Shown here: one piece after another, positions 1 through 62,196 of the stretch
How positions within the stretch are numbered: position 1 is the first letter of the stretch
How the letters are laid out: each line of letters starts with the position of its first letter
Assembly: GCA_964527765.1 (NCBI GenBank)
Contig: CAZGQR010000007.1
Span: forward strand, 38,100 to 100,295
Direction of reading: 5' to 3'
Source: an uncultured Planctomycetia bacterium
GTDB taxonomy: Bacteria > Omnitrophota > Gorgyraeia > Tantalellales > Tantalellaceae
DNA: 62,196 nucleotides
Made by a program: the position numbers and the translations under genes
The notes under the pieces: model-generated
Databases searched by the model: none
Told to the model about the DNA's origin: nothing
What the model saw: the letters and a program-made list of their open reading frames with translations, nothing else

Positions 1-111
1 GGAAGAGGTTTTTCCGGCAGCATGAACAGGGCCGTCTCGAAGCATCCGATATTACTGCTGAACGAGCGAAGATGTTCAATAGATCAATGCGCTAAAAAAG
101 GAGGGCAAAAG

Positions 112-609
112 ATGAAAAAAATCATAGTGGCCTGCATCGCGGTTATTTGCCTGGCGCTGATCGGCGTTCAGCCGGCTTCCGCGTGGTGGGGGCGAAAATC
201 CGATGAATTCAAGGAAGTGGCGGCGGAGCTTTTAAAGGGAGGGGTCTCGGAAAAAGACATCAATAGCATGCAGGGATCCATGGAGAACATGTTCAGGAAG
301 GGCGCGAACAAGGAGGATGTAAAGACGGTCGTTTTAAATTTAACAAGGATGGGCCTGTTCGGAAGAGAGCTCACGGATTCCGTTAGCGACGTGAACGGCC
401 TGGTCAACGAAGGGGAAAACGTAAAGGACGCCGGCAATGCCGTCTCCAGGGCGGCGCACGCCGCCAAGCAGAAGGGCTTGAAGGGCAGGGCCCTGGCGGA
501 AGAAGTTCACAAGGCGATACGGCAAAGAAAGCAAGAGCGCGCCAAAACCAAACAGGCGAAGAAAGCGCAAAAGACAGCAAGAGGCAAAGGTAAGGGAGGT
601 AAAAAATGA
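112..609 (+). CDS. secreted hypothetical protein with Lys-rich C-terminus
   Basis: ATG 112 preceded by AAAGGAGGG. Signal peptide MKKIIVACIAVICLALIGVQPASA. ORF-track 22..609 trimmed to the RBS-supported start. Confidence 0.6.
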   Translation: MKKIIVACIAVICLALIGVQPASAWWGRKSDEFKEVAAELLKGGVSEKDINSMQGSMENMFRKGANKEDVKTVVLNLTRMGLFGRELTDSVSDVNGLVNEGENVKDAGNAVSRAAHAAKQKGLKGRALAEEVHKAIRQRKQERAKTKQAKKAQKTARGKGKGGKK

Positions 610-865
610 CAATCGCTTTTGACCCGGTGACCGTAATAAATATGGCTCTTTGCATCCTGATACTGCTTCTGGGGTGTCTGGGGTATAAAAAAATGCGGAT
701 AAATTTTCTCTTTTTATCGGTATAGCGTTCGGGCTTTTCGGCGTGTCACACACTATAAAACTCTTCGGCCTTACAAATGCCTTGATGGATTTCGTGATCG
801 TGATCCGGATACTTGCTTATTTGATAGTCGCATTCGCCCTGTACGGGATAGCGGTCAAACGATGA
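606..865 (+). pseudogene. small hydrophobic membrane protein interrupted by a frameshift in an A7 run (687-693)
   Basis: ATG 606 overlaps the upstream stop (ATGA). Frame 0 stops at 723-725. The -1 frame opens at 689 and runs to TGA 863-865, encoding ...IAFGLFGVSHTIKLFGLTNALMDFVIVIRILAYLIVAFALYGIAVKR. One extra A would give a continuous 86-aa protein. Confidence 0.4.
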
Positions 866-888
866 TCGGACAGAAAAAGGGAGTTGTC

Positions 889-1584
889 ATGAAACGATAC
901 AAAGCCATAACCGTTACGCTGCTTTTCATAATTTTTGTCTTTTCCGCCGCAGGCGCCGCAGGCGCCGACAACAAGTGGGAAGCCCTGGTCGAAAAATCAG
1001 GCAAGGTGCTGTCCGAGGTCCAGCAGATGCCGGATCAAAACGTCCCGGAAGACCTTATGAGGAAATGCTCGGCTATAGCGATATTTCCCTCCACCATATC
1101 GGCAGGCCTGGGAATAGGCGGAAAATACGGACAGGGCATAATCATGGTGCGAAATGAAAGAAGCGGCAGATGGTCGCCTCCGGCTGTCTTCACCATAGCG
1201 GGAGGAAGTATCGGCTGGCAGATAGGAGGGCAGGCAACGGACATCGTCCTGCTTATCATGAGCAGAAAAAGCGTGAAAGGCGTACTGGAAGGCAAATTCA
1301 AGCTGGGCGTGGATGCCGCTGTCGCGGCCGGTCCCGTGGGCAGGGACGCGCAGGCGGCAACGGACGCCAAGCTGGGCGGGATCCTGTCCTATTCCAGGAC
1401 CAGCGGGCTGTTCATCGGAGCCAAACTGGAAGGGGACGTCATCACCCAGCACTGGGACGGCAACAAGGAGCTTTACGGAAAAAGTCTGTCGGCAAAAGAG
1501 ATACTGCTGCAAAATAAAGCTAAAATGCCTAAATCTGCCGAGGGCTTGCTTAAAATATTGAAAAAATATCCCCACAAAAAGTAG
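889..1584 (+). CDS. SYLF (Ysc84/DUF500) lipid-binding domain protein, secreted
   Basis: RBS AAAAGGGAG upstream of ATG 889, followed by a signal peptide. Diagnostic stretch AIAIFPSTISAGLGIGGKYGQGIIMVR...WSPPAVFTIAGGSIGWQIGG...LGVDAAVAAGPVGRDA...ILSYSRTSGLFIGAKLEG. Confidence 0.85.
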   Translation: MKRYKAITVTLLFIIFVFSAAGAAGADNKWEALVEKSGKVLSEVQQMPDQNVPEDLMRKCSAIAIFPSTISAGLGIGGKYGQGIIMVRNERSGRWSPPAVFTIAGGSIGWQIGGQATDIVLLIMSRKSVKGVLEGKFKLGVDAAVAAGPVGRDAQAATDAKLGGILSYSRTSGLFIGAKLEGDVITQHWDGNKELYGKSLSAKEILLQNKAKMPKSAEGLLKILKKYPHKK

Positions 1585-1632
1585 TTATGTGATCTTTCGG
1601 AATGAATGTCTTAAAAAGAAAGGAGAACGAAC

Positions 1633-2307
1633 ATGAGAAACGCATTATGCGCCTTGATCGCAGTCATGTTCCTGGTCTCGTCGTCGATGTCTTTCGCCGA
1701 ATCGGAAGACGTGATGAAAGGGATGGGGGACAAACTGTACAGGGGCGCGATCAACACCTTCACCGGCTGGATAGAGATCCCCGCCCAGATAGCCAAGGGA
1801 TACCAATACGGCTTCATGGGTAAGGATAATACCGGCTTTGTCGGTGCCATAGGCGGCATATTCGCCGGCGTGGGAAGCGCCGCCGGGAGGACCATTTCCG
1901 GCGTGGGCGAGATGGTCGGCTGCTGGGCGCCCGATCCCGAAAGCAACGAAGGGATAGGGATACCCCTTGATGCCGAATACGCCTGGGAAACAGGCACACC
2001 GTATGATATGACCGACCCGAACTTCCAGGACGCGACGACCCGGCCCGTGCTGAAAAAACTCGGCAGAGGCCTGGGCAATGCGCTCTTCGGCGTAGCGGAG
2101 ATCCCCGGCCAGATAATGAAGGGCATCGAGGATAAGGCATGGGATGCCGGTATCCTCAGGGGTATATGGTACTGCCTCGGGCGCGAAGTGGACGGTGTGT
2201 TCGACATAGCCACTTTCATGCTCCCCGGCCCGCGGGACACCAAAGGCGAGCCCTTTGAAGAGGAGTGGCCCTGGACGGCCCTCGAAGAGAGAAAAGCGAA
2301 GAAGTAA
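1633..2307 (+). CDS. TIGR04073-like (exosortase-system-associated family) secreted protein
   Basis: Signal peptide. Two copies of the family-type motif: KLYRGAINTFTGWIEIPAQIAKG and KLGRGLGNALFGVAEIPGQIMKG. The family name is recalled, not searched. Confidence 0.5.
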   Translation: MRNALCALIAVMFLVSSSMSFAESEDVMKGMGDKLYRGAINTFTGWIEIPAQIAKGYQYGFMGKDNTGFVGAIGGIFAGVGSAAGRTISGVGEMVGCWAPDPESNEGIGIPLDAEYAWETGTPYDMTDPNFQDATTRPVLKKLGRGLGNALFGVAEIPGQIMKGIEDKAWDAGILRGIWYCLGREVDGVFDIATFMLPGPRDTKGEPFEEEWPWTALEERKAKK

Positions 2308-2467
2308 CAACCGCTTATCCCTGACAGCAGCCGGGGCTTACAGCTCCGGCTGCTGTTATCCTGAGCTGCCTTCCTGACGTAAAAATCTTTTATTTGCCAA
2401 AATCCAATAGAATATGGTAAACTTATTACACACTATATATGTGTATCCCTCAAAAGGAGGAGGTGCG

Positions 2468-2686
2468 GTGCAAAAACAGGCGGCGCAAAACTGCTGGCAA
2501 GTCTTTGGTTGCAAGAACGCAAAATGCCCGGCATACAAAAAAAACAATAACCCGACCAAATGCTGGCGACTGGCATCAAAATATACGGAAGACATACCTT
2601 CAGGCGTAAGAATAACCGGCGGCATAAAACGCTGCTGGGAGTGTTCATATTTCAAGCAAGTAAACCCCGAATTTTTCAGCGCCTGA
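2468..2686 (+). CDS. small Cys-rich protein, two-CW-domain-like
   Basis: GTG 2468 lies 5 nt after AAAGGAGGAGG. Motifs NCWQVFGCKNAKCPAY...KCW and RCWECSYF. ORF-track 2414..2686 trimmed. Confidence 0.45.
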   Translation: MQKQAAQNCWQVFGCKNAKCPAYKKNNNPTKCWRLASKYTEDIPSGVRITGGIKRCWECSYFKQVNPEFFSA

Positions 2687-2809
2687 TATCCGAAAAGCCC
2701 CCCTTCCCGAAAAATCTTTCTAAATCGAGCTTGTCCCTTGATATTCAGCCCCTGAGGTGGTAAATTTACATGGAGAGCGGAGCTGTGGATCAAGTTAAAA
2801 GGAATTTCC

Positions 2810-3391
2810 TTGAAAAATAATAACATAAGAACAATTCTGGTGATGTTCCTGTGCCTGGCACTGGCGGGGTGCGCGACCACTACTTCGCGATGCGGCTACA
2901 TGACCGGAAGCGTAAAAGAAATGCACCTCAAGGGACTTGATAGCAGCCAGGCGCTTGACCTGTTCCACCGCGTATATAATATGCCCGTGAAAGACAGGGA
3001 GGATGAGATCGCCAAGAACATAACAATAACGGCGTTCATGAAGGCCCTGAAATCCATGCATTCCGGGGAAATAAGGAATTCCGGAGCATTGAAACTGCAG
3101 TATGACAAAATAAATCTCAGAAAATGGAAAAGTGACGACCTTATGGGCATCTACCGGATCCTTAAGGACAGAATGATAGAAGACAAGGACAAGTCCGCAT
3201 CTTCTCCGAAGGAAAAAGCCGAAAAGGAAAACCTGGAGATAATACGTCTGACCGCGCTGTGCTCCATCGGCAATGAAATAAGCCGAAGGGACAGCGCTGC
3301 CGGCGGCTGGGCCGTGTTCGGGCAGGCTCTGGGCGCGGCAACGACCCTTGCGGTGCAGGCGGCGACGGTGCTGGCAGGATTCATGATATGA
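2810..3391 (+). CDS. lipoprotein, hypothetical
   Basis: Signal peptide with lipobox LALAGC. Hydrophobic C-terminal segment. Confidence 0.6.
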   Translation: MKNNNIRTILVMFLCLALAGCATTTSRCGYMTGSVKEMHLKGLDSSQALDLFHRVYNMPVKDREDEIAKNITITAFMKALKSMHSGEIRNSGALKLQYDKINLRKWKSDDLMGIYRILKDRMIEDKDKSASSPKEKAEKENLEIIRLTALCSIGNEISRRDSAAGGWAVFGQALGAATTLAVQAATVLAGFMI

Positions 3392-3434
3392 TCTAGTTAA
3401 AGTTAGTGCAAGCCAAAACAGAAGGAGGCAATTC

Positions 3435-3809
3435 ATGTTGAAGAAGCTCGTAAGCATGACGGTGGCGGTTCTTTTTGTCCTCTGCTGCAGTCTGTCCTAC
3501 GCGCAGGCCGCGAAGGAAGATTTCGACACCCAGCTGAGCAATCTGAACCAGCAGATGAAGGACACGAGAGACGATTACAAGCAGCAGATGAAGGATGCGG
3601 ACCAGCAGATACTGCAGCAGATGAAGGCCTTGGACCCGAAAGATAAGGCTGCGCGCAAAAAGCTTCTGGATCAAAAACGGCAACAGAAGGATAAACTGCA
3701 AAGAGCTTACCAGCAGAAGCAGCAATCGATAAGGGCGCAGATAAAACAGCTTAAGCAGGCCAATAAAGGCAGAATGAGAACCGTCCCGGGCTCCAAACCA
3801 TCCCGTTAG
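3435..3809 (+). CDS. secreted Gln/Lys-rich coiled-coil protein
   Basis: RBS GAAGGAGG. Signal peptide ending SYAQA. Repeated QQMKD motifs. Confidence 0.6.
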   Translation: MLKKLVSMTVAVLFVLCCSLSYAQAAKEDFDTQLSNLNQQMKDTRDDYKQQMKDADQQILQQMKALDPKDKAARKKLLDQKRQQKDKLQRAYQQKQQSIRAQIKQLKQANKGRMRTVPGSKPSR

Positions 3810-3938
3810 GGACGTTTTTCAAATTAAGTCCAGACCGTAAAAAAATCTGAACCTGGACCTGTCCCCGAGGTCAATCCTGGACCTGTCCCTGGGCTCAATC
3901 CTGGACCTGTCCCCGATAAAAAGGGGTGCAGGTCTGGG
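3809..3938. repeat. GGGACGTTTTTC...(CTGGACCTGTCCCY)x3 repeat element, 24-nt period, with a degenerate inverted copy
   Basis: GGGACGTTTTTC at 3809-3820. CTGGACCTGTCCC at 3853, 3877 and 3901. Inverted GCAGGTCTGGG at 3926-3938. The left 110 nt are a near copy of 5221-5330. Confidence 0.8.
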
Positions 3939-5208
3939 AATAAGTTCTGTAAGAGTATAACATCGCGAAGGCCAAGAAGAGAGTGCCGATCGAGATGTGT
4001 ATGAAATGCCACGTATTCACGACCGGCATAAAGTCAGTAAGATCGGTGCCGTACACAGACGTCAAAAGCATGTATGCTCCCAGAGCAGTGTAAAGAAGGC
4101 GTCTTTTCGCGCTTTTCAACGTAAAATAGATCGTAATACCCAGAGGGATTATAAGATTGATATAATACGCCCCCCAGGAGATGGGGGAGAAAAAGAGGGT
4201 GACCAATATCAATATCGATATTTCCAGGTACCTGAACCTTGTCTCATCCTGACTTCGCAAGAACTTTCCATACCATAAAGTCACCACGTATGCCAACAGT
4301 GTAAAGAAAGCGCTCAATGGATAAGCAAGCTGCGCCGGGGAAAACATTTCCTTTACGGTGCTGTTCTTCATGAGCTGGATAACGATCGCGTACACGAACG
4401 ACTGATTTTTATAATCCAGCAGCTGTGACGGCACGGACAATGTAAGGATATTAACCCAGCTCTTTATCATCTCAAATGCACCGCTCAGGCCGAGCGCGCA
4501 CGCGGGAACGAACAAAAAAGCCGCGAATGCCAGGGCCGTTGATACCAGCAGCTTTATTTTTCTCCTGAACAAAAAATAGACAAGCATCGGAACGAATAAA
4601 AGTTTCATCTGCAGTATCAGAGCGAATATGATACCGCACGCGGTCTCCCTGTTCCTGATATAAGAGATCAGGAACAACACGAAAAGAAAGGCGACTATTA
4701 TGTCCGTCTGCCCCTGTGCAACGTTCATAAAATAATATTTCAGCGTCCCTATGGAAACACCCCATAAGATGGCGAACCCATACTGCCGTTCAGCGTTAAA
4801 ATCATGACGGATACGGTTCGCCAGAAGAAGCAGCGCCGCCAGCAGCGTGACATTCAAAAGTATGGACCACCAGAAAAGTGCAGTGGCAGGATACAGGAAC
4901 CTGCTGAAAGGGATCATGATAAAAGCCGCGAAAGGTGAATACCTGAAGTGAAAAAATCCCTCTCTTTCATCATAGACAGGATATTGTCCCGGTTCCGCCG
5001 TCCCGGCAATATGCCGACTTAGATTTCCGGCAGCGATCCAGTACACTTTAAAATCAGAAAGGCCCGTCCACCCGTCCTCCCCGGGGAGATTACACGTATT
5101 CCTGTGCTGGTAGTAGATGTCTATAGTTAAGGAAAGTGCGGCGAAAACAATTACAAAAACAAGAATACTGCAAAAAAATCTTTTAGCAATCTTCATATCC
5201 TCCTCCAA
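3895..5208 (-). CDS. polytopic membrane glycosyltransferase, DUF2029/GT87-like (GT-C fold)
   Basis: 437-aa ORF with about 10 hydrophobic segments. Motif YPVYDEREGFFHFRYSPFAAFIMIPF. Paralogue of 5461..6816. The last 10 codons run into the repeat element. Confidence 0.65.
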   Translation of the reverse strand: MEEDMKIAKRFFCSILVFVIVFAALSLTIDIYYQHRNTCNLPGEDGWTGLSDFKVYWIAAGNLSRHIAGTAEPGQYPVYDEREGFFHFRYSPFAAFIMIPFSRFLYPATALFWWSILLNVTLLAALLLLANRIRHDFNAERQYGFAILWGVSIGTLKYYFMNVAQGQTDIIVAFLFVLFLISYIRNRETACGIIFALILQMKLLFVPMLVYFLFRRKIKLLVSTALAFAAFLFVPACALGLSGAFEMIKSWVNILTLSVPSQLLDYKNQSFVYAIVIQLMKNSTVKEMFSPAQLAYPLSAFFTLLAYVVTLWYGKFLRSQDETRFRYLEISILILVTLFFSPISWGAYYINLIIPLGITIYFTLKSAKRRLLYTALGAYMLLTSVYGTDLTDFMPVVNTWHFIHISIGTLFLAFAMLYSYRTYSQTCTPFYRGQVQD

Positions 5209-5220
5209 TATATTATACCA

Positions 5221-5407
5221 GGGACGTTTCTCAAATTAAACCCAGACCGTAAAAAATCCTGAAGCTGGACTTGTCCCCAGATCCGATCTCAGACCTGTCC
5301 CTATAATTCGTTCCCGGACCTGTCCCTCTTTTTATGCTTTAAGCTATTGGGGACAGGTCTGAGATTGAGCTTGGGGACAGGTCTGGGAACAAATCGAAAA
5401 ACGTCCC
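5221..5407. repeat. large imperfect inverted repeat built from GGGGACAGGTCY motifs, in a divergent intergenic region
   Basis: Reverse-orientation motifs at 5265-5278, 5290-5302 and 5315-5327. Forward motifs at 5349-5360 and 5373-5387. Outer arms GGGACGTTTCTC (5221) and GAAAAACGTCCC (5396-5407). Confidence 0.8.
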
Positions 5408-5460
5408 TAATTGCATCATGTGTCTTGTAAAAACCAGGCCGGTATAATATATTAGGATAT

Positions 5461-6816
5461 ATGCGGGTGCCAGTAATGCCCAGAAAAGCGTTCACCAATC
5501 TCTATGTATTCCTGATAGCGTTCGCGATAATCTCATTAAGCGCGGACATCTGTTTTTTGGGGAGGAATACCTCCGGGGAGCCGGGCATGGAAGGGTGGGA
5601 GGGCATGCCCGATTTCAAGGTATTCTGGGTCTCGGCGCGAAACCTTGACTACCGCATGAGCCCGGCAGCACAGGACCCTTCAGTAAAAAGCACCCTTCAG
5701 CGCAAGTACCCCGTCTACGACAAGAACGAAAGATTCTATCACTTCAGATATTCGCCGTTCATGGCGCTCGCCCTGATCCCGATAGGCAGGATAACCTATC
5801 CGGCCATGGCTCTATTCTTATGGTCCATATTCTGCAATATTATTTTTCTATCTGCCGTACTGCTTCTGACCAGACGGCTTTCCCGTGATTTCAATGCCCC
5901 GGATACCCACAGATACATCATCCTGTGGGGCGCATTCCTGGCGACAGCCAGATATTATCTGATGATCCTGGGGCAGGGGCAGACCGACGCCCTTGTCGCT
6001 TTTCTCTTCGTCGTATTCCTGCTGGCTTATCTGGACAAAAAAGAGATCCTATGCGGGGTGATACTCGCCCTTATATTACAAATGAAACTCCTGTTCCTTC
6101 CTCTCCTGCTTTACTTTTTGGTTAGAGGAAGGATAAAACTCCTGACGTCAACGATAGTGTCGTTTTTCGCGCTTTTATTCCTCCCGGCGTGTTTTATCGG
6201 GCTGAGTGAGACCATGGCACTCTTGAAAAACTGGATGGACATCCTGAGCATGACGGTCACGTCACAACTGTTGAACTTAAAAAATCAATCGATCGCATAC
6301 GGCATAAGCGTTCTTCTCCTCAAGAACAGTTACATAAAGGAAAACGTCCGTCCCGAATATCTGATATACCCCTTGAGCGGTTTATTCACGCTGTTTTCAT
6401 ATATGGCGATCCTGTGGTTCAGGAGATCCGCCAGAAATACGAACGAGATAAAGCATGACTATATCGAGATCTCGATGCTGCTCATCGTGTCGCTTCTTTT
6501 CGCTCCAACGTCATGGGAAGCTTACTACGTCAATCTCATAATACCGCTGGCAATCACGATACTGTTTACGCTCAGGAGCAGAAAAAGAGGTCTCCTGTGC
6601 GCCGCGATGGGCATGTATTTCATTTTAAGCTGCGCGATAGGCACCGACCTCACTAAATATATCCCCGGCGTGAACAGCTTTCGCTTTATAAATATCTCGC
6701 TGGGAACAATATTCCTGCTTTTCGCGATGATATATTCTTATATCAAAAACATTGGACAATCGGGAAATACACCTTATAATAGTAGCAGCTTATTTCAAGA
6801 ACCCGTTAAACCATGA
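5461..6816 (+). CDS. polytopic membrane glycosyltransferase, DUF2029/GT87-like (paralogue)
   Basis: 451 aa, colinear with 3895..5208 (YPVYDKNERFYHFRYSPFMALALIPIG; GQGQTDALVAFLFVVFLL). The start could instead be ATG 5476. Confidence 0.65.
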   Translation: MRVPVMPRKAFTNLYVFLIAFAIISLSADICFLGRNTSGEPGMEGWEGMPDFKVFWVSARNLDYRMSPAAQDPSVKSTLQRKYPVYDKNERFYHFRYSPFMALALIPIGRITYPAMALFLWSIFCNIIFLSAVLLLTRRLSRDFNAPDTHRYIILWGAFLATARYYLMILGQGQTDALVAFLFVVFLLAYLDKKEILCGVILALILQMKLLFLPLLLYFLVRGRIKLLTSTIVSFFALLFLPACFIGLSETMALLKNWMDILSMTVTSQLLNLKNQSIAYGISVLLLKNSYIKENVRPEYLIYPLSGLFTLFSYMAILWFRRSARNTNEIKHDYIEISMLLIVSLLFAPTSWEAYYVNLIIPLAITILFTLRSRKRGLLCAAMGMYFILSCAIGTDLTKYIPGVNSFRFINISLGTIFLLFAMIYSYIKNIGQSGNTPYNSSSLFQEPVKP

Positions 6817-7541
6817 GAATCGCAGCGATAATAATCCTTATATGTCTGGCTGTCCTGGCGGCGTTCTTTCTTTATCGCCTGGTGGTCCCTGAAAAAGAGA
6901 TCACCGTGGGATGGAGGGAGGATTTCGATTCCGTGTCCAGGTCCGGGAAGCCCGTCATTCCAAAATGGTGGAGATTGGCAAAAAAGCCGAATACGCCCCC
7001 GACTTCCTTTTCCGAAGTGATAAATAAAAAAGAAGGCCTGTCCTTCCTCCATATGGAGGCGGACAAAGCGAGTGCCGGTCTGGTCTGCTGGGCCAAGGGG
7101 ATCGACCTGAAAGAAACGCCTGTCCTGCGATGGCGTTGGAGGGTGACCGCCCTGCCGGAAGGAGCGGACGGCAGGGAAGCGGCCAAGGACGATCAGGCTA
7201 TCGGGATCTACGCGGGTACCGGGACCATGCTCAACAAGAAAACCGTATCATACAGGTGGGACACGGATACCCCGAAGGGGTCCGAGGGCAAGTGCGCCTA
7301 CGGTGAAGGGACGGTCAAGGTGAAATGGTACACCTTGCGGAATAAAGATGACGGCGAAAACAAATGGTTCGTTGAAGAACGCAATTTCGCCGAAGATTTT
7401 AAAAAGGCCTGGGGATATTACCCGAGAAAGGTCTATCTGAGCGTTTCCTGTAACAGCCAATATACCGGCACCAGGGCGGAGGCGGACCTGGACTGGATAG
7501 AATTCACCTCCGTCTCCGGCGGTGCAGAAAAAAATGATTAA
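6813..7541 (+). CDS. DUF3047 domain protein with N-terminal membrane anchor
   Basis: ATGA overlap with the upstream gene. Motifs PVLRWRWRVTALPEGAD...KDDQAIGIYAG and SYRWDTD...DLDWIEF. Confidence 0.75.
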   Translation: MRIAAIIILICLAVLAAFFLYRLVVPEKEITVGWREDFDSVSRSGKPVIPKWWRLAKKPNTPPTSFSEVINKKEGLSFLHMEADKASAGLVCWAKGIDLKETPVLRWRWRVTALPEGADGREAAKDDQAIGIYAGTGTMLNKKTVSYRWDTDTPKGSEGKCAYGEGTVKVKWYTLRNKDDGENKWFVEERNFAEDFKKAWGYYPRKVYLSVSCNSQYTGTRAEADLDWIEFTSVSGGAEKND

Positions 7542-8340
7542 AACTTTCCCGGAACATATAGTCAAACCGTCAGTGCTTGTAGAAACCGAGCGTTTCATGG
7601 TCAAGCTGGCGGAAAACCACGAAGAGGTCGAAAAAGCCCAGCGCCTCCGTTATGAAGTCTTTAATCTCGAGCAGGGAAGGGGCCTCGAAAGCGCCGAAAA
7701 ATACGGTATTGACTTTGATGAGTTCGATGAGCACTGCCTTCATCTGCTCGTGCTGAAAAAAGATTCCGACCGCGTGATCGGCACGTACCGCGCCCATCTC
7801 GGGTCTGTCGCCGATTCCGTAAAAGGTTTTTATTCTTCGAGGGAATACGAAATAAAGGGATTATACAGGATCGCGGACAAGTGCCTGGAGCTGGGGCGCA
7901 CATGCGTCTCTCCGGAATACCGTACCGGCGCCGCGGTCGGCCTTCTCTGGGGGGCGATCACCGAACTGTTGGTCAGAGCGAAGCTCAGGTACATGCTGGG
8001 GTGCGTAAGCCTGGAAGAAACAGCCCCCAAAATAGGGTGGGCCATATATGAATATCTGCGCCAAACCGGTTCAATATGCGAAGAATTCTCGGTTACCCCG
8101 CGCCCGGGATTCAAACTGGAACACCCTGTGTCCCATGAAATACAAAAAATCCTGTCGGATGAAAGCGCCCTTAAAAAACATTTCCCCCCTATATTCAAGG
8201 GCTATCTGCGACTCGGGGCGTGCATCTGCGGAGAACCCGCCCTGGACAGGGAATTCGGAACGGTAGATTTTTTCGTGCTGGTCGATATCAATAAGGTCCC
8301 GGATCGCTATACCCGGCATTTTAACTACAGGAAAACATAA
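7522..8340 (+). CDS. GNAT-family N-acyltransferase, OlsB/hemolysin-like
   Basis: AQRLRYEVFNLEQG...DEFDEHCLHLLV...VIGTYR...ELGRTCVSPEYR, typical of acyl-ACP amino-acid N-acyltransferases. Overlaps the upstream gene by 20 nt. Confidence 0.7.
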   Translation: MQKKMIKTFPEHIVKPSVLVETERFMVKLAENHEEVEKAQRLRYEVFNLEQGRGLESAEKYGIDFDEFDEHCLHLLVLKKDSDRVIGTYRAHLGSVADSVKGFYSSREYEIKGLYRIADKCLELGRTCVSPEYRTGAAVGLLWGAITELLVRAKLRYMLGCVSLEETAPKIGWAIYEYLRQTGSICEEFSVTPRPGFKLEHPVSHEIQKILSDESALKKHFPPIFKGYLRLGACICGEPALDREFGTVDFFVLVDINKVPDRYTRHFNYRKT

Positions 8341-8348
8341 CCCGCAAT

Positions 8349-9104
8349 ATGGCTTTTTTCCGCCGCTTATACAGGATCGCAGCTCTTGCGCTGTGGACTT
8401 CAGTTCTAACAGCCTTTACAATACCGTACCGCTTCGGAGGCTGGAAGGGGCGAAGAAAAATAAGCCGCATTGTCCACCTGTGGGCGAAAGGTGTCGCGAG
8501 GATCCTCAACCTGCGCATCAAAACATACGGCAACATCCACGACCTTCCCGCCGGTCTGGTAGTATCAAACCACCTGAGTTATATCGATGTAATCGTGCAC
8601 GGAACGGTCTTTCCTGTGCGTTTTACCTCGACAACAGAGATCGCGAAGTGGCCCGTCCTTGGAAAGATCGTTGACGTAAGTTACCCGGTATTGGTTAACA
8701 GGGAATCGAGGCCTGCCTCCCGCAAGGCTTCGAGAGACTTCGCAAAAACCATGAAACGCGGGATGTCTCTTATTGTTTACCCGGAAGGAACGAGCACAGA
8801 CGGAAAAAACGGCATCCTCCCGTTCAAATCCACCTCTTTTGAAGCCGCCGCTGCGGGAAACCTGCCGGTCCTTCCTGTTTTGACGCGTTACCGCGAACCT
8901 CCCGGAAGGCCTACCGTGTGCTGGTTCGGCGACATGACGCTGCTTCCGCATATGTGGCAGGTCCTGGGCTTTCCTTCCATAGACGCGGAACTGCACATCC
9001 TGCCGCCGGTCTCGCCTGAAGGAAGGTCACGGAAGGAGCTGGCATCTTGCGTGTACGAACTCATGGACCGCGAATACAGGCGCATAATAGCGGGGTCCGC
9101 ATAA
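8349..9104 (+). CDS. lysophospholipid acyltransferase (PlsC/OlsA-like)
   Basis: HX4D motif NHLSYIDV and PEGTST motif. Immediately downstream of the OlsB-like gene. Confidence 0.8.
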   Translation: MAFFRRLYRIAALALWTSVLTAFTIPYRFGGWKGRRKISRIVHLWAKGVARILNLRIKTYGNIHDLPAGLVVSNHLSYIDVIVHGTVFPVRFTSTTEIAKWPVLGKIVDVSYPVLVNRESRPASRKASRDFAKTMKRGMSLIVYPEGTSTDGKNGILPFKSTSFEAAAAGNLPVLPVLTRYREPPGRPTVCWFGDMTLLPHMWQVLGFPSIDAELHILPPVSPEGRSRKELASCVYELMDREYRRIIAGSA

Positions 9105-9162
9105 ACACCTTGACAAAAACCCGCGGTTGTGTTAAAATAATCAAAACTTAAGTGGAGAAAAA

Positions 9163-9306
9163 ATGAAAAAGACAGAAAATCTTAATGTTGCTGAGAGAGA
9201 TTTCACTCAGCCGGAAGATCAGGAACACGCAGAACAGAACTACGAAAAAATAGTCAGCTTCCTTCTAAACCGCTATCTCAAAGAGCGCGAGCAGGATAAG
9301 AAATAA
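9163..9306 (+). CDS. small acidic hypothetical protein (47 aa)
   Basis: AGTGGAGAAAAA upstream of the ATG. The ORF is below the track cutoff and has no recognisable family. Confidence 0.3.
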   Translation: MKKTENLNVAERDFTQPEDQEHAEQNYEKIVSFLLNRYLKEREQDKK

Positions 9307-9422
9307 AATTCGCTCCGCCCGCAAAATCACACCAAAATATTTGGAAAAGTGCCTCACCTTGCGTATAATAGGTAAAGAACCGTGCTTTATCTAAAAAATG
9401 CTTTGCCAGAAAGGCACCCGCG

Positions 9423-10172
9423 ATGAAAATACTCGCCATAATGGGCAGTCCCCGCAAGAAAGACAGTTACGGCATCTGCGAACTCTTCAGGGAAAATTTA
9501 AACGCCATAGAGCCTGTTGAATTTGAATACATGTTCCTCAGGGACCTGGGGCTGGAATTTTGCAGGGGGTGTTGCCTTTGCGCGGATAAAAGCGAGGGTC
9601 TCTGCCCCGCAAGGGATGTCACGCTTAAGATAGAACAGGCGTTGAACGGCGCCGACGCGGTCATTTTCGCTTCTCCGGTCTACGCGCACCAGGTCACGGC
9701 ACTGATGAAAAATTTTATAGACCACTCGTGCTATTTTTTCCACCGGCCGCGTTTTTTCGACAAAGCAGCGATAGTGCTGTCCACAACTGCGGGCACCGGG
9801 CTCAGTGACGTTTTGAGCTATCTTCAGCTGGTCGCCGTCGGCTATGGTTTTAATCTGGTGGGCAGGCTCGGGGTCAAGGCCCCGCTTTTTTACGCCGGCG
9901 GTGATTACAAAGATAAGACAATAAAACAGATACGGGAGCTTTCAGGAAAGCTCGCAGGCGCCGTTAAAACAAAAAAACGTCCTTCACCCGGCCTTTTTGA
10001 ACTCGTCATGTTCAGGGCCATAAGAAAGAAAGTGAAAGAAGAGGGGAATACCGAAAGCGTCAATTATAGATACTGGCAGGAGAGGGGCTGGTTCGACAGC
10101 AACTATTACCTGAAGGGCCCCGTAAGCCCGGTAAAAAACTTTATAGCGGGCATGATCGTGCGGCTTATATAA
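9423..10172 (+). CDS. flavodoxin-like NAD(P)H-dependent FMN reductase / iron-sulfur flavoprotein family
   Basis: MKILAIMGSPRKKDS..., CRGCCLC cysteine cluster, ADAVIFASPVYAHQVTALMKNFIDH. Confidence 0.7.
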   Translation: MKILAIMGSPRKKDSYGICELFRENLNAIEPVEFEYMFLRDLGLEFCRGCCLCADKSEGLCPARDVTLKIEQALNGADAVIFASPVYAHQVTALMKNFIDHSCYFFHRPRFFDKAAIVLSTTAGTGLSDVLSYLQLVAVGYGFNLVGRLGVKAPLFYAGGDYKDKTIKQIRELSGKLAGAVKTKKRPSPGLFELVMFRAIRKKVKEEGNTESVNYRYWQERGWFDSNYYLKGPVSPVKNFIAGMIVRLI

Positions 10173-10229
10173 AATGCCCGACATGTCCATGTCATGCGAA
10201 ACAGCGGGACAGACAAAAAGGAGGGCTTA

Positions 10230-10586
10230 ATGCTTTCTAAAATACTGGGCGCGATATGGATCCTTTTGGGCGTATTGTGGCTGATCAAACCCGAAAGCCT
10301 GAAAAACCGTCTTAAAAAGAAAATGAACCGCAGGATGAAACGTATCGTATACGGGTTCGTTCTGGTATTCGGGTTTCTCATGATCGGAAGCGTGTTTAAA
10401 ACTCCCGGCATCCTCGCAAAGATCATAGGAATAATCGGGCTGGTCCTTACGATAAAGGCCATTATCCTGATCACATCAAAGGCCTCCGAAAAGCTACTGG
10501 ACTGGTGGGCGGAAAAACCCCTGACCTTTTTCAGGATATGGGCCGCGGTCCTCCTGGCGATCGGCCTGATGCTTATGTTCGTATAA
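10230..10586 (+). CDS. small membrane protein, hypothetical
   Basis: ATG 10230 follows AAAAAGGAGGG. Four hydrophobic segments. Confidence 0.5.
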   Translation: MLSKILGAIWILLGVLWLIKPESLKNRLKKKMNRRMKRIVYGFVLVFGFLMIGSVFKTPGILAKIIGIIGLVLTIKAIILITSKASEKLLDWWAEKPLTFFRIWAAVLLAIGLMLMFV

Positions 10587-10630
10587 TACCCGTAGACAGC
10601 GGATACCTGTAGCCAAAAAGGAGAGCTAAA

Positions 10631-11146
10631 ATGAATTTACCGAGATCCGGGATAAAAATATTTATAATCCTACTTTTGCCGGCATTTTGTCTCGGCTTGT
10701 TTATATCCGCAACTGATGCTTTTCCTCAGACTGAAGCAGAAAAACAAGGTGAGGGAGCTTCTGCCGCAGAGACCGAATGGAGCGAAGATCTCGATAAAAA
10801 GCTCGAAAAGACCATACAGGTCCTCGACGCGGTAAAAAAGGAACTAAAAGATATCGAGAAGAGCGAGATGATCCAGGCAGCTACATCACAGCAGGGCGTA
10901 ACCGCAAAGAAGGAAAAAGACCTGACCCGCACGATCCAGCAGAGAATAAGCCTGATCATCAGATTGTGGGCAAAGGTAAAAAAGATTTTACGGGCGAAGG
11001 TCGGGGAACCGCAGCAAGAACCCGATATGCGGGAAGAATCACAGCTGACGAAGGAACTGAGCGCCCGGCTTGACAAGGCTATCGAAACAATGACAGCAGT
11101 AAAAAAAGAACTGGATAAAATAGAAGACGCGGAGAGACAAAAATAG
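10631..11146 (+). CDS. secreted coiled-coil protein, hypothetical
   Basis: RBS AAAGGAGAG and a signal peptide. Duplicated motif LDKxIxxxxAVKKELxxIE. Confidence 0.55.
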   Translation: MNLPRSGIKIFIILLLPAFCLGLFISATDAFPQTEAEKQGEGASAAETEWSEDLDKKLEKTIQVLDAVKKELKDIEKSEMIQAATSQQGVTAKKEKDLTRTIQQRISLIIRLWAKVKKILRAKVGEPQQEPDMREESQLTKELSARLDKAIETMTAVKKELDKIEDAERQK

Positions 11147-11259
11147 GGAGTTTTGCGGGATCCCCGGCGATATAAGGTATTTTTCGCCTTACCCTTTTCT
11201 TTTGCTAAAAAATCGTGTAAATTATATTCACTATATTTCCTTATTGAAAGGGGGATAAA

Positions 11260-11499
11260 GTGAAAAGGATAGTCATTTTAGTGGTCGTTGTATTTGCGTT
11301 GGGCGCGGTCTTCGCATACGCAGCTAATACCACCCAGGGCGCTTCTCCGAAGAAGAGCGGGTGGCAGGCTGTGTATGACGACATGGCCGACTGGGGCTGG
11401 AAGAAGAGTGACACTTCCGGCAAGACCAAGCCCAAAGAGAAAGCACCCGCTCCGAAGAAAGAAGAGACAAAGAAAAGCACTGGATCATCGGTCAAGTAA
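11260..11499 (+). CDS. small secreted Lys-rich protein
   Basis: GTG start after AAGGGGGATAAA. Signal peptide ...VFAYA. Followed by the terminator at 11533. Confidence 0.5.
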   Translation: MKRIVILVVVVFALGAVFAYAANTTQGASPKKSGWQAVYDDMADWGWKKSDTSGKTKPKEKAPAPKKEETKKSTGSSVK

Positions 11500-11532
11500 T
11501 AAAGAAATTTTCCAGCGCTCGCGAGCGCGAAA

Positions 11533-11575
11533 AAATCCCCCGGCAGGGGATCTTACCTGTCGGGGGATTTTCTTG
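11533..11575 (+). terminator. rho-independent terminator
   Basis: AAATCCCCCG (11533-11541) pairs with CGGGGGATTT (11561-11570), followed by a T-rich tail. Confidence 0.7.
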
Positions 11576-11683
11576 AAAAACGCCCGGGCCCGGCCACAAT
11601 ATTGGCGGAACCAGGCCCGGTGTGATAGAATAAAGACAGGTCAATATCCAGAGTCCGGAGATCGAAAAAAGGAGGGTTCGACA

Positions 11684-12166
11684 ATGAACATATTCGACTA
11701 CGCGATGCAGATGGAAAAGGACGGAGAGGAGCTATACCGTGACCTGGCCCAAAAGTCCGGCGATGAGGGGATCAAGCGCATATTCAACATGCTGGCGGAT
11801 GATGAGGTCAAGCACTACAGGGCCCTCGAAGATATGAAAAAGGAAAAGGAACAGGAGATAACCGATACGACGGTCCTGTCCGACGCAAAAAACATCTTTT
11901 CGCAGCTAAAAGAAGAGGGCAAATTTGAGTATGAACTCCCGCAGCTGGAACTATACAAAAAGGCGCAGGACCTGGAGAAAAAGACCGAGAGCTTCTACCG
12001 CGAGAAAGCCGAAGAGGCAGGGAAGGAATACCAGAAAGAGATGCTCCTGAAGATCGCCGAAGAAGAGAAAAAGCATTATTTTCTGCTCGATAACATGATA
12101 GAATTCGTGTCCAGGCCCCAGACCTGGCTCGAAAATGCCGAGTTTTACCACCTTGAGGACTATTGA
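11684..12166 (+). CDS. ferritin-like / rubrerythrin-family four-helix-bundle protein
   Basis: ATG 11684 after AAAAAAGGAGGG. Two E..H-type helices (DDEVKHYRALEDM and EEEKKHYFLLDNM). The upstream part of track ORF 11288..12166 is rejected. Confidence 0.7.
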   Translation: MNIFDYAMQMEKDGEELYRDLAQKSGDEGIKRIFNMLADDEVKHYRALEDMKKEKEQEITDTTVLSDAKNIFSQLKEEGKFEYELPQLELYKKAQDLEKKTESFYREKAEEAGKEYQKEMLLKIAEEEKKHYFLLDNMIEFVSRPQTWLENAEFYHLEDY

Positions 12167-12174
12167 GGATCAGT

Positions 12175-12888
12175 ATGGACGAATTTGAAACCAAAGTCCT
12201 GGAGGTGATCTCCAGGACCGAAAACGTCAAGAGCTTCCTGTTTGACCCGGGGAAAAACGCCGATTTCAAGCCCGGTCAGTTCTTTTTCGTCACGATCAGG
12301 GATAACGGGAAAGAACTCACAAAACATTTTTCATTCTCAAGCTCTCCGACCGAAAAAGACCATATTGAATTCACCAAAAAACTCAGCGAAAGCGATTACT
12401 CAAAGGCCCTGAACAAGCTGAAACCCGGCGATTGGGCAAAGCTGCGTCTCGCTTACGGCGAATTCACCTTCGAAGGAGAATACGAAAAGATCGCCCTTCT
12501 CACGGGCGGCATAGGCATAACCCCCTTTAAAAGCATCTGCAGGTTCGCGACAGACGAGGGTCTCCCGACGGACATCGTCCTGCTCTACGGGAACAACACG
12601 GAAGAAAACATTATTTTCCGGGAAGAATTCGACCGCATGGCGGAACAAAACAAGAACCTGCGCGTGGTCCACACTTTGACCTCGCCGGATATCGACAAAG
12701 CAGTCTGGAAGGGAAGAACGGGCCTCATAGACAGCAAAATGATAAGAGAGGAGATCCCGGACTTCAAAGAAAGGGTATTCTACTGCTGCGGCCCGCCAAA
12801 AATGGTCGAGCAGCTCGAGAGAACACTAAAAACGGAACTTGCCGTCCCGGACGAAAGATTAAAAAAAGAGAACTTCCCGGGATATTGA
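12175..12888 (+). CDS. FNR-like FAD/NAD(P)-binding oxidoreductase
   Basis: Motifs KHFSFSSSP, LLTGGIGITPF and YCCGPPKMV, typical of the ferredoxin-NADP reductase fold. Confidence 0.8.
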   Translation: MDEFETKVLEVISRTENVKSFLFDPGKNADFKPGQFFFVTIRDNGKELTKHFSFSSSPTEKDHIEFTKKLSESDYSKALNKLKPGDWAKLRLAYGEFTFEGEYEKIALLTGGIGITPFKSICRFATDEGLPTDIVLLYGNNTEENIIFREEFDRMAEQNKNLRVVHTLTSPDIDKAVWKGRTGLIDSKMIREEIPDFKERVFYCCGPPKMVEQLERTLKTELAVPDERLKKENFPGY

Positions 12889-12897
12889 TGAACCCCC

Positions 12898-13623
12898 ATG
12901 ACCGCAGAAAAAAAGAATATAACCCCGTCATTCCGTCTGACGGTCGCCGTCGCCGCGGCCCTTCTTCCCCTGATACTTCTGGGCCTCGGCATCTACGGGA
13001 CTTTTACTTTCAGTTTTTCCCTGCCTCTGCTCTGGCAGGTCGGCTTCCTCGGGGAAGGCATAAGCTCCGTGGGGCTCAAAAGAAGATCCCTGTGGCCCTC
13101 CGCAGCCGCAGGCGTCCTGACGGGACTGTTTCTGGCCTTTATCGGTGGTTTTATCCTGAAGATCCTGGGCCTGACGGGCTATCCCATAGACAAAGTGCAC
13201 GAAATAAACAATTTCCTCGGCACTTTCGGATTGAAGGTATCTTTCCGCGGAGAACTGGGATACCGGCTGCTGACAGCGGGGAAGGGGCTAAAAGAACTTC
13301 TCCTGTACCTGGGTTTTTCCGTTTTCCTTATCGGATTGGGCGAAGAAATATTCTGGCGCGGGTTCATCCAGAAAAAGATAATGAACGCCCTTCCGAAGAA
13401 CGCCTCCGTATGGATGGCAGCGGTCCTGTTCGGCCTGATCCACTTCTATGTGCTTCTTTTCATCCCCTTAAAGCAGGGGCTTTTTCTCATGGGCCTCATT
13501 ACGCTGGCCGGGGCGTTCTGGGGATACCTCTATGAATATTTCGGCAACATATGGGCTCCGGCCGTATCCCACGGCGTTGTCGCGTTCATAGTATGGAAAT
13601 ATTTCGTGTTTTCGACAGGTTGA
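12898..13623 (+). CDS. CPBP family intramembrane glutamic endopeptidase (CAAX/Abi)
   Basis: EEIFWRGF and FGLIHF motifs plus a C-terminal SHG motif. Polytopic. Confidence 0.8.
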   Translation: MTAEKKNITPSFRLTVAVAAALLPLILLGLGIYGTFTFSFSLPLLWQVGFLGEGISSVGLKRRSLWPSAAAGVLTGLFLAFIGGFILKILGLTGYPIDKVHEINNFLGTFGLKVSFRGELGYRLLTAGKGLKELLLYLGFSVFLIGLGEEIFWRGFIQKKIMNALPKNASVWMAAVLFGLIHFYVLLFIPLKQGLFLMGLITLAGAFWGYLYEYFGNIWAPAVSHGVVAFIVWKYFVFSTG

Positions 13624-13624
13624 T

Positions 13625-14653
13625 ATGACTTACAGGTTCAAGAAAGTATCGCCGGGGCTTGTTTTTAACGTCCTGATCAACGCGATAAAAAGAAAATTCT
13701 CGGCAAACGCGTTTTTCCGCCCCATACTGCCGAGCCTCTTCATAACTCTTCGCTGTAACCTCAAATGTTCTTACTGCGGCATGATCAAAAAAAGAGTAAA
13801 AGAACTGTCCACAAAAGACACTCTAAGGCTGCTGGAGAAGATCCGGCCGCACAACGCGGCGCTGAGCATAACCGGGGGAGAACCGCTGGTAAGGACGGAT
13901 ATCACGGATATACTTAAAAAAATAAAAGAGCTCAGGTTCGCTCCCGTTTTTTTTAACACGAACGCCTCGCTGCTTCATAAAAAAGAAGATATTCTCAAGT
14001 ATGTGGATTACCTTATTATCAGCCTGGATTCACTGAACGAGAATAAATGGGACAAGATCCTGGGGGTCAGGGGAGCCGCAAGAACGATCATCGGCAATAT
14101 CACGACATACTTAAAGGCGCAGGAAAGATACGGATTCAAGATGATCATCAACCCGGTAATAACGCCTGAAACCATCCCGGACATATACGAAGTATTGGAT
14201 TTTTGCCGGGGACACGATCTGCTCGTAAGCCCCGTGCCTGAAGACCAGTGGACCGCCATCAATACCGGTTTAATAAATAATCCGGAATATTACAGGCTGA
14301 TCGAGAATATAACCGCCATGAAGAAAAAAGGCAGTAAGAACATAATACTTTCCGATATCTTTCTGGATCAGATAATGAAGTTCGAAAGACACAACTGCTT
14401 TCCGACGCTGGTCCCGCGGATCTATCCGGACGGATCCGTTTTTTACCCATGCACGCCGATCGAAAAAATATACGGAAACCTTCTGGATTATCCCGATCTG
14501 AATAAAATGCTGGTAGAGGCATACAGAAAAGAAAAGCTCCCTGAATGTGTCTTTAACACGAAAAAATGCTTTATGTCCTGTTTCATGGAACCCGCAAATA
14601 TGATCGAACACCCCTTTTCCCTGATAAAACAGCAGTTGCGCCATATTAGATAA
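13625..14653 (+). CDS. radical SAM protein with Cys-rich C-terminal (SPASM/twitch-like) region
   Basis: CNLKCSYC cluster, GGEPL motif, and C-terminal cysteines CFPT...YPC...C...CFMSC. Confidence 0.8.
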   Translation: MTYRFKKVSPGLVFNVLINAIKRKFSANAFFRPILPSLFITLRCNLKCSYCGMIKKRVKELSTKDTLRLLEKIRPHNAALSITGGEPLVRTDITDILKKIKELRFAPVFFNTNASLLHKKEDILKYVDYLIISLDSLNENKWDKILGVRGAARTIIGNITTYLKAQERYGFKMIINPVITPETIPDIYEVLDFCRGHDLLVSPVPEDQWTAINTGLINNPEYYRLIENITAMKKKGSKNIILSDIFLDQIMKFERHNCFPTLVPRIYPDGSVFYPCTPIEKIYGNLLDYPDLNKMLVEAYRKEKLPECVFNTKKCFMSCFMEPANMIEHPFSLIKQQLRHIR

Positions 14654-14967
14654 CGAATGACCCGGCCTCGAAAATACGGGCTTTTAAGGGGTGATTTTGC
14701 GAAAACGGGCATATCCGCAGATCCCCGGAAAAAACCTCCGCTAAGGGCGATTTTGGCCGGATTTCGGCCATTTTTGAGCTTGTTTAAGGCCTAAATCATA
14801 GTTATTATAGCTGTAAAATTAATACACCCCGGAACTAAATATTTCGATTTTTAACAAAGAAAATCAATACCGTTTTTAAAATTGAAGCTAAAACCGCGAC
14901 CTGCGTTATTTGCTTGAAGTTTGTTTCATTGAGTTGTAATATGTTTCAGAGAAAAAAGGAGCGGCAC

Positions 14968-16086
14968 ATGAAATATATAGGATCATGTCTGGTAATGCTG
15001 ATGCTGGCGTGCGGGATCTGTTCCGCAGCTATTGTCGAAAAAGAAGTAATAGCGGAAGGCATGGCCGCGGCTAACAATCCTCATGCGCGCGAGGCGGCCG
15101 TGAACCGCGCCCTGCGTAAAGCAGTCGAGCAGGGCGTAGGGGTCATTATCGATTCGGAAACAATAGTGAAAAATTTTCAGCTGCTGGATGACCGGATATA
15201 TTCTTCCGTGAAAGGGTACGTCACGAGTTACGATGTTATCGCCGATAACGGCGGCGAGGGCGGCGTTTATAAGGTAAAGGTAAAAGCTAAAGTCGCCCTG
15301 GGCGCCTTAACGAAAGACGTTAAAGCGCTGGGGCTGGTAAAGAAGAAACTGAATTACCCCAGGGTAATGGTGCTCATTGACGATTATGTTGACGGGTTAA
15401 AACAGCCGCGGCATATCGCCTCGGCGGAAATGGAAAAAATATTTATATCCAACAAAGTGCCCGTTATCAGCAAGGATCAAATGGAACGCGTAAAGGTCAG
15501 GGACGCCACGCTATCTTACGGCGATCCGGAAAAAGCGGCCGCGCTAGGCAGGCGGTACGGCGCCGAGGTCGTGGTCGTCGGACAGGCTGCCGGCGAATTA
15601 ATAGACTCGAGCCGGCCGTACGGCGTGAACGTGTACGCGTACCAGGCGACCGTGGAAACAAAGGCGGTAAAAACGGATACCGCGGAGGTCATGGCAATAG
15701 ATTCCGCAAGCGAGACCGCGCGGGGAAGCGGGCGCATGCCCACGGCGAACAAGGCCTTACTGGCGGCGTCCCAGGCCGCGGCAAGAAGCATGATAAAAAG
15801 GATCGCTGAAGTCTGGCGCGGTGAAGTCTATAATGAGACTGCTATCCAGGTCATCTGCGAGAACGCCGATATGAACAATTTAGCATTGCTTAAGAACGCG
15901 ATCCTGGCAATAGACGGCGTAAAAGAGGTTAACGAGAAATCGCTGGCGAACAATGTCGCGGAACTGTCCGTGCGGTTTTTCGGGCCGCCGGATCAGTTTG
16001 CCGACGGGTTATCAGGAATAAAAGACCCGGTCATCGAGATCGCCGGTAAAACAGCGAACAGGGTGGACATAAGATTCCTAAAATAA
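14968..16086 (+). CDS. lipoprotein with FlgT_N/LPP20-like N-terminal domain
   Basis: ATG 14968 after AAAAAGGAGCGG. Lipobox LMLAC. VIAEGMAAANNPHAREAAVNRALRKAVEQGVG... resembles the FlgT N-domain. Confidence 0.55.
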   Translation: MKYIGSCLVMLMLACGICSAAIVEKEVIAEGMAAANNPHAREAAVNRALRKAVEQGVGVIIDSETIVKNFQLLDDRIYSSVKGYVTSYDVIADNGGEGGVYKVKVKAKVALGALTKDVKALGLVKKKLNYPRVMVLIDDYVDGLKQPRHIASAEMEKIFISNKVPVISKDQMERVKVRDATLSYGDPEKAAALGRRYGAEVVVVGQAAGELIDSSRPYGVNVYAYQATVETKAVKTDTAEVMAIDSASETARGSGRMPTANKALLAASQAAARSMIKRIAEVWRGEVYNETAIQVICENADMNNLALLKNAILAIDGVKEVNEKSLANNVAELSVRFFGPPDQFADGLSGIKDPVIEIAGKTANRVDIRFLK

Positions 16087-16105
16087 AGCAGGAAGGGAGA
16101 AGGTT

Positions 16106-17092
16106 ATGAGAGCAACAAAAACCGGTATCGCATTGATCTGTCTATTAGTCGCGGCATCGTTCATGGTGCCTGCCGATGCACACGCCCGGAAAGAACGGGA
16201 AGACAGAAGAAGCAGGAAGAGCAGCCAAAAATACAACTTAAGCAAACTGCCGCCGTTACAGGGGCCCAGGAAGAATATAGCTGTAATGGATTTTGAAAAT
16301 AAAGCCGGGGTAGGTTCGGAGTGGAATATAGGCAGCGGGATGTCCGAGATGCTAACAACCGCGCTTATAGACAGCGACAGGTTCGTTGTTGTGGAACGCC
16401 AGGCAATATCCGACGTCCTGGCAGAACAGGACTTCGGCGCCAGCGGCAGGACAAGGGAGGCCGGCGCGGCAAAGATAGGCCAGATGCTTAATGCGCAGGT
16501 GCTTGTCAGGGGCGCGGTAACGGAGTTCAGCACAAGAACCTCGGGCGCGGACACCGGTGTTTCCGTCGCGGGTATCGGCCTGGGGCTGTCAAGTTCAAGC
16601 GCGCACGTCGCGGTGAATATGCGGATATATGACGTTACTACCGGTGAGGTTATCGACAGCATCAGATGCGAGGGCAAGGCCACTGCCGGCGGCTTGTCCG
16701 CAAGTTACAGCGGCGCTTTCTCGGTCAACGGCGGCGGGTTCGCCAAAACGCCTTTAGGCAAAGCCACGCAAAAAGTCATCAACGAAGCGGTATACAAGAT
16801 CGCCCTGAGGATGGACAGCGTACCCTGGCAAGGCAAGGTCGTGACCATCAAGGATAATACGGTCTATCTGAACGTCGGCGAAAAATCCAATATCCTGCCC
16901 GGTAACGAGTTCGCGGTGTACAGAAAAGGCCAGGAACTGATCGATCCGGATACCGGTATTTCGCTGGGCAGCGAAGACGAAAAAATAGGGCGCGTGCAGA
17001 TACTTTCCGTTGAAGACAAGTTCTCCAAGGCGCAGATGGTATCGGGAAATATAGGTGCGGTCAAACGCGGTGATATTGTCAGGATGAACTGA
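16106..17092 (+). CDS. CsgG/HfaB-family outer-membrane secretion/assembly component
   Basis: Signal peptide. KNIAVMDFENKAGVGSEWNIGSGMSEMLTTALIDSDRFVVVERQAISDVLAEQDFG is the CsgG signature region. Confidence 0.75.
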   Translation: MRATKTGIALICLLVAASFMVPADAHARKEREDRRSRKSSQKYNLSKLPPLQGPRKNIAVMDFENKAGVGSEWNIGSGMSEMLTTALIDSDRFVVVERQAISDVLAEQDFGASGRTREAGAAKIGQMLNAQVLVRGAVTEFSTRTSGADTGVSVAGIGLGLSSSSAHVAVNMRIYDVTTGEVIDSIRCEGKATAGGLSASYSGAFSVNGGGFAKTPLGKATQKVINEAVYKIALRMDSVPWQGKVVTIKDNTVYLNVGEKSNILPGNEFAVYRKGQELIDPDTGISLGSEDEKIGRVQILSVEDKFSKAQMVSGNIGAVKRGDIVRMN

Positions 17093-17100
17093 TATCCGTT

Positions 17101-18147
17101 CTACAGGAGGGCTTCTTCGAAGTCCGAGAAATCCATCAGTGTCAATTCGTCCGCGCCGGACAGACATACCTTGCCGAATATATTGCCCGTAACGGGTGTT
17201 AAAGATTCTTTAATCTGCATGCCCCGGATCTCCACGGTCACCTGCGCGCTTCCGTCAGCATAATATCTCGTGCCGGTCTCTGTTGCGCCGCGCACTATAC
17301 CGTTGACCTTTACCTTCACGGCAGCATCTTTATCCGCATAATCTCCAAGAACAGTTGCCGAATCGATGACAGTCCCGTAGATCTTTGCGGTAAGATTCCT
17401 GTAAGCGTCCGTCACGGCGGCGCGGCGCGCGTCGATAAGGTCCCGGGGGTCATATGTCCTCAGGTATTCTTCTTCGGTTATCTCCCGCGTGCCTTTCGCG
17501 TTACCCGGCCCCAAAGAAGCGCCGGGCGCCCCCGGCGGAAATCCCGTGCCTGTAGCCCTTAAAACGGTCCTTTCCCACGGGCACAGTTCGCGCATCTGAA
17601 GTTCTTTTACGGACACGAACTTGTCCGGCTCTCTGAGGCTTTGCAATACTACGGAGCTCTCCAGCACGGCAAGGGCGGTTAACGCCTTTTCACTGTCATA
17701 GCTGACCGTGAATTTCGTGCCGCGCGCGCCGCAGACGGCCAGCGGTGTCCGCACCCTGAAAGTAGATCCCTCGGGCAGGTTCCGGAGGGAAGAGAATACG
17801 GCGCCGTCGATAAGTGTCAGTTTATCATCTTCTTTAAGCTGCACCACGACATGTGAATTAGGGCGCACGCTTACAATGTTAGTTTTTTCCGTGTCGAACG
17901 CCAGGTTGACATGCGAGTCGTCGCCGGTCTTGATGCTGCTGCCGGAACCGAGCGCCATGCCTTTTTCAGCTTTCTGCCAGGCCTGCTCGCCGGCCGTCAG
18001 AACATTCACATCACCGGAGGCGCTGTGAACCGTCACAAAAGATGAGGGCTCGGCGCAAGCCTTCCGGCAGACATTTGCCATGCATACAGCCAGCGCCAGG
18101 GCTAAGCCGCCCGCAATTATCTTTTTATTCAGTGTGGATATACACAT
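17101..18147 (-). CDS. FecR-domain plus LPP20-like domain periplasmic protein
   Basis: Signal peptide. N-terminal FecR-like region (GDVNVLTAGEQAWQKAEKGMALGSGSSIKTGDDSHVNLAF). C-terminal ARRAAVTDAYRNLTAKIYG... is LPP20-like. Confidence 0.65.
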   Translation of the reverse strand: MCISTLNKKIIAGGLALALAVCMANVCRKACAEPSSFVTVHSASGDVNVLTAGEQAWQKAEKGMALGSGSSIKTGDDSHVNLAFDTEKTNIVSVRPNSHVVVQLKEDDKLTLIDGAVFSSLRNLPEGSTFRVRTPLAVCGARGTKFTVSYDSEKALTALAVLESSVVLQSLREPDKFVSVKELQMRELCPWERTVLRATGTGFPPGAPGASLGPGNAKGTREITEEEYLRTYDPRDLIDARRAAVTDAYRNLTAKIYGTVIDSATVLGDYADKDAAVKVKVNGIVRGATETGTRYYADGSAQVTVEIRGMQIKESLTPVTGNIFGKVCLSGADELTLMDFSDFEEALL

Positions 18148-18188
18148 CCTGTCTTCTCACCCTGTTATCGGACCTGTAGTCCACGTGT

Positions 18189-18539
18189 TCATGTACGGTA
18201 TCCGGAGTTATCCGCCGCCTCCAGGGGGCGCGCATGAGGATATTCGTCATATTCCCCGTAAAGAACGCTATAATAGATATATCCTTTATTGTCGGTTTTC
18301 CGGACCTGGGCATCCCGTTCATGCCGGATCTGGGCATCCGCGGAGCCGCGCGCCGCTGTTTGCACGGCAGCGCTTGTCTCTTCCGGTCCTGCCACGCTTT
18401 CGCCGGCCGCCTGCCATCCCGGAGGAGGGGCCTGAGCCCTTTTAGTGTCGGCGGCTTCAGCGGAAACCCGCAGAGAGAACAGCAATATCATCACCGGCAA
18501 CATGATGTTCCGTGATACGCGAATAATATCTTTTTTCAT
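18189..18539 (-). CDS. secreted hypothetical protein
   Basis: ATG 18539 preceded by GGAGGA on the minus strand. Signal peptide ...SLRVSAEA. Confidence 0.45.
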   Translation of the reverse strand: MKKDIIRVSRNIMLPVMILLFSLRVSAEAADTKRAQAPPPGWQAAGESVAGPEETSAAVQTAARGSADAQIRHERDAQVRKTDNKGYIYYSVLYGEYDEYPHARPLEAADNSGYRT

Positions 18540-18719
18540 GAGGGTCCTCCGTCCGTAAATCATCGAATACAAACAGTATAGCATTTAGAGATGTTTTTTC
18601 CAACAAGAAGTAGCCGGCTTTTCTGCCGATGGACCCACCTTGAGCCGGTTTCATCCTAAGGATGGAAAAGCGCGGTGAAATGGTGGAATGCGGTTCACTT
18701 TTATAGTAAAATAAGTGCC

Positions 18720-20082
18720 ATGAATATCATTATTGTCGGCGCCGGGAATATCGGGTTCAACCTGGCAGAATATTTTTCGGTCATCGGCCATCACATTACG
18801 GTCGTGGACCAGGACAGGCTGCTCTGCGAACAGGTCAACAGCAAGCTCGACGTCTTCGTGGTCCCGGGCATAGGTTCAAGTCCCGCCGCTCTGGCGGAAG
18901 CGGGCATTGACTCCGCGGACATGCTTATCGCCGTGACCCCCAACGATGAGACCAACCTGCTGGCCTGTAATTTTGCCATGCAAAACGGCGTCAAGAAAAG
19001 GATCGCCAGGATCAAATCGCCCATCTACACGGCCAATACCCCCAACGTCAGCCTGGAAAAGACAGGTGCTACCAGCGTGGTCGAGCCCGAAAGGGGGGGT
19101 GGTCGAAAGGATCCTTCAGTACGTGGAACTGCCCAATGTGATGGAAACCGCCAATTTCCAGTCGAACCAGATCTATCTCCGCGGCTACAGGATAACCGAA
19201 GACATGCCGATCGCCAATAAAACCCTGATGGAAATAAAGATAATGGCCGAGACAAATCCGATCCTTTTCGTGGTGATCGTCCGCGGGGGAAGGAACATTC
19301 CTCCCGCCGGCGACCAGGTCCTCCTGCCCGGAGACAAGATCGTGGCTATTATGCCGAGGGAATCCTTTGCGACGTTCCGCGCCCTTATTAACAGCAAGGC
19401 CGTTAAAATGAACAAGATCGTCGTATCCGGCAATACTCTGACGGCCATACACCTTGCCGATGCCCTGAAACCGCTGGCCGAGAAAGTTGTCCTGGCAGAC
19501 CCCGATCACGATCACGGCCACATGGCCGCATCGATCCTGGAGGGGGTCGACGTGCTTTACGGCGACAGTACGGACGCCGGCGTCCTGGATGAGATCAACG
19601 TCAAAGACGCCGACTGTTTCATCGCCGCGGGGGACCAGGAAGACAATATCATGTCATGCCTTATGGCCAAAGCCGAAGGCGCCCGCATGGTCATAGCCAT
19701 AAGGGAAGACGACCGCTACAGCAGCCTGTTCGATTCCATCGGGCTGGATCATGTCATCAACACGCGCGAGATCACCCTGAACGCCATAATCGAGAGGATA
19801 CAGACGGTTTCCATAGGCACTTATCTGAAACTGAAATCCACCGATACGGATGTCATACGCCTCAAGGCGGGAAAACACAGTTCCGTCGCGGGCAAGCCCC
19901 TCAAAGAGCTTGAAAAATATTTCAGGAGATCGGTCATTATCGGCTGCATCATCCGCGAAGGGAACGTGATCATTCCCTGGGGCGGGACGGTCATCGAAAA
20001 AGGCGACGAAGCTATTATCTTTTGCAAAAAGGAACAACTTAAATCGGTCAATAAACTTTTCAATCCTCCCGTAAACGAATGA
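18720..20082 (+). pseudogene. trkA: Trk potassium uptake NAD-binding protein TrkA, reading frame broken in a G7 run (19093-19099)
   Basis: MNIIIVGAGNIG Rossmann start in frame 0 (track 18675..19220). The rest of TrkA (second KTN domain VVSGNTLTA..., RCK_C) is in frame +1 (track 18946..20082). Removing one G gives ...SVVEPERGVVERILQYVELPN... Confidence 0.8.
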
Positions 20083-21683
20083 ACCCTAAATTCATAACCT
20101 ATTCAGTCGGTAAACTGCTGGAGATCCTGGCGCTGATCCTGCTTATCCCGGCGGGAATAGCTTTTTTCGAGATCCAGCCGAGAATATTCCCGGACGTCTT
20201 TTTTGATCATAGATTGCTGGGATTCATTATCGCAATAATAAGTTCCCTGATCTGCGGAAATCTTCTTAAAATGATAGGCAGCAGGGAACTGATCGGTAAC
20301 GGCATACGCGACGGGTTCGCCATCGTGACCTTCGGCTGGATCATTTTAACGCTGTTCGGCTCTGCGCCTCTTGTGGTTTACTTCCTGTCAAAAGCGCCCC
20401 AGCTGAACTTCGACATCTTCACGCGGGCGTTCACCGACTCGTATTTTGAGATCATGAGCGGCTTCACGACGACCGGAGCGACCATCTTTAAAAACGTCGA
20501 GATACTGCCCCGGGGGATCCTTTTCTGGAGGAGCCTGACACACTGGCTCGGGGGCATGGGGATCATCACTCTCGCCCTGGCCATATTGCCGGTTTTCGGC
20601 ATCGCCAGTTACCAGATGTTCAGGGGCGAGGTACCCGGACCGACCGCGGAACGTCTCCGGCCGCGCGTTGCCCAGACCGCCAAGATACTCTGGGGGGCAT
20701 ACGCGGTCCTGACCCTGGCCGAGGTCATTCTTTTGAAATTCGGCGGCATGTCGGTTTTTGACTCGTTCTGCCACGCTTTCGGCACGATGGCGACCGGCGG
20801 CTTTTCCACAAAGAACGGCTCCATCGGTTCCTACAACTCCGACTACATAGACTGGGTGGTGATAATCTTCATGTTCTTCGCCGGCATGAATTTCGTCATC
20901 CATTACCGGGTGCTCTTTTTCCGAAAGCTTGACCTCATAAAAAATAACAGGGAGTTCCATTTCTACGCGGGCGTCCTTATCACGGCGATCTTGCTCGGAG
21001 CGATCGTCCTGAAGGTGGGGGGCATCGCCCCGGCGGAACAGATAAGGACGAGTTTCCGGAGCGAGCCATTGTCCGGGCAAGAGCTCGTTGAAAAAATAGA
21101 CACCGAGCAGGCGAAGGTGCACACCCCTTACGGTATCCTCAGGTACGTGACCTTCCAGGTGGTGTCCATAACCACGACCACGGGCTACTCCACGGCCGAT
21201 TCCGACATCTGGCCGAACTTCATCCGTTTCATGCTTGTGGTCCTCATGTTCTTCGGGGGATGCGCCGGCTCGACCGGCGGGGGCATAAAGATGATAAGGA
21301 TAATGGTGTTCCTGAAAACGGCGGCGCGCGAGATAAAGACCATCATCCAGCCCAGGATAATCGCTCCCATAAAGATCGCCGGAAAAGCGCTGGAGGAAAA
21401 GCAGGTGCTCAATATCCTGGGTTTTATAGCCCTTTTCCTGGGGTGTTTTGTCGTCTTCTCCGCGGCGATGAGCTATTTTATAAAGGATTTCACGACCGCG
21501 GTCGTATCCGTGGTAGCGACGATGTGCAATATCGGCCCCGGTCTTTCGGGCGTCGGGGCGGCGGAAAACTACGCCTGGATCCCGCTGCCCGGAAAATGGG
21601 TCCTGGTCGCCTGCATGCTCCTGGGCAGGCTGGAAATATATACGGTGCTTATAGCTTTTTCGCCGATCTCGTGGAAGAAATAG
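20079..21683 (+). CDS. trkH: TrkH-family potassium uptake membrane protein
   Basis: ATGA overlap with trkA. Selectivity-filter-type motifs MSGFTTTGATIF, TMATGGFST, ITTTTGYST and CAGSTGGGIKMIRI. Confidence 0.9.
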   Translation: MNPKFITYSVGKLLEILALILLIPAGIAFFEIQPRIFPDVFFDHRLLGFIIAIISSLICGNLLKMIGSRELIGNGIRDGFAIVTFGWIILTLFGSAPLVVYFLSKAPQLNFDIFTRAFTDSYFEIMSGFTTTGATIFKNVEILPRGILFWRSLTHWLGGMGIITLALAILPVFGIASYQMFRGEVPGPTAERLRPRVAQTAKILWGAYAVLTLAEVILLKFGGMSVFDSFCHAFGTMATGGFSTKNGSIGSYNSDYIDWVVIIFMFFAGMNFVIHYRVLFFRKLDLIKNNREFHFYAGVLITAILLGAIVLKVGGIAPAEQIRTSFRSEPLSGQELVEKIDTEQAKVHTPYGILRYVTFQVVSITTTTGYSTADSDIWPNFIRFMLVVLMFFGGCAGSTGGGIKMIRIMVFLKTAAREIKTIIQPRIIAPIKIAGKALEEKQVLNILGFIALFLGCFVVFSAAMSYFIKDFTTAVVSVVATMCNIGPGLSGVGAAENYAWIPLPGKWVLVACMLLGRLEIYTVLIAFSPISWKK

Positions 21684-21720
21684 GGCGGGCCGGAGGAAAC
21701 GCTTCTGAAAGGAGTGAAAG

Positions 21721-22863
21721 ATGTTCACGAAAAAATACAATAATTTCCAGCGGGAAGTGAAAAAACATATCGGCGGTCTCAAAAAGGAAAAGAAGATAAA
21801 CGAGTCCGAATTCGACGCCTTCGTCAAAAAGATACTGTCGAACAGAAAGCTGGATGTAGGCGGCAAGATCTACTGCCGCGACGGGTTCGCCTACGTCCAC
21901 AAGATAGACCAGCGCACTTACCAGATCCTGTGTTTTCAGATCAATTCCTTCGGCGCCGGGATCTTCGGCGATTCGATGGTGAAGCTCTGCACTCCGGTCA
22001 TGCTGACGGTCACGGCTCACGGGACTCACCGCCACCTGCAGCACGACCTGAAAGACACCTGTATTTCCGTCGATGAGCTCTATTTGGGGAAGCATTATTC
22101 GGGGAGTAAAGGCCCCCTGTGCGACAGGGACAAGTTCAATTCGCACGCGAAAACGCTGTTCCTTTCAAAAAACAATGTTTACTCCTTCAACCACCATATC
22201 ATCTACCAGCTGATGAACGCCAATTATCTCTGCCACCATATCGCTGAAGTGATGGGTTACGCCTTCGGAGCCCTTGACATGTACTGGACACGCAACAGAA
22301 ATCTCTTTCTTCTGGCGTCAGGATCGTGGTTCAACGAAAAAAGAGACAAGCTTTATATGAATATTATCGAGAACTTCTCGGGCGAGAAGATGAGCAGTCA
22401 CTTCCAGATCCCTCATTACGCCAAACTTGCCGAGGACGTCGAGAAGTTCAAGGAAGAGTTCGACAACCTGCTTTGCTCAATAAGCTACAGAAAGAACATG
22501 GAGACCTTCTATCTGCCCATAGGATACCAGGTGATCCGGAAGAAAAGGTTCAATAAGAACATCAACGTGATCACGAGCCAGCATATCCTTGAGCATGTTC
22601 TGACCAATTATTACAAGCGCAGAAATTCATTTGTCGTCGCGAACACGTTCCAGACGCTTGAATATCTGTCAAGGGCGCTGATCGCCAAAGTGGAAGGCAA
22701 GGAAGAGGCGTTCTCAAAATTCATGAAGACCGTCACCTCGTGCATAGGTTACTATCCGGAGCGGGATTTCGGAGAGTTTTACAAGAAAAAGGAAACCAAA
22801 TACCCCGTCTTTAAAAGCGAATATCACCACACAATGTTCTTCAGGGCGCCGGTGTTAAGATGA
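21721..22863 (+). CDS. cytoplasmic hypothetical protein, His/Cys-containing, no family recognised
   Basis: 380-aa ORF with RBS AAAGGAGTG. No hydrophobic segments. Confidence 0.6.
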   Translation: MFTKKYNNFQREVKKHIGGLKKEKKINESEFDAFVKKILSNRKLDVGGKIYCRDGFAYVHKIDQRTYQILCFQINSFGAGIFGDSMVKLCTPVMLTVTAHGTHRHLQHDLKDTCISVDELYLGKHYSGSKGPLCDRDKFNSHAKTLFLSKNNVYSFNHHIIYQLMNANYLCHHIAEVMGYAFGALDMYWTRNRNLFLLASGSWFNEKRDKLYMNIIENFSGEKMSSHFQIPHYAKLAEDVEKFKEEFDNLLCSISYRKNMETFYLPIGYQVIRKKRFNKNINVITSQHILEHVLTNYYKRRNSFVVANTFQTLEYLSRALIAKVEGKEEAFSKFMKTVTSCIGYYPERDFGEFYKKKETKYPVFKSEYHHTMFFRAPVLR

Positions 22864-23294
22864 CGAAGCAAGCAGGGAATATTTTTACCTCTTTCCGCAA
22901 GGCGTTCAGGGTGTTCGGCCAGATGCTCCCCGTATTGCTCGGGGTCATTCTGCTTCTGGGGCTTTTGCCCGCATTCGTGTCGAAAAAGATGATCTCCGCC
23001 GTGTTTACGGGAAGGGCATTGCAGGATACCGTGGTGGGGGCGGCTATCGGCAGCGTTGCGGCCGGGAACCCCATTACCAGCTATATCATAGGGGGAGAGC
23101 TTTTAAAGGAAGGCACGAGCTTATTCGCCGTCACGGCGTTCATAGTGGCGTGGGTCACGGTCGGCGTGGTCCAGCTTCCCGCCGAGATATCCGTTTTCGG
23201 GAAACGCTTCGCCGTCATCAGGAACTCCCTGAGCTTTATTCTGGCCATTCTGGTCGCGGCGGCGACGGTAACAACCCTGGCGGTGCTTCCATGA
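22860..23294 (+). CDS. permease half (DUF318/ArsP-like two-component membrane permease)
   Basis: ATGA overlaps on both sides. Four TM segments, with GNPITSYIIGGELL. Confidence 0.6.
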   Translation: MTKQAGNIFTSFRKAFRVFGQMLPVLLGVILLLGLLPAFVSKKMISAVFTGRALQDTVVGAAIGSVAAGNPITSYIIGGELLKEGTSLFAVTAFIVAWVTVGVVQLPAEISVFGKRFAVIRNSLSFILAILVAAATVTTLAVLP

Positions 23295-23803
23295 AAAACA
23301 GGTCCGGTTTTTATTTTCTGGGCTCTGTTACCGTCCTGTATCTCGCGCTCTGGGCGTCGAGCCCGGGAAAAACCTGCGATGCCCTCAAGGCCAGCGGGGC
23401 CATATTCATCCGCATAATTCCCGTACTGTTTTTTGTCCTTCTCCTGATGGGCCTGATCGATTACTTTTTCAGTCCGGAATCCATATCGCGGTACCTGGGC
23501 GAAAGATCCGGGATCAGGGGCTGGCTTCTGGCCATATCGGCAGGGGTCCTCAGTCACGGCCCCATATACGCGTGGTATCCCATGCTGAAGGACCTCCGCG
23601 ACAAAGGCATGAAAACCGGCCTGGTCGCGGTGTTCCTTTACAACAGGGCCATTAAGATCCCGCTGCTGCCGGTGTTGATCTACTATTTCGGCGTGGCATT
23701 CGCGGCGGTTTTGCTGGTCTACATGATCGCGGCCTCTGTTATTGAGGGAAAGATCATCGAGATCACGGAAAAAAGAGGAGAACAAACCTCGTTGTCCATT
23801 TGA
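23291..23803 (+). CDS. permease half (DUF318/ArsP-like)
   Basis: ATG 23291 overlaps the upstream stop. Polytopic; contains LSHGPIYAWYPML. Confidence 0.6.
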   Translation: MKNRSGFYFLGSVTVLYLALWASSPGKTCDALKASGAIFIRIIPVLFFVLLLMGLIDYFFSPESISRYLGERSGIRGWLLAISAGVLSHGPIYAWYPMLKDLRDKGMKTGLVAVFLYNRAIKIPLLPVLIYYFGVAFAAVLLVYMIAASVIEGKIIEITEKRGEQTSLSI

Positions 23804-23904
23804 CAATAGAGCCAGAATGTCGTAGCATAGTAAAACCATCCACGGAGACTGTTCGGCCGGAAAGGCCATAAAAGTTGAAAGCCACGAGATAAACAAGGAG
23901 AACC

Positions 23905-25251
23905 ATGCAGATAAAAACGGACGTACTGGTAGTCGGAGGCGGCCCCGCGGGCATAGTAGGCGCGGTCACCGCGAAAAAATACTACCCCGACAAGAAGATC
24001 ACGGTAATGAAGAAAACCAAAGAGGGGGTGATCCCCTGCGGCATTCCCTACATGTTCAGCAGCTTAAAGGACCCCGATGAGAACAGGCTGGGAACGGCCC
24101 CCCTGGAGAAGAACAATATCGAGACGGTCGTGGACAAAGCCGTAAAGATAAACCGCGGCAGCAAGGCAATAGAAACGGCATCCGGCGACCTGTTCAAGTA
24201 CGAGAAACTGATCATGGCCCACGGTTCCTCGCCCATCATCCCGCCCATACCCGGCATCGACAAAAAAGGCGTCTATCCCATCCACAAGGACATGCAGTAT
24301 CTCAAAGACGCCATAAAACAGATCAAGAAGGCAAAAAATGTCCTGATAATCGGCGGGGGTTTCATAGGAATAGAGTTCGCCGACGAGATCTCCAAAATAA
24401 AAGGGATCAACGTCCACCTGGTGGAGATGCTTCCGCACCTTCTGGCAAACTCCTTCGACCGGGAATTCTCAGATATCGCAAAGTCGAAACTGGACGCGGA
24501 GAACGTCCGGATAACGACCGGCACCAGCGTGAAAGAGTTGCTGGGCGACGAACGGGTGCAAAAAGCGCGCCTTTCCGACAAAAGGGAGATACCCGTGGAC
24601 GCCGTCATCCTCGGCGTCGGGGCGACGCCCAACACCGCTTTAAGCGCCGACGCGGAGCTGGACCTGGGCAAGGGGAAGGGAATATGGGTGGATGAATACA
24701 TGCGCACGATCGATCCCGATATATTCGCCATAGGCGACTGCGCCGGGAAAAGGGATTTTTATACCCGGAAGGACGCGCCGGTCATGCTCGCTTCGATAGC
24801 CACCGCCGAAGCCAGGATCGCCGGCGCCAATCTCTACCAGCTGAAAGTGATCCGCGAAAACAAGGGGACCATCGCCATTTATTCCACTTATGTCGACGGG
24901 GCGGTGCTGGGCTCAGCGGGACTCACGGAATCCAGCGCCAAAAGGGAGGGTTTCGAGATCGTGACCGGCAACGCCGAGGGAATAGACAAACATCCATCCG
25001 CTTTGCCCGGCGCGAGCAACGTCAAAATAAAACTGATCTTCTCGAAACAGTCGGGGATCATACTGGGCGGGCAGGTGGCCGGGGGCTTCGGCTGCGGAGA
25101 GCTGATAAACCTCATAGGGGTCGCCATACAGAAGAGGATGTCCGCGACCGAGCTTGAGACATTACAGATGGCCACGCACCCTTACCTGACGTGCGCACCG
25201 ACCGTTTATCCCGTCGTTCTGGCCGCCCAGGACGCCTCGGGAAAGATGTGA
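23905..25251 (+). CDS. FAD-dependent pyridine nucleotide-disulfide oxidoreductase (NADH oxidase/CoA-disulfide reductase-like)
   Basis: DVLVVGGGPAGIVGA, second Rossmann motif VLIIGGGFIGIEFA, and AIGDCAG. Confidence 0.85.
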   Translation: MQIKTDVLVVGGGPAGIVGAVTAKKYYPDKKITVMKKTKEGVIPCGIPYMFSSLKDPDENRLGTAPLEKNNIETVVDKAVKINRGSKAIETASGDLFKYEKLIMAHGSSPIIPPIPGIDKKGVYPIHKDMQYLKDAIKQIKKAKNVLIIGGGFIGIEFADEISKIKGINVHLVEMLPHLLANSFDREFSDIAKSKLDAENVRITTGTSVKELLGDERVQKARLSDKREIPVDAVILGVGATPNTALSADAELDLGKGKGIWVDEYMRTIDPDIFAIGDCAGKRDFYTRKDAPVMLASIATAEARIAGANLYQLKVIRENKGTIAIYSTYVDGAVLGSAGLTESSAKREGFEIVTGNAEGIDKHPSALPGASNVKIKLIFSKQSGIILGGQVAGGFGCGELINLIGVAIQKRMSATELETLQMATHPYLTCAPTVYPVVLAAQDASGKM

Positions 25252-25286
25252 TCCCTGTCATACTTTAAATCACAGGAGGTGTAAAA

Positions 25287-25640
25287 ATGCCCTGGGTTGA
25301 TGCGAATAAATGTACCGGTTGCGGGATCTGCGTCGAGAAATGCCCGGTAGACGCCATAACAATGGAAGACGAGAAGGCGAAGATAAACATGGACGAATGC
25401 ATTCGCTGCGGCATCTGCCATGATATCTGCCCGCAGGAAGCGGTACGGCACGACAGCGAGAAAACCCCCGAGAACGTAAAAGCCAACGTGGAAATGACGA
25501 AACGGCTCATGGAGGCCAACGCGAAGCACCTCGGCGATGTCAAAGAAAAAAAGAAATGCCTGGAAAGGATGAAAAAACATTTTAACAGGCAAAAACTTAT
25601 CGCGGAAAAGACCCTGGAAGAGCTTGAAAAATTGAAATAG
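25287..25640 (+). CDS. 4Fe-4S dicluster domain protein
   Basis: CTGCGICVEKCP and CIRCGICHDICP. Confidence 0.8.
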   Translation: MPWVDANKCTGCGICVEKCPVDAITMEDEKAKINMDECIRCGICHDICPQEAVRHDSEKTPENVKANVEMTKRLMEANAKHLGDVKEKKKCLERMKKHFNRQKLIAEKTLEELEKLK

Positions 25641-25648
25641 GGGAAAAG

Positions 25649-25858
25649 ATGCCTATCTATACCTACGTTTGCAAGGACTGCGGCGAACAATTCGATCTGC
25701 TGGTCGGAGTGACTTCGAAAAAAGCGGAACTCAAATGCAAGAAGTGCAGCAGCAGGAACATCCAAAAGATAATAGGGTCGTTCAGCATAGGCAGCTCCAA
25801 CGATAAAAGCGGTCTGGGTCCGAGCTGTCCGACCGGAACCTGCCCCACGGGTCTTTAA
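25649..25858 (+). CDS. FmdB-family zinc-ribbon protein
   Basis: MPIYTYVCKDCGEQF...CKKCSS, with a Gly/Cys/Pro-rich tail. Confidence 0.8.
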   Translation: MPIYTYVCKDCGEQFDLLVGVTSKKAELKCKKCSSRNIQKIIGSFSIGSSNDKSGLGPSCPTGTCPTGL

Positions 25859-25860
25859 GA

Positions 25861-25986
25861 TCAAAGCCTATCCTTCGTTTCGGCTTGTCCTGCCGTGGCT
25901 CCATCCATTAGCTTCTTAATGACTTTAAAGACAATCCGGAGCTGACCTTTTTTACCGAAATTCTTCCATTTTTTGAAGGGTGCCAT
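25861..25986 (-). CDS. possible small basic protein (41 aa)
   Basis: Minus-strand ATG preceded by AAGGAAG. Encodes MAPFKKWKNFGKKGQLRIVFKVIKKLMDGATAGQAETKDRL. Below the track cutoff and weakly supported. Confidence 0.25.
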   Translation of the reverse strand: MAPFKKWKNFGKKGQLRIVFKVIKKLMDGATAGQAETKDRL

Positions 25987-26008
25987 CAAAAAACTTCCTT
26001 GATTTTTG

Positions 26009-26038
26009 TTGACCTAACTAGCCCTTTTATGCTATAAT
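26009..26038 (+). promoter_or_regulatory. sigma70-type promoter with extended -10 for giant ORF 1
   Basis: TTGACC (26009-26014), 18-nt spacer, then TGcTATAAT (26030-26038). The core TGTTGACCTAAC...ATGCTATAATA is nearly identical to 46364-46396. Confidence 0.6.
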
Positions 26039-26143
26039 ACTCCGACTTTTTGTAATATTAATCAAAAATTAGCGGCTAAATATGTTCATATAACTATAAG
26101 AGCTGTTATATCTTAACAAATTTAGGCCGCAAAATAACTATTT

Positions 26144-29100
26144 ATGCGCCAAAATTATATTAAACATAGACTGTGGTTCAGGGTCGTAGCGTTAAGCATG
26201 GTCTGTCTTTTTATGCTTAATGATATTTCCTTCGCGGCCCCGGCCGGCATGGGACAAAAACCTCACCATGCGCTTTGTCCCGCCTCAAGATTCAACCCCA
26301 CGTCCGAAATATTCCGGGAAGACGCGGGAGGCCTCTACATAAGCTGCCTTATCGGCCGGGTCCTGCACCGTTACGGCAGCGGTATCAGCGCGAACGGCCT
26401 GAAAAGATTCATAGAAAAACACATTTCCCACATAGGCGATACTGACTTTAAATGGAGGGAGCTGTACAAGGAGGGGGCCACTTTCTGCGTCCCGTTCAGA
26501 AGAAAAGGCGGCGGCAAGAGCCGGACATTCCGTTATTACCTGCCCGGGGACAGGCCCGCGGAGGCGCTCGGTAAGGTCTCGGTACCCGTCGGAGAGGGAA
26601 GCGCGCGGGTCATCTTTGAAGGACAGGAAAAGATCGCGGCGCTGAAAAAAGAACTGGATGAACAGGAAACAAGATTCCCCCTCAGCAGCGGCACCGAAAA
26701 GATCTACACGATCGTCGGAGAGGTCGTGAAAGAGATGCTGGGCGAGAAATTCAAGGGCACCTACTGGGCCGCGGGGTGCGACGTAGGGCCCTGCGGGCAG
26801 ATCGGCGGGAACTGGAATTTCGTTTCGCTGAGCTACGACGAAAGCGCGGACAGCGGTTCCTTCCTGGCGGTTCTTGACAATGCCGACGAGGTAAAAAAGG
26901 CAGGTTACACTCCCGTCTCCTGGGACGTAACGAGCATGACCCTGCCGGAAAAGATCCCGCGCGGTTCCCAGGACGTGGCCCTTATCAAAACAACGGGTGT
27001 CTTGTGGCACGATGAAGATATCCGAAAGGGGCTCTGGCATCTGGCCACGGTATCCCTGAGGGACGGGGGCATCCTGATCGCGGATAAACCGCTGCCGGAA
27101 GAATACGAAAAACTTTACGAGCGGATAACGGACTGGGGAGGCATAAGCGGCTTCAGCGAGATCGCCACCGTAAAATTTCCCGACGGTTCAACTTTCGAAT
27201 ACATAAACGACAAGGTAAGGTTATACAAAAAGAAGAGCACCGCCTCTTTCCGGGGATGGAGAAAATTCTACAGGCGGCTCGCTTCGTACATAAAGGGCTT
27301 CGCGGCGGATATGCGCTGCAGGCTCCTCCAAAGCATCCTGCCTCAGCTGGCCCCCTCGGTCCCGATGTTCCTTCCCTTTTTTCCGGGGATCCCGGACTTC
27401 CTGAGCGCGAACGTGCTGAGCGGCGGCATGTTCCTGCTCGCCGGGGGATTGGAAAGAGAAGAGGAAGATAAGACCGGCGGCCCCGGAGATTCCCTGCAGA
27501 ACGGCCTTAATAAACTCACCGAACTCTCCGAATTATATGACGAGCTTCTTTTGGGGTTGAAAGACTTAAGGGCCGCCGCCGGCGACGCAGAGAAGATCTC
27601 CCCGATGTTAAAGAACCTGGACAGCGGGCTCAGCGGCGGGGTCATCAGCGACACCAAAAAACTCCTCTCTTTATTGAAAAAGCTGGAAAAATCGCAGGCA
27701 AAGAGCGCTGAAGACCTTCCTGCCGCGGCCATGATGGCCGTCCATGACATAACCGACGCGGCTTTGGGCTGCCGCTACTGCCTCCGGCAGATATCCTCGG
27801 AATTCAAAGGTGACCGGGCGAACCTGGGCAGGTATAACCGGATGATCTTCATGAAAGCGCTCCTGGTCAGGATCGAAAAAGCATGTGACGGCATCTTCAT
27901 GGGCGGGCGGATCGATGTGGATAAAACCTGGGTCAGTTTTGAGACAGAGACGGAACCGGATTCGGCTTTCCGGCGGAAAAAACCGGCGAAAGCGCCGAAA
28001 AGACCGCGGCCGGACAAAAAAAGGCGCCGGCGCGCCAAAAAAGAATACGAACTGCCGTCGGAACAGGTCCTGGCCGAGCTGCAGGATCTGGTCGGACAGG
28101 AAGACTATTCATCCGCCGAGGAGCTTCTTCTGGGAGAACTGGACTACGACCCCGAAAACGTGCATCTTCTGGCAGAACTGGCCCACCTTTATTACCAGAC
28201 GGATAATTTCCCCCAGGCAAAAGGGATCTGCGAGCAGGTCCTCGCAAGCGATCCGGATAATTTCCGTGCCCAGGACATCCTGCTGGAGATAAGCCTGACC
28301 GAATCAATGCCGGAAGAAGAGGAAGAGAAAGCGCCGGCGCTGCCCAAAACAGAAAAAGAGCCGATGCTGCCCAAACCAAGCGCGGAGATGAAAAGATTCG
28401 CCGAAAGGTATCCCGACAAGAATCCGCCGGAACTGCTGGAGATACTGGTGGCGGAAGAGAAGTGGAACCTGGCCGGCGAGCTTATAAACAGGATCAAAAG
28501 CGCGCAATACGCGGAAGGACTGGATATCGAAAGCCGGTACAGGATCGACGATCTGGAGAAAATAGTAGCGGAGGCGACGGAGGAGGAGGACCTGGAAAAA
28601 GGCAGATACAGATGGAGCACCCGAAGACAGGCGATAAAAAACATAAGATACGCCGTCGGCGCGAACCGGCCGGATATTATACAAAGATACGATAACATTG
28701 ATAGCCTCAGCCCTGCCCAGATAGAAGCATTAAGAATGGATATCTATAACATATCCTCGGGGCATTTCCGGCTCTGGGGCCTTAACAGTATTTTTGTTCA
28801 CCCGGATTATTTCGGAAGAAGCCACAGTACCGCTTTAATAGCCGCCTTCCCCGGGCTCGACCTTGATCCTCTGGGCTTTCAACTGGACCGGTCCAGCAGG
28901 GAGAAAGCCCTGGGATCGGCAAGATACGTCCTGAAAAGAGAAGCCCCTCACCTCGTGGACGCCTACGACAACCTGGAAAACCTCTCCGGCAGACAGAAAG
29001 AGGTCCAGATAGAAGCATTGAGAGAACAGGTATACCGGATAACCCATGCCCATTTCCAGGTCTGGGGGCTGAGAAGGATGCAATCGTCGGGAAAAAGAGA

Positions 29101-32100
29101 ACCGTATCTCGGAAGAAGCTATATCCAGGTCCTGGGAGCGGTTTTTCCCGAACTCGACCTTGACCCCCTGGGTTTTCAGCTGAACTGGTCCACCGAAGAA
29201 AAAGCCCTGGAATCGGTAAGATACGTCCTGAAGAGAGAAGCCCCTCACCTCGTGGACGCCTACGAAAACCTGGAGAACCTCTCCGGCCGGCAGAGAGAAG
29301 CCCAGATAGAAGACCTGAAAGGCAAGATATACAGGGTAATGCATGCCCATTTCCAGGTCTGGGGACTGGGCGCCATCATCAACAAAAAAATGGATTTTCT
29401 GGGGGGAAGCTTCATTACCGCCCTGATAAAGACATTCCCCGAACTTGACCTCGATCCCCTGGGATTCCAGCTCAAGTGGTCGACCAGGCGGGAAAGCATA
29501 AGATCGGTAAAGTTCGTGCTGAAAAGAGAAGTTCCCCACATAATGGAGAGATACGCGAACCTGGATGATCTCGATGAAGCCGAAATAGAAAGGTTAAAAG
29601 AAGACATATGCCTGATAACCTCAGCGCACTTCAAGGTCTGGAACCTGGCCCGCGTCCTGATCAGAAAAGCCGTACCTTATTTCAGAGGGAGCTATATCAG
29701 GGTCCTGCTGGCCGTATTCAAAGACGAGAGGCTGGGCCTCAGCGAGGAAGAGATAAGAGAGTTCAGGAAGCGCCGTTTCCAGAAACAATACTCCTGGCGG
29801 GAAGGGAAAGAGGCGGCGATAGCCAACATCAAGGACGCCCTGGAGCGCAACAGGCCCGATATCACTCAAAGATACGCCAAACTGAACGAGCTTACCCCGG
29901 AAAGAACAGAGAAATTGAAAGATGATATATACCGGATAACGGCGGGGCATTTCGGCGTGTGGGGCATCGACGCCGCTTTAAACAAAAAATATTCGGCTCC
30001 TTACTTCGGCGGCAGTTACATCAATGCCCTGATCGCCGCTTTCCCCGAACTCGGTCTCGATCCCCTGGGATTCCAGTTCAGGTGGTCAACCGAACAGGAA
30101 GGCATAGCTTCGGTAAGATTCGCCCTGGAAAGAGAAGTTCCCCACATAATGGAACGGTACAGGATGCTGTCCGCGCTCAGCGAAGACGAAATAGAAGAGC
30201 TGAAAAAGAAGATATACAAGATAACCAACGGACACTTTCTGATCTGGGGGATCAGGAGCGCCACCAACAGGCACAGAACGCCTTATTTCAAGGGGAGCCA
30301 TGTCAATGCCTTAAGGGCGGTATTCCCCGAACTCGATCTTGATCCCCTGGGTTTTCAGCTGGACTGGTCGAGCGAAGAGAGGGCGATAGCCTCGGTAAGG
30401 TTCGTCCTGCAAAGGGAAGCGCCCCATATAATCAGGGAATACGACGATCTGGCCTCCCTGGACCAGGGGCAGAGGGAACTGTTAAAAAGGCGGATATACA
30501 ATATAGATCAGGGGCATTTCCGGCTCTGGGGCCTCAACTGCGCCCTGAACAGCGCGCTGGTGCCTTATTTCGGGGGAAGCCATTCAAACGCCCTGATGAT
30601 GATGTTTCCCGAGCTTGACCTTGATCCCCTCGGTTTCAAACTGGACTGGTCAACCAGGAACAGAGGCATAGCTTCGGTAAGATTCGTGTTCATGAAAGAG
30701 GCCCCCCACATGATAGAACAATATGACAGGCTGGATAAACTGAACAAGAAGGAAATAGAAGAATTAAGGCAGGCCATCTATGGCATAACAATGGCACATT
30801 TCAGCGTCTGGGGGCTTTCCAGCGCCCTGGACAGAGACAAGACGCCGTACTTCAGGGGCAGCTACATCAATGCCCTGCTGGCGGTATTTGACGATCCCGG
30901 ACTGGGCCTGACCGGGGAAGAGTTTCGCGGGAAGCCGGCCGCGGAGACCGGTAAAGCCCCGCCTTCCGCCGCCAAAACCGCCCCCAGGTCCGCGCCCGCT
31001 GTCGACGAAAAGACCGCGGCCGCGAGGACAGCGAAGAAAATAATAAAGTGGTGCGAAACCGGCAGGGGCCTGAAGGCCGGCGACACCCTGGCGGCGAGGG
31101 TAGAAGGGGGGAGGTTCATACATATCCGGGCAGGAAGAAAAAAAGTCAAGCTGCCTTTTTACTCATGGAATAAAAAGGGGGAGGATATCGATGTCGTGCT
31201 CGTTGCCCGGAAAGACGTAAATCACGGCTTTGTTCTGAACTGTTACCGCGCCCGGGATTACCGCGCGGGGGACGCCTCCGTGCCCGAGGCCTCATTTATC
31301 TACTGTCCCGCCAAAAAGAAACCGCTCAGGATCCACCTGGGCGCTGCCGATATAGTGACGGTCTATCATTCCCGGCGCAGGATCAAATCGACGGGAAGGC
31401 CGTTCCGCACCCGGATAAATAAGGGCGGGGCCGTGCATGTTTCGACTTACAGCCGGAGGACCGGCTCGCTTATCCGGGCCAAACTGCTGGTCCTCAGAAA
31501 GAACCTCAGAGAAGGGGATCTCATCGGCAGGGAAGTGGTAGCGCTCGTCGAAGATGACAGGAACCACGGCCGGGTCATCAACGTCTATCTGGCCTCCGAA
31601 TACAACAACGGCAGAAGAGATAAGCCCGTGACCACTTACAAATATCATAAAAGACTGAAGCGCGGAAAATCCGTGCTGGTCGATCTCGCCGGCCTGGACG
31701 TGATAGCCGCCTACGAAGGCAGGAAACTGGAGCTGACCGGCAGGACGACCAGCGTAAACATCGAAAAGGGGAACTACGGTCACGGGGTCTGTTTTCTCTG
31801 GTTCATGAGCGGGACCCGCGATGAAAAGCGGGTGCAGTTCTCCATACCCAAGGAATACATGGAAAAAGGCGCCCTGGGAAAACCGGTCATCATAAGGGTG
31901 GAAAGGGACGTGAACCGGGGGCAGATCATCAACATCTACCTGGAGTCGGAATTCAACTCGCTGGACAACCCGGTCCCCTTAACCACTTACAAGTATTTCC
32001 CGGGACTGACCAGGCATTACAAGACCCTTACCAAGAGAGGCGTCTGCACCAACGTGGACCTGGCGGCTTTGGATATAAGAGACTACTATCGGGGCAAGAA

Positions 32101-35100
32101 CATAAAACCGGTCGCCGGCAGGGTCTTATCGGCGCCGATCACCTATTCCGCCCTGCATGATTCGTACAGGGCCGAGACCAAGAAAAGTTCCAGGTCATGG
32201 GAGGGCAGGATGATCTTTTCCCTGTCAGGAGAGGCCAACAGGATCTTTAAACCGGACAGTTTGCCCCAGGCCGCGGAAGTGGCCGTCAAGGAGGATCCGG
32301 ATTACGGGCCTTATATCGAAGTCTCTTACCGGGGGACCGTTCTTTCAACTTATTATTACTTAAAAGGTCCGGGTCAGTGTAAAACCGTCGATCTTTCAAG
32401 ACTGGCCCTTATCGATTACGCGTTGGGCAAAAAGAATGTCCACGGAAAGCCGGTGCGCCCGCGGCAATTCCGTTATCCGGGAAAAGTAACGGCCGGCGGC
32501 CGGGTGGGATTGGACCACCGGGACAGAAAATATACGGTGAAAAAGCTGGGAAAATCCCTGAAAGGCAAAGAGCCGGTTTTCGTCCCTGTGGAGGACGAGA
32601 AATACGGCTACCTGATCCAGGTCCATGACGCAGCGGAGTACGAGAAAAACACGGACAGGCGGCCCGAATGCGTTCTGCTGAAGGACGCCCGGACCGGCGC
32701 TCTCGTGCCTCCTTCCGTCAACCAGCAGGCCCAGCTGGAAAGAAAGAGACTGCTGGCGTCATTTATCAAAGATAAGGAAGCGATAAGACAGTTCGCCGAC
32801 CCGGAGGAGAAGCGGGCTTCGGTCCTTGAAGAGCTGGCGCGGTGTTCCGGACAGGAGCGTGAAGAATTGACCAAAGAGGTGAGCGAGATAGAGGAAAGGC
32901 CCGTAAAGGACGAGGAGGACCTGAGAACGGTCCTGGCCGGCTGGCTCGACGCCGGGCAGATGGCCGCGGTCTTGAACGCGGACAAGAGCGGGCTGCGTTT
33001 CAGGATAGAGGCCGGGGACATCAGGTCCTTTATCCATGTCGGCAGGGTCCGGCTGTTCCATCCCGTAAAAGTGCTGTCCGAATACATACATTACCAGGAA
33101 AACAAAAAGGAATTAATTGCCCGGCGGCAGTTAAAGGCGATCATACAGGCCCTGCACGATACCGATCCGGAAAAGTTCGCCGAATTCGCCAGGTTCATAA
33201 AAGATGAGGCGGGAGTCTCGGTCGGGGACGCTGATGAGGCCTGGAATGCCTGCAGGGAATGGTTCAACATCAGGACCTACGCGGAGCATCTCGGCCTGGA
33301 CCGCAATACCGTTAATAAGCTTATCATCGACCGCGACCTGAAGACATTCAGGATCGAAGCTTCCCGCGGCAAGCCCATCGAGCTGGTCTCGCCCAAAAGC
33401 GTTGACCGCACGGATAAGGAGATCAGGGACTTTTTAGACGACGTCGAGCGCTGGCATGAGGAGAACCTGGGAGCGGAGATAGAGATCCCCTCGCTCAAGG
33501 ATTTTTATAAGTGGACTCGGTTAATGGACTTACCGAAAATTTTCCCTTTTGTCGGGATATATACTTTCCGGAGGATGACGGACCTGAAGGCCTACAAGGC
33601 CCAGGTAAAACACCTGATCTTTCACGAGATCTACGTGCCGGCGGCGGAGGTGGCCAGGTTAAAGAAAGAAGTGGTCGATCTCCTCAGGGACAAAAAGACA
33701 TGGAAAACGATCAAGAAGCAAAAACTGGTTCCCCAGGGCCTGCCTCCCGGGGAACTGGATTACAGGCTCGCAAAGCGGATCCTCCGGCAGATCAGGAAAG
33801 AATGGCTGAGTATCGGGCAATTTTCCGCGAAGATCGGGCAATCGGACCAGACCGTAAGGACCCTTATCAGGCAAAAGGAAGTGGATCATGTCAAGCTGAG
33901 CATCTTCAGCTCCACCGGCGTCTACTACATAGCGCCGGAAGGCGTGAAAAAAATAAAGGACAAGGACAAAAAGAGCCTGGAGATCGCCCGCCGCTTCCTG
34001 GAAGAGAGATGCGGGGTAAAGACCGGCTCCCTGAGTAAGGTGAAAAGCCTGCTGGAGAAGCACTGCATGACCGCTCCCCAGGTCGCCGAGCGCCTGGGGA
34101 TCTGGCATCTTAAGCGCGCCAGTGCGCTACCCGATACCGTGGTCATAAGCTGGATCGGCAGCGAATCGCCCCTGGTCTACCTGCGAAAGCAGGATGCCGA
34201 AGAACTGATAAAGGGAGAGCAGGAAAAATTCAAGGCGGTAAAAGAGCAGATGGGGCGCTACAGCGACGTCTCCCATGTAAAGAACATAAGCGAACTCATG
34301 GAATTCCTGGAAAGCAGCTGGAAGACCGCCCGGCAATTGTCCGATGAACTTGGTTCGCCGTACTCCTCGATAATGGGAGCGTTCCACAAGGGCAGGATAT
34401 TCGCGGTCAGCACCGACTTCATCAATTACAAGAACAAGGTTTACTTTCCTCCTTCTACCAAAAGCATCGAGACCGCTCAGGAAGAACGGGAGCCGAAAGA
34501 AAAACAGGCAAAGCCCGCACCGGAAACTATCCGGGCGGAGCCCGCAGAGAAAGACCGCCTGAAAGAACAGCTAAGACGTTCCATTGCAGGAAAATTGAAA
34601 AAAGGCATTAACGATATAAAAGTAAATACCGGCTATCCCGGCCTGGTTAACATATACGATACATCGACCGGCGAGCTGATCGCACGCTTCAAGTATAGTG
34701 TCCGGCGTGATGACGAGTTTGGGATTACTATGTTTGTAAGCAGGCAGAATGTATATCAGTTTAAGCGCCACGGCATCATGAAGATAATACAAGCCTACCT
34801 TGTCCTCGTTCACAACGCCCGGACCATTTACTTTGACAGCGTTACGGATGACGGCATCAAATATGCCTACGGCTGTAAAGAGCAGGGATTTTTCAGCGAC
34901 GTGAAATTCTTTACTTCCGACAGTATCCGGGCGGTTGTTGATCGCCGCTATGCCGAACTTCTGTTAAAAGGGGAGAGCAATGTGTCGGCTGAATTTACCG
35001 CCGAAGATAAAGAGGCGCAGGACTTCATCGATACGGTCATCCTGCTCGCCGATGAAGCCAAAGGAAGAAAAGAGAAGATCATAATAGGCATCGACACCAG

Positions 35101-35605
35101 CTGGATACCCGGCATGCAAAGATCGGCCGTACAGGGGCTCCTGAACAAGCTGACCCACCTGTCGCAAAGAAGGGGCCTGAACAACGTCATCGTGGAAAGG
35201 GAGACGGGAGAAGACCTGTCGCGCCTGCTGTCGGAGAGGGCGGAAGAGACGGGCACTCCGCTTGCGAACATGATCATCCTCGGCGACCGGAAAGTGCTCA
35301 AGTCAAACGCGTTCGATCCGCTAAGGAACCCCGCAGGGGAGAAGACCGGGGCATTCTTCGCCGAGATAGTCCTGCCGGAGGATTTCCCGGAAACCGGCTA
35401 CGTACGGCTCCTTGAAATGCTCACGATAGCGCTCGACCTCGCTTTTGGAGAACAGGCGTCACTGGGCGATCCCTACATCAGGATAGTCAAGGATGCCGAA
35501 AGAACCGTTCAATTCATGCCCTTGCCCGACGCCAAACCCCTGGGACTCGACGATCTTAAAAAGAAATACCAATATCAGGCGCGAGTCGTAGCAGCCGCGG
35601 CATAA
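26144..35605 (+). CDS. giant multi-repeat protein (3153 aa) with N-terminal signal-anchor
   Basis: Uninterrupted 9.46-kb ORF. N-terminus KHRLWFRVVALSMVCLFMLNDISFAAP. SAM-methyltransferase-like segment, TPR-like segment, 8 x ~97-aa repeats, a beta-rich repeat array, HTH-like repeats, and a C-terminal tail ...ARVVAAAA. Confidence 0.85.
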   Translation: MRQNYIKHRLWFRVVALSMVCLFMLNDISFAAPAGMGQKPHHALCPASRFNPTSEIFREDAGGLYISCLIGRVLHRYGSGISANGLKRFIEKHISHIGDTDFKWRELYKEGATFCVPFRRKGGGKSRTFRYYLPGDRPAEALGKVSVPVGEGSARVIFEGQEKIAALKKELDEQETRFPLSSGTEKIYTIVGEVVKEMLGEKFKGTYWAAGCDVGPCGQIGGNWNFVSLSYDESADSGSFLAVLDNADEVKKAGYTPVSWDVTSMTLPEKIPRGSQDVALIKTTGVLWHDEDIRKGLWHLATVSLRDGGILIADKPLPEEYEKLYERITDWGGISGFSEIATVKFPDGSTFEYINDKVRLYKKKSTASFRGWRKFYRRLASYIKGFAADMRCRLLQSILPQLAPSVPMFLPFFPGIPDFLSANVLSGGMFLLAGGLEREEEDKTGGPGDSLQNGLNKLTELSELYDELLLGLKDLRAAAGDAEKISPMLKNLDSGLSGGVISDTKKLLSLLKKLEKSQAKSAEDLPAAAMMAVHDITDAALGCRYCLRQISSEFKGDRANLGRYNRMIFMKALLVRIEKACDGIFMGGRIDVDKTWVSFETETEPDSAFRRKKPAKAPKRPRPDKKRRRRAKKEYELPSEQVLAELQDLVGQEDYSSAEELLLGELDYDPENVHLLAELAHLYYQTDNFPQAKGICEQVLASDPDNFRAQDILLEISLTESMPEEEEEKAPALPKTEKEPMLPKPSAEMKRFAERYPDKNPPELLEILVAEEKWNLAGELINRIKSAQYAEGLDIESRYRIDDLEKIVAEATEEEDLEKGRYRWSTRRQAIKNIRYAVGANRPDIIQRYDNIDSLSPAQIEALRMDIYNISSGHFRLWGLNSIFVHPDYFGRSHSTALIAAFPGLDLDPLGFQLDRSSREKALGSARYVLKREAPHLVDAYDNLENLSGRQKEVQIEALREQVYRITHAHFQVWGLRRMQSSGKREPYLGRSYIQVLGAVFPELDLDPLGFQLNWSTEEKALESVRYVLKREAPHLVDAYENLENLSGRQREAQIEDLKGKIYRVMHAHFQVWGLGAIINKKMDFLGGSFITALIKTFPELDLDPLGFQLKWSTRRESIRSVKFVLKREVPHIMERYANLDDLDEAEIERLKEDICLITSAHFKVWNLARVLIRKAVPYFRGSYIRVLLAVFKDERLGLSEEEIREFRKRRFQKQYSWREGKEAAIANIKDALERNRPDITQRYAKLNELTPERTEKLKDDIYRITAGHFGVWGIDAALNKKYSAPYFGGSYINALIAAFPELGLDPLGFQFRWSTEQEGIASVRFALEREVPHIMERYRMLSALSEDEIEELKKKIYKITNGHFLIWGIRSATNRHRTPYFKGSHVNALRAVFPELDLDPLGFQLDWSSEERAIASVRFVLQREAPHIIREYDDLASLDQGQRELLKRRIYNIDQGHFRLWGLNCALNSALVPYFGGSHSNALMMMFPELDLDPLGFKLDWSTRNRGIASVRFVFMKEAPHMIEQYDRLDKLNKKEIEELRQAIYGITMAHFSVWGLSSALDRDKTPYFRGSYINALLAVFDDPGLGLTGEEFRGKPAAETGKAPPSAAKTAPRSAPAVDEKTAAARTAKKIIKWCETGRGLKAGDTLAARVEGGRFIHIRAGRKKVKLPFYSWNKKGEDIDVVLVARKDVNHGFVLNCYRARDYRAGDASVPEASFIYCPAKKKPLRIHLGAADIVTVYHSRRRIKSTGRPFRTRINKGGAVHVSTYSRRTGSLIRAKLLVLRKNLREGDLIGREVVALVEDDRNHGRVINVYLASEYNNGRRDKPVTTYKYHKRLKRGKSVLVDLAGLDVIAAYEGRKLELTGRTTSVNIEKGNYGHGVCFLWFMSGTRDEKRVQFSIPKEYMEKGALGKPVIIRVERDVNRGQIINIYLESEFNSLDNPVPLTTYKYFPGLTRHYKTLTKRGVCTNVDLAALDIRDYYRGKNIKPVAGRVLSAPITYSALHDSYRAETKKSSRSWEGRMIFSLSGEANRIFKPDSLPQAAEVAVKEDPDYGPYIEVSYRGTVLSTYYYLKGPGQCKTVDLSRLALIDYALGKKNVHGKPVRPRQFRYPGKVTAGGRVGLDHRDRKYTVKKLGKSLKGKEPVFVPVEDEKYGYLIQVHDAAEYEKNTDRRPECVLLKDARTGALVPPSVNQQAQLERKRLLASFIKDKEAIRQFADPEEKRASVLEELARCSGQEREELTKEVSEIEERPVKDEEDLRTVLAGWLDAGQMAAVLNADKSGLRFRIEAGDIRSFIHVGRVRLFHPVKVLSEYIHYQENKKELIARRQLKAIIQALHDTDPEKFAEFARFIKDEAGVSVGDADEAWNACREWFNIRTYAEHLGLDRNTVNKLIIDRDLKTFRIEASRGKPIELVSPKSVDRTDKEIRDFLDDVERWHEENLGAEIEIPSLKDFYKWTRLMDLPKIFPFVGIYTFRRMTDLKAYKAQVKHLIFHEIYVPAAEVARLKKEVVDLLRDKKTWKTIKKQKLVPQGLPPGELDYRLAKRILRQIRKEWLSIGQFSAKIGQSDQTVRTLIRQKEVDHVKLSIFSSTGVYYIAPEGVKKIKDKDKKSLEIARRFLEERCGVKTGSLSKVKSLLEKHCMTAPQVAERLGIWHLKRASALPDTVVISWIGSESPLVYLRKQDAEELIKGEQEKFKAVKEQMGRYSDVSHVKNISELMEFLESSWKTARQLSDELGSPYSSIMGAFHKGRIFAVSTDFINYKNKVYFPPSTKSIETAQEEREPKEKQAKPAPETIRAEPAEKDRLKEQLRRSIAGKLKKGINDIKVNTGYPGLVNIYDTSTGELIARFKYSVRRDDEFGITMFVSRQNVYQFKRHGIMKIIQAYLVLVHNARTIYFDSVTDDGIKYAYGCKEQGFFSDVKFFTSDSIRAVVDRRYAELLLKGESNVSAEFTAEDKEAQDFIDTVILLADEAKGRKEKIIIGIDTSWIPGMQRSAVQGLLNKLTHLSQRRGLNNVIVERETGEDLSRLLSERAEETGTPLANMIILGDRKVLKSNAFDPLRNPAGEKTGAFFAEIVLPEDFPETGYVRLLEMLTIALDLAFGEQASLGDPYIRIVKDAERTVQFMPLPDAKPLGLDDLKKKYQYQARVVAAAA
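28613..30925 (+). repeat. eight in-frame tandem repeats of ~291 nt (~97 aa) inside giant ORF 1
   Basis: Unit consensus WSxxxxxIxSVRFVLKREAPHIxxxYxxLxxLxxxxIExLKxxIYxITxxHFxVWGLxxALNxxxxPYFxGSYINALxAVFPELDLDPLGFQL. Units 2 and 3 share near-identical ~70-nt stretches (28921-28995 vs 29219-29293). Confidence 0.85.
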
Positions 35606-35619
35606 TCCCGCCTTCCCAT

Positions 35620-35648
35620 GGAACTTTTCTGAAAGACCCTTTGTCTAA
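35620..35648 (+). promoter_or_regulatory. ECF-sigma-type promoter (GGAAC-N18-GTCTAA)
   Basis: GGAACTTTT at 35620 and TGTCTAAGAT at 35642, about 24 nt before the CDS at 35672. Confidence 0.6.
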
Positions 35649-35671
35649 GATAGTAGAAAAGGGGGTGTATC

Positions 35672-36127
35672 ATGAAGAGACTATCGGTAATTTTGCTTGT
35701 TCTGGCGATCAGCATGACGCTCCTTTCGCCATGTTTGGCCCAGGAAAACTTCTCCGCGGCTATCATAAGATCGGGGCTTCTGGGGGCCGGGGCAGGAGCT
35801 ATCGGAGGGGCGGCGTCCGGCGCTAAGGGAGGCGACATCTGGAAGGGGGCCCTTGTGGGGGCAGGAGTGAATATTATAGGCGGGGCTCTTCTTGACTCGA
35901 TCACCCGGAAAACCACCGTGCAGACCCGGAGCTATGCCGCGCAGCCTCAGGCCTACGTCGTGCAAACGCAACCCGTAACATACTCGCAGCCCCAGGTATA
36001 TAGTACCCCTGTTGCACACAATAACACTAATAGCGCGCATAGCGATGCCTATCAAGAGGGGTATTATATGGGCTATAAAGAAGGGTATGCCCAGGGGTTA
36101 AAAGACGGCCTTAGGGAAAGCCAGTAA
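35672..36127 (+). CDS. secreted glycine-zipper protein
   Basis: Signal peptide. GLLGAGAGAIGGAASGAKGG...GALVGAGVNIIGGA. Tyr/Gln-rich C-terminus. Confidence 0.65.
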   Translation: MKRLSVILLVLAISMTLLSPCLAQENFSAAIIRSGLLGAGAGAIGGAASGAKGGDIWKGALVGAGVNIIGGALLDSITRKTTVQTRSYAAQPQAYVVQTQPVTYSQPQVYSTPVAHNNTNSAHSDAYQEGYYMGYKEGYAQGLKDGLRESQ

Positions 36128-36168
36128 GTCTTCCGGTGGATCGGAGTTTTGGCGCTTTCCCGCAGTTA

Positions 36169-36217
36169 TGCTATAATACGTGTAACTATGGAACTTTTTT
36201 CGTTTTTCACTGTCTAA
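36169..36217 (+). promoter_or_regulatory. tandem promoters of the sigma operon: extended -10 (TGcTATAAT) plus ECF-type GGAAC-N17-GTCTAA
   Basis: TGCTATAAT at 36169-36177. GGAACTTTT at 36190 and TGTCTAAAAT at 36211. Confidence 0.6.
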
Positions 36218-36234
36218 AATAGTGGACGGAAAAG

Positions 36235-36792
36235 ATGCAGAACATACCCGAAAATACACTGATAAGGGCCTCGGAAGGCGATATGGAAGCCTTCGAAGAG
36301 ATCTACAGGACAGCTTCCGGATATGTTTACACTATTGCCCTGAAGGTGACCGGGAACAGGGAAGATGCCGAGGAAGTCACACAGGACGTGTTCCTCAGCG
36401 TCCATAAGAATCTCGGGAGTTTTCGGTTCAGGTCCTCTTTTAAGACCTGGATATATAGGATCGCCACCAATAGGGCGATCAACTCCTACAGAAAGAGATC
36501 AAAGGAGCGCGGCAGGAAGGTGCCGTTCGATGACAAGATAGCCGCGGAAGAGGCAGGGGCGCCCGGGGTGAGCAGCCTTGACGAAGAACACCGTAAAAAA
36601 CTGGTAAACGCCATGCTTGAGAGCCTGCCGCTTGAGCAGCGCGCCTGCGTGGTCCTTAAAGATATCGAAGGGCTTAAGTACGAAGAAATAGCCCGCGTGC
36701 TCGGGATAAACATCAATACCGTAAGATCCCGGCTCAAAAGAGCGCGTGAAAAACTGGTCTCCCGGTACGGGGGGAGGGGGAGGAAGTCATGA
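36235..36792 (+). CDS. ECF (group IV) RNA polymerase sigma-70 factor
   Basis: Region 2 (EDAEEVTQDVFLSVHKNLGSFRFRSSFKTWIYRIATNRAIN) and region 4 (LPLEQRACVVLKDIEGLKYEEIARVLGININTVRSRLKRAREKL). Confidence 0.9.
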   Translation: MQNIPENTLIRASEGDMEAFEEIYRTASGYVYTIALKVTGNREDAEEVTQDVFLSVHKNLGSFRFRSSFKTWIYRIATNRAINSYRKRSKERGRKVPFDDKIAAEEAGAPGVSSLDEEHRKKLVNAMLESLPLEQRACVVLKDIEGLKYEEIARVLGININTVRSRLKRAREKLVSRYGGRGRKS

Positions 36793-37268
36793 AGTGCAAA
36801 AAAATACAAGAGCTGATCCTTACCGATTACACGGACGGAGAGATGACCGCATTCGACCGGCAAAAAGTGGCGGACCATATAAGGACGTGCGAAAAGTGCA
36901 GGGCGTTCGAGAAACGCCTTAAGGAGAACGTCGTCGCGCCCCTTCAGCGGACTGAACACGTTCAGCCGCCGGAAGAGGTCTGGTCGCGCATCAAGGGTGC
37001 GATCGAAGAGCCCGCGCGCGAAAGCGTCGCGGAAAGCGTCGCGGACTTCCTGAGGGGCCTTGTCGCCGTGAGAAAGCCCGTGCTTGTCGCGGCGTCCCTT
37101 CTTGTCCTGGTGCTTGTCGGAGGGATCTTCGCGAAGACGTACTTTACGGGGCGCGATACGGTGAACACGTACCTGGAAGAACAGATGGATTTCCTGGATT
37201 CGCTATATAACGGCAACGGCTATACGGATGAATATAACGCGTTCCTTACTGAAGATCTCTTTCTTTAA
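36789..37268 (+). CDS. anti-sigma factor, zf-HC2 type, single TM
   Basis: ATGA overlap with the sigma gene. HIRTCEKCRAFEKRL (Hx3Cx2C). TM segment VLVAASLLVLVLVGGIF. Confidence 0.8.
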   Translation: MKCKKIQELILTDYTDGEMTAFDRQKVADHIRTCEKCRAFEKRLKENVVAPLQRTEHVQPPEEVWSRIKGAIEEPARESVAESVADFLRGLVAVRKPVLVAASLLVLVLVGGIFAKTYFTGRDTVNTYLEEQMDFLDSLYNGNGYTDEYNAFLTEDLFL

Positions 37269-37270
37269 GC

Positions 37271-37299
37271 GGAACTTTTTTCGCTTCCTTCTTGTCTAA
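37271..37299 (+). promoter_or_regulatory. ECF-sigma-type promoter (GGAAC-N18-GTCTAA)
   Basis: GGAACTTTTTT at 37271 and TGTCTAAGAT at 37293, upstream of the Spy/CpxP-like gene. Confidence 0.6.
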
Positions 37300-37342
37300 G
37301 ATGGTGAGGAAGGAAAAGCGCTGACAAAAAAGGAGGCCGGAG

Positions 37343-37843
37343 ATGAAAACAATATTTAAACGATCTATGGTTTACATGAGCGTGGTGCTGATGCTTTTAG
37401 CCGCATCGACTTCATACGCTATGCCTGATTTTAAGGGCCCGCGGTCTGAAGGCAGAGAAGGGGAGAACCACGAGAAAAGATTCCAGGATATGACCGAGAA
37501 ACTGGATCTTTCCGAGGGGCAAAGGGAGCAGCTCAAGGCGCATCGCGACCAGCAGAAAGCCCGGATGAAAGAGCTGAAAGAGGAGCTAAGGACAAACTAC
37601 AAAACGCTCCGCAAGGAACTGGAAAACTACGATTCGGATGAAAGGATCGTGAAAGGCACCGCGGCAAAGCTGAAGACGATACAGGCGCAGCTTTTGGACC
37701 AGAAGGTGGATAATTTTCTCGCCATGAGAAAAATACTCACCCCGGAACAGTTCCGGAAGATGAGCGAGCTGAGAGAAGAAAGACGCGAGCAATGGCGCGA
37801 AAAGATGCAGAGCCGCAAGAAACACCCAGGCAAGCGTTTTTAA
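37343..37843 (+). CDS. periplasmic Spy/CpxP-family (LTXXQ) chaperone-like protein
   Basis: Signal peptide. LDLSEGQREQLKAHRDQ and LTPEQFRKMSELRE motifs. Confidence 0.75.
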   Translation: MKTIFKRSMVYMSVVLMLLAASTSYAMPDFKGPRSEGREGENHEKRFQDMTEKLDLSEGQREQLKAHRDQQKARMKELKEELRTNYKTLRKELENYDSDERIVKGTAAKLKTIQAQLLDQKVDNFLAMRKILTPEQFRKMSELREERREQWREKMQSRKKHPGKRF

Positions 37844-37868
37844 TATTTGCTTTGCCGCTTTATAAAAA

Positions 37869-37903
37869 ACCGGGACGGTCTATCAAAACCGTCCCGGTTT
37901 TTT
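37869..37903. terminator. bidirectional rho-independent terminator
   Basis: ACCGGGACGG (37869-37878) pairs with CCGTCCCGGT (37889-37898). Flanked by an A-run upstream and a T-run downstream. Lies between convergent genes. Confidence 0.8.
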
Positions 37904-37915
37904 ACGGTCCTCAAA

Positions 37916-38095
37916 TTATCCTCTTACAGCAGTGGTGGCCGTCGGGGTGGGCGTTGACGTCTGACCCCGGGTCTTTATCGTATTTATCACAGCGGCCTTT
38001 ACTTTCTGGTACGTATCCGCCTTGGCGCACGGCGCAGCTGCAAGGATAGAACATATCATGGCCAAAAGTATAATAACGGAAGCAAGCTTTCTCAT
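37916..38095 (-). CDS. small secreted protein (59 aa)
   Basis: Minus-strand AAGGAGG 5 nt before the ATG. Encodes MRKLASVIILLAMICSILAAAPCAKA... One codon below the track cutoff. Confidence 0.45.
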   Translation of the reverse strand: MRKLASVIILLAMICSILAAAPCAKADTYQKVKAAVINTIKTRGQTSTPTPTATTAVRG

Positions 38096-38204
38096 TACAA
38101 CCTCCTTGTTTAATCAGATCAATTATATCATATTTTTAAAATATATTGAGATATATTCTTTTGTGCGTTAAAATAGAACTGCTTATTTTAAAAAGGGGGT
38201 GTGT

Positions 38205-38585
38205 ATGGTCAGCGGGTTTTTAAGAACTGGAAAAAAGTATCTGGGTTTTTCGGTACTTTTCTTTTTCATTGCTCTATGTTTTTCGGGAAGTGCCGCGCTC
38301 GCTAAAACTTCCGACACCGTGAAAGACGGAGTCGGGGGAGGATTGGTCGGCGGGCTTGCAGGATCGCTGTTCGGATACGCCGGGGCAGGTGCCCTTATAG
38401 GCGGCGGTGTCGGTTTAGCTGCCGGAGCGCTCAGCGATTCCGAAAAGGACCAGGCAGAACAAAAACATCAGGAGGAATTAAAAGAAGCGTATCAGCAAGG
38501 GCTTAAAGACGGCGGCAGCGTGCATTACAAAGAAGGTTCCGATCGCAGCCACATCGACAGTTTCGGTGATAAATTAAAGAAGTGA
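38205..38585 (+). CDS. secreted glycine-zipper protein
   Basis: ATG 38205 after AAGGGGG. GGGLVGGLAGSLFGYAGAGALIGGGVGLAAGA. The C-terminus resembles that of 35672..36127 (YQQGLKDG). Confidence 0.6.
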   Translation: MVSGFLRTGKKYLGFSVLFFFIALCFSGSAALAKTSDTVKDGVGGGLVGGLAGSLFGYAGAGALIGGGVGLAAGALSDSEKDQAEQKHQEELKEAYQQGLKDGGSVHYKEGSDRSHIDSFGDKLKK

Positions 38586-38612
38586 TATACCTAAATATCC
38601 GGAGGAAATAAA

Positions 38613-39128
38613 ATGAAAAAAATAGCTATTGCGGCATTATCGATAGTATTTGTGATTTCGATGGCGGTAGCCCCTTCAGGCGCCCAGGGGATCCAGAGAA
38701 TAATCTATATGGAGGAATACGAGCCCATCTATTCAGTGGATATCGACAACAGGATCTGGGATATCGAGATCGATGACGGGGATATAACGGGTGTTTCAGA
38801 AGATGGGATGATGTGGTTCTTTCTCGGTGATGTAAAAGGCGCGAAAGACCTCAAGGAAGCGGCGAACGAAATAAACGAAGAGATCAAAAAGGATTTTACG
38901 AATATCAAGGTTACGCAAACCCTTGATGATTTTACGATCAACGCGCTGCCCGCATATTCGTACCAGGCTACTGCCAAGGCAAACGGGAAAGATGTCGTTT
39001 ACTTCGTGGTGCTGTTCCAGGTCGAGACTAATGAGATAGGAGTACTTCTTTTCGTTATGGATCCCTTAGCGGAAAAACTGCATTTCCATAAGATCATGAA
39101 GATGACGTTGTCTGTCGCCCGCCGTTGA
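38613..39128 (+). CDS. secreted hypothetical protein
   Basis: RBS GGAGGAAA and signal peptide ...APSGAQG. Confidence 0.6.
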   Translation: MKKIAIAALSIVFVISMAVAPSGAQGIQRIIYMEEYEPIYSVDIDNRIWDIEIDDGDITGVSEDGMMWFFLGDVKGAKDLKEAANEINEEIKKDFTNIKVTQTLDDFTINALPAYSYQATAKANGKDVVYFVVLFQVETNEIGVLLFVMDPLAEKLHFHKIMKMTLSVARR

Positions 39129-39203
39129 TAGAAGCACTCCGTACCTGAAAACTTAAGCGGGCTTCAAAAGAAAAAATGAACCTAAGTCACAGAGGGAGAT
39201 TTC

Positions 39204-40631
39204 ATGCAAAAAATTAACCGATCCGGCTTGATCATATTCTTTTGCACTTTCAGTTTTTTGCTGATATTAACAGCTGATGTCTCGTTTTCACAGGATACCA
39301 AGACCGTTGATACTAAAACTGCAGCTGTTAACAACAAGGAAGAAATAGAGGCCCTTGAAAAGAAGGAAGACAAGACCAAAGAAGAGATAAAACAGAAGGA
39401 AGAAGCCATAGAGAAGATCCAGCAGGAAGCAAAGAAAGTAAGTGAAGAGAAATTAAAAGCCGAACAAGAAGCGCTGCTAAAACAGCAGGAAGCTGACCTG
39501 GTGAAAGAAAAGGCGGAAGCCGTTAAAAAAGAGGCTGAAGCAAAACAGGACCAGAAACTTTTAGAAGAGGCCAAAAAGCTTGAAAAGGAAGCTCAGGTGA
39601 TAGAAGAAGCGGCGGACGTCGAGAGGGAAGAGCTCAAAATGGTAGAGCTCCAGGAACGGCTCGCCATACAGAAGCTTGATGCAAACCAGAAAAAGATAGA
39701 AGAGCTTAAAGAAGCCATACTAAGCATTAAGAGAGAAAAATCCCTTAAAAGGAGTCTAATAGAAAAACTAGGCGTTTCCGGCGCAAGTATTTTAATAGGG
39801 GTAGTGCTTTTCTTCTTATTGAATTTCGGAGTCAGTAAATTTGAAAAGATCTTCGTAAAAACAGACGAGATCCGGGAAGATGAACTCTCCTTAAGAATAA
39901 AAACTATAACCAAACTTCTTCATTGGCTTGGGGGTTTTATTATTTTTGGTATTGTTACTTTTATGATCCTCGAAACTTTCGGCTTCAGCCTGGGGCCGCT
40001 CCTTGCAGGGGCAGGAATAATAGGACTGGCTTTCGGTTTCGGGGGCCAATACTTGATAAGGGATCTCATCAACGGGATCTTTATCCTCATAGAAGGGCAA
40101 TACAGGGTAAACGACGTGGTAAAGATAAATGATATGGGCGGGCTGGTAGAGGATATAAACTTGAGGATAACGACTTTAAGGGACCTGGCCGGGCGGGTTA
40201 TTATCATTCCGAATGGGGAGATCAAAGCGGTGATCAATTATACCAGAGGATACGCACAAGCACTGCTTGATGTGGGAGTTGCATATAAAGAAAATGTTGA
40301 TAAGGTGATGGAGGTCATTAAACAGGTGGGCGAGGAAATGAGAGGTGATCCATATTTTGGAAAACTGATAATAGCCGATCTGGAGATGTTCGGCGTTGAC
40401 GATTTTTCGGATTCGGCCGTTGTGATAAAATTCAGGATAAAAACAAGACCTATAAAACAATGGGAAGTTTCCAGGGAGTTCAAGCGGCGCCTGAAGAACA
40501 GGTTTGATGAGCTCGGCATAGAGATACCGTTCCCGCACAGAACCGTTTATTGGGGGACGGACAAGGAAAACCAATGGCCGAAAGAGTACATGAAAGAACT
40601 TGTTGATCAATATAAGCAACATAAAAAGTAA
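39204..40631 (+). CDS. MscS-family mechanosensitive channel with long N-terminal Glu/Lys coiled coil
   Basis: GGQYLIRDLINGIFILIEGQYRVNDVVKI...GLVEDINLRITTLRDLAGRVIIIPNGEI. Confidence 0.85.
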   Translation: MQKINRSGLIIFFCTFSFLLILTADVSFSQDTKTVDTKTAAVNNKEEIEALEKKEDKTKEEIKQKEEAIEKIQQEAKKVSEEKLKAEQEALLKQQEADLVKEKAEAVKKEAEAKQDQKLLEEAKKLEKEAQVIEEAADVEREELKMVELQERLAIQKLDANQKKIEELKEAILSIKREKSLKRSLIEKLGVSGASILIGVVLFFLLNFGVSKFEKIFVKTDEIREDELSLRIKTITKLLHWLGGFIIFGIVTFMILETFGFSLGPLLAGAGIIGLAFGFGGQYLIRDLINGIFILIEGQYRVNDVVKINDMGGLVEDINLRITTLRDLAGRVIIIPNGEIKAVINYTRGYAQALLDVGVAYKENVDKVMEVIKQVGEEMRGDPYFGKLIIADLEMFGVDDFSDSAVVIKFRIKTRPIKQWEVSREFKRRLKNRFDELGIEIPFPHRTVYWGTDKENQWPKEYMKELVDQYKQHKK

Positions 40632-40657
40632 TACCGTAAGGCGCCGAGATCGGCTCC

Positions 40658-41413
40658 TTAAAGCTGGTGTTCGGTAACATTCCTCAGGTCTAAAAGGATG
40701 CTGGAAGGTTCACCGGAAGGGACTTTGAAAATATCCAGGTTAGCCAGAAGATGCACGGGCTTCTGGTCCTTTGTCGATCTTTTGACTATATAAAAAGTCT
40801 TATGGGTAACGGATAGGTCCGCCAGATCGTTCCTGTCAATGGAGACCGAAAAGTCGCGAAAGATATAATCAAGCAGGTTTATGTCTTTTTCTTGCGGGAT
40901 ATCAAGGCAATCGCGCGCGGAACTGTTGATCTCCTCGATCAGCCAGTCAGGGGAACAGATAATGACCCCGTCTACCGTTTCTTTTACAAGCGTATCCAGT
41001 TCTTCTTTCTCGCGAAGCTCTGTCCGGTAATAGCTTAAGTTGAGAGAAGTCCTGACCCTCGCTAAAACTTCATCAATGTCGAAAGGCTTTGTGATGAAAT
41101 CATCGGCGCCGGCTTCTATGCCCTTTATCCTGTACTCTTTCTCCTGATGACCCGTTATTATTATGATCGGGATCACCCGGGTCTTTTCATCCTGGCGCAT
41201 CCTTCTGGTCACCCATATCCCGTCCACGCCGGGCAGCGTTATATCAAGGATCACCAGGTCAAGGGATTCGGTCGCGACTATTTCCAGGGCATCCTCGCCG
41301 GAATGGGCCTTTATGACCTCATATCCCTTTTTGACAAGGAGCTTTTCCAGGAGAGCCACGACCTCATGGTCATCATCAACGACTAAGATCCTGGATTTCT
41401 TGTTTTTGTCCAT
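40658..41413 (-). CDS. response regulator (receiver domain) with uncharacterised C-terminal domain
   Basis: RILVVDDDHEV...LDLVILDITLPGVDG...PIIIITG...DFITKPF. Confidence 0.85.
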   Translation of the reverse strand: MDKNKKSRILVVDDDHEVVALLEKLLVKKGYEVIKAHSGEDALEIVATESLDLVILDITLPGVDGIWVTRRMRQDEKTRVIPIIIITGHQEKEYRIKGIEAGADDFITKPFDIDEVLARVRTSLNLSYYRTELREKEELDTLVKETVDGVIICSPDWLIEEINSSARDCLDIPQEKDINLLDYIFRDFSVSIDRNDLADLSVTHKTFYIVKRSTKDQKPVHLLANLDIFKVPSGEPSSILLDLRNVTEHQL

Positions 41414-41659
41414 CGGTAAAAGTGAAAAACCGTATTGTCAAAAAAGTGATCTGCTGCTTTATAAGGTTATGATACATCACCGGAACCCAAAACTCAAGAG
41501 GGGAGTATAGGATATTACACCGGGTCCACGCCATGATTTGCGGCCCTTCAAAGTGCCCCGTGATCCAATTATGGAATTTCTTGCCAAATCGTTTATTTGC
41601 CGTTAATATAATAATACTGTTTCATTGCGCCTGATCTGTGGCTGCGGAAAAGAGGTTTT

Positions 41660-42898
41660 TTGAACAGGAAGATACCGTTTACCCTTATCGTATCGATCGT
41701 GTTCCTGATCACGGGGAACCTTGTGGGCGCCGGGACCCTTGGTCTGCCCACGAAGACCGGCCTGGCCGGATTTCTCCCCGCGGCAACAGGGCTTTTCGTG
41801 ATGGGCGCGGCGATGTTCCTTACCGCGATGGTCCTTACGCGTGAAGTAACAAGGAAAGGGGACACGATATTCAATTATCCCAGCTTTTACCACATACATC
41901 TGGGGCTGGTGGGGAAATGGGTCGCCATCCTGACGAACCTTCTTATCCTGTACGGTCTTCTGACCGTTTACCTGTCCGGAGCAGCTACAATAATCACCAA
42001 TCTTTTACACCCCAAAATATCCAATGCCATGATAATGACAATATTCTTCGTGATCATAACCACCATTAATCTCACGGGGATGAACATAGTCGAGAAATAT
42101 AATTCGCTGCTGGTCATCCTGATGCTGGGAGTGTTCCTTGCCATGTTCGGGATGGCAGAGGCCCATGTCGATGTCAAACGCTTTGCTTTCGCGGACTGGA
42201 AATTCCTGCCCGCCACGATACCCATAATCCTGACCACTTACAATTTTCATACGATCATACCCATTGTCTGCGAGACGCTCGACTGGAGGGAACGCCTTGT
42301 AAGGAGGGTCATCCTTTCGGCCATGATCATAGGTTTCCTGTTAAGCGTGCTGTGGGTCCAGGTCAGCATCGGGGCGCTGCCTTTAGGCGGTTCCGATAAT
42401 AGTATCGCGACCGCTTTCAACAACAACCTGCCCGCGACGGTGCCTTTAGCGCAGACGCTGAACGCGCCTATTTTTATCACGTTCGCGATGCTTTTCGCTC
42501 TTTTCGCGATAGCCACGTCCTACATCGCCAATGGGACCGGACTCATGGCTTTCGTGAAAGACCTCTCGGTAAATCACCTGAAACTGTGCAAGACGCCCAA
42601 CAACTTTTTGATAGGGGTCCTTTCGTTCGGCCCGCCTTTCATAATAGCTCTTGCATGTCCGAACCTTTTTATGTCGGTCCTGGACCTGGTAGGCGGGTTC
42701 GGGGTCGTGATACTGTTCGGCCTGATGCCGAGCATTATACTGGTCATGCGCGCGGCCACTCCGTTAAAACGCCTGCTGGGCATCGCTCTCGTTATCCTGT
42801 TTCTTTTCTGTCTGGCTCTTGAGATGTGCCAGGAACTGGGCGTCCTCCCGATCAAGCCCGACGTCGAATACTGGAAATATAATTTCGTACACCGATAG
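41660..42898 (+). CDS. aromatic amino acid (Trp/Tyr) permease family transporter
   Basis: TTG start after GGAAAAGAGG. ITGNLVGAGTLGLPTKTGLAGF. About 11 TM segments. Confidence 0.7.
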   Translation: MNRKIPFTLIVSIVFLITGNLVGAGTLGLPTKTGLAGFLPAATGLFVMGAAMFLTAMVLTREVTRKGDTIFNYPSFYHIHLGLVGKWVAILTNLLILYGLLTVYLSGAATIITNLLHPKISNAMIMTIFFVIITTINLTGMNIVEKYNSLLVILMLGVFLAMFGMAEAHVDVKRFAFADWKFLPATIPIILTTYNFHTIIPIVCETLDWRERLVRRVILSAMIIGFLLSVLWVQVSIGALPLGGSDNSIATAFNNNLPATVPLAQTLNAPIFITFAMLFALFAIATSYIANGTGLMAFVKDLSVNHLKLCKTPNNFLIGVLSFGPPFIIALACPNLFMSVLDLVGGFGVVILFGLMPSIILVMRAATPLKRLLGIALVILFLFCLALEMCQELGVLPIKPDVEYWKYNFVHR

Positions 42899-43000
42899 AG
42901 AGAGATGCAATACCGTTTTTAAAAATAAAGCTAAAGCCGTGCCCGATCTTACAGGAAAGGGCCTTCCTTTCCGCCATTATTTATATATTTCACTTTTCTG

Positions 43001-43028
43001 TTGACTAATACATAAATTAGTCTATACT
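43001..43028 (+). promoter_or_regulatory. sigma70-type promoter of the cold-shock gene with long 5' UTR
   Basis: TTGACT (43001-43006), 16-nt spacer, TATACT (43023-43028). About 120-nt leader. Confidence 0.55.
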
Positions 43029-43150
43029 ATTATATGTAAGTAGTAGACAGGAGTTGCAGTTTAAACCACGAGGTTAGAAACATGCACCTTGTGGTTTTTT
43101 TTGACTGCGGCATCTACTACGATTTTTGGTTTAAAAAAGGAGAAAAAGTA

Positions 43151-43354
43151 ATGGCAACAGGAACAGTAAAATGGTTTAATGACTCAAAAGGTTATGGGTT
43201 CATTACGCCGGATGATGGAAGCAAGGACTGCTTTGTTCACCACAATGCGATCCAGGGCGAAGGCTTCAAATCTTTAAGCGAAGGACAAAAAGTCCAGTTT
43301 GACATCGAAGAGGGCGCCAAAGGTCCTCAGGCTGCAAACGTAGTAAAGATATAA
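43151..43354 (+). CDS. csp: cold-shock protein (CspA family)
   Basis: [35 protein letters not shown]... carries the RNP1/RNP2 motifs. RBS AAAGGAGAAAAAG. Confidence 0.95.
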
Positions 43355-43370
43355 CATAGCCCGCAAAATA

Positions 43371-43404
43371 AGGCCCGGCAAGAGATTGCCGGGCCTTTTC
43401 TTTC
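43371..43404 (+). terminator. rho-independent terminator
   Basis: AGGCCCGGCA (43371-43380) pairs with TGCCGGGCCT (43387-43396), followed by TTTTCTTTC. Confidence 0.8.
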
Positions 43405-43682
43405 AGTTCTTCGAGCTGACCATAAAAAAGCTTACAGGCGGCTTTTAGCATAATAACTTAAAACTGCCCGTATAGCCCAGCCCGTTCGAGATCAAAATAT
43501 ATATAAATATTTTTTCGACAATTTTAAACAATTTGAGCATATATATATGGAAGATGGGCGGTAGATTCGGCAGGTTTTCCTGTCAGCTAATGTTATTGGT
43601 GTAGGTGGTTTTTAGGGGGATCGCGTAAGGTTTGCCCGTGATCTTCTTGCTAATTCATGGCACAATACCTTATAATACCCAT

Positions 43683-43892
43683 ATGAAAAACTCTGATTTC
43701 AATAAAGAGTATGAAACGCTTAAAAGAAAATTCTCTATTCCCGACGGGGATAATTTAAAACAAATGCTCGCGACCGAAGAAGGGAAAAAAAGATATTCAG
43801 ATAGGGTAAAAAAGTGGGATAGCTTTAAAAAGAAGTGGAACATTGTATTTTTCCTTAAAGATAAACCCATTTTTAGAAAAAAATCACAATAG
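43683..43892 (+). CDS. small Lys-rich hypothetical protein, possibly leaderless
   Basis: TTGCTA, 18-nt spacer, TATAAT (43671-43676), with the ATG only 6 nt downstream. AT-rich. Confidence 0.35.
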   Translation: MKNSDFNKEYETLKRKFSIPDGDNLKQMLATEEGKKRYSDRVKKWDSFKKKWNIVFFLKDKPIFRKKSQ

Positions 43893-43961
43893 GAAAAAAG
43901 AGATCGGGAATACCCGGATTATGGGGGATATTTCTGGCGGCGGGACAGGAGGCACCGTACA

Positions 43962-44615
43962 ATGAGTGAGAGGAAGACAAAGGCGATAAAGAACATTGAA
44001 CAAAAGATGGAAGAGATGACCCCTGACAGTTTAAGATACAAGGTCCTTGAGAGCGCGAAGGATTTCAAGACGTCATGGATAGATCTGGGGCAGATCCTTT
44101 ACACGGTCTGGAAGGACAAGCTGTATAAAGATTGGGGATATAGTGAATTTGACGCGTTCACGTCAAAAGAGATAGGCATACAGAGGCAGACGGCCCTTAA
44201 ACTGCTCAGGTCGTATTCTTTCCTGGAGAGTTCAGAGCCCAGGTATCTGAAGAAGGATTATGTAGAAGGCGCTGCTGCCACGCAGGTGCCGACCTATGAA
44301 GCAGTGGATGTTTTGAGGCGCGCCAGTAATAACAAGGATATTGGGGAACGGGACTACTCGAAGATAAAGAAATATGTCCTTGAAGACGGAAAGGGCGCCC
44401 GGGACGTACAGAAAGATCTTACGAAAATTATCAGAGACAATGAACAGCTCGAGCCGGAAGAAAAGCATCAGAAGAAGAGGATCACGCGTCTGAGGCGCTT
44501 TTTAAGCCTCCTAAGGTCAATAAAAGTGGAGATCCAAAGCTCAAACGATCTGCCGGCAAAGATATCACTTCAGGCGGATAAGTTGATCGGGATGATCGAG
44601 GAGGAAGTGGGTTAG
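43962..44615 (+). CDS. hypothetical protein, possible DNA-binding
   Basis: RBS GGAGG. WIDLGQILYTVWKDKLYKDWGYSEFDAFTSKEIGIQRQTALKLLRSY is helix-turn-helix-like. No family was confidently recognised. Confidence 0.55.
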   Translation: MSERKTKAIKNIEQKMEEMTPDSLRYKVLESAKDFKTSWIDLGQILYTVWKDKLYKDWGYSEFDAFTSKEIGIQRQTALKLLRSYSFLESSEPRYLKKDYVEGAAATQVPTYEAVDVLRRASNNKDIGERDYSKIKKYVLEDGKGARDVQKDLTKIIRDNEQLEPEEKHQKKRITRLRRFLSLLRSIKVEIQSSNDLPAKISLQADKLIGMIEEEVG

Positions 44616-44646
44616 TAGATCCGGAGACACAAGAAAAGGAGGAAAT

Positions 44647-44841
44647 ATGGCTAATCTTATGGAAAGGGTAAAGAAATTCTCAGCTCCGATGTTTATTGTT
44701 TTTGTGCTTTCAAAGGTACTGGTTGGTATAGGCCTGGGGGTTTTGCTTGTTCAGTATCTTGCTCCGTACGGCTGGGCGATCCTTATAACAGGTGTGGTTA
44801 TATCATTTATCTGCATTCTCCTTGCTTTAAAGCAAGCGTAA
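44647..44841 (+). CDS. small two-TM membrane protein
   Basis: RBS AAAGGAGGAAA. Two hydrophobic helices. Confidence 0.5.
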   Translation: MANLMERVKKFSAPMFIVFVLSKVLVGIGLGVLLVQYLAPYGWAILITGVVISFICILLALKQA

Positions 44842-44864
44842 GGGCTTGCGGTGTGTCACCTTTA

Positions 44865-44889
44865 AACCGGTCGCAAATTGTGACCGGTT
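44865..44889. repeat. orphan ORF6N-type palindrome (AACCGGTCGCAA-A-TTGTGACCGGTT)
   Basis: 12-bp arms with one G-T pair. Lies between the stop of 44647..44841 and the stop of ORF6N copy 1. Related to the intragenic palindrome at 52653-52677. Confidence 0.75.
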
Positions 44890-44897
44890 CAGGACAA

Positions 44898-45434
44898 TTA
44901 ATCATGCTGAAAACCAATTCTGCGCTTTGGTTTTTCTGGCGGTGGCTCCATTAATCTACGAATTGCATCAAATATACTGCAAATCTCTTCATCATGTTCT
45001 TCGACTTTTCTTTCCAGTTCGCCTAGTTTATGCATCAGCTCCTTATGGGCAGAAATCATTTCCTTAAGCTTAACAAACACTCGCATAATAGCGATATTTA
45101 CCTGTATGGCTCGTTCACTATTCAATACACTGGAAAGCATCAGGATGCCATGTTCAGTAAATGCATATGGCAAATATCTCCTGCCCCCTCGTTTTGAGGT
45201 TTCAAATTGAAACCTCAAACTTTCGTCCTCTTTTTTGCTCAATTGGAACATAAAATCTTCAGGAAAACGACTCATGTTGCGCTTTACAGCCAGATTGAGG
45301 GACTTTGTCGGCACTCCATAGAGCTTTGCCAGGGTCCTATCCAACATCACTTTTTTGCCTCTGATCAGGAGTATTCTACTTTCGATAGTCTCCTGCGGAA
45401 CCAGACCTGCTGCCGAACTCTTCTTTTTAACCAT
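44898..45434 (-). CDS. ORF6N (KilA-N-like) domain DNA-binding protein, copy 1
   Basis: [46 protein letters not shown]...[34 protein letters not shown]...[20 protein letters not shown]. Confidence 0.85.
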   Translation of the reverse strand: MVKKKSSAAGLVPQETIESRILLIRGKKVMLDRTLAKLYGVPTKSLNLAVKRNMSRFPEDFMFQLSKKEDESLRFQFETSKRGGRRYLPYAFTEHGILMLSSVLNSERAIQVNIAIMRVFVKLKEMISAHKELMHKLGELERKVEEHDEEICSIFDAIRRLMEPPPEKPKRRIGFQHD

Positions 45435-45550
45435 AAAGACTCCTTACTTTTTACTTACATCAAAAACCCGGTCCTCCCGCGACCTGTTTATATAGACAAC
45501 TTTTTCACCTGAATTCTTTCAATCTTTTTCAGGGTGACCTTAAAAAGAGC

Positions 45551-46087
45551 TCATAGATCATGGCGAAACCCGATCCTGCGCTTCGGCTTTTCCGGAGGCG
45601 TTAATAACTGTTTTATGGCTTCAAAAACAACTTTGAATTGATGGTCATATTTTTTCTCCATATCCTCAATTTTTCGCTGCAGATCCGCATGCGTCAACAG
45701 CATTTTCCTTAGCCTGGTAAATACCCTCATGATCTGAATATTGACCAGTATGGCGCGCTCACTGTTTAGAACACTTGAAAGCATGGAAACACCTTGCTCC
45801 GTGAAAGCATAAGGCCTTCTTCTCAATCCCATTTTTTCTCGATTGGATATCACAATTTGTGATTTCCAATTTCCCACTTCTTCCTTAGTCAATTGAAACA
45901 TGAAATCCCCAGGGAAACGTGCTGTATTTCTTTTTACTGCCTGGTTTAATGTCCTTGTTTCTACGCCGTACAGCGCGGCCAAATCTCTATCAAGCATCAC
46001 CTTCTTCCCTCTAACCAAAAGTATTTTGCCTTCAATGGTTTCCTGCAGGACTAGGCCCGCCTCTGCCGATTTCTTCCTTTTTGCCAT
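45551..46087 (-). CDS. ORF6N domain DNA-binding protein, copy 2
   Basis: Same architecture as copy 1. Ends ...[21 protein letters not shown]. Confidence 0.85.
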
Positions 46088-46178
46088 GAAAACTCCTTGT
46101 CCTTTTGCGTAAAACCCGGTCCTCCCGCGACCTACCTATATAGACAACTTTTCCGCCTGAATTCTTTCAATTTTTTCA

Positions 46179-46290
46179 GGGTGGCACAAAAAGAGCATAA
46201 AACTGGCTGTCTAAGTTGGACGGTTCCAATATTAGCGAGCCCATCCGTCCAAAAATAGCATAAGTGGGCTTGCTGAGGAGGCTTGCTGGA
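46179..46290. repeat. junction motif GGTGGCACAAAAAGAGC plus conserved hairpin module (copy C)
   Basis: TTGGACGG (46216-46223) pairs with CCGTCCAA (46245-46252). AGCGAGCCCA and TGGGCTTGCT form a second complementarity. Homologous to 52223-52345 and 61309-61430. Confidence 0.8.
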
Positions 46291-46365
46291 TATTTGTGAC
46301 GCATAACTCTAATAAATACAACATATTACATCCCGTTAAGAATACAATACTCATCTCACTTTATG

Positions 46366-46394
46366 TTGACCTAACAAAGTGCAAATGCTATAAT
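46366..46394 (+). promoter_or_regulatory. sigma70-type promoter with extended -10 for giant ORF 2
   Basis: TTGACC (46366-46371), 17-nt spacer, TGcTATAAT (46386-46394). Confidence 0.6.
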
Positions 46395-46483
46395 AATTCA
46401 AGCTAGATAAAGGCAAACCTGTGGTGACATGGGGGCGCAAAATTAGGGGTCTAGAACTCAAAGGCATAAGTAATTTTAGACAG

Positions 46484-46521
46484 CCCGATTACCTGGAAAT
46501 GAGGTAATCGGGTTTTGTTTT
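46484..46521 (+). terminator. terminator-like hairpin inside the 5' leader of giant ORF 2 (candidate attenuator)
   Basis: CCCGATTACC (46484-46493) pairs with GGTAATCGGG (46503-46512), then TTTTGTTTT. Enclosed by AGGCATAA (46462-46469) and TTATGCCT (46520-46527). Confidence 0.5.
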
Positions 46522-46608
46522 ATGCCTGGGACACGAACTGATCATCTTTCCCCTAATAAGATGATTCAGTTCCCCAGGCAATAAAAAGAGAGAAGAAGCT
46601 AGAGAAAG

Positions 46609-49600
46609 ATGAGTAATTACAAAAATAGGCACAGGAAATGGATAAGGACCATAGCTATGGTCGTAGTGTGTCTGTTTTCCTCTATAAATATCACAACATA
46701 TGCGGATATAGCAGAGAGTACTTTAGCTCCAAAATTGCTTACGTCAAGCATAACTCAAAAAAATGATAGTGGAGTCGACACAAGAAAAGTGCTTTACCGC
46801 AAAGAAGGAGAAATAAATAAACTCTTTGATGCGGTATCAAGGGCGCATGAGATGGGGAAAAAGCCGGAGTGGGAAAAGGTCGGTAAAGAAGCTTCCCGAA
46901 TTAAGAAGAATTGGGTGGCCTGTTATATGGGGCCTTGGTTGGCGGAAATATATGCGGACCGAGTTGTCTCAGAAGACGAAGCCCTACATGCGCGGGAGGA
47001 TTTTCGTTTGAATTTCAAACAGGCCGTTGTCGGGATAAATAGGTCTCGGCAGGAGCCTATTCCAAACATGGATATAAACGATATACTTTTATATGCCGAT
47101 GAGGCGTTTAATACACTCATGAGATCAAGTTCCGATTCCGGATGGAAGCGACAACTCTCGCGGATCGAAATATGGGGATCGGAAAGCGCAGAGCATCTTA
47201 CTCTTTCCCCCGAGGGGGATGGCAGTATGGTTGTTATGGATGATAGTAAGCCTTTCAATGATGAGGAGATGAAGGTAGTTTATGAGGTGCTTGAGGAGAT
47301 TGAAGGATATTTAGAGGAATTAGGCTTTCCTGAGAATCATCCTAAAACCGGCGCGTCAATGAAACCGGATTACGAGCGATATGAGAATCAAAAACTGCCC
47401 GTATATAAAGTGATTTTACGCGCTTATGGCATGGAGGGATGGAATTACGAGTTTGAGAACATACACCAGGATGAGTATCCTCCGCTCATAGGCAAGAACG
47501 GGCAACCGCAACCAACAAGAAGTGAGATCATTAAAGTGATAGAACAAAAGTTCAAGGAAAGAGGCTGCATGGATTTCAGCGTGTCGTTGAACAGGAACAC
47601 GATCATCACGATAGTGAAGAAAGGTGTAACTAAGACCCGGGGCATCAGGAAACTTCTGGAAGAAGGGCCGGTAGTATATTTCGGTGATGAGACAGGGCTT
47701 GGAAATGACCGCGAAGTTTCAGAAATGGCTATAGGAGAAGATGCTCTTTTGACGGTAGGTCTTGATAAAAAGAAAAAAGTCGAGAAAAAAGAAAAGCCTT
47801 TCCCAAAAGGGGTAGCTTACACTGGTGGCTTGACCGAAGGGCTTAAGAAAGTGCTCAAGAGGTTCACCGAGATACTGAAAGAGAACAATACCGTAATGCC
47901 GGACAATAAGGCGATAGCCGAAGCTTTTATACAAGCGGTAAGGGATACGGCGGATTGGGCTTTACTGAAAGAGAAGGGTTATAGGGACGAGGTCGATAAA
48001 AAACTGGGATCTTTTCTGAAGGCGGCAAGCCGTTCAAAGAAGCCGATAAGTTTCGCGTTCGACAGCGACGGCACTCTTACAACCGGCAGAGGAGCTCCCA
48101 TCGATGAGGAAACGGGGAATATCCTGGCGGAGATGATGAGTTTTACCAAGGGTAAGATCGCGGTTTTGACGGGAAAGCTCAGGGAAGATCTTAGGGAATG
48201 CTATATACCTGACGATCTGTGTCTTATCGCGCATAAGAACAGCCTGATAACACGTGAAAGAAAAAGAGCTATCCCGGAAAAGTATCCAGGCACGGATGAA
48301 TTTGATGAATTTAAAAGAAAATATTTCGCTTGCTATACTCTTTTTGCCCATAAAGCAGTAAATGAATATATTAAAAGTCAAATTCCTCAAGAAGGCATAG
48401 AAGCTTTGCAGTCAAGAACTGACAAAGTTATTATTTCCGAGACTGAGCAGCAAGAAATTATTATTGTTGCCATTCCGGACTTATTAAAAAACACTGGTCA
48501 ACTCGCGCATATAGGACTAGGCAGCAGGAATGGCGTGCCCACTGCTTATGTCGATAGCACCTATTTTTACGATGAAGATGTGCTTGCTCATGAAAAAGAC
48601 GAGATTGCAAGTTGGGAGAGGAAAAGAAAAGAACTTGACCTTACATATAAGGAAATGCGGGAATGGATAAAAACAAATCCCGAAGCAAAGAAACTTGCCT
48701 CTGAATTTCATGCCTCTTCATATAGCCTGGAAAGCTCACATTCCCGAATTCAGGAAAAATACCAGAATCTATTGGATCTGGATAACATTTATGCTGCTTA
48801 TCTGGCCTATGGCTTCGATGTTGATGATAATGATGTGAATATCGCAGCCCATAAAAAGAAGAAAAGGGATGAGGCAATTTCTCCAGAGATAATAAAAATG
48901 GTTGTGGGTCAATGCCAGGGGATCGTACAAACGCTTGACATGTCGACCGGTGATAAATGCATAGAACGAGAGCTGAAAAAAATTAATAAGATTTTAAAAG
49001 AACGTCAAAATGACAAAGCGCTTATCTACGCACTGCTTGCAGTGGACATGTATGAAATTAATAAAGTTATCATGGACAATACCGATGACGATTCCTTATT
49101 TTTTTCAAACCCCATCCTTTTTGTGAACGACCACGTGAGAAAATCCGTTAAAGAGTTTGCAAGACAAATTAAAAATGCTGTTGCAAGCTATGAAAGAGAA
49201 AAATATTTTCCCGACAGTGACGTACGGGTTGTTGCCACTTATGCGGGGGGCATTGATAAAGATTTAAGATTCTTAAAGAAGAGCACTGACCAGATTTTTG
49301 AGATATTCCCTGAACTTCGAAGGGTTTTCTTGAATTTGCCAGCCATACTAATAAGGAATTTAAAATGGCCTCTTGCTGCATTTGATTGGGAAGGAGCAAA
49401 GACCATTAAAATATCAAAAGAGTTCCTGGACCTCGCAAAAAAGGATATTTCTATTTTCTACCTTCTGGGAAGTGCCATTGCGCATGAATTAGACCATGCC
49501 AGGTTTGACAGCAGTTATAAATTGGGAGACTTAATCGCATGGTCCGTTGAGTTTGAAAGGGAAGAGAAAAACCTTACTCCGATTACGCCAAATACTCTAA

Positions 49601-50889
49601 ACCCATTTGTATATTTTATGGAAATCTCGGCATGTTTAACAGATGCCAGATATACATTGACCCAAATGGAACGGCTAACGTCTTCCGAGCAAAAGGGTGT
49701 ACGAAAAAAGCTTAAATTACATATATCAAGAAATTTGGAAGGGGTAAAGTGCGCACTAAATGTCCTAAAAAGGCATAAAAAGGAAAAAATATTTACTAAA
49801 AAAGGTGAGCAATTACTTGTGGAGTATACCGAAAAACTGGATCAACTGGAAAAGGCATATGCAGATTCTCTAAAGAAGAAGACACCCACAGCTGTGGCTA
49901 AAAATGCTAAGGCGCGAAAAAAGGACAAAGGCTGTCCGGAGAAGCTCCTTGAGGATATCCGCAACAATGACATTCTACTGAGAAAGGCCCTAAGCGAAGA
50001 AGGCATATCAAGGCAGGAGATACTGGCTATCCGCGACTGGTCCGAGAGGACCGTGGACAGGGAAGTGGAGATCCTAAAGGCACTTGGCATATTTGTTCCT
50101 ATAGAAGAGAAGACCGGACATTACAAATTCAGCGATATGATGAAGGGTCCAAACGAAAATTACACTAAGACCATGATCAATGCAATAAATGACATAAAGT
50201 ACCAAGTTGGCCAAAAAGGCGAAGAAAGGCCGCTTAATCGCTACGATATCCCTAAAGATAAAAGACCTGCGGTAAAAGAGCTCATCAAAATGACTGTATT
50301 ACACCAAGCAAATCTCATGCAAAGGTCAGCTACCCTCGAGAATAAGGTTTTATGGCACATCATTGAACGTGACGTTTTATCTGACTCTCAAAAGAACTCT
50401 TTTGCTCAACAGATAAATACCGCATCAATGAAATCAGGTTCTCCTGAAAGAATATGGATCCTTAAAAGAGAGGAAACAATAAAAGAGGCTATCGCAAAAA
50501 TTAAGGCAATTTGTCCAAACGCTGTCTTCGACGTTGCTTTAAGCAGCCCGGATCATATAGAAAAAATACCGGCCCTGGAAGGGGAAAAAGAGATCAAAAT
50601 GCTTGTTTTTAAGGGGACAGCTGGAGATTTTAGTCAAATAGAGGGCGTAATAGCCGCTTTAAGGGCATTGCATCTCAAGAAAGAACAGGTCATACCGGCT
50701 CTTTTAAGAATATATTCAATTATGGCAGGGGCTCCCTATACCGGAGAGATCCCTTCGGAGGCCACACTGGAGGACGTAAGGGAATTCGCACGCAAGTTTA
50801 TATTTGACCTGCCGCCTGCAACAGAACTGCCTGTCGATGATATCCCGAAGCTTAACGAGAGACTAAAAGAGCTTCTTATAGCAGCTTAA
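46609..50889 (+). CDS. giant protein 2 (1426 aa) with N-terminal signal-anchor, HAD-like motifs and an HExxH motif
   Basis: 4.28-kb ORF. N-terminus NRHRKWIRTIAMVVVCLFSSINITTYADI. FDSDGTLT and GDETGLGNDRE. AIAHELDHARF (49483-49497). Tail ...LKELLIAA. Confidence 0.85.
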   Translation: MSNYKNRHRKWIRTIAMVVVCLFSSINITTYADIAESTLAPKLLTSSITQKNDSGVDTRKVLYRKEGEINKLFDAVSRAHEMGKKPEWEKVGKEASRIKKNWVACYMGPWLAEIYADRVVSEDEALHAREDFRLNFKQAVVGINRSRQEPIPNMDINDILLYADEAFNTLMRSSSDSGWKRQLSRIEIWGSESAEHLTLSPEGDGSMVVMDDSKPFNDEEMKVVYEVLEEIEGYLEELGFPENHPKTGASMKPDYERYENQKLPVYKVILRAYGMEGWNYEFENIHQDEYPPLIGKNGQPQPTRSEIIKVIEQKFKERGCMDFSVSLNRNTIITIVKKGVTKTRGIRKLLEEGPVVYFGDETGLGNDREVSEMAIGEDALLTVGLDKKKKVEKKEKPFPKGVAYTGGLTEGLKKVLKRFTEILKENNTVMPDNKAIAEAFIQAVRDTADWALLKEKGYRDEVDKKLGSFLKAASRSKKPISFAFDSDGTLTTGRGAPIDEETGNILAEMMSFTKGKIAVLTGKLREDLRECYIPDDLCLIAHKNSLITRERKRAIPEKYPGTDEFDEFKRKYFACYTLFAHKAVNEYIKSQIPQEGIEALQSRTDKVIISETEQQEIIIVAIPDLLKNTGQLAHIGLGSRNGVPTAYVDSTYFYDEDVLAHEKDEIASWERKRKELDLTYKEMREWIKTNPEAKKLASEFHASSYSLESSHSRIQEKYQNLLDLDNIYAAYLAYGFDVDDNDVNIAAHKKKKRDEAISPEIIKMVVGQCQGIVQTLDMSTGDKCIERELKKINKILKERQNDKALIYALLAVDMYEINKVIMDNTDDDSLFFSNPILFVNDHVRKSVKEFARQIKNAVASYEREKYFPDSDVRVVATYAGGIDKDLRFLKKSTDQIFEIFPELRRVFLNLPAILIRNLKWPLAAFDWEGAKTIKISKEFLDLAKKDISIFYLLGSAIAHELDHARFDSSYKLGDLIAWSVEFEREEKNLTPITPNTLNPFVYFMEISACLTDARYTLTQMERLTSSEQKGVRKKLKLHISRNLEGVKCALNVLKRHKKEKIFTKKGEQLLVEYTEKLDQLEKAYADSLKKKTPTAVAKNAKARKKDKGCPEKLLEDIRNNDILLRKALSEEGISRQEILAIRDWSERTVDREVEILKALGIFVPIEEKTGHYKFSDMMKGPNENYTKTMINAINDIKYQVGQKGEERPLNRYDIPKDKRPAVKELIKMTVLHQANLMQRSATLENKVLWHIIERDVLSDSQKNSFAQQINTASMKSGSPERIWILKREETIKEAIAKIKAICPNAVFDVALSSPDHIEKIPALEGEKEIKMLVFKGTAGDFSQIEGVIAALRALHLKKEQVIPALLRIYSIMAGAPYTGEIPSEATLEDVREFARKFIFDLPPATELPVDDIPKLNERLKELLIAA

Positions 50890-50901
50890 TCTTTATCTAT
50901 A

Positions 50902-51366
50902 CTAAATTAAGGACGGATCCACAAGATCCGTCCTTTTTTGTATGCAGGTGCTGCTAAGGTCAATATGCGTTAATAACATTTTGCGTAGTTTAATAAATGT
51001 TCTGATAATCTGTATGTTAACTTGAATAGCTCTCTTACTGTTAAGAACTGAAGAAAGCATGGCCACCCCGGGTTCGGTAAAAACATGGGGCGGATAACGC
51101 AAGCCCATTTTATCTGCAGAATTGGAGGTGACAAATTGGCACCTCCAATCTTTAAACTCCTGTTTTGACAATTGAAACATAAAATCAGAGGGAAATCTAT
51201 CAAGATTCCTGCGCACCTGCCGTTTTAAATATTTGGTCTCAACGCCGTAAAGAATTGCCAGATCCTTATCCAGCATTACCTTTTTACCCCTAAGTAAGAG
51301 TATTTTACTTTCTATGGTTTCCTGTGGAATAAAATTTGTTACTGCCGAATTCTTCTTTTTAGCCAT
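50902..51366 (-). pseudogene. ORF6N domain gene, copy 3, 3'-truncated
   Basis: Start ATG 51366 (RBS AAGGAAGGA). Homology to other copies ends at ...KMLLTHIDL (about 50955). The remaining codons read through the terminator of giant ORF 2. The conserved ...KPKRRIGF tail is missing. Confidence 0.7.
50911..50939 (+). terminator. rho-independent terminator of giant ORF 2
   Basis: GGACGGATC (50911-50919) pairs with GATCCGTCC (50925-50933), then TTTTTT. Confidence 0.8.
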
Positions 51367-51554
51367 TAAATCCTTCCTTGGTTCAGTTTTTATCTGCCAC
51401 ACTATTATAGACAACTTTCTCGCCGAAATTCTTTCATTTTTTTTGGGGTGACCATAAAAAGAGCATATAGAAATAAGAAGCAGGGTGGAACATCCGCAAG
51501 GAATATAGTATAATTGTATAGAAAATCGTAAAATAGGGCAGAAAGTCGCAAATA

Positions 51555-51890
51555 ATGAGGATCTGGGACATCTCGCCGCAAAAATTATGCCGCAACCATC
51601 TCCTGGCGGAACACAGGGAACTCCACGCCATATGGAACATCATAACCCAAAAAAGGAAAGGATACTCAAAACATCCCGAAACGTTAAGGTGGAAAGGGAA
51701 GCTGAAGGCCCTGTATCTCAGGCATGAAAGATTAGTCAAAGAAATGAAGAAAAGGGGCTATAATCATAAAAGCCCTTTATCCAGGAAGCTGGCGACGGGG
51801 AAAGCCGGGCAGGACACATACGTCGATTCACCCGAAACGCAGATCAGGATCCTCAAGAAGAAAAAATGCGAGTGCGGCCGGCAGCTTTAG
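51555..51890 (+). CDS. pyrimidine dimer DNA glycosylase / endonuclease V (T4 DenV family)
   Basis: MRIWDISPQKLCRNHLLAEHRELHAIW...GYSKHPETLRWKGKLKALYLRHERLVKEMKKRGYNHKSPL. Confidence 0.8.
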   Translation: MRIWDISPQKLCRNHLLAEHRELHAIWNIITQKRKGYSKHPETLRWKGKLKALYLRHERLVKEMKKRGYNHKSPLSRKLATGKAGQDTYVDSPETQIRILKKKKCECGRQL

Positions 51891-51928
51891 GATAAATTTC
51901 AAAAAAGCTATAACCACAAGGAGAAAAT

Positions 51929-52096
51929 ATGGACGAAAAACAGGCAAGGCTCATAACCGCGCCACTGGTGGGAACCGGGATCATACTTATAATGATGTCC
52001 GCTTTCGATATAGTCCCCGCATGGGACAATGTCCTGATCTTTATCGGGATAGCCTGTTTTATAGTGTCGTGGGTCATAAAAAGAATGGCAAAATAG
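51929..52096 (+). CDS. small two-TM membrane protein (55 aa)
   Basis: RBS AAGGAGAAAAT. Encodes MDEKQARLITAPLVGTGIILIMMSAFDIVPAWDNVLIFIGIACFIVSWVIKRMAK. Confidence 0.4.
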   Translation: MDEKQARLITAPLVGTGIILIMMSAFDIVPAWDNVLIFIGIACFIVSWVIKRMAK

Positions 52097-52097
52097 G

Positions 52098-52214
52098 ATG
52101 GACAAGATACGCTACGAACTCGACCCCTACAACCGCCTTATCCTTAATAGGACCGGCAAAAAAGGGCGCCTCACGAAGTTCCGGAGGGTCCTGGACGGCC
52201 GGTTCAGGATATAA
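52098..52214 (+). pseudogene. 5' fragment (38 codons) of the 58839..59852 gene family
   Basis: MDKIRYELDPYNRLILNRTGKKGRLTKFRRVLDGRFRI-stop. About 90 percent nucleotide identity to 58839-58955. Homology ends where the TTAGGGTAACCATAAAAAGAGC junction begins. Confidence 0.75.
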
Positions 52215-52222
52215 TTATTTAG

Positions 52223-52345
52223 GGTAACCATAAAAAGAGCATATAGAGGGCTGTTGAAGTTGGACGGCTCCGATATTAGCAGCCCATCCGTCCAAAAACA
52301 GCATAAGTGGGCTTGCTGAAGAGGGCTGGCTGGGTGTTTGGGGTG
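52223..52345. repeat. junction motif GGTAACCATAAAAAGAGC plus conserved hairpin module (copy E)
   Basis: TTGGACGG (52260-52267) pairs with CCGTCCAA (52288-52295). AGCAGCCCA and TGGGCTTGCT are also complementary. Confidence 0.8.
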
Positions 52346-52437
52346 TTATAGAAAGTTCTGTCATTCCCGCGAAAGCAGGAATCCATAAGCCCGGTTATTG
52401 GTGTAGGTGGTTTTTAAGGCGCATTTTGGTCACCAGT

Positions 52438-52873
52438 TTAATCATGGCGAAATCCTATCCTGCGTTTCGGCTTTTCTTCAACAGGCGGTTCGACTAGCCG
52501 CTGGATCGCTTCAAAGATCACTATAATTTCTTTATCATGGCGATCTACTTTCTCTTGCAGGAATTCAAGTTGCAGTAAAATTTCTTTGTGTTTAATTATA
52601 GTTTCACGCAATTTAACATAAGGGCATAGCGCCCGAATGTTTAAGCGAATTCAACCGGTGACAAATTGTCACCAGTTCGTCCCGTTCTTTTTTATTAAGC
52701 CTGAACATGAATTCCTTTGGAAACCGCTGAATATTACGCTTGACCTGCCGATTCAAATATTTCGTCTCTACTCCGTACAGCTCAGCGATGTCTTTATCTA
52801 TGATGACCTTTTGACTGCGTATCAAGAAAATCCTTTGCTCAACAACTTCTTGTGGAATCAATTCTTTAACCAT
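52438..52873 (-). pseudogene. ORF6N domain gene, copy 4, internal deletion and frameshift
   Basis: The N-terminal 86 codons (52613..52873) stop after ...LVTICHRLNSLKHSGAMPLC. The AFTE...LNS core is absent. The C-terminal ...[26 protein letters not shown] is retained in another frame (52438-52612). Confidence 0.75.
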
Positions 52874-53276
52874 AAAAGCTCCTTTTTTAAATCTTGCCTC
52901 TGCTTATATAGACAACTCTCTCACCGAATTCTTTCAATCTTTTTCAGGTGACCATAAAAAGAGCTTACAGGGAAGGGGGAGGCTTGTGCTGTGAAAAGTC
53001 CACCGGGTTCAGTGCGCAATGGGTTTAGTGAATAAAGTCCTTGAACCTGATTCAAAATAAGGTTGTTAGTTATTGACAGGTGATAAATTTACTTATTTTT
53101 AAATAGTTCGAGCGCGAGGACACGGCTAAAAAGCACATTTTGTATATCTTAACCAAACTTTATTATCTTGTTATATAAATTAAACTTTGCTAAACTAACT
53201 TTGTATAAGCTAACCTTGCTAAATTTTACTCTCCTCATAAAAGCGTTATTTTCTTTCTCAATGAAGGGGTAACATT

Positions 53277-56200
53277 GTGAAAAGAACAAAAAGACTTAAT
53301 TTCTTTAAAATAATATCTATTTTCCTTGTCCTCAGTTTCCCGTTCAATGACGCGGCCTTCGCGATACCGGAACTTTCCAATATGCAAAGTCCGTCAAGCC
53401 CGCTCCAGCCATGGACCTTTACTGATAATTTCCTTGTGAAGCGTGAAATACTCTCGGAACTATATAAAAGATCACGGCTAATATGGATCGCCAAATCGAA
53501 AAGATACCGCGATCTCCTGGAGCAACATAACGCCGGGGCGCTGCTCCTTCCTTCGGGCAGGTATTTGATGGCGCAAGAGACAATGAAGGACGACCTCTCC
53601 CTGATCAGCGCCGTTACCCATGAGGATTATGAGATACTCATGCAGCGCGAACAAAAATCAAAACCTGCCAGATATGAAAAAGTTATGAAAGAAGTCCTTG
53701 GAAATAACCAGATCAGGCGCGCTTATTTTTCGCTGCCCGGATGCGAAAAAGCGAGTGACAACGTGATTTTTAACGATCTGATCGCGAAGGGCTTCGAGCT
53801 TCTGTTCCTTGTTGAAAATTCCCTCGTCGATCCGCGGACAGAACTTTCCCCGGAAGAAAAAACATTTCTTAAGAATATACGACCCGTCCTGGAAGCAAGG
53901 GATAAAAAAGGCGCTTATGAGAATTTCTCTCCGGTCTTTTTTGACGTCACGGAAAGGTTAAAGACCGTAAAAGACGCGCAGGAAGACGCGGATCAAAGAT
54001 TTTATAAAAGCGCTTCTTCAAAGAGGCAAACGCCGGACAACGAACAAGATGCGTCCGACAAACGGTTCAAATCCATCCTGCGCGCTTTAAGGAAAAAAGG
54101 GTTTTATATCGCAGGGGCGGCTGTGGTGGGCGCGTTCCTGGCGCTGGGAAACGCAGCGGCGGAACCGACAAAGACACTGAAAGAACTTCCTTCGAATGAT
54201 GAAAAACTGCGGCTTATTTTTGAAAATGCTCAAGAAGGCAAATATTCCTACGCGACATTTTTTGACGAGCTCATAAAGATCGACGATTTTCGCGTGTTTA
54301 GATATCTCGCGGGGCTCATGGAAAAGCATGAAATGCCGGCCATTCGCGAGCTTGCTGTCGAAACCCTGGCACGGCTTAATGACGTACGCGGGCTCGGGCC
54401 GCTGTTAAGAGCAAAGCTTTACGATAAAGACCCCGCCGTGCGGAAAAAAGCGAAAGAAGTCATTAAAAAGTACGAATATCTGGACTCGCTCAGTGCCCTT
54501 ATAAATGTTCTTATACAGGAAGACGACCCGAACATGCGCGAGGAGGTCCTTGCCGCCCTGGAAAAGCTCGATGACCCGGAGGCAGTTGAAGCGCTTTACA
54601 GGTTAAAAAAATTCCGCTCCGAAGGGACGGGTCTGAGCCGGATGGAGGCGGAGAAGGTGCGTCAAAACGCCGAAAAAACCCTGAAAGCCCTGGAAAAACT
54701 GGATGTACCGCGGATAAAAGAAGCGTTATCGCTGCGTACTCTCCCCGGGGAAGTGAAGCGTGAATGGTGGGAAACAGCCCTTCTGGGGGCCATAGCGCTG
54801 TGCAGTTTGCTTATTTTCTGGAAGGTGTTTATCGGGATATATAGGTACCGCAGGCTGAAAAAACACCTGCGGCGCGCCGAAACCATAGATCAGCTCATTA
54901 AAACGATCAAGACGTACAGGGGCAAGGGAGGAGTGTTCACGGATTCCGCGATAATAGCGAAAGCCCGGGAGATAACGGATGGCCTTGCGGAAAAGGCGAA
55001 AACGCTGCAAGATCTTAGCGAAATCGAAAAACAATTAGAAGCATTAGAAAAGTGGTTTTCGTCAGACCACATATCGACGGTCAAGTCCGGGGAATTACAG
55101 TCCAGAAAGTGGCATCTAGAGCAGGTAAAAGTAACCGAATTGCGCACCGGGATGATCAAGCGTTTGCAGTCCGCCGAAACCATTGACGAGATCATCCGGA
55201 TAATCGAAGAAGACAAAGGGAGCAAAAAAAGTGTATTAACCGCCGAAGGCACAAGTAAAAGCATAACACCGCTTTTAACAACCGCTCTGGGAAAAATCAA
55301 AGATCTGGAAGACTTAATAAAGGTAGAAGAGAAAATAACAAGGATAAAAGGGTATTTTTCCTATGCTTCAAAATCCCTTTTCGCCCGGGATTTATTTCGA
55401 AAAAAAGAAGAAGAGTTCCTGCAAAAGGAGAAAGAGAGCTTTGCTTCAAAGTTGCGTTTGGCGGAAAGTAACGAAAAATTTGAACTGGTCTTAATGGAAA
55501 AACTTGAATCTGTCTGCGGCCACATCGATAAAGAACAGTTTTTCCTGAGAACCGCCATGGATCTCGCTCATACCTACGACAGGCTAAAGAGCGTTTGCGA
55601 GTTCAATCATACCCGGACGGGTTCAAATATCATAGGCGCCGGGGAAATAATTAAAAAGCTTGAATCGCTGGGGATCAAACCGTCCGACAAACAATTAAAA
55701 GCGTTTTTCATCGAACTGGTGTGGAAAGGCGCGGAAACGCGCGTTAAAATATTGCGGCAACTCGCCAAAAAATTCGACGAAGAGCGAAAGGCGGACAAAA
55801 AGCGAAAAGCGGATCGGGGTTTAACGGAATATGGCCGCTGGACCGATTACCTTTTCGGCGAAGACAAAGTCCCAAGAAAAAGCGCTGAAATCGCGAAACA
55901 AATAAAAGAGAACTTGTCCGGCATGGATATACCGCTCTTAGAAACAACCGCGCGCAAAGTAAGCTCTATGTCTACGGAAGAGGATGCCGCGACTCTCATC
56001 GAAATGTTCAATGCCATACACTTTGCCAATAAAATGGACGTGATCTTCAACCAAAACCGTCCGTACGCCAAGAGTTATGAAGAATCGAAGGACGAAAAGG
56101 ACCTTGATTTTGAGAATTATTGCGCTGGCCTGATCGAATCCTACGGCTTAATTTCCTTCAAGAATGAGGCCGGAAAGAAGGCGATGGTTGATTTTCTCGG

Positions 56201-58721
56201 CGGAGTAGCCGGAAACGGCCTTGATTACGCGGTTTATGTCAGGCAGGCGGCCGTTACCGCGCTCAGAAAGATCGGCGGCCCGGATGCGGAAACAGATGTT
56301 GAGAGCGTCATTGAAGATCCGGATATAATGACAAGAGAGGTCAGGGTAGAGAAGTGGCATTCGCAGGACAGGATAAAGCATGCGATCATTGACGGTCTTA
56401 AATTCGTGGCAGGCGAACAGGCCCTGCCCGGAACCGTGAAAGATATAGAGAATAATATAGATTACGTTTTTGACAGGATCCCGGGGCTGGTCGACTTTTT
56501 AAAAAAATACCCCTTGAGGTTATTCCGGATGAGAGACAAGCGGAAGATAGACTCGATCGTGCTCGGTGAGTTCAGAAAGTACTGGTTCAGGATACTCGGG
56601 TACGTATGGTTCTACGGCATAAGCGGCGGGGGCATGTTCGAGGCCTACAGGGAAATAGTGCTTCGACACCAGGATTCGCCGATAGACATGGGCGTGGCTG
56701 TTGAGCTTTTCACCAACAGGCATATTCTGGCAAGCGTACTGTATCATGAATACATGCATTACAAGGGTGAATTGAGCGAAGGCAAAACCCTTTTCAGGCA
56801 GATAAACTTCCTGAGAGAAATAATCGCCGGGGAAGGCCTTTCCGATCCTGCCGGAATGGCGAAAATGGAAAAACAGATCGCGGAGTGTATTACTGCGTTG
56901 GGATTATTGCCTCTTGGCCTGTTTCTCATGTTCCCGCACGATGAAAACTACAGAAAAAACCTGAACAGTTTCATATTATCGGCTTACGGTCCCGACGATA
57001 TGACAGACGCGGACATGCGCAAAGAAGCGGAAAGGATCATACAAAACGTAAAAGATTTCATCAACAGGGCGAACAAGAAAATAGAGATACAGAAACTTAC
57101 TGAACCTAACCTGCAATTCTACAAGCCCCTGACAGAAGAGCAGGAAAGCCAGATCATGACCTTCGTGAGGCTTTCCAAGCAGGTGAAAAACGCTGTCAGC
57201 GAAGCGGACTTCCGAAATATCCAGATAAACGACGAAAAAGCACTGGAATTATGGGAGGAATATCTGAAAAAAGGCGGCGGGTCCGTTTTAAAGTCGGACC
57301 TGATAGGCGACTTTGACTCGATCGTAAGGTGGGGACTTTCATCCGGCGGTATTCTGGACGGTCCCAAAAACCTTTTACGCGGCGACGTGAACGAACTGAC
57401 CGAGACCCATCCCGCGCTTGAAAAAGCCGCGAATGACGGCAGGATGTTCGCCGTGAGAGAGGACCAGGTCAGCAGCCTGCGCGAATCGGACAACGAGGCT
57501 CTGGCGTTGATCGTTACAGGGAACCTTGTCAATCTCAAGCACCCCGAGGGAACAAGAAACAAGATCCTCGAAAAGCTCAAGGACCCGATCTTCAGAAGGA
57601 ACATACTGGAAGGCCTGCGCATGATGAAGGATGCCGCGGGCGACCGCCTGCCTCAAAAGATACCCACCCGTTTATGCATAATCGTCGAAAAAGAAGACCA
57701 GCCAGCTGTAATATTCCGGGACAAAGACAATAATCTCATCGCTCATACCGGCAAAGGCTACAAGACAAACAGCCCCTATCATTCCATCTATGTCGGCTAC
57801 AGCGTGGTGGAATATGCCGCCGGCTCGGACAGGGAAGAGGACTTCAAAAGGATCATCCGCCATGAAATAAAAGATCTCCTGATCGGTCGTCATGATAGCG
57901 AGGACGAAGAGCTGGGAAAAATAGAACAATTTTACGACGATCTTATCTATGAACGATTGAAACATCTGAAACCGGTAGCGGACGCTTTTTATTATCTGGG
58001 AAAAGCGGCAAAAGAAACGGGTCTCAACAATTACACAAGCCGGTTAGGCGGCACTTGCCAGAAATCCTTCAACCGTTCGAACCTTCGGTACTGCATCCCG
58101 ATGGAAGTGTTCAAGAACGCGCCCGACGCTACGCTCGCATTGAAAAGGCTTGACATGCTAAACAATAAAAGAAGGGGGCAGGAGAAGATCGAACTTGAGA
58201 TCATCCTGACCGGCGTTACTGAGCATGACGAGGAATCGCTCGGCCGTTTCAACAGAAATGATATCAAGTGCGTGCTCGGGCTGCCTGACAACCTGAAGAT
58301 ATCCTTTATAAGATCGGAAGAAATGAGGTCGGCGGCAGAACGGACATTCAAAGATCTGAACAACCCATCAGACAGGATAGAAGTGATAAAATCGTTAGCC
58401 CTGCAGGTGAAGCCGCTCGCGGAAAACGAATATATGGCGATTGCTGAGGTCACAGGGAATGCCGATAGCATTGATCTTATAAGAGGCAAAACAGAACCGC
58501 AACTGGCAGACAACCTTTCATTAAGGGTGCTGGTCCGGCCGGAACGCGGAAAAAGCGCATTTTCGCTCGCCGCCGTAATAAACGGCTGGCTGAAAGAGCT
58601 TCACCGGGGCCGGACTTCCACGTTCGATGTTATCCTGCCTGTCATGATCTCTCCGCGTGAGATGATAGACCTTCTCGCTGAAAAAACGGAAAAAGCCTGG
58701 CGAATCTTAGCCTCAGCATAG
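53277..58721 (+). CDS. giant protein 3 (1814 aa) with N-terminal signal-anchor, two internal TM segments, HEAT-like repeats and an HExxH motif
   Basis: GTG start after GAAGGGG. N-terminus KRLNFFKIISIFLVLSFPFNDAAFAIPE. HEAT-like AIRELAVETLARLND...DPAVRKKAKEV...DPNMREEVLAALEKLDDPEAVEAL. VLYHEYMHYKG (56745-56759). Tail ...AWRILASA. Confidence 0.85.
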   Translation: MKRTKRLNFFKIISIFLVLSFPFNDAAFAIPELSNMQSPSSPLQPWTFTDNFLVKREILSELYKRSRLIWIAKSKRYRDLLEQHNAGALLLPSGRYLMAQETMKDDLSLISAVTHEDYEILMQREQKSKPARYEKVMKEVLGNNQIRRAYFSLPGCEKASDNVIFNDLIAKGFELLFLVENSLVDPRTELSPEEKTFLKNIRPVLEARDKKGAYENFSPVFFDVTERLKTVKDAQEDADQRFYKSASSKRQTPDNEQDASDKRFKSILRALRKKGFYIAGAAVVGAFLALGNAAAEPTKTLKELPSNDEKLRLIFENAQEGKYSYATFFDELIKIDDFRVFRYLAGLMEKHEMPAIRELAVETLARLNDVRGLGPLLRAKLYDKDPAVRKKAKEVIKKYEYLDSLSALINVLIQEDDPNMREEVLAALEKLDDPEAVEALYRLKKFRSEGTGLSRMEAEKVRQNAEKTLKALEKLDVPRIKEALSLRTLPGEVKREWWETALLGAIALCSLLIFWKVFIGIYRYRRLKKHLRRAETIDQLIKTIKTYRGKGGVFTDSAIIAKAREITDGLAEKAKTLQDLSEIEKQLEALEKWFSSDHISTVKSGELQSRKWHLEQVKVTELRTGMIKRLQSAETIDEIIRIIEEDKGSKKSVLTAEGTSKSITPLLTTALGKIKDLEDLIKVEEKITRIKGYFSYASKSLFARDLFRKKEEEFLQKEKESFASKLRLAESNEKFELVLMEKLESVCGHIDKEQFFLRTAMDLAHTYDRLKSVCEFNHTRTGSNIIGAGEIIKKLESLGIKPSDKQLKAFFIELVWKGAETRVKILRQLAKKFDEERKADKKRKADRGLTEYGRWTDYLFGEDKVPRKSAEIAKQIKENLSGMDIPLLETTARKVSSMSTEEDAATLIEMFNAIHFANKMDVIFNQNRPYAKSYEESKDEKDLDFENYCAGLIESYGLISFKNEAGKKAMVDFLGGVAGNGLDYAVYVRQAAVTALRKIGGPDAETDVESVIEDPDIMTREVRVEKWHSQDRIKHAIIDGLKFVAGEQALPGTVKDIENNIDYVFDRIPGLVDFLKKYPLRLFRMRDKRKIDSIVLGEFRKYWFRILGYVWFYGISGGGMFEAYREIVLRHQDSPIDMGVAVELFTNRHILASVLYHEYMHYKGELSEGKTLFRQINFLREIIAGEGLSDPAGMAKMEKQIAECITALGLLPLGLFLMFPHDENYRKNLNSFILSAYGPDDMTDADMRKEAERIIQNVKDFINRANKKIEIQKLTEPNLQFYKPLTEEQESQIMTFVRLSKQVKNAVSEADFRNIQINDEKALELWEEYLKKGGGSVLKSDLIGDFDSIVRWGLSSGGILDGPKNLLRGDVNELTETHPALEKAANDGRMFAVREDQVSSLRESDNEALALIVTGNLVNLKHPEGTRNKILEKLKDPIFRRNILEGLRMMKDAAGDRLPQKIPTRLCIIVEKEDQPAVIFRDKDNNLIAHTGKGYKTNSPYHSIYVGYSVVEYAAGSDREEDFKRIIRHEIKDLLIGRHDSEDEELGKIEQFYDDLIYERLKHLKPVADAFYYLGKAAKETGLNNYTSRLGGTCQKSFNRSNLRYCIPMEVFKNAPDATLALKRLDMLNNKRRGQEKIELEIILTGVTEHDEESLGRFNRNDIKCVLGLPDNLKISFIRSEEMRSAAERTFKDLNNPSDRIEVIKSLALQVKPLAENEYMAIAEVTGNADSIDLIRGKTEPQLADNLSLRVLVRPERGKSAFSLAAVINGWLKELHRGRTSTFDVILPVMISPREMIDLLAEKTEKAWRILASA

Positions 58722-58838
58722 ATCCGGATGATCCCCGCAGTTTGAGAAATTATTTAAAGAAAGCTATGGAGCGGGGGAGGAGTGTGGGTGTAAAATAGGG
58801 GTAGGAATTTAATCTTAAAAACGGCATAAATTACCCTC

Positions 58839-59852
58839 ATGGAAAAAATACGCTACGAACTCGACCCCTACAACCGCCTTATCCTCAATAAGGCCGGCAG
58901 GAAAGGGCGCCTTACGAAGTTCCGGAAGGTCCTGGACGGCCGGTTCAGGATCGACAGGAATAACACGCTTTCCTACCATGTAAAGGCCCCTTTATCCGGG
59001 AAAAAGAACATTCCCCATCAGATCAGACTGAAGGGTGAATGGAAGCTTACCGATGACCATGACCTCCGCCTTACCCTGGATAAGGAGGGGAGGGAGACCC
59101 TGGGGGATAAGATCACGCTTAGGGGCGAGATGCTGGAGGCAGGCAGGAATTCGCTCCTCTTCGCCGTCAGCACGAAAACCAGGGAAAATACCCGCCTCAC
59201 ATACGTCCTGGAGCTCGGGGGCTCCTGGAAGGCGGATAAGAATAACCGCCTGACCTTCCACGTAAAGAAGGAAAAGGGCAGGCATGATATCCTCACCTTC
59301 AAGGGCGCCTGGGAGATCAACAAGGACCACCAGATCATATACAACTATGAAAAGGCCGCCCTCATCAGGAAAAAGAAAGAGCTCCATACATTGACATTCA
59401 AGGGACACTGGGATATCAGGGACAAGTGCCGCATATCGTATGTATTAAGCGGGAGGACTGATTCTGCCTTTGATTTTAAGACGAGTGCCGGCGTCTTCAG
59501 GGATAATTATATTAAATACGAATTAGGGATAGGGTTGACTGGCAGAAAAGAGCCGGTAAAGCGGGCCGTTACTCTATTCGGCAGGTGGAAGCTTAAAAAA
59601 GGCACAGGGCTCACCTTTGAAGTGGAATACGGGGCTAAGAAGGTACAGAAAATAGTCTTCGGGGCGGAAGCCAAACTCACGGATAAAGACACGATCCTCT
59701 TCAAGCTCAGAAACGATACAGGCGCCAGGGACATAGGCGCGAGTCTGGAGCTTTCTCATAGAATATTAAAAGGCGACGGCGAAGCTTTCGTGCGTCTCCT
59801 TAGATCAGGCAGGGAATCAGCTATATACGCAGGGGCTGCCTGGAGGTGGTAG
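58839..59852 (+). CDS. beta-repeat hypothetical protein ending in an aromatic OMP-like tail (...YAGAAWRW), no signal peptide
   Basis: 337 aa with repeated LxFxGxWxLxxxxxLxF-type units. Both of its ends are duplicated elsewhere in the window. Confidence 0.75.
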   Translation: MEKIRYELDPYNRLILNKAGRKGRLTKFRKVLDGRFRIDRNNTLSYHVKAPLSGKKNIPHQIRLKGEWKLTDDHDLRLTLDKEGRETLGDKITLRGEMLEAGRNSLLFAVSTKTRENTRLTYVLELGGSWKADKNNRLTFHVKKEKGRHDILTFKGAWEINKDHQIIYNYEKAALIRKKKELHTLTFKGHWDIRDKCRISYVLSGRTDSAFDFKTSAGVFRDNYIKYELGIGLTGRKEPVKRAVTLFGRWKLKKGTGLTFEVEYGAKKVQKIVFGAEAKLTDKDTILFKLRNDTGARDIGASLELSHRILKGDGEAFVRLLRSGRESAIYAGAAWRW

Positions 59853-59981
59853 GGTAACTTTAGGAGGCGGGGGAAATAAATTGGAAAAGTACTTTATCAA
59901 GTGTATAATAAAATAAAGAACGGGTTAGAGTCGATCTTGGGATTATCCCGATAAATTACCACAAAAAGGGGGAAATCTGAT

Positions 59982-61145
59982 ATGAAATACTTAAAGAATT
60001 TAATTATATTTTTATTAATATTGAATGTTGCAACAGCTGCAGAAAGCAAATCGAAATATGCTCCATTTTCAGATAAAGCATATATTAAAGAAAATATTAG
60101 CGAAATCGGGATACTTGTCTCCGGTTTAGACACTCGTACTTTGCAGTACTTACTGACACTATACGACAAGGCATATAAATTAAAAACTAAACTTTATCCC
60201 ACATTACAAGGCGTTTTTTTAGCTATTAGAGACGGGTCTTTTAGAGTTTTTGATGACGGGGTTTCACCTATTCCTAGTTCCAAATTGATTAGTGGTGGTG
60301 GGACTGTATATGCCGGAATAAACAGCGATATTGCAGATGTTATTTCACGCAGTTTAAATGATCGAGGCTATGAATGCACTTATCTAAACCCAAAGGAGTT
60401 CATGAAAGATTATTATAACAAAAATACACTATCTGAAATAATCGATATTGCAAAACAACATATGCCGGAATTGGATGCGATTATATTTGTATTTTATACT
60501 GCATATGATAGTATTTCCCAGGGCAATATGATCCACAAGGGTCTTTTTGTATGTGCAGATTGTGTAATGTTTAGTACAGGTGAAGATAAAAAACGATTAT
60601 ATATAGGACAAGTGACAGCGAGTCCGTATGGTCTTCCTGAAGATCAACAACAGATTTATACAGTTAAAGATGCCCTTGGTTTTAAATCTCAAAGAATGGG
60701 TTTTACTCCGAGCGATGTGTATAAACTATTTCTTTCGGATTTATCACGCGAATTTTCGGATTCTTTTGACAAAACAGAAAAACAAACAAAACAAGTGTTT
60801 GCCGCGAATGACAAAGCAAAAAAACAAGTGTTTGCCGCAGTTAAGAATAAAAAACTCGCTTCTGAATTAGAGAAGTTGGTCAAGTGTGCTGATGACAACA
60901 CCGATAATTTCGAAAGCCTGGATCTGGGCGTAAATACAAGAGGTGGGCAAGAGATCAGAGTAAAAATAAAATCATCTGTATTATTAGAATTACCCGAACT
61001 TATGAAAAAATTGGACATTAAAGAAGACTCTTATGCGATGGAACAAATACATAGAAGAGAGTATGTTAAATTTATTGTGGACGTTTCCAGTGGAAAGTAT
61101 TCTTTTGATTACTCTTTGAGAAGCAGCAGTTTCGGAAGGTTCTAG
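59982..61145 (+). CDS. secreted hypothetical protein on a markedly AT-rich cassette
   Basis: RBS AAAGGGGGAAA. Signal peptide MKYLKNLIIFLLILNVATAAES. Composition is visibly more AT-rich than its surroundings. Confidence 0.7.
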   Translation: MKYLKNLIIFLLILNVATAAESKSKYAPFSDKAYIKENISEIGILVSGLDTRTLQYLLTLYDKAYKLKTKLYPTLQGVFLAIRDGSFRVFDDGVSPIPSSKLISGGGTVYAGINSDIADVISRSLNDRGYECTYLNPKEFMKDYYNKNTLSEIIDIAKQHMPELDAIIFVFYTAYDSISQGNMIHKGLFVCADCVMFSTGEDKKRLYIGQVTASPYGLPEDQQQIYTVKDALGFKSQRMGFTPSDVYKLFLSDLSREFSDSFDKTEKQTKQVFAANDKAKKQVFAAVKNKKLASELEKLVKCADDNTDNFESLDLGVNTRGGQEIRVKIKSSVLLELPELMKKLDIKEDSYAMEQIHRREYVKFIVDVSSGKYSFDYSLRSSSFGRF

Positions 61146-61160
61146 CGCCAATTTCATCTC

Positions 61161-61232
61161 GAGGCCTTCGTGCGCCTCCTTAGATCGGGCAGGGAATCAG
61201 CTGTCTACGCGGGGGCTGCCTGGAGGTGGTAG
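61161..61232 (+). repeat. direct repeat of the last 72 bp of gene 58839..59852 (copy 2)
   Basis: Encodes EAFVRLLRSGRESAVYAGAAWRW-stop, versus 59781-59852. In frame with the TAG stop of 59982..61145. Confidence 0.85.
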
Positions 61233-61308
61233 GGCTACAGGGACTGTCCCCACCCAAACCATATGCATCCTGGGGGACTGTCCCTTAAGAGGGTAGAGTT
61301 TGTTTTAG

Positions 61309-61430
61309 GGTAACCATAAAAAGAGCTTATAGGTGGCTGTAAAGTTGGACGGCTCCGGGTCTAGCAGCTGATCCGTCCAAAAACAGCATTAGTGGGCTTG
61401 CTCAAGGGGGCTAGCGGGGTTTTTGGGGGG
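61309..61430. repeat. junction motif GGTAACCATAAAAAGAGC plus conserved hairpin module (copy G)
   Basis: TTGGACGG (61345-61352) pairs with CCGTCCAA (61373-61380). Confidence 0.8.
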
Positions 61431-61447
61431 GCATTTTGGTCACCAGC

Positions 61448-61954
61448 TTAATCATGGTGGAATCCTATCCTACGCTTCGGTTTCTCTGGTGGTGATTCCA
61501 TTAATTTTTTTATGGCTTTAAAAACGATTTGAAACTGGCCGTCATATTTCTTTTCCATGGCTTCGATTTTTCGTCTAAGGCTTTCATGCGTAAAACCTAT
61601 TCTTCTCAAGTTCACAAAAACTCGCATGATTTGAATATTCACCTCAACTGCTCTCTCACTGTTAAGGACACTTGAAAGCATAGCGATGCCCTGTTCAGTA
61701 AAAGCGTATGGCACGTATCTTCTGCCGCCCCAACTTGAGGTCGCAAATTGCGATTTCAAGTTCGTAACTTCTTTCCTGGTAAGGGGAAACATAAAATCTT
61801 CGGGAAATCGTTTTAAATTCCTTTTAACCTGTTCATTTAAGCGACTGGTAGGAACACCATAAAGTTCCGCCAGGTCTTTATCCAGCATCACATTTCTGCC
61901 CCTTACCTGGTAAATCTTATTTTTCACGTTATTTGCTGAAATAATTTCCTTCAC
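61448..61954 (-). CDS. ORF6N domain DNA-binding protein, copy 5
   Basis: GTG start after GGGAGGA. ...[35 protein letters not shown]...[34 protein letters not shown]...[11 protein letters not shown]. Confidence 0.85.
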
Positions 61955-62078
61955 CTGGATCCTCCCTTAGATCTAAACACACATTGTATTCACTGCCTTT
62001 ACTTATACAGACACCGTTTTTCCAAAAATTCTTTCAAAATTTTTTCTATTTTCTTATAATATAGAAAGGGTAGGGGGC

Positions 62079-62136
62079 CCTCCTTAGATCGGGCGAGGAA
62101 TCGGCTGTCTATGCAGGGGCTGCCTGGAGGTGGTAG
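62079..62136 (+). repeat. direct repeat of the last 58 bp of gene 58839..59852 (copy 3)
   Basis: CCTCCTTAGATCGGGCGAGGAATCGGCTGTCTATGCAGGGGCTGCCTGGAGGTGGTAG. Confidence 0.8.
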
Positions 62137-62196
62137 AATGCTTGAACCGGTTTCATCGAACGAAGTTCTGGAAACCGGTTTAGAACATAATATTTA

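Follow-up and report, generated by a model that had tools for sequence, protein, structure and literature searches.

The three giant open reading frames G1, G2 and G3, which lie in a stretch of 62,196 nucleotides that was analysed as a whole (the window), belong to a family of large Candidatus Omnitrophota proteins that had not been described before. The family is defined by two constant modules, an N-terminal leader and a C-terminal domain. We report here the existence of the family, the coupling of its termini, the turnover of its interiors, the fold class of its C-terminal domain, and a riboswitch, with its architecture, that is present upstream of several members. The original prediction had been that the three reading frames share their termini. 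The frames and the quoted termini were present as given, and the similarity proved to be real and to belong to a family wider than had been noted. We give an even chance to the reading in which the two ends are export and handling modules for a variable cargo, in an undescribed family of Omnitrophota of which about half of the examined loci would be switched by c-di-GMP.

Constant ends and exchanged interiors

An HMM search for further members, which had been proposed along with the original prediction, was carried out with a profile built on the N-terminal ~50 residues of G1, G2 and G3 against 1.84 billion (1.84e9) proteins, at a cut-off of E<=1e-3. The C-termini of the three proteins were left out of the query. 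The search gave 57 matches: 53 new proteins, 2 window proteins and 2 false positives. Nearly all matches began at their own residue 1 (residues 1-50), the best E-value was 6e-19, and many of the matched proteins were 1,000-7,400 aa long. Each of the 53 further proteins is the representative of a cluster at 50% identity, and they came from many source samples. Those that carry a name (P0040 and P0035) are named as Candidatus Omnitrophota, and the TrkH of the window is 84-89% identical to that of Omnitrophota MAGs. When the leader HMM was run against the six-frame translation of 133 loci, it matched family genes only, one of the matches (47 bits) being a tandem member from outside the training set. 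Term searches of two studies of Omnitrophota proteins (10.1101/2023.11.21.568195 and 10.64898/2026.06.07.730766) brought up no passage on a conserved leader, C-terminal domain or riboswitch.

The leader has a fixed length of ~31 residues and the predicted anatomy of a Sec signal peptide with a signal peptidase I site: the n-region is basic, positions 14-25 form a hydrophobic core of 12 residues, and the predicted cleavage site has small residues at -3 and -1 with Pro at +2. Its consensus is Y4, [KR]7-H8-[RK]9, W11, [KR]13, A16, V20-C21-L22-F23, N26 and [WFY]30-A31, and ~12 residues past it lies the motif T-L-x-P-x-S-x-F-x-P with an invariant Leu. The column counts for 56 leaders were 55/56 for C21 and for F23, 52/56 for N26, 50/56 for V20, 49/56 for [KR]7, 56/56 for [KR]13 and for L44, 47/56 for [SAT]29, and 48/55 for A31. 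P33, which stands at position +2 of the predicted cleavage site and is permitted there for signal peptidase I, was found in 36/54 leaders. The sequence features of the n-, h- and c-regions of a Sec/signal peptidase I substrate were present across the 56 leaders. Judged from these counts, the leader, which had been called a signal-anchor, has instead the form of a cleavable Sec signal peptide, and its conservation is far in excess of what Sec requires. The G1 leader has V20-C21-L22-F23 and N26, with S29-F30-A31 as the predicted signal peptidase I site, and L44-x-P46 (26273-26281) follows past the leader.

By BLASTP, the N-terminus of G1 matched that of G2 with E=0.003 and that of G3 with E=0.025. 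Smith-Waterman alignment of the first 35 aa gave scores of 60 (G1-G2) and 51 (G1-G3), which are 7-9 sd above a null of 76 other signal-peptide-like or TM-like N-termini (mean ~21, sd ~4, maximum 34). G2 and G3 showed no direct similarity (score 17), and both matched the family leader HMM (60.6 and 46.2 bits, respectively; family range 46-74). The terminal similarities exceed matched nulls, and many additional proteins carry both termini; neither of the two outcomes that had been set beforehand as a refutation occurred. Of the N-terminal motif originally described, the similarity beyond generic signal peptides stood, but the [FY]-A part is not family-specific, [FY]-A being the usual signal peptidase site in other signal peptides of the window. 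A lipoprotein lipobox was rejected (Cys21 is preceded by V19-V20 and followed by L-F, and G3 has Ser instead of Cys), as was a Tat signal (the n-region, [KR]-H-[RK]-x-W-[FI]-K, is without the adjacent Arg-Arg consensus). No match to ESPR (PF13018), YSIRK or KxYKxGKxW (TIGR03715) was obtained for the 56 leaders by hmmscan against Pfam and NCBIfam at E<=10.

The C-terminal domain, of ~200 residues, has an alpha/beta fold and closes with a beta-strand, the pair [LI]-P and an amphipathic helix, ~18 residues long, which reaches the terminal [A/S]-A-COOH. When the leader-found proteins of at least 500 aa (n=28) were inspected, 18/28 ended in A and 14/28 in AA or SA, as against 17/892 background ORFs (1.9%) with an AA or SA end (Fisher p=2.6e-15); the pattern [LI]P-x16-34-A$ occurred in 15/28. 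The two termini are coupled: proteins that the leader by itself had brought up also carry the C-terminal module. The absence of the module from P0006 is due only to truncation; P0063, a full-length member of the same cluster, carries it.

Within the window, shuffle tests on the last 80-220 aa of G1, G2 and G3 were not significant, and a MAFFT alignment of the three C-termini was unconvincing. When the last 20-30 aa were aligned anchored at the end, G1-G2 and G1-G3 scored above all 561 giant-versus-other comparisons. A nonpolar five-residue tail was found in 3/3 giants (G1, VVAAAA; G2, LLIAA; G3, ILASA) versus 10/187 other ORFs. The claim of shared C-termini is thus weak within the window alone, but is borne out by the leader-found proteins from outside it, and the similarity is that of a ~200-aa domain, beyond the tail that had been listed. 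The domain of G1 is 48-53% identical to those of P0007 and P0054 and 33% to that of P0063, and that of G2 matches P0051 (E=4e-20) and P0056 (E=1e-10); the C-terminal region of G3 is the least similar among the three.

Structure prediction of this domain, also proposed at the outset, was done for G1 and G2. Both AlphaFold2 models (pLDDT 80.2 and pTM 0.73 for G1; 78.9 and 0.76 for G2) are alpha/beta with the same element order, H-b-a-b-a-b-a-b-a-...-b-H, an agreement that is not independent, because largely the same 17-18-sequence alignment was used for both. The tail is the end of a helix in the models. The domain has no relative that could be found in PDB, Pfam or NCBIfam, and for G1-G3 and 18 family C-terminal domains the T9SS CTD, PEP-CTERM/exosortase and LPXTG/sortase profiles of Pfam/NCBIfam gave no match. 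No residue that might serve in catalysis or binding is conserved in the domain, where near-invariance is limited to one Pro and the terminal Ala. A sortase-type sorting signal was rejected, the C-terminus being an amphipathic helix ending A-A, without a terminal hydrophobic span. Of a possible ssrA-like degron (ClpX C-motif 1) or a site for a tail-specific protease, the sequence feature alone was found, namely a nonpolar tail with Ala-Ala-COOH.

The two modules are separated by sequence that is unrelated and exchangeable, 0.3 to 7 kb-equivalents in extent, in which are found repeats, kinases, methyltransferases, HExxH, HEAT/TPR, HTH and transmembrane segments. The interiors of G1, G2 and G3 are unrelated to one another, as had been noted. 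The proposed pattern of shared termini around swappable interiors is seen when G1 is compared with its homologues: alignment is found only at residues 1-260 and the last ~210-300 residues, and ~2,650 interior residues have no match. Against P0063, identity is 44% over residues 1-214 (3e-46) and 33% over the last 215 (5e-21), and nothing between these two parts aligns. The N-domain of G1 (~215 aa) is common to P0063, P0007, P0054 and P0031. The pattern is seen again in P0063 (2,897 aa) and P0007 (6,375 aa), positional orthologues from the same locus in different genomes, whose alignment is limited to residues 1-176 and the last ~200. Between species, the ends of orthologues are still 31-44% identical, while their interiors have been replaced. 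P0054 (680 aa) is a near-minimal member, with little beyond the N-module and the C-module.

Of the domains that had been assigned to the three interiors, TPR (TPR_19 in G1, 6e-9, residues 649-712) and HEAT (HEAT_2 in G3, 4.5e-14, residues 376-442) were recovered, the HAD-like and HTH-like segments (including a weak HTH_11 match in G2) fell below curated cut-offs, and HExxH is found in G2 (residue 959) and G3 (residue 1157) only, with none in G1. G1 also has eight tandem ~96-aa repeats at about 870-1560 and about five beta-rich repeats at about 1690-2150. Elsewhere, P0050 has radical SAM and B12-binding domains, P0046 SAM methyltransferase and ARMT1, P0040 Pkinase and deaminase, P0007 sigma70_r2 and HATPase, and P0063 acyltransferase and kinase. 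By crude hydropathy, the number of internal hydrophobic segments, which bears on the membrane side of the C-terminal domain, is mostly zero or even, with the exceptions of G3, which has three (275-295, 497-523 and 1200-1220), and P0045, which has nine. The same crude scan found no such segment in 9/21 complete members, including G1, G2 and P0046, so that in these the whole chain would be translocated.

The three loci and the riboswitch

G1 and G2 have the promoter core TGTTGACCTAAC...ATGCTATAATA in common, as had been noted, and both promoters show the consensus agreement given in Table 1. A variant of the core, TTGACTTAAC-N9-ATGCTATATT, lies upstream of P0037 in another metagenome. The gene caller had put the start of G2 at M17, by which half of the leader was lost. 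The divergent leader of G3 (residues 1-29, 53277-53363) has S in place of the conserved C.

Table 1. Positions of the G1, G2 and G3 genes, their modules and neighbouring elements in the window
Feature	Position	Strand	Description
Probable ORF6N vestige, divergent from G1	25863..25992	-	two colinear HSPs, E=0.33 each (weak)
G1 promoter	26009..26038	+	TTGACC-N18-TGcTATAAT, 11/12 consensus positions, extended -10
G1, 3,153 aa	26144..35605	+	leader, N-domain, TPR, repeats, HTH-like segments, C-terminal domain
G1 leader, residues 1-31, MRQNYIKHRLWFRVVALSMVCLFMLNDISFA	26144..26236	+	basic n-region with W11, 12-residue hydrophobic core
G1 C-terminal domain, residues ~2949-3153	34988..35602	+	alpha/beta; ends strand-MPLP-helix-VVAAAA
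ORF6N gene, intact, divergent from G2	45551..46087	-	PADLOC PDC-S05 match, E=1e-58
G2 promoter	46366..46394	+	TTGACC-N17-TGcTATAAT, 11/12 consensus positions, extended -10
c-di-GMP-I-type riboswitch aptamer, G2 5' leader	46403..46497	+	RF03167, 59.3 bits vs gathering 59
Intrinsic terminator upstream of G2	46482..46524	+	13-bp stem (46482-46514), then TTGTTTTATG
G2, 1,426 aa	46609..50889	+	leader residues 1-32 (46609-46704), weak HAD-like matches, C-terminal domain
G2 C-terminal domain, residues ~1212-1426, end FIFDLPPATELPVDDIPKLNERLKELLIAA	50242..50886	+	homologous to P0051 and P0056 C-termini
ORF6N gene, divergent from G3	52438..52873	-	split into two ORFs, 86 aa + 57 aa
G3, 1,814 aa, GTG start	53277..58721	+	divergent leader, HEAT repeats, HExxH, C-terminal module
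G3 C-terminal region, residues ~1600-1814, end FDVILPVMISPREMIDLLAEKTEKAWRILASA	58074..58718	+	aligns with family C-terminal module

The ORF6N units that had been described as divergent from G2 and G3 were both present. The gene next to G2 matches PDC-S05, a PADLOC candidate defence family, and the split gene next to G3 is probably a frameshifted pseudogene. The probable vestige next to G1 consists of an ORF6N-upstream-like segment, followed by remnants of the last ~30 codons (QLRIVFKVIKKLM, then DKPKRRIGF). ORF6N was not adjacent to the six other family members whose loci were examined, and no family member was found at 80 other ORF6N loci; the ORF6N neighbourhood is a local feature of the window. 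G2 and G3 belong to a low-GC variable island that does not have the same content in every sample, and the neighbours of G1-G3 in the window are ion transport, ECF sigma and ORF6N genes.

A riboswitch aptamer and an intrinsic terminator, both absent from the original prediction, separate the G2 promoter from G2. An aptamer was accepted when its covariance-model score was at least the gathering threshold in Rfam clan CL00126 (c-di-GMP-I/GEMM-I). The window aptamer (E=1.9e-11 for the whole window) is only just past the gathering score, on the GGC-variant model. Riboswitches at gathering score were found upstream of five members, namely G2, P0043, the ORF after P0040, P0037 and P0042, and about half of the family loci examined, including that of G2, have one upstream. 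The scores at the loci outside the window were 63.2 bits for RF03167 (L131) and, for RF01051, 53.3 bits versus 35 (L129), 53.1 bits (L128) and 57.1 bits (L136). The 5' arm of the G2 terminator overlaps the last 16 nt of the aptamer. Because of this overlap, the ligand-bound aptamer should prevent termination, as in an ON switch. Overlapping terminators with T-runs were seen at all four riboswitch loci whose sequence was read (the window, L131, L129 and L128). The ligand is presumably c-di-GMP. According to West-Roberts et al. (10.1101/2023.11.21.568195), giant genes of Omnitrophota are flanked by PilZ and GGDEF.

Proposed function and rival explanations

In the proposed mechanism, the leader would take the protein into or across the cytoplasmic membrane, with a dedicated factor recognising the T-L-x-P motif and the conserved features of the leader. 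A second handling module would be the C-terminal domain, whose Ala-Ala carboxyl end is free; it might bind a component of PDZ type or of a secretion system, or be recognised by a tail-specific protease. The ends would serve as address and handling labels, and the cargo would vary. About half of the examined family loci, including G2, would be switched on by c-di-GMP through a GEMM-I riboswitch, in which the aptamer competes with the intrinsic terminator. Export, leader cleavage and the role of the C-terminal domain are what we infer. That the proteins are surface or effector proteins which would take one shared path of export or sorting, as originally suggested, is plausible. The accompanying statement that the window holds no known secretion apparatus agrees with our finding of no partner machinery there; no secretion, sortase-like or PDZ gene recurred in the window or near the six other members examined.

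Many domains in the interiors are of a cytoplasmic type (radical SAM/B12, SAM methyltransferases, kinases, sigma70_r2). Domains that require cytoplasmic cofactors are awkward for Sec export, unless they act inside another cell, and such interiors fit either delivery into another cell or a membrane-tethered protein that is not secreted. The latter is a serious rival, which we hold to be possible, if rather unlikely: the proteins would be membrane-tethered intracellular scaffolds, with the N- and C-modules as an ancestral core (as in P0054) into which enzymatic and regulatory arrays were inserted, and the bulk of the protein would work in the cytoplasm of the producer or on both membrane faces. 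The Ala-Ala end would then be structural, or an ssrA-like degron of the ClpX 'LAA-COOH' class that brings about rapid turnover after c-di-GMP-induced synthesis. The cytoplasmic-type interiors, among which are also Ser/Thr kinases, HTH and deaminase, favour this reading, as do the internal hydrophobic segments of many members, the existence of P0054 with little besides the two end modules, and tails such as LIAA, LLAA, LMAA and LRAA, which resemble the ClpX-recognised end of the ssrA tag. The ClpX recognition rule for C-terminal tails is reported to come from Flynn et al. (2001 and 2003). In a 2026 preprint (10.64898/2026.06.07.730766), most long Omnitrophota proteins are classed as membrane-anchored (46% TM-only, 39% SP+TM). 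However, the leader predicts an N-in/C-out orientation, by a strongly basic n-region, a hydrophobic stretch of only ~12 residues and an A-x-A site; 9/21 complete members, even the methyltransferase protein P0046, are without an internal hydrophobic segment; and a constitutive degron on a protein of 3,000-7,000 aa would be very costly.

We consider it improbable that the proteins are type I secretion substrates akin to the giant LapA-like adhesins. On that reading the C-terminal helix with its small-residue tail would serve as a T1SS signal that is not cleaved, the N-terminus as a retention element, and c-di-GMP would govern surface display. A T1SS signal is located in the last ~60 residues, and its end is often a small or hydrophobic residue; here a conserved, uncleaved element with an amphipathic helix stands at the extreme C-terminus of large proteins under apparent c-di-GMP control. 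Against this, the proteins have a Sec-type N-terminal leader, several have internal transmembrane segments, there are no RTX/Ca-binding repeats (no match to HemolysinCabind or related models) and no adhesin-type Ig/cadherin repeats, no ABC/MFP/TolC genes were found near any member examined, and the models show the C-terminal unit as an alpha/beta domain of ~200 aa that is folded rather than a disordered signal. RTX-type T1SS membership was rejected on the repeats, the leader and the neighbourhoods examined. Still less credible is that recent duplication or recombination at ORF6N repeats left the shared ends as a local by-product, free of functional constraint. All three genes are divergent to an ORF6N unit (a probable vestige for G1), G1 and G2 have promoter-core DNA in common, and G2 and G3 share a variable island; but the same ends occur on 53 other representatives from many samples, no ORF6N lies near six other members, the coding ends of G1, G2 and G3 have no DNA-level similarity, and orthologues keep their ends in different species despite replaced interiors. 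The library-wide family, the coupled termini and the end-only alignments contradict this reading. Chance, or the generic resemblance of any three signal peptides and C-termini, is already refuted and has next to no probability left: the generic [FY]-A c-region of this genome's signal peptides and the non-significant pairwise tests on the last 80-220 residues speak for it, and against it stand the N-terminal scores above the null, the leader HMM at 46-74 bits, the library-wide E-values and the coupling of the termini.

Comparison with known systems

The reading of the ends as export and handling modules has parallels in several systems. As in T9SS cargo, unrelated large proteins share a Sec signal and a folded C-terminal domain as a second sorting label. 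However, the T9SS CTD is a beta-sandwich of ~80-100 aa that matches TIGR04183/Pfam, whereas here it is a ~200-aa alpha/beta domain for which neither HMM nor PDB searches gave a match; the signal peptides of T9SS cargo are not known to be conserved, unlike the family leader; and T9SS is a system of Bacteroidota, of which no genes were seen at the loci here. The YSIRK/GS and LPXTG proteins likewise couple a motif-bearing signal peptide to a C-terminal sorting element around variable large interiors, and the family [LI]-P near the C-terminus bears a superficial resemblance to LPXTG. In the family, though, the LP is followed by an amphipathic helix ending Ala-Ala, with no hydrophobic span or basic tail, the leaders do not match the YSIRK model, no sortase was seen, and the organism belongs to the PVC group and is presumably diderm.

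ESPR (autotransporters, TpsA) and KxYKxGKxW (accessory-Sec serine-rich adhesins) have a conserved aromatic and basic n-region and are found specifically on unusually large exported proteins; the family n-region is Y-K-N-R-H-R-x-W-[FI]-K. The family leader differs in being short (31 aa) and conserved also in its h-region (V-C-L-F, N26), and its proteins are without a beta-barrel or serine-rich repeat region. T4SS effectors (Xanthomonas XVIPCD; Bartonella BID plus tail) carry a folded C-terminal domain of 120-200 aa and a short tail as their only shared region, the other domains being unrelated enzymes. Their recruitment from the cytoplasm without a Sec leader sets them apart; no sequence or fold relationship was detected, and no T4SS genes were seen nearby.

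In the same phylum, the Archaeovorin/Dockerin giants (West-Roberts et al. 2023) and the long proteins of a 2026 preprint have a signal peptide and/or transmembrane helices, mixed enzymatic domains, and a link to c-di-GMP through neighbouring PilZ and GGDEF. As given there, the Archaeovorin/Dockerin giants are defined by >10-30 kaa, SecA_DEAD, many TM helices and flanking T2SS/T4P genes, whereas G1-G3 have 1,426-3,153 aa, no SecA match and 0-3 internal hydrophobic segments. Their membership of that group was rejected on size, SecA, TM helices and neighbouring genes. Finally, large envelope proteins are also switched by a second messenger in LapA/LapG/LapD of Pseudomonas and in the GEMM-I riboswitch-controlled adhesins and pilins of Clostridioides difficile. 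Regulation in the Lap system acts after translation and through T1SS, in C. difficile the proteins concerned are substrates of sortase, and these surface proteins have no sequence relationship to the family; the likeness is in the c-di-GMP-type control of display, a GEMM-I aptamer lying directly upstream of five family genes.

The leader of the giant proteins

The three long ORFs of the window, G1, G2 and G3, are present with the termini that the original prediction quoted for them. When their products were compared by BLASTP, only the N-termini were aligned (G1–G2, E=0.003; G1–G3, E=0.025). As a null, the giants were scored against 76 other hydrophobic N-termini from the window and related loci, giving a maximum of 34 (mean about 21, sd about 4). 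The scores for G1–G2 (60) and G1–G3 (51) lay above this null, but that for G2–G3 (17) did not. Hence, the N-terminus predicted to be common to all three held for the pairs that include G1, which bridges G2 and G3. The F/Y-A motif had to be given up as a family feature, being this organism's usual signal-peptidase site (STSYA, SLSYA, SMSFA); what is specific to the family is the similarity of the n- and h-regions.

The first ~50 residues of G1, G2 and G3 were made into a profile, with which 1.84 billion representative proteins were searched by HMMER. The search recovered 57 proteins (denoted by P-numbers) at E<=1e-3, nearly all matched at their own residues 1–50. Two were G2 and G3 themselves and two (P0004, P0018) were low-complexity false positives; the remaining 53 bear a strikingly conserved leader. 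In an alignment of 56 leaders the conserved columns are M1, Y4, [KR]7 (49/56), H8, W11 (43/56), [KR]13 (56/56) and A16 (46/56), then V20 (50/56), C21 (55/56), L22 (53/56), F23 (55/56) and N26 (52/56), and lastly [SAT]29, [WFY]30, A31 (48/55) and P33 (36/54). Past the leader follows T43-L44-x-P-x-S-x-F-x-P, in which L44 is present in 56/56.

A leader HMM was run on the six-frame translation of 133 loci, where it matched family genes only. One of these, which follows P0040 in tandem, lay outside the training set. In this tandem pair P0040 (7,388 aa) comes first; the second leader-bearing ORF (>3,150 aa) is preceded by a c-di-GMP-I riboswitch and ends at the contig edge. The public gene call for G2 begins at M17 (1,410 aa), by which the basic half of the leader is lost. 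As the family alignment shows, the true start is the upstream ATG at 46609; an exact look-up of G2 gave no record because of the M17 start.

No model in Pfam or NCBIfam corresponded to the leader, and ESPR, YSIRK and KxYKxGKxW were checked without a match. Lipoprotein and Tat readings were ruled out by the column counts. As judged from its sequence, the leader is expected to insert N-in/C-out, with cleavage after A31. Its conservation, together with the invariant Leu44 motif, implies that it is recognised by a factor of greater specificity than Sec.

The C-terminal domain and the interiors

Within the window, the predicted common C-terminus was weak: pairwise statistics for the last 80–220 residues of G1, G2 and G3 were without significance. 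When the last 20–30 residues were anchored at the end, G1–G2 and G1–G3 scored above all 561 giant-versus-other pairs, and a nonpolar five-residue tail was found in all three giants and in 10 of 187 other ORFs. The domain became plain once homologues from outside the window were added. Although C-termini took no part in the leader search, the proteins it recovered repeat the C-terminal motif of the original prediction (...ALPPVVKAAIDTLKEYHMATQILLQSA; ...LALPPIVRMPVDRLEEFHEHIQRALRAA; ...FKLLPSAEEMDTQKLIGKYAMLERFLEAA; ...FRFIPRAEPFEFEELRNLYEIQRQAIAAAA), so further proteins do share both termini. Of the recovered proteins, 28 have 500 aa or more. Ala is the last residue in 18 of these, and 14 have AA or SA as their last two; the latter ends occur in 17 of 892 background ORFs (Fisher p=2.6e-15). 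Several proteins without the module are merely truncated: the module missing from P0006 is present in P0063, a full-length protein of the same cluster, and P0053 terminates within the domain.

About 20 aligned C-termini have the last ~45 residues in common (a strand, [LI]P, a helix and a terminal Ala). Upstream of these, sub-families separate, one formed by G1, P0007, P0054 and P0063 and another by G2, P0051, P0056 and P0035. From these alignments, confident AlphaFold2 models of the domain were obtained for G1 (pLDDT 80.2, pTM 0.73) and G2 (pLDDT 78.9, pTM 0.76). Both begin with a long helix and continue with four beta-alpha units, a variable insert, the last strand and a terminal helix, an agreement that is supportive and not independent, as the two runs share most of their alignment. 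Foldseek comparison of both models with the PDB gave generic Rossmann-like or flavodoxin-like folds only (E>=2.6e-3, TM<=0.34). No Pfam or NCBIfam model matched the domain, nor did T9SS-CTD or sortase-type signals; sortase/exosortase and T9SS readings were ruled out on these sequence grounds.

Besides the leader and the adjoining Leu44 motif, this domain, with its terminal helix and free Ala-Ala end, is the only constant part of the proteins. G1 and P0063 are 44% identical over residues 1–214 (E=3e-46) and 33% over the last 215 (E=5e-21), and no alignment was found for the ~2,500 residues between. P0063 (2,897 aa) and P0007 (6,375 aa) occupy one chromosomal position in two genomes, in the order Rnf operon, enolase, DivIC, PfkB, family gene; they align over residues 1–176 and the last ~200 only. 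The shared termini around swappable interiors that had been predicted are thus borne out by both pairs. In comparisons with the family, all significant HSPs of G1 fell in its first 260 or last 300 residues, and those of G2 likewise at the ends, with one interior exception. P0054 (680 aa) is scarcely more than a G1-type N-module and C-module. No DNA-level similarity was found among the coding ends of G1, G2 and G3, which argues against recent gene conversion.

The interiors of the family contain methyltransferase, Ser/Thr kinase, deaminase, HATPase, sigma70_r2, HTH, acyltransferase, radical SAM/B12, ARMT1 phosphatase, PMT_2, HEAT and TPR segments. For G1, G2 and G3 themselves, searches of Pfam, NCBIfam, PADLOC and PDB sequences gave TPR, HEAT and weak HAD/HTH matches only. 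G1 also carries eight tandem ~96-aa repeats (motif HFxVWGL ... DPLGFQL) and about five beta-rich ~115-aa repeats; neither type had a match in Pfam, PDB sequences or the protein database. Whole-protein searches of a word-indexed database of 5.8 billion proteins recovered only the query itself for G1 and G2, and a search of the same database with the 56-leader alignment, in which only 127 candidates were scored, gave no match. GTDB genomes scanned with G1 yielded no relative either. G1 and G2 are not orphan genes, since relatives exist and the empty word-index result reflects the limits of the index.

The locus and the riboswitch

The window corresponds to JGI metagenome contig 3300018080 Ga0180433_10000594. 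The locus is also present on longer contigs in several other assemblies, and its TrkH is 84–89% identical to TrkH of Candidatus Omnitrophota MAGs. G1 lies in ordinary chromosome (TrkAH, ferredoxin, ECF sigma/anti-sigma, MscS channel). As originally predicted, no secretion apparatus was found in the window, the sole envelope-channel gene being of the CsgG family. The coordinates of the features are collected in the table.

Positions of features in the window and in loci fetched from outside it (L-numbers)
Feature	Record	Position	Strand	Remark
CsgG-family gene	window	16106–17092		
Potential stem-loop in G1 5′ leader	window	26072–26132	+	~60 nt, GCGGCTAAAT...ATTTAGGCCGC; ends 11 nt before start codon
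G1	window	26144–35605	+	3,153 aa
~96-aa repeats of G1	window	28760–30800		residues ~870–1560
~115-aa repeats of G1	window	31200–32600		residues ~1690–2150
Rfam cspA thermoregulator	window	42912–43400	+	79.9 bits, gathering score 78
Cold-shock gene	window	43082–43354		
ORF6N series	window	44898–62196		continues in L043 and L044 from position 11467
ORF6N genes	window	44898, 45551, 50902, 52438, 61448	−	every few kb, between variable cargo; more past window
c-di-GMP-I-type aptamer	window	46403–46497	+	59.3 bits, gathering score 59, E=1.9e-11; directly after G2 promoter
Aptamer with terminator	window	46403–46524	+	5′ arm of terminator from 46482
Second long hairpin	window	~46525–46590		just 5′ of G2 ribosome-binding site
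G2	window	46609–50889	+	1,426 aa; basic half of leader 46609–46656
ORF6N copy	window	50902–51414	−	conserved C-terminal ~35 residues missing
Bidirectional terminator hairpin	window	50910–50945		just past G2 stop
Pyr_excise gene (PF03013)	window	51555–51890	+	alone between two ORF6N copies
G3	window	53277–58721	+	1,814 aa
Tandem members	L129 (NCBI JBHPLI010000003.1)	10001–41915		
P0042	L136 (NCBI CP070635.1, GCA_020356125.1)	9749–13333		c-di-GMP-I riboswitch upstream
tRNA genes	L128	1860–1930, 8764–8836		
tRNA gene	L129	9516–9586		
tRNA genes	L131	9138–9208, 20917–20989		
tRNA gene	L134	18799–18870		

G2 and G3 lie within an island of lower GC, interspersed with ORF6N genes that match PDC-S05, a PADLOC candidate defence family. 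Past the window the island holds type I restriction-modification, PIN, HigB and M78 cassettes, its content varying among samples: one carries type I restriction-modification, another flavodoxin/PIN and HigB/HTH-M78 cassettes. From the first ORF6N gene onward, the stretch resembles a variable or defence island bounded by ORF6N genes, and a probable ORF6N remnant lies 5′ of G1. An ORF6N neighbour was absent at all six other family loci examined. A metagenome scan with an ORF6N query gave 80 loci from diverse organisms with 0 family members; therefore, ORF6N is not a general partner of the family, and its association with the giants is a local feature. The ORF6N copy at 50902–51414 runs with its last codons into the bidirectional terminator hairpin, and may have been shortened by recombination or insertion at the G2 3′ end. 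The nearby Pyr_excise gene encodes a pyrimidine-dimer excision protein of the T4 endonuclease V-like family. The cspA thermoregulator match at 42912–43400 spans the 5′ leader and coding region of the cold-shock gene.

The promoter core predicted to be common to G1 and G2 proved to be a sigma-70 promoter that is close to the consensus and has an extended −10, and a close variant precedes P0037, from an unrelated metagenome. Between the G2 promoter and start codon lies a c-di-GMP-I-type aptamer, which the original prediction did not note, with an intrinsic terminator whose 5′ arm overlaps the 3′ strand of the aptamer. As read from the sequence, an ON switch would be arranged in this way. Aptamers at or above the gathering score were also found upstream of four further members (P0043, the second gene of the P0040 pair, P0037 and P0042), and an overlapping terminator is readable at the first three of these. 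No riboswitch was found at G1, G3, P0040, P0007 or P0063, nor any other Rfam family upstream of G1 or G3. No clear Shine-Dalgarno sequence was visible in the G1 5′ leader, which holds a potential stem-loop. West-Roberts et al. (10.1101/2023.11.21.568195) describe giant genes of Omnitrophota with PilZ genes and GGDEF domains in their surroundings.

P0043 was found in samples that also hold the window and may come from the same or a co-resident population. P0040 and P0043 are preceded by a response regulator, a histidine kinase and a similar series of small ORFs without assigned function. P0037, P0040, P0043 and P0063 are directly flanked by tRNA genes on one or both sides. The P0042 record (1.07 Mb) is labelled 'Thermoplasmatales archaeon' and has an archaeal-type Trm56 gene nearby; either the record is mislabelled, or an archaeon carries both the family and a bacterial second-messenger riboswitch.

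What the two ends may do

Omnitrophota are widespread, uncultured and very small bacteria, thought to be predators or parasites and known for extremely long genes without assigned function. The shared ends are confirmed and extend to a new Omnitrophota protein family; their interpretation as a common export or sorting route is partly supported. In our preferred reading, for which the chances seem about even, the two ends serve as labels for the export and handling of variable cargo, made when c-di-GMP rises. The main difficulty for export lies in the cytoplasmic cofactors that many cargo domains require. Such domains would fit delivery into another cell, or a membrane-tethered intracellular scaffold. 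The scaffold, in which the AA end would perhaps be an ssrA-like degron, is compatible with these domains; we regard it as possible, though rather unlikely. By crude hydropathy, internal hydrophobic segments are zero or even in number in most complete members, not in all.

A dedicated new delivery pathway in Omnitrophota that reads both labels, including delivery into another cell, appears improbable to us, and would run as follows. c-di-GMP would turn on synthesis of large polyproteins, which the specialised, highly conserved leader would carry across the inner membrane. The C-terminal alpha/beta domain with its free Ala-Ala end would pass them to an envelope machine, to be displayed or injected into prey or host cells. 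There, cytoplasmic-type cargo would act: kinases, methyltransferases, deaminases, radical-SAM enzymes, sigma- and HTH-like modules and HExxH peptidases. If so, the family would serve these predatory or parasitic nanobacteria as their repertoire of effectors, the cargo being swapped between fixed ends.

We found no paper in the literature describing the leader, the C-terminal domain or the riboswitch-gene pairs. The signature of a 31-residue leader and a ~200-residue C-terminal domain makes a class of large Omnitrophota proteins tractable, as members can be listed in any genome and gene starts corrected. Machinery that reads both ends can be searched for by phyletic co-occurrence, and the c-di-GMP riboswitch coupling is a directly testable regulatory input. 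Should the ends turn out to act as export labels, they would be usable in engineering. With conserved ends and freely exchanged multi-kilobase interiors, the family is a clear example from nature of cargo exchanged as modules.

Follow-up and report, generated by a model that had tools for sequence, protein, structure and literature searches.

Variable regions exchanged through flanking homology are known from the 'minimal mobile elements' of Neisseria and from defence-island hotspots. Operators that lie within a coding sequence and cooperate with upstream operators via DNA looping are exemplified by lac O2 and gal OI. The PDC families of candidate defence genes were defined by their embedding in R-M, BREX or DISARM loci; PDC-S05 comprises single-gene candidates recognized in this 'guilt-by-embedding' way in type I R-M, BREX and DISARM loci. 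One PDC-S05 representative cut T7 and T5 plating about 1000-fold; this active protein was described as a RhuM-domain protein and may not be a close relative of the ORF6N proteins analyzed here.

Within ~40 kb of an Omnitrophota chromosome, we identified at least seven diverged ORF6N copies, most of which lie in the window (the whole 62,196-nt stretch of DNA that was analyzed; Table 1), while the units run on beyond its end with copy c6 and more modules. The original prediction of a mosaic around a repeated ORF6N unit was borne out, and the region varies among co-occurring strains at unit boundaries. On balance, we read it as native Omnitrophota chromosome that has turned into a strain-variable mosaic, punctuated by diverged ORF6N paralogues and passing into a defence island on the right. 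Locus L181 has the backbone order TrkA-TrkH...CSD...gene X in common with the window. No tRNA genes were found in the window, nor did we find an integrase or phage structural genes that would assign the region to an integrative island or a prophage. All five predicted minus-strand ORF6N genes matched PF10543 (E 1e-22 to 6e-37; 77.5-126.2 bits against a gathering threshold of 27.8 bits) and are thus members of the Pfam ORF6N family. Their predicted states were likewise confirmed: c1, c2 and c5 are intact, c4 is internally deleted (~29 codons + 1 nt), and c3 is 3'-truncated, as it aligns to residues 1-136 of 178. In the scar at 25858-25991, the last ~28 ORF6N codons are fused to the distal half of the leader and an end resembling the junction motif J. 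In other phyla, ORF6N genes are commonly arranged in tandem, and across phyla the family occupies many different genomic contexts.

Table 1. Features of the ORF6N array and its surroundings, in window coordinates (J, junction motif; J', its pairing partner).
Feature	Position	Strand	Details
ORF6N scar	25858..25991	-	internally deleted; outside the range of the original prediction; directly upstream of 3153-aa giant ORF
Left edge of array	43405..43620	-	decayed long-form module and degenerate J, right after cspA terminator
Three small genes	43632..44841	+	86, 217 and 64 aa
Non-coding palindrome	44865..44889	.	AACCGGTCGCAAATTGTGACCGGTT; 11/12 pairs; right after c1 stop; architecture as family palindrome
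c1	44898-45434	-	ORF6N, intact, 178 aa; intragenic palindrome 45193-45219
c1 5'UTR, leader and J	45435..45550	-	leader 45487-45532; J 45533-45550, abutting c2 stop codon
c2	45551-46087	-	ORF6N, intact, 178 aa; intragenic palindrome 45843-45869; PDC-S05 match
c2 5'UTR, leader, J variant and solo module core	46088..46300	-	leader 46136-46178; J variant 46179-46196; module core 46197-46300
Promoter TTGACC-17-TATAAT	46366-46394	+	upstream of 1426-aa ORF
c-di-GMP-I-GGC riboswitch match	46403-46497	+	terminator-like hairpin 46482-46514
1426-aa ORF	46609-50889	+	within 46366..50889
Terminator hairpin	50909..50935	bidirectional	AAGGACGGATCCACAAGATCCGTCCTT; has GGACGGATC..CCGTCC in common with module hairpin
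c3	about 50956-51366	-	ORF6N, 3'-truncated; intragenic palindrome 51122-51148
c3 leader and J	51367..51464	-	leader 51403-51446; J 51447-51464
DenV-like pyrimidine-dimer glycosylase	51555-51890	+	Pyr_excise, E 3e-29
55-aa membrane ORF	51929-52096	+	orthologue adjoins gene X in L183 (40% identity)
Gene X 5' duplicate	52098..52210	+	copy of gene X nt 1-113, 92% identity
c4 3' flank	52223..52437	-	J 52223-52240, module core, insert, extension/scrap 52394-52419, J' 52421-52437
c4	52438-52873	-	ORF6N pseudogene, 'LVTxC' subtype; intragenic palindrome 52653-52677
c4 leader and J	52874..52964	-	leader 52904-52946; J 52947-52964
1814-aa HEAT-repeat ORF	53277-58721	+	followed by gene X
Gene X, intact	58839-59852	+	conserved 337-aa Omnitrophota protein
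AT-rich cassette	59855..61159	+	387-aa ORF, signal-peptide-like N-terminus
c5 3' flank	61309..61447	-	J 61309-61326, short-form module core, J' 61431-61447
c5	61448-61954	-	ORF6N, intact, 168 aa; PDC-S05 match; intragenic palindrome 61734-61760
Degenerate c5 leader and flank	61955..62196	-	leader to about 62063; gene X 3' fragment 62064-62138; hairpin 62144-62181

The PADLOC PDC-S05 model PDLC04856 matched c5 (E 3.5e-60) and c2 (E 9.9e-59) over profile positions 2-175 of 177. Judged by sequence, the ORF6N proteins belong to this candidate defence family, and a role in defence may be theirs as well. The likeness to PDC-S05 lies in these full-length matches and perhaps in the surroundings of c6: in the L013 haplotype a type I R-M operon is no more than about 1.5 kb away, and in L002 the neighbourhood holds toxin genes of the PIN-domain and HigB-like kinds together with a PD-Lambda-2_B-like gene. 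The locus differs in having at least seven copies, several of them dead and most set among non-defence residents and giant ORFs; adjacent to c1-c5, no recognized defence genes were found. The ORF6N N-terminal domain also matched phrog_4792 'anti-repressor' (E 3e-30). With the phage ORF6N/Rha/KilA-N anti-repressors, the family shares this match, the PF10543 N-terminal domain and, in phage-borne relatives, an intragenic palindrome; the copies here, however, represent a chromosomal subfamily of 165-180 aa with a coiled-coil tail, which occurs in many phyla and has no prophage context. Matches to the structure model were weak (best E 0.07), and all were DNA-binding winged-helix-type folds. The modelled product is most likely DNA-binding, with a winged-helix-like fold and a long C-terminal helix, and is predicted to bind a palindrome as a dimer. 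Modelled in this way, ORF6N has a DNA-binding fold only and not that of a recombinase.

The leader predicted upstream of the ORF6N genes is indeed shared: its core TATAGACAAC... matched four times against 0.12 expected, the c5 leader being degenerate. The core also precedes ORF6N genes in other Omnitrophota (L004, L006, L007, L021, L029), which identifies the leader as the ORF6N gene's own promoter and regulatory (putatively operator) region. The repeated junction motif was recovered as five exact plus-strand matches to GGTNACCWTAAAAAGAGC (45533, 51447, 52223, 52947 and 61309), with an indel variant, GGGTGGCACAAAAAGAGC, at 46179 and a degenerate copy at 43415; 0.43 matches were expected by chance, and six were reached in 0 of 100 shuffles. 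The hairpin module was found in three places, as foreseen (46214-46300, 52257-52343 and 61342-61428), the repeat GCATTTTGGTCACCAG touches the c4 and c5 stop codons, and the recurrent scrap, present at 43592-43616 and 52394-52419, is the extension of the module's long form. A small REP-like hairpin is inserted in the c4 3' flank at about 52355-52394. J is one unit's tail running into the next unit's leader. The unit boundaries are ragged and not sharp: left of J, some 10 nt from the tail of the module survive both at 51447 (..CTATATGCTC) and at 52947, and CTAAAT remains right of solo J copies.

In minimum-free-energy folds, J' pairs with J, the stems being invariant and the apical loop variable, so that in the ORF6N 3' flank the two would close the long hairpin of the module at its base. 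On the ORF6N sense strand, the nested stems AGC, GCTGT and TTGGACGG are followed by CTTTTTAT; given the T-run after the hairpin, the module is probably the 3' hairpin and terminator of the ORF6N gene. A simple terminator scan did not call it, as the loop and bulges exceed what the scanner accepts, and covariation cannot support the fold because the stems never vary. Rfam 15 covariance models gave no match over the units, module and palindrome included, either at the gathering threshold or with E relaxed to 1. Paralogous units were on average 83% identical over J and leader and 80% over module and J, compared with 66% over the full CDS and 61% over its first 300 nt; this higher conservation of the flanks could reflect gene conversion or recent flank spread instead of function.

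The original prediction had considered that the units, each with its own junction, might move or recombine. This idea was not supported, given that the module was found at no other locus in the collections scanned, no recombinase was found in the ORFs tested, the boundaries are ragged and the leader is the gene's own. By the prediction's own account, copies confined to this place would speak against it, and this is essentially what we observed: in a JGI metagenome scan, the module pattern occurred only at this locus, in both haplotypes, and it was absent from GTDB species genomes and IMG/VR, as was J from IMG/VR, the one collection in which J was scanned as a pattern. Because only exact matches to the pattern register in these scans, they would miss diverged copies of the module at other places. 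No integrase, transposase or recombinase, and no IntI, was found in the window ORFs tested, as predicted, or in ~20 kb of haplotype extensions.

These observations bear on an integron-like reading, in which J (TTTAGGGTNACCATAAAAAGAGC), with or without the module hairpin, would be the recombination site for a recombinase encoded elsewhere, and the cargo and ORF6N units its cassettes. As in integron and CALIN attC arrays, a repeated hairpin boundary separates unrelated blocks, solo copies occur (module and J without an ORF6N gene at L002 5905-6042 and L017 3440-3640), and strains differ by a cassette-like indel, here of cargo, module and J bounded by direct module-J repeats. J ends every module and precedes every leader, its right end lies at the same position in all copies across at least four right-hand contexts, which fits a site-specific joint too, and the adjoining hairpin has invariant stems and a variable loop. 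Against this, neither an integrase nor a recombinase was found in the window or the roughly 20 kb of extensions, and the module occurred at no other scanned locus, genome or viral contig. Unlike attC, the boundary is conserved in sequence and not only in structure (copies 62-90% identical, mean 80%) and has no R''/R' GTTRRRY arrangement; the joint falls at GGTNACC, and the GTTGGAC/GTCCAAC stem is internal, the opposite arrangement. Moreover, the cargo has its own promoters and very large genes, module tail and leader remnants around J mark decayed joints, and upstream of c6 the haplotypes part within the leader instead of at J. We consider the integron-like reading unlikely.

An explanation to which we assign a similarly low probability is that the module is a small non-autonomous MITE- or REP-like element that once landed in the middle of a palindromic operator for ORF6N, 3' of the gene, split this operator into J' and J, and was copied passively with the units thereafter. 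J' (CTGGTGACCAAAATG) and J (TTTTTATGGTCACC) are inverted repeats resembling the halves of intergenic family palindromes such as AACTGGTCACAAATTGTGACCAGTT, and as terminal inverted repeats J' GGTGACCAAAA and J flank the module and pair in folds. The module is also polymorphic in length and has itself received another small hairpin repeat, an unsplit palindrome is kept after the c1 stop codon, and J directly adjoins the stop codon at the c2/c1 joint, where there is no module. However, the half-site resemblance, an assessment by eye, is short (about 8/12 positions), and the module has no known transposase. No target-site duplication can be defined for it, and the pattern scans of JGI, GTDB and IMG/VR found no dispersed copies.

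The description of the genes between units as unrelated cargo was only partly right, and it fails for gene X and the 217-aa and 55-aa proteins, which are conserved Omnitrophota genes. In L183/L184, the 217-aa protein again adjoins an ORF6N gene (62% identity), and a giant gene lies directly upstream of the gene X orthologue, without detectable homology to the giant gene of the window. Gene X has also left fragments: its 5' duplicate begins 2 nt past the stop codon of the 55-aa ORF and is cut 12 nt before J, 75-nt copies of its 3' end flank the AT-rich cassette on either side (59780-59854 and 61160-61234, 91% identical), and a third 75-nt 3' fragment at 62064-62138 is 75% identical. The giant genes raise the alternative that ORF6N genes are divergent regulators of their giant neighbours, with leader and J as a common control region and the whole regulator-promoter-gene module duplicated. 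Each of the three giant ORFs (starting at 26144, 46609 and 53277) does have a divergently oriented ORF6N unit or scar just upstream of it, the three promoters are related to one another (TTGACCTAAC..GCTATAAT), and the N-terminal signal sequences are alike. Yet the 25.9 kb scar and pseudogene c4, two of these three ORF6N neighbours, are dead, the c1, c3, c5 and c6 units flank unrelated genes, and the family's many contexts and tandem arrays across phyla do not fit such a pairing; we regard this alternative as very unlikely.

Comparison of strains located the variation. Two haplotypes are identical to the window and then diverge about 140 nt past its end. Haplotype L002 carries an extra block of PIN, 80-aa and flavodoxin genes with a module and J, and upstream of c6 type I R-M genes in one haplotype are replaced in the other by the HigB-like toxin and PD-Lambda-2_B-like genes. 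Between haplotypes, c6 is 98-100% identical, whereas the leader, J and hairpin are only 85-88% identical, and just beyond J' identity collapses. The breakpoints thus fall in the unit flanks, and the difference between L001 and L002 is not reducible to one clean crossover between two modules. The worry that the array is a repeat-induced assembly artefact was dispelled, because the same arrangement occurs in independent JGI, ENA and Logan assemblies. Contigs do break at unit repeats, the window itself stopping ~140 nt before the haplotype fork, and many ORF6N family members were found on 1-2 kb contigs; nevertheless, the order and sequence of c1-c3 are the same in 16 contigs, several more contigs span c4-c6, and those supporting the c1-c6 order come from independent samples and assemblers (JGI, ENA MEGAHIT, Logan), leaving an artefact with a negligible probability.

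For the origin of the mosaic we lean towards homologous recombination. ORF6N units would duplicate in tandem, and their conserved flanks, together with residents such as gene X, would let sister units or incoming DNA recombine with them by homology, so that blocks between units would be inserted, swapped or deleted; truncated units, solo modules and duplicated gene ends would be the leftovers. As in the Neisseria minimal mobile elements, cargo varies by strain, flanking repeats are conserved, breakpoints lie in the flanks and no dedicated recombinase was found. The homology here differs in that it is supplied by a repeated unit, a selfish or defence gene, within the region, and not by two unique conserved housekeeping genes.

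Finally, throughout the ORF6N family and in many phyla, the coding sequence contains a 27-31 bp palindrome, placed at a fixed codon position and kept through co-varying amino-acid pairs. Pairing reached 13.0/15 compared to 6.5/15 after synonymous randomization, and 10.97/12 compared to 8.34 with shuffled arms. The same intragenic palindrome was present in 67 of 89 phage-borne ORF6N relatives, and almost all of 24 non-coding copies lie 40-350 nt upstream of ORF6N starts; the window's own leaders are without a good copy. One reading, to which we give little credence, makes the palindrome, which also forms arrays upstream of many ORF6N genes and is perhaps split into J' and J here, more than an operator: it would be a cis-site for recombination or 'homing', and the ORF6N units would be new palindrome-guided cassettes that spread across phyla and nucleate variable and defence islands; the catalyst could then be supplied in trans or by a so far unrecognized ORF6N activity. 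The palindrome is probably the operator of the ORF6N protein. As with lac O2 and gal OI, it is found in the upstream region as well as some 200 nt into the gene; the predicted internal site differs in that the gene holding it is that of the regulator itself, and its codon position is fixed. The conserved palindrome inside ORF6N genes is a new finding, and an ORF6N dimer would bind the palindromes inside and upstream of its own gene, resulting in autoregulation, possibly by DNA looping.

The ORF6N domain (PF10543) was matched by profile in five minus-strand ORFs, c1 to c5, with E-values from 1e-22 to 6e-37. The junction motif J, GGTNACCWTAAAAAGAGC, has five exact plus-strand matches where 0.43 would be expected, and the core of the leader, the region shared 5′ of the ORF6N genes, has four against an expected 0.12. 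Three copies of the hairpin module are present in the window, and J′ (GCATTTTGGTCACCAG), the inverted-repeat partner of J, directly adjoins the stop codons of c4 and c5. The alignment of c3 is limited to residues 1-136 of 178, and c4 has lost ~29 codons plus 1 nt. These profile matches, repeat counts and alignments bear out the original prediction as a description of the sequence, including its five minus-strand ORF6N genes, J, leader, module and the differing states of the units. Overlooked there were duplicated ends of the 337-aa gene X (58839-59852, plus strand) and an ORF6N scar near 25.9 kb, which is an internal deletion rather than a clean excision. Contig breaks tend to fall at repeats; since many contigs agree in order and sequence across independent assemblies (JGI, ENA and Logan), we regard the region as genuine and an assembly artefact as scarcely conceivable.

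Coordinates of ORF6N copies, palindromes and associated repeats in the window
Feature	Position	Intragenic palindrome	Remark
ORF6N c1	44898-45434	45193-45219	
ORF6N c2	45551-46087	45843-45869	
ORF6N c3	~50956-51366	51122-51148	
ORF6N c4	52438-52873	52653-52677	
ORF6N c5	61448-61954	61734-61760	
Non-coding palindrome	44865-44889		after c1 stop codon
J variant copies	46179 and 43415		
ORF6N scar, internally deleted	25858-25991		directly upstream of third giant ORF
Copy of gene X first 113 nt	52098-52210		ends 12 nt short of a J
Copies of gene X last 75 nt	61160-61234 and 62064-62138		

Read on the ORF6N sense strand, the complete unit has in every case the order J, leader, ORF6N, J′, module, J. 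Nine good copies, when aligned, delimit a module core of ~125 nt that always ends at GGTNACC, and two forms were distinguished, a short one in which J′ adjoins the core and a long one with an extension of ~85 nt. In minimum-free-energy folds, the inverted repeats J′ (GGTGACCAAAA) and J (TTTTTATGGTCACC) pair as a basal stem that encloses the nested invariant stems AGC, GCTGT and TTGGACGG and an apical loop that varies freely; on the sense strand, CTTTTTAT comes after the module stems. As its stems do not vary on either strand, this fold offers no covariation, and neither the module nor the intragenic palindrome described below matched Rfam, whether at the gathering threshold or with permissive E-values. 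We infer that the module is the 3′ hairpin or terminator of the ORF6N gene, of a kind that a simple terminator scanner does not call. A small protein encoded in the module was rejected, as the ORFs at 52215-52364 and 46176-46304 differ in frame and their peptides are unrelated. The leader core (TTGAAAGAAT..AAAGTTGTCTATA) was also found 5′ of ORF6N genes in other Omnitrophota (contigs L004, L006, L007, L021 and L029), indicating that the leader is the regulatory region of the ORF6N gene itself rather than the terminus of an element; J is then no more than the tail of a unit that runs on into its neighbour.

Several smaller repeats accompany these parts. Some long-form modules carry an inserted small hairpin repeat of the GTCATTCCCGCGAAAGCAGGAATCC type (window ~52355-52394; L002 3395-3440), and its recurrence downstream of an ORF6N gene in another genome (L004 2900-2985) makes it look like an independent small repeat family. 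A bidirectional terminator at 50909-50935, between the 1426-aa giant ORF and truncated c3, has the stem GGACGGATC...CCGTCC in common with the module hairpin and may be a module remnant. In L007, two copies of a 78-nt leader-containing repeat (96% identical; 9856-9933 and 10692-10769) precede an ORF6N gene and the next gene pair (122 aa and HTH), and a partial third copy (11528-11571) comes after; the layout is cassette-like and the surroundings are housekeeping.

The suggestion that the unit is a mobile element was not sustained. A module pattern that matches every local copy had no exact match in 185,579 GTDB species genomes or in IMG/VR, and its exact matches in JGI metagenomes were four contigs, all representing this locus in two haplotypes; J likewise had no exact pattern match in IMG/VR. 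As far as exact patterns reach, J and the module thus in effect occur only here, the outcome that the original prediction had itself named as counting against it. The ORFs of the window and ~20 kb of extensions yielded no integrase, transposase or recombinase, and the window contains no tRNA. The ORF at 3895-5208, considered as a transposase, is a GT87 glycosyltransferase gene, and the 83-nt direct repeats that flank it (3808-3890 and 5220-5302) contain GGGAC..GTCCC palindromes. An AlphaFold model of c5 (pLDDT 73) gave weak structural matches (best E 0.07), all of them to winged-helix-type DNA-binding folds (Ski/Dachshund DHD, MarR, GntR) with a long helix after and none catalytic; by sequence, no relatives of solved structure were found. 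Moreover, the joints are ragged: ~10 nt of module tail remain to the left of J at 51447 and 52947, and CTAAAT persists to the right of solo J copies in place of the leader's CTGAAAAA. A site-specific cassette system acting at J is therefore unlikely in our view, and a MITE-like origin of the module, which the exact-pattern scans found at this locus only, is similarly improbable. There is no evidence of the unit moving, and its reading as a new mobile unit is replaced by that of an ordinary gene that brings along its promoter region and a probable terminator.

The proposed mosaic around a repeated ORF6N unit, on the other hand, stands as real and active, with haplotypes that differ in blocks. 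Two co-occurring haplotypes (L001/L013 and L002/L017) are identical to the window and diverge ~140 nt past its end, and both carry a further ORF6N unit, c6. The DNA upstream of c6 contains a type I R-M operon in one haplotype and, in the other, HigB, a PD-Lambda-2_B-like HTH-M78 protein (E 3e-38), radical-SAM genes, an exonuclease and a solo module; furthermore, L002/L017 contains an extra PIN_3/80-aa/flavodoxin block with module and J that is absent from L001/L013. Between haplotypes, identity is 98-100% in c6, drops to 85-88% over the leader, J and the hairpin and collapses directly beyond J′, which places the exchange points in the unit flanks. Among paralogous units, mean identity was 83% for J plus leader, 80% for module plus J, 66% for the full coding sequence and 61% for its first 300 nt, so that paralogues are more alike in their flanks than in the gene, contrary to what ordinary decaying duplicates show. 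This pattern fits functional constraint or gene conversion, together with use of the flanks as recombination homology. The haplotype-specific R-M operon also contains, between hsdM and hsdS, a 179-aa ORF (L013 6078-6617, minus strand) with no Pfam, PADLOC or PHROG match.

The cargo between units had been called unrelated, a description that fails for gene X and for the 55-aa and 217-aa genes, which have Omnitrophota orthologues; the cargo cannot be treated as foreign throughout. For gene X, 685 homologues were found, and the best 120 of these are 63-73% identical and nearly all 337 aa long, every named one coming from Omnitrophota. In L183/L184, representing one other lineage, the gene X orthologue is immediately preceded by a giant gene (>3500 aa) without detectable homology to the giant ORFs of the window and closely followed by a 55-aa orthologue, and a 217-aa orthologue (62% identity) adjoins a truncated ORF6N. 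The backbone order TrkA-TrkH...CSD...gene X is common to L181 and the window. The 3′ copies of gene X bracket the AT-rich cassette (59855-61159) and the c5 unit, and the duplicated ends are best explained as partial copies left by recombination anchored in conserved gene X.

Inside every ORF6N coding sequence, and conserved across phyla, lies a palindrome of 27-31 bp, TTGARGTCRCAAWTTGYGACYTCAA, at codons for L(R/K)SQ(F/I)(A/V/G)TS. Across 99 copies (85 distinct), a mean of 10.97 of 12 positions form Watson-Crick pairs, compared with 8.34 (maximum 8.79) when arms were shuffled among sequences; positions 4, 5, 7 and 8 display multi-type covariation, and amino-acid pairs co-vary (S-A, S-V, C-G, F-G, R-T/K-I) in ways that keep the palindrome. 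The arms reach 13-15 nt, and the score of 13.0 of 15 falls to 6.5 (maximum 7.0) after synonymous-codon randomisation. An mRNA hairpin was rejected as the reason, given that mismatches lack a sense-strand G.U bias (15 G.T, 31 A.C, 56 other). In the c5 AlphaFold model, the encoded residues form a low-confidence loop. The c4 deletion does not begin at the palindrome; compared with an intact LVTxC-type homologue, it lies ~35 nt downstream.

A total of 24 non-coding copies were found in 728 kb; with few exceptions they lie between tandem copies or 40-350 nt upstream of an ORF6N start, with up to seven in a row upstream in L010 (2000-2510) and a further array in L009 (9640-9990). Among phage-borne relatives, 67 of 89 have the palindrome, and in some of them a copy is also present 26-131 nt before the start. 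That upstream palindromes match the gene's own internal one, as self-specific operators would, was rejected on inspection, as the inner bases often differ (L062, L093, L034, L009). No description of the palindrome sequences or of an ORF6N operator was found in the searchable literature. The most economical reading of these sequence patterns is a putative operator to which the ORF6N product would bind as a dimer, one of the sites lying within the gene that encodes it; a role of the palindrome in recombination is conceivable but much less probable. Directly upstream of the L009 ORF6N gene and array, ~7 kb (2953-9970) of ordinary composition (GC 0.42-0.53) contain no ORF of at least 150 aa and no called genes.

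The ORF6N proteins match PADLOC PDC-S05, a candidate defence family, over their full length (E 3.5e-60); PDC families are by definition genes embedded in type I R-M, BREX or DISARM loci. One PDC-S05 representative, described as a RhuM-domain protein, is reported in the literature to lower T7 and T5 plating ~1000-fold. Matches of the N-terminal domain extend to phage anti-repressor PHROGs. With at least 8000 proteins at E ≤ 1e-20 and >600 matches in GTDB species genomes at 51-71% identity, the subfamily is very large and spans many phyla. Its genes often stand as 2-4 copies in a tight tandem array, and the c1/c2 tandem is in this respect an ordinary case.

At all three giant ORFs (3153, 1426 and 1814 aa), an ORF6N unit or scar lies directly upstream in divergent orientation (25858-26150, 46165-46420, 52935-53285). 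The promoters of the three are related (TTGACCTAAC..GCTATAAT), and their N-terminal signal sequences are alike; BLASTP similarity is confined to these signals. With no other detectable homology, the three were rejected as paralogues. That ORF6N regulates these giant genes seems to us very unlikely. Between a strong promoter (46366-46394) and the 1426-aa ORF lie a c-di-GMP-I-GGC riboswitch match (RF03167, 46403-46497, plus strand; 59.3 bits against a gathering score of 59) and a terminator-like hairpin (46482-46514), a layout that suggests second-messenger control of this gene. The 3153-aa ORF has internal tandem repeats (28700-30900; period ~282-297 nt, up to 8 copies, 60-83% identical). Elsewhere, intergenic DNA of this locus (61243-61253, 61275-61286; L002 ~5880) and of another Omnitrophota genome (L004 ~3005) contains repeated occurrences of the short palindrome GGGACNGTCCC, which may thus be a REP-like element. 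A 44-nt repeat (82% identical) occurs at 42901-42944, at the start of a cspA thermoregulator match (RF01766, 42912-43400), and at 14858-14901, upstream of an unannotated 390-aa ORF.

Collectively, we consider it probable that this part of the native chromosome passes by degrees into a defence island and is punctuated by ORF6N genes of the PDC-S05 type that regulate themselves, and that the conserved flanks of these genes, with their promoter and terminator, supply homology for cassette gain, loss and truncation. Because it is multi-copy, the ORF6N unit would act as portable homology through which strains could exchange gene blocks, a concrete case of variable or defence islands being shuffled without a dedicated recombinase. 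For this very large candidate defence family, a palindrome within the coding sequence, kept by co-varying codons and amino acids and repeated upstream, is a previously undescribed feature. It offers a candidate binding site and a directly testable regulatory model for PDC-S05/ORF6N proteins, and a clear example of protein sequence shaped by selection at the nucleic-acid level.

Follow-up and report, generated by a model that had tools for sequence, protein, structure and literature searches.

A covarying palindrome inside ORF6N genes is kept by selection on DNA and is a candidate dyad site of the encoded protein

Introduction

Operators that lie inside coding sequence are known from lacZ (lacO2) and galE (galOI), where each is paired with an operator at the promoter, and the parS centromere sites lie inside parB/spo0J. 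Integron attC sites, IS200/IS605 ends, REP/RAYT elements and rolling-circle origins form single-strand hairpins that are defined by their structure. We found no published description of a palindrome in the ORF6N family (PF10543), which is KilA-N-related and predicted to bind DNA. One representative of PADLOC PDC-S05, called a RhuM-domain protein, reportedly protects E. coli against phages.

The palindrome described here shares features with each of these systems. Like lacO2 and galOI, it is a dyad within a gene with an upstream, putatively promoter-side partner a few hundred bp away (216–309 bp here, and ~245–251 bp in the best-matched pairs of in-gene and upstream copies), but it occupies the gene of its own putative regulator at one homologous position across a family of thousands of genes, is almost perfectly symmetric, dictates amino acids and is bound by prediction. 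Like parS, it is a near-perfect palindrome in the coding sequence of a protein, here putatively the one that recognizes it, and recurs across phyla; whereas parS is an invariant 16-bp sequence, the ORF6N arms vary and covary, and the genes reside in defence or mobile islands, often as several paralogues. Neither a ParB fold or domain nor a ParA-type ATPase partner was detected at the window genes by HMM, among called neighbours or by fold search. As in the single-strand hairpins, the arms covary with structure retained and copies adjoin mobile-element genes; the ORF6N palindrome differs in being perfect, free of extrahelical bases and conserved in its core, and it has no IntI, HUH or RAYT partner, no junctions at the site and no genome-wide dispersal. 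The proteins of the window match both the PF10543 and the PDC-S05 models (E down to 1e-60), but the RhuM-domain representative may belong to a different subfamily.

Results

The window (the whole 62,196-nt stretch that was analysed) contains five ORF6N copies on the minus strand: copy 1 (44898–45434, 178 aa), copy 2 (45551–46087, 178 aa), copy 3 (50902–51414), which ends ~45 residues short of the family and whose true start is likely the ATG of MAKKK within the listed ORF, copy 4 (52438–52873) and copy 5 (61448–61954, 168 aa). Copy 4 is a pseudogene of an alternative (alt) class, disrupted by an internal ~90-nt deletion and a frameshift into ORFs 52613–52873 and 52438–52611. All five match ORF6N in the family HMM (E 1e-22 to 6e-37, 77–126 bits; PF10543 gathering score, 27.8 bits), and PADLOC PDC-S05 HMMs match copies 1, 2 and 5 at E 3.5e-60 to 1e-57. 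The genes adjoin type I restriction-modification or toxin-antitoxin cassettes. In the AF2 model, ORF6N has a long C-terminal helix (residues 100–136), and the palindrome-encoded part corresponds to a helix end and a low-confidence loop (residues 67–82); Foldseek matches to the dimeric DNA binders MerR, MarR and RacA were not significant.

Six palindromes listed in the initial annotation were all reproduced on rechecking, including coordinates, arms, centres and mismatch counts. The site in copy 1 (45193–45219, TTTGAGGTTTCAA-A-TTGAAACCTCAAA) has perfect 13-bp arms and encodes S-LRFQFETS-K; those in copy 2 (45842–45870) and copy 3 (51121–51149, encoding DWRCQFVTSN) each have 14-bp arms with one mismatch. 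Copy 4 (52653–52677) carries 12-bp arms that depart from perfect pairing at a single T·G, and its alternative frame gives ELVTICHRL; copy 5 (61732–61762) carries 15-bp arms that mismatch twice, as A·C on the sense strand, its peptide including LKSQFATS. The initial annotation had not listed the peptides in the order of the copies; LVTICHRL is that of copy 4, and LKSQFATS that of copy 5. The sixth site, a non-coding 'orphan' of the copy-4 or alternative type (44865–44889, AACCGGTCGCAA-A-TTGTGACCGGTT), lies downstream of copy 1, its centre 24 nt from the stop codon. A scan of the whole window (arms ≥11 bp, ≤1 mismatch, loops 0–3) returned 18 hits versus ~1 (range 0–6) in mononucleotide shuffles; ten of the 18 represent five of the six sites, each counted at two loop sizes, while the copy 5 palindrome, with its two mismatches, falls outside the filter. 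As single-stranded DNA, the palindromes fold at −8.9 to −11.2 kcal/mol (z −3.2 to −4.8 versus shuffles). Dispersal of the REP/BIME type was not observed, the 62-kb window holding just six copies, all at ORF6N genes.

The palindrome extends well beyond the window. At least 8000 ORF6N relatives were found at E ≤1e-10, and ~90% of ~270 homologues, which carry PF10543 and are drawn from plasmids and viral contigs as well as many phyla, have it at the homologous position (arms 11–18 bp, overall length 25–35 bp); it is lost in ~10% of the genes. The inner core, GGTCRCAA-W-TTGYGACC, is sequence-specific, and the outer arms differ by subfamily. Homologues from outside the window thus bear out the arm complementarity proposed from the five genes, since the palindrome is nearly universal among them and carries compensatory changes.

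The pairing far exceeds what the encoded protein imposes. In the canonical class, 13.56 of 17 pairs are complementary, against 6.5–6.7 ± 0.18 after synonymous-codon resampling, an excess of ~38 SD over the resampled mean, and ~4.2 of 17 at shifted control centres; in the alt class, 11.57 of 13 pairs are complementary versus 6.47 ± 0.18. Paired cells amount to 90.9%, compared with 73.8% in shuffles and 24–44% in slid controls, and double-sided changes number 243 where 74 are expected. Compensatory changes that alter amino acids occur in 12 of the 14 arm pairs, and synonymous codons within the palindrome are almost invariant (Leu is TTG in 69/77 cases, Ala is GCG in 31/32). The codon controls and homologues strongly support the earlier proposal of selection on nucleic acid, be it a structure or a dyad-symmetric protein site, in addition to selection on protein.

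The alt subfamily, to which copy 4 and the 'orphan' type belong, retains the core in another reading frame, where it encodes EVVANCDHL/ELVTICDRF instead of the canonical LRSQFVTS. The distance from the FMF motif to the palindrome centre is 46 nt in this subfamily and 48 nt in the canonical one, so the claim of the initial annotation that the palindrome occupies the same codon position in every copy applies to all but copy 4, which differs in codon phase. The two-frame reading of the element had been overlooked there. Retention of the core in two frames and in non-coding copies argues for sequence-specific recognition rather than structure alone.

Non-coding copies cluster at ORF6N genes. Of the 208 copies found in 740 kb of loci, 172 lie within ORF6N genes and most others are adjacent, with almost none far from such genes; 28 non-coding copies, in 24 of ~165 loci, are located 6–100 nt upstream of ORF6N start codons, often paired, and viral contigs contain a further set. 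Upstream copies, one to three each, are present in roughly a fifth of the loci, and ~80% of ORF6N genes have no detectable one. The pair at k = 6 is T-A in 40/40 non-coding copies, and their arms agree more closely with the gene they accompany (9.9 of 13) than with others (8.1 of 13; Wilcoxon p = 2.5e-4), with rare arm variants common to a gene and its upstream copy in loci L086, L152, L049 and L165. In L121 and L135, the upstream copy is present and a good in-gene palindrome is absent. No helical phasing between upstream and in-gene sites was seen (Rayleigh p ~0.3–0.4). Several upstream copies begin a few nt past the preceding gene's stop codon, and these could equally be end-of-gene hairpins. 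The 'orphan' of the window is one of ~40 non-coding copies known across other loci, and its type recurs in L006, between ORF6N genes, and in L169, where it precedes an alt-class gene. Such orphans are perfect (CCGG), whereas the alt-class genes read CTGG/CCGG, where coding forces a mismatch. A T·G (G·U) pair is constant on the sense strand of alt-class genes.

These comparisons do not uphold the idea that rearrangement breakpoints sit beside the palindrome. The 'orphan' is not a remnant left by a deletion; it is a non-coding copy like those in other loci. The copy 4 deletion removes residues ~84–113 of an intact homologue and starts ~25 nt past the 3' end of the palindrome. Between strain loci L089 and L090, cassette breakpoints fall within intergenic repeats, and the junctions of the c5/c6 paralogue mosaics are located elsewhere in the gene.

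Discussion

Comparative sequence evidence identifies the palindrome as a cis-acting DNA element kept by nucleotide-level selection. Its matching copies close upstream of ORF6N genes make the protein's own binding site its most likely role: we give slightly less than an even chance to the palindrome being the cognate dyad site of a dimeric ORF6N protein, serving as an operator in its own gene with further copies at the promoter. Among the roles suggested in the initial annotation, a dyad operator for ORF6N itself fits best through these copies, and the binding that it entails is predicted. The ORF6N protein, with its predicted DNA-binding domain, would recognize the palindrome of its own gene, and the long C-terminal helix could provide dimerization. 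The in-gene copy would occupy the segment for a poorly ordered loop that tolerates two reading frames, and occupancy of promoter-proximal and in-gene sites would result in auto-regulation of transcription. Several paralogues per genome may cross-regulate one another through these sites, and arm variants may prevent interference between them. Dyad symmetry around a sequence-conserved core is as expected for the operator of an auto-regulator, and the symmetry is DNA-like, with the centre T in 52 sequences and A in 42. Ordinary operators put up with imperfect symmetry, unlike the near-strict pairing observed here.

That strictness speaks for an extruded hairpin or cruciform, formed in supercoiled duplex or when replication or transfer exposes single-stranded DNA, and used in recombination, priming, replication or structure-specific recognition, possibly by ORF6N. 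Complementarity is strict even at the identity-free positions k = 4, 5, 7, 8 and 13; at k = 4, which varies freely (GC 32, AT 31, CG 27), 96% of sequences are still paired, a result that follows more directly from intra-strand pairing than from dimer binding. A centre that is A/T-rich in every case favours extrusion, and it flips between A and T at near-identical loci; the arms span 12–17 bp and, when single-stranded, fold at −9 to −11 kcal/mol, and non-coding copies are perfect (CCGG) exactly where alt-class genes mismatch. Integrase genes adjoin ORF6N on Bacteroides and Legionella plasmids, and Segatella plasmids of 3–4 kb carry Rep and ORF6N only. Structure alone, however, requires no constant core, and the core is constant over two frames and non-coding copies. 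Moreover, strain comparison and paralogue mosaics revealed no recombination junction at the palindrome, and no constant recombinase or HUH partner accompanies the genes, with none near the window copies. Compared with attC, the arms are perfect and lack extrahelical bases, the junctions between L089 and L090 are intergenic, and integrases are adjacent in few plasmids. We consider a hairpin or cruciform function rather unlikely, albeit the strongest alternative.

An mRNA hairpin, with copies also in the 5' UTR and a function in translational auto-repression, RNase III processing or stabilization, appears improbable. The in-gene copy is inevitably transcribed, many upstream copies end 5–45 nt before the start codon and could block ribosome entry, some copies just past a stop codon resemble 3' stabilizers, and the constant sense-strand T·G pair of alt-class genes would be a G·U pair in RNA. 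Of the roles proposed initially, an RNA element nevertheless fits worst, given the symmetric centre and the lack of wobble-pair bias: sense-strand mismatches comprise 31 G·T, 41 A·C and 80 others, with G·U not exceeding A·C on either strand, and at k = 7 there are 17 A·C mismatches but 3 G·U. The loops are found in either orientation, as A/T and as AAA/TTT, no Rfam match was found at the sites even at E ≤1, and the predicted ligand of the protein family is DNA. A terminator scan returned no intrinsic terminators at the palindrome sites, and their sequences contain no T-runs that could serve as a U-tract for termination.

Template switching during replication is well established as a mutational process that corrects quasi-palindromes, and through it a functionless quasi-palindrome could perpetuate itself and covary without selection. 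This would account for symmetry at free positions, for the A/T flips at the centre and for the ~10% of genes that do without the palindrome and show no obvious harm. It leaves unexplained the core conserved over two frames, the matching copies 6–100 nt upstream in unrelated phyla, and ~90% retention over many phyla despite the amino-acid cost, and we regard it as quite improbable.

A further reading, which we rate as a long shot, takes the palindrome as primary and the protein segment as its passenger. The encoded loop may help to read the site, creating a self-linked specificity module in which a symmetric change of the site would alter operator and reader at once, so that paralogues could diversify into non-interfering pairs; two-frame conservation and the rare variants common to a gene and its upstream copy would be explained. 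The idea that the symmetry merely follows from conservation of the peptide (R/K)xQ(F/I)x(T/I)S is refuted by codon resampling and codon choice and is virtually out of the question: the fixed protein alone lifts pairing slightly, from ~4.2 to 6.5–6.7 of 17, but codon-shuffled controls fail to reproduce the palindrome (13.6/17 observed, ~38 SD higher), the alt class makes a different peptide from the same DNA, and non-coding copies exist.

With a cognate dyad site as the preferred reading, this conserved DNA element, most likely the ORF6N target, offers a testable entry to ORF6N function, and its variants would represent natural specificity variants, predicting auto- and cross-regulation of paralogues. 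The constraint on DNA overrides coding unusually clearly, in that dyad symmetry sets both the amino acids and the synonymous codons of ~11 codons, and homologous proteins read the same palindromic DNA in two frames. This bears on codon-usage models, on covariation-based RNA discovery, in which DNA dyads would be false positives, and on the annotation of 'frameshifted' ORF6N family members.

Across many phyla, ORF6N genes are frequent in defence islands and mobile islands, often with several paralogues per genome. A full upstream palindrome copy is absent before all five window genes. Each is instead preceded by a conserved module on the minus strand (45463–45544 before copy 1, repeated at 46111–46192, 51406–51459, 52907–52960 and 61978–62043 before copies 2–5), whose connection with the palindrome is only a lead; within the module are TTTAAGGTCAC, which resembles a half-site, and TCACC(C)TGAA...TTCAGGTGA, an everted repeat.

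Palindromes in the ORF6N genes of the window

All five ORF6N genes of the window match Pfam PF10543 and lie on the minus strand. Copies 1 (44898–45434), 2 (45551–46087) and 5 (61448–61954) are intact, copy 3 (50902–51414) is truncated at its C-terminus, and copy 4 (52438–52873) is split into two ORFs; the latter aligns with an intact homologue of the alternative-frame class over residues 1–83 and 114–169, with ~30 residues missing and a frameshift. Each gene embeds a dyad-symmetric palindrome, and a sixth, the non-coding orphan (44865–44889), lies near the stop codon of copy 1. The coordinates, arms and mismatches reported for all six in the initial annotation proved exact on re-check of the sequence. 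A palindrome scan of the whole window (arms ≥ 11, ≤ 1 mismatch, loops 0–3) returned 18 hits versus ~1 in shuffles; ten represent five of the six ORF6N palindromes, each scored at two loop sizes, while that of copy 5 has two mismatches and was not captured by the filter. Folding of the six sites as ssDNA gave −8.9 to −11.2 kcal/mol (z = −3.2 to −4.8). A separate palindrome with 12-bp arms (50909–50935, AAGGACGGATCC-ACA-AGATCCGTCCTT) lies where copy 3 is truncated at its 3′ end, opposite the end of a 1426-aa gene; it may act as a bidirectional terminator that has taken the place of the copy 3 tail.

A widespread site read in two frames

Scanning one genome per species yielded 80 loci, with relatives at 52–66% identity, spanning Omnitrophota, Planctomycetota, Nitrospirota, Acidobacteriota, Bacteroidota, several proteobacterial classes, candidate-phyla-radiation (CPR) lineages and others. 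Arm complementarity, proposed as a check on homologues outside the window, was found there: about nine in ten of 97 genes (80 loci plus the window) carry a palindrome with 11–18 bp arms at the homologous codons; its centre is the first base of the codon that follows the Gln/His codon (CAA-W-TTG or CA-WWW-TG). Plasmids of Bacteroides and Butyrivibrio carry it as well, as do 22 of 26 distinct ORF6N sequences from viral contigs. The alternative-frame form occurs on one Legionella pneumophila plasmid and on two 3–4 kb Segatella plasmids that encode Rep and ORF6N only; a second Legionella plasmid holds a short palindrome remnant. The protein family comprises at least 8000 members at E ≤ 1e-10, and universality across PF10543 was ruled out by a Bacillus phage antirepressor (33% identity) that lacks the palindrome; the element therefore marks a large clade rather than the whole Pfam family. 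Across 5426 E. coli genomes the site is essentially absent, and E. coli was rejected as a model host; the one imperfect copy, TTTGAGGCCACAA-T-TTGTGACCTTAAA, in an unannotated 1-kb non-coding stretch of a P1-like plasmid (L252, 2501–2533), may be a chance match (E = 0.8).

A large subfamily reads EVVANCDHL or ELV(A/T)(N/I)CDRF in place of the canonical LRSQFVTS. Its DNA, GAGGTGGTCGCAA-A-TTGCGACCACCTC or GAACTGGTCGCAA-A-TTGCGACCGGTTC, has an inner core in common with the canonical CTTGAGGTCGCAA-W-TTGCGACCTCAAG. Measured from the first base of the conserved FMF motif, the palindrome centre lies 48 nt downstream in the canonical class (85/95) and 46 nt downstream in the alternative class (42/52). 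The proposal that the palindrome occupies the same codon position in every copy consequently fails for copy 4, which follows the 46-nt frame; copy 4 is no frameshifted oddity in this respect, as a large subfamily shares its frame. Given two classes with a shared inner core, one palindromic DNA is read as different peptides in homologous proteins, and what is conserved, judged from the sequences, is the nucleotides and not the peptide. Tandem ORF6N arrays are frequent and tightly packed, with three or four different subtypes (L002, L006, L036 and L044) and with canonical and alternative-class members side by side.

An AlphaFold2 model of copy 5 (mean pLDDT 77.5) has an N-terminal α/β domain, a helix at 60–66, a strand at 83–86 and a long helix at 100–136. 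The palindrome encodes the end of the 60–66 helix and the low-confidence loop at 67–82 (pLDDT below 50 at 72–76), a predicted placement consistent with a permissive segment that tolerates two frames. A PDB sequence search found zero relatives with a solved structure, and Foldseek gave non-significant matches only (Ski/Dachshund, MerR, MarR, RacA).

Pairing beyond coding constraint

We redrew synonymous codons while holding each protein fixed. The canonical class pairs 13.56 of 17 positions, compared with 6.5–6.7 ± 0.18 after resampling (1000 runs, top mean 7.3), and the alternative class 11.57 of 13, compared with 6.47 ± 0.18; other centres within the same segments give ~4.2 pairs. Unlike gene-wide usage, synonymous codons at the palindrome are nearly fixed: Leu is TTG in 69/77 (18% gene-wide), Gln CAA in 76/80 (45%), Ala GCG in 31/32 (26%), Val GTG in 29/32 (27%), Ser at +4 TCA in 69/79 (17%) and Ser at +5 AGT in 45/52 (19%).

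Among 95 distinct sites, 90.9% of cells are paired, versus 73.8 ± 0.7% in shuffles and 24–44% with partners slid; double-sided changes number 243 against 74 ± 11 expected, and compensatory change is seen at 12 of 14 arm pairs. Arm changes shift amino acids in lockstep, as in Ser(TCA)…Val(GTG), Ser(TCG)…Ala(GCG), Phe(TTC)…Gly(GGA), Cys(TGC)…Gly(GGC), Tyr(TAC)…Gly(GGT), Lys(AAG)…Thr(ACT), Arg(AGG)…Thr(ACC), Lys(AAA)…Ile(ATT) and Trp(TGG)…Ser(TCC). The suspected selection on nucleic acid, beyond that on protein, is borne out by this compensation and by codon-shuffled controls that fall short of the observed pairing. Some 11 codons dictated by DNA symmetry and kept in two frames constitute an unusual evolutionary signature.

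Non-coding copies

Within 740 kb of loci, 208 palindromes of the ORF6N type were found, 172 inside ORF6N genes and 36 outside. Of the outside copies, 28 (24 loci), frequently paired, have their centre 6–100 nt ahead of the start codon of an ORF6N gene. A few copies lie directly past a stop codon like the window's orphan, and further ones precede ORF6N genes on viral contigs. They are surrounded by stop codons, and their flanks lack ORF6N homology. The sequence context thus indicates sites and not gene remnants, contrary to the suggestion that the orphan was left by rearrangement. Their arms end at 12–13 bp and their core positions are invariant, with T-A at arm pair position k=6 in 40/40; symmetry was a selection criterion for these copies, which leaves sequence conservation as their one informative property.

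Non-coding arms resemble the in-gene palindrome next to them more closely than palindromes in other genes (9.9 vs 8.1 of 13; Wilcoxon p = 2.5e-4), and gene and non-coding copy share rare arm variants at L086 (ATCGAGATGCCAA), L152 (CACAG), L049 (TTCCA) and L165. The best-matched pairs are spaced 245–251 bp apart; helical phasing between upstream and in-gene sites was not significant. At two loci (L121 and L135) the upstream palindrome is kept and the in-gene one is poor or absent. In otherwise near-identical viral loci the upstream palindrome is centred on A in L238 (994) and on T in L239–L249 (~1446), a difference that inversion of the palindrome would produce but that is also a simple transversion. 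On Bacteroides and Legionella plasmids (L082, 1118–3561; L083, 1674–3897; L084, 1790–3543), ORF6N directly adjoins a tyrosine integrase gene; in L082 an ORF6N-type palindrome begins the interval 4 nt past the stop codon of the integrase and is followed by a second integrase gene and then ORF6N.

Nature of the site

We class the ORF6N palindrome as a gene-embedded cis site. Its nearest analogies are operators located inside genes (lacO2, galOI) and parS, which lies inside parB. Comparison with partition sites, attC, REP elements, terminators and Rfam classes placed it in none of them, intrinsic terminator or promoter consensus was found neither at the palindromes nor upstream of copies 1 and 2, and no paper recovered in a literature search mentions it.

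Taken together, several features indicate a dyad site recognized by sequence, with a reader linked to ORF6N genes: the core is conserved across both frames and the non-coding copies, the arms are subfamily-specific, promoter-proximal copies follow the gene they accompany, the palindrome is confined to ORF6N loci, and its symmetry is DNA-like. We tentatively favor an operator-type site, with somewhat less than even confidence. The ORF6N protein itself is the obvious candidate reader and would bind as a dimer; in-gene and promoter copies would work together, resulting in auto-regulation and cross-regulation among paralogues. Symmetry is, however, held even where base identity is free, as base pairing predicts, which counts against a plain operator and in favor of a hairpin or cruciform whose extruded form is possibly the one recognized; this serious rival or complement is possible, if on the unlikely side.

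A hairpin acting as RNA is improbable. At the palindrome centre 52 sequences have T and 42 have A, and AAA and TTT are both represented among triplet centres. The mismatches (G·T 31, A·C 41, others 80) give no sign of a wobble preference, whichever strand is read. An Rfam scan at E ≤ 1 gave zero matches at the palindromes, ruling out a known RNA family. This combination fits a duplex dyad or an either-strand structure and suits the RNA element suggested earlier poorly. We consider a functionless, self-perpetuating palindrome improbable to a similar degree; template switching may contribute through arm homogenization. A coding by-product is practically excluded by the excess pairing of both classes over resampled codons and by the fixed synonymous codons.

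Breakpoints and genomic setting

Rearrangement breakpoints had been placed beside the palindrome, and a recombination breakpoint there is unsupported on three counts: junctions distinguishing two samples of the same island (L089 and L090) lie in repeated intergenic modules, the mosaic junctions between c5 and c6, two paralogues, fall ~60 nt ahead of the palindrome and ~100 nt beyond it, and the copy 4 deletion begins ~25 nt past its 3′ end. A conserved module before every ORF6N copy (45463–45544, 46111–46192, 51406–51459, 52907–52960, 61978–62043) holds TTTAAGGTCAC, resembling one palindrome half-site, together with TCACC(C)TGAA-N16-TTCAGGTGA as an everted repeat; the module may present the palindrome's recognition sequence in another layout. 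Intergenic repeat families D4, D5 and D8 (46214–46300, 52257–52343, 61342–61428; 59780–59854, 61160–61234, 62064–62138; 52098–52210 vs 58839–58951), one of which contains the hairpin TTGGACGG...CCGTCCAA, are of the kind in which the L089/L090 cassette junctions fall.

By its resemblances, the source contig is Omnitrophota-like. Directly past the window end lie a sixth ORF6N gene and, depending on the sample, a type I restriction-modification system or toxin-antitoxin genes. The ORF6N-flanked island there (L089, 1–9600; L090, 1–5900) carries different cargo by the sixth ORF6N: a type I restriction-modification system with an HTH gene in one sample, and HigB-like, HTH-peptidase, PIN and flavodoxin genes in the other. 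The window's ORF6N proteins match PADLOC candidate PDC-S05. Protection of E. coli from T4, T5 and T7 has been reported for one PDC-S05 representative, although the account calls it a RhuM-domain protein. Interleaved with the ORF6N genes on the plus strand are giant ORFs at 46609–50889 (1426 aa) and 53277–58721 (1814 aa, HEAT repeats), and a pyrimidine-dimer glycosylase-like ORF (Pyr_excise, 51555–51890, plus) lies between copies 3 and 4. A c-di-GMP-I-GGC riboswitch aptamer match (RF03167; 46403–46497, plus; 59.3 bits vs gathering 59; E = 6e-12) sits ~110 nt upstream of the 1426-aa ORF, and a cspA thermoregulator match (RF01766, 84.7 bits; ~43000–43400, plus), its 5′ end outside the range searched, is followed by a hairpin at 43370–43397.
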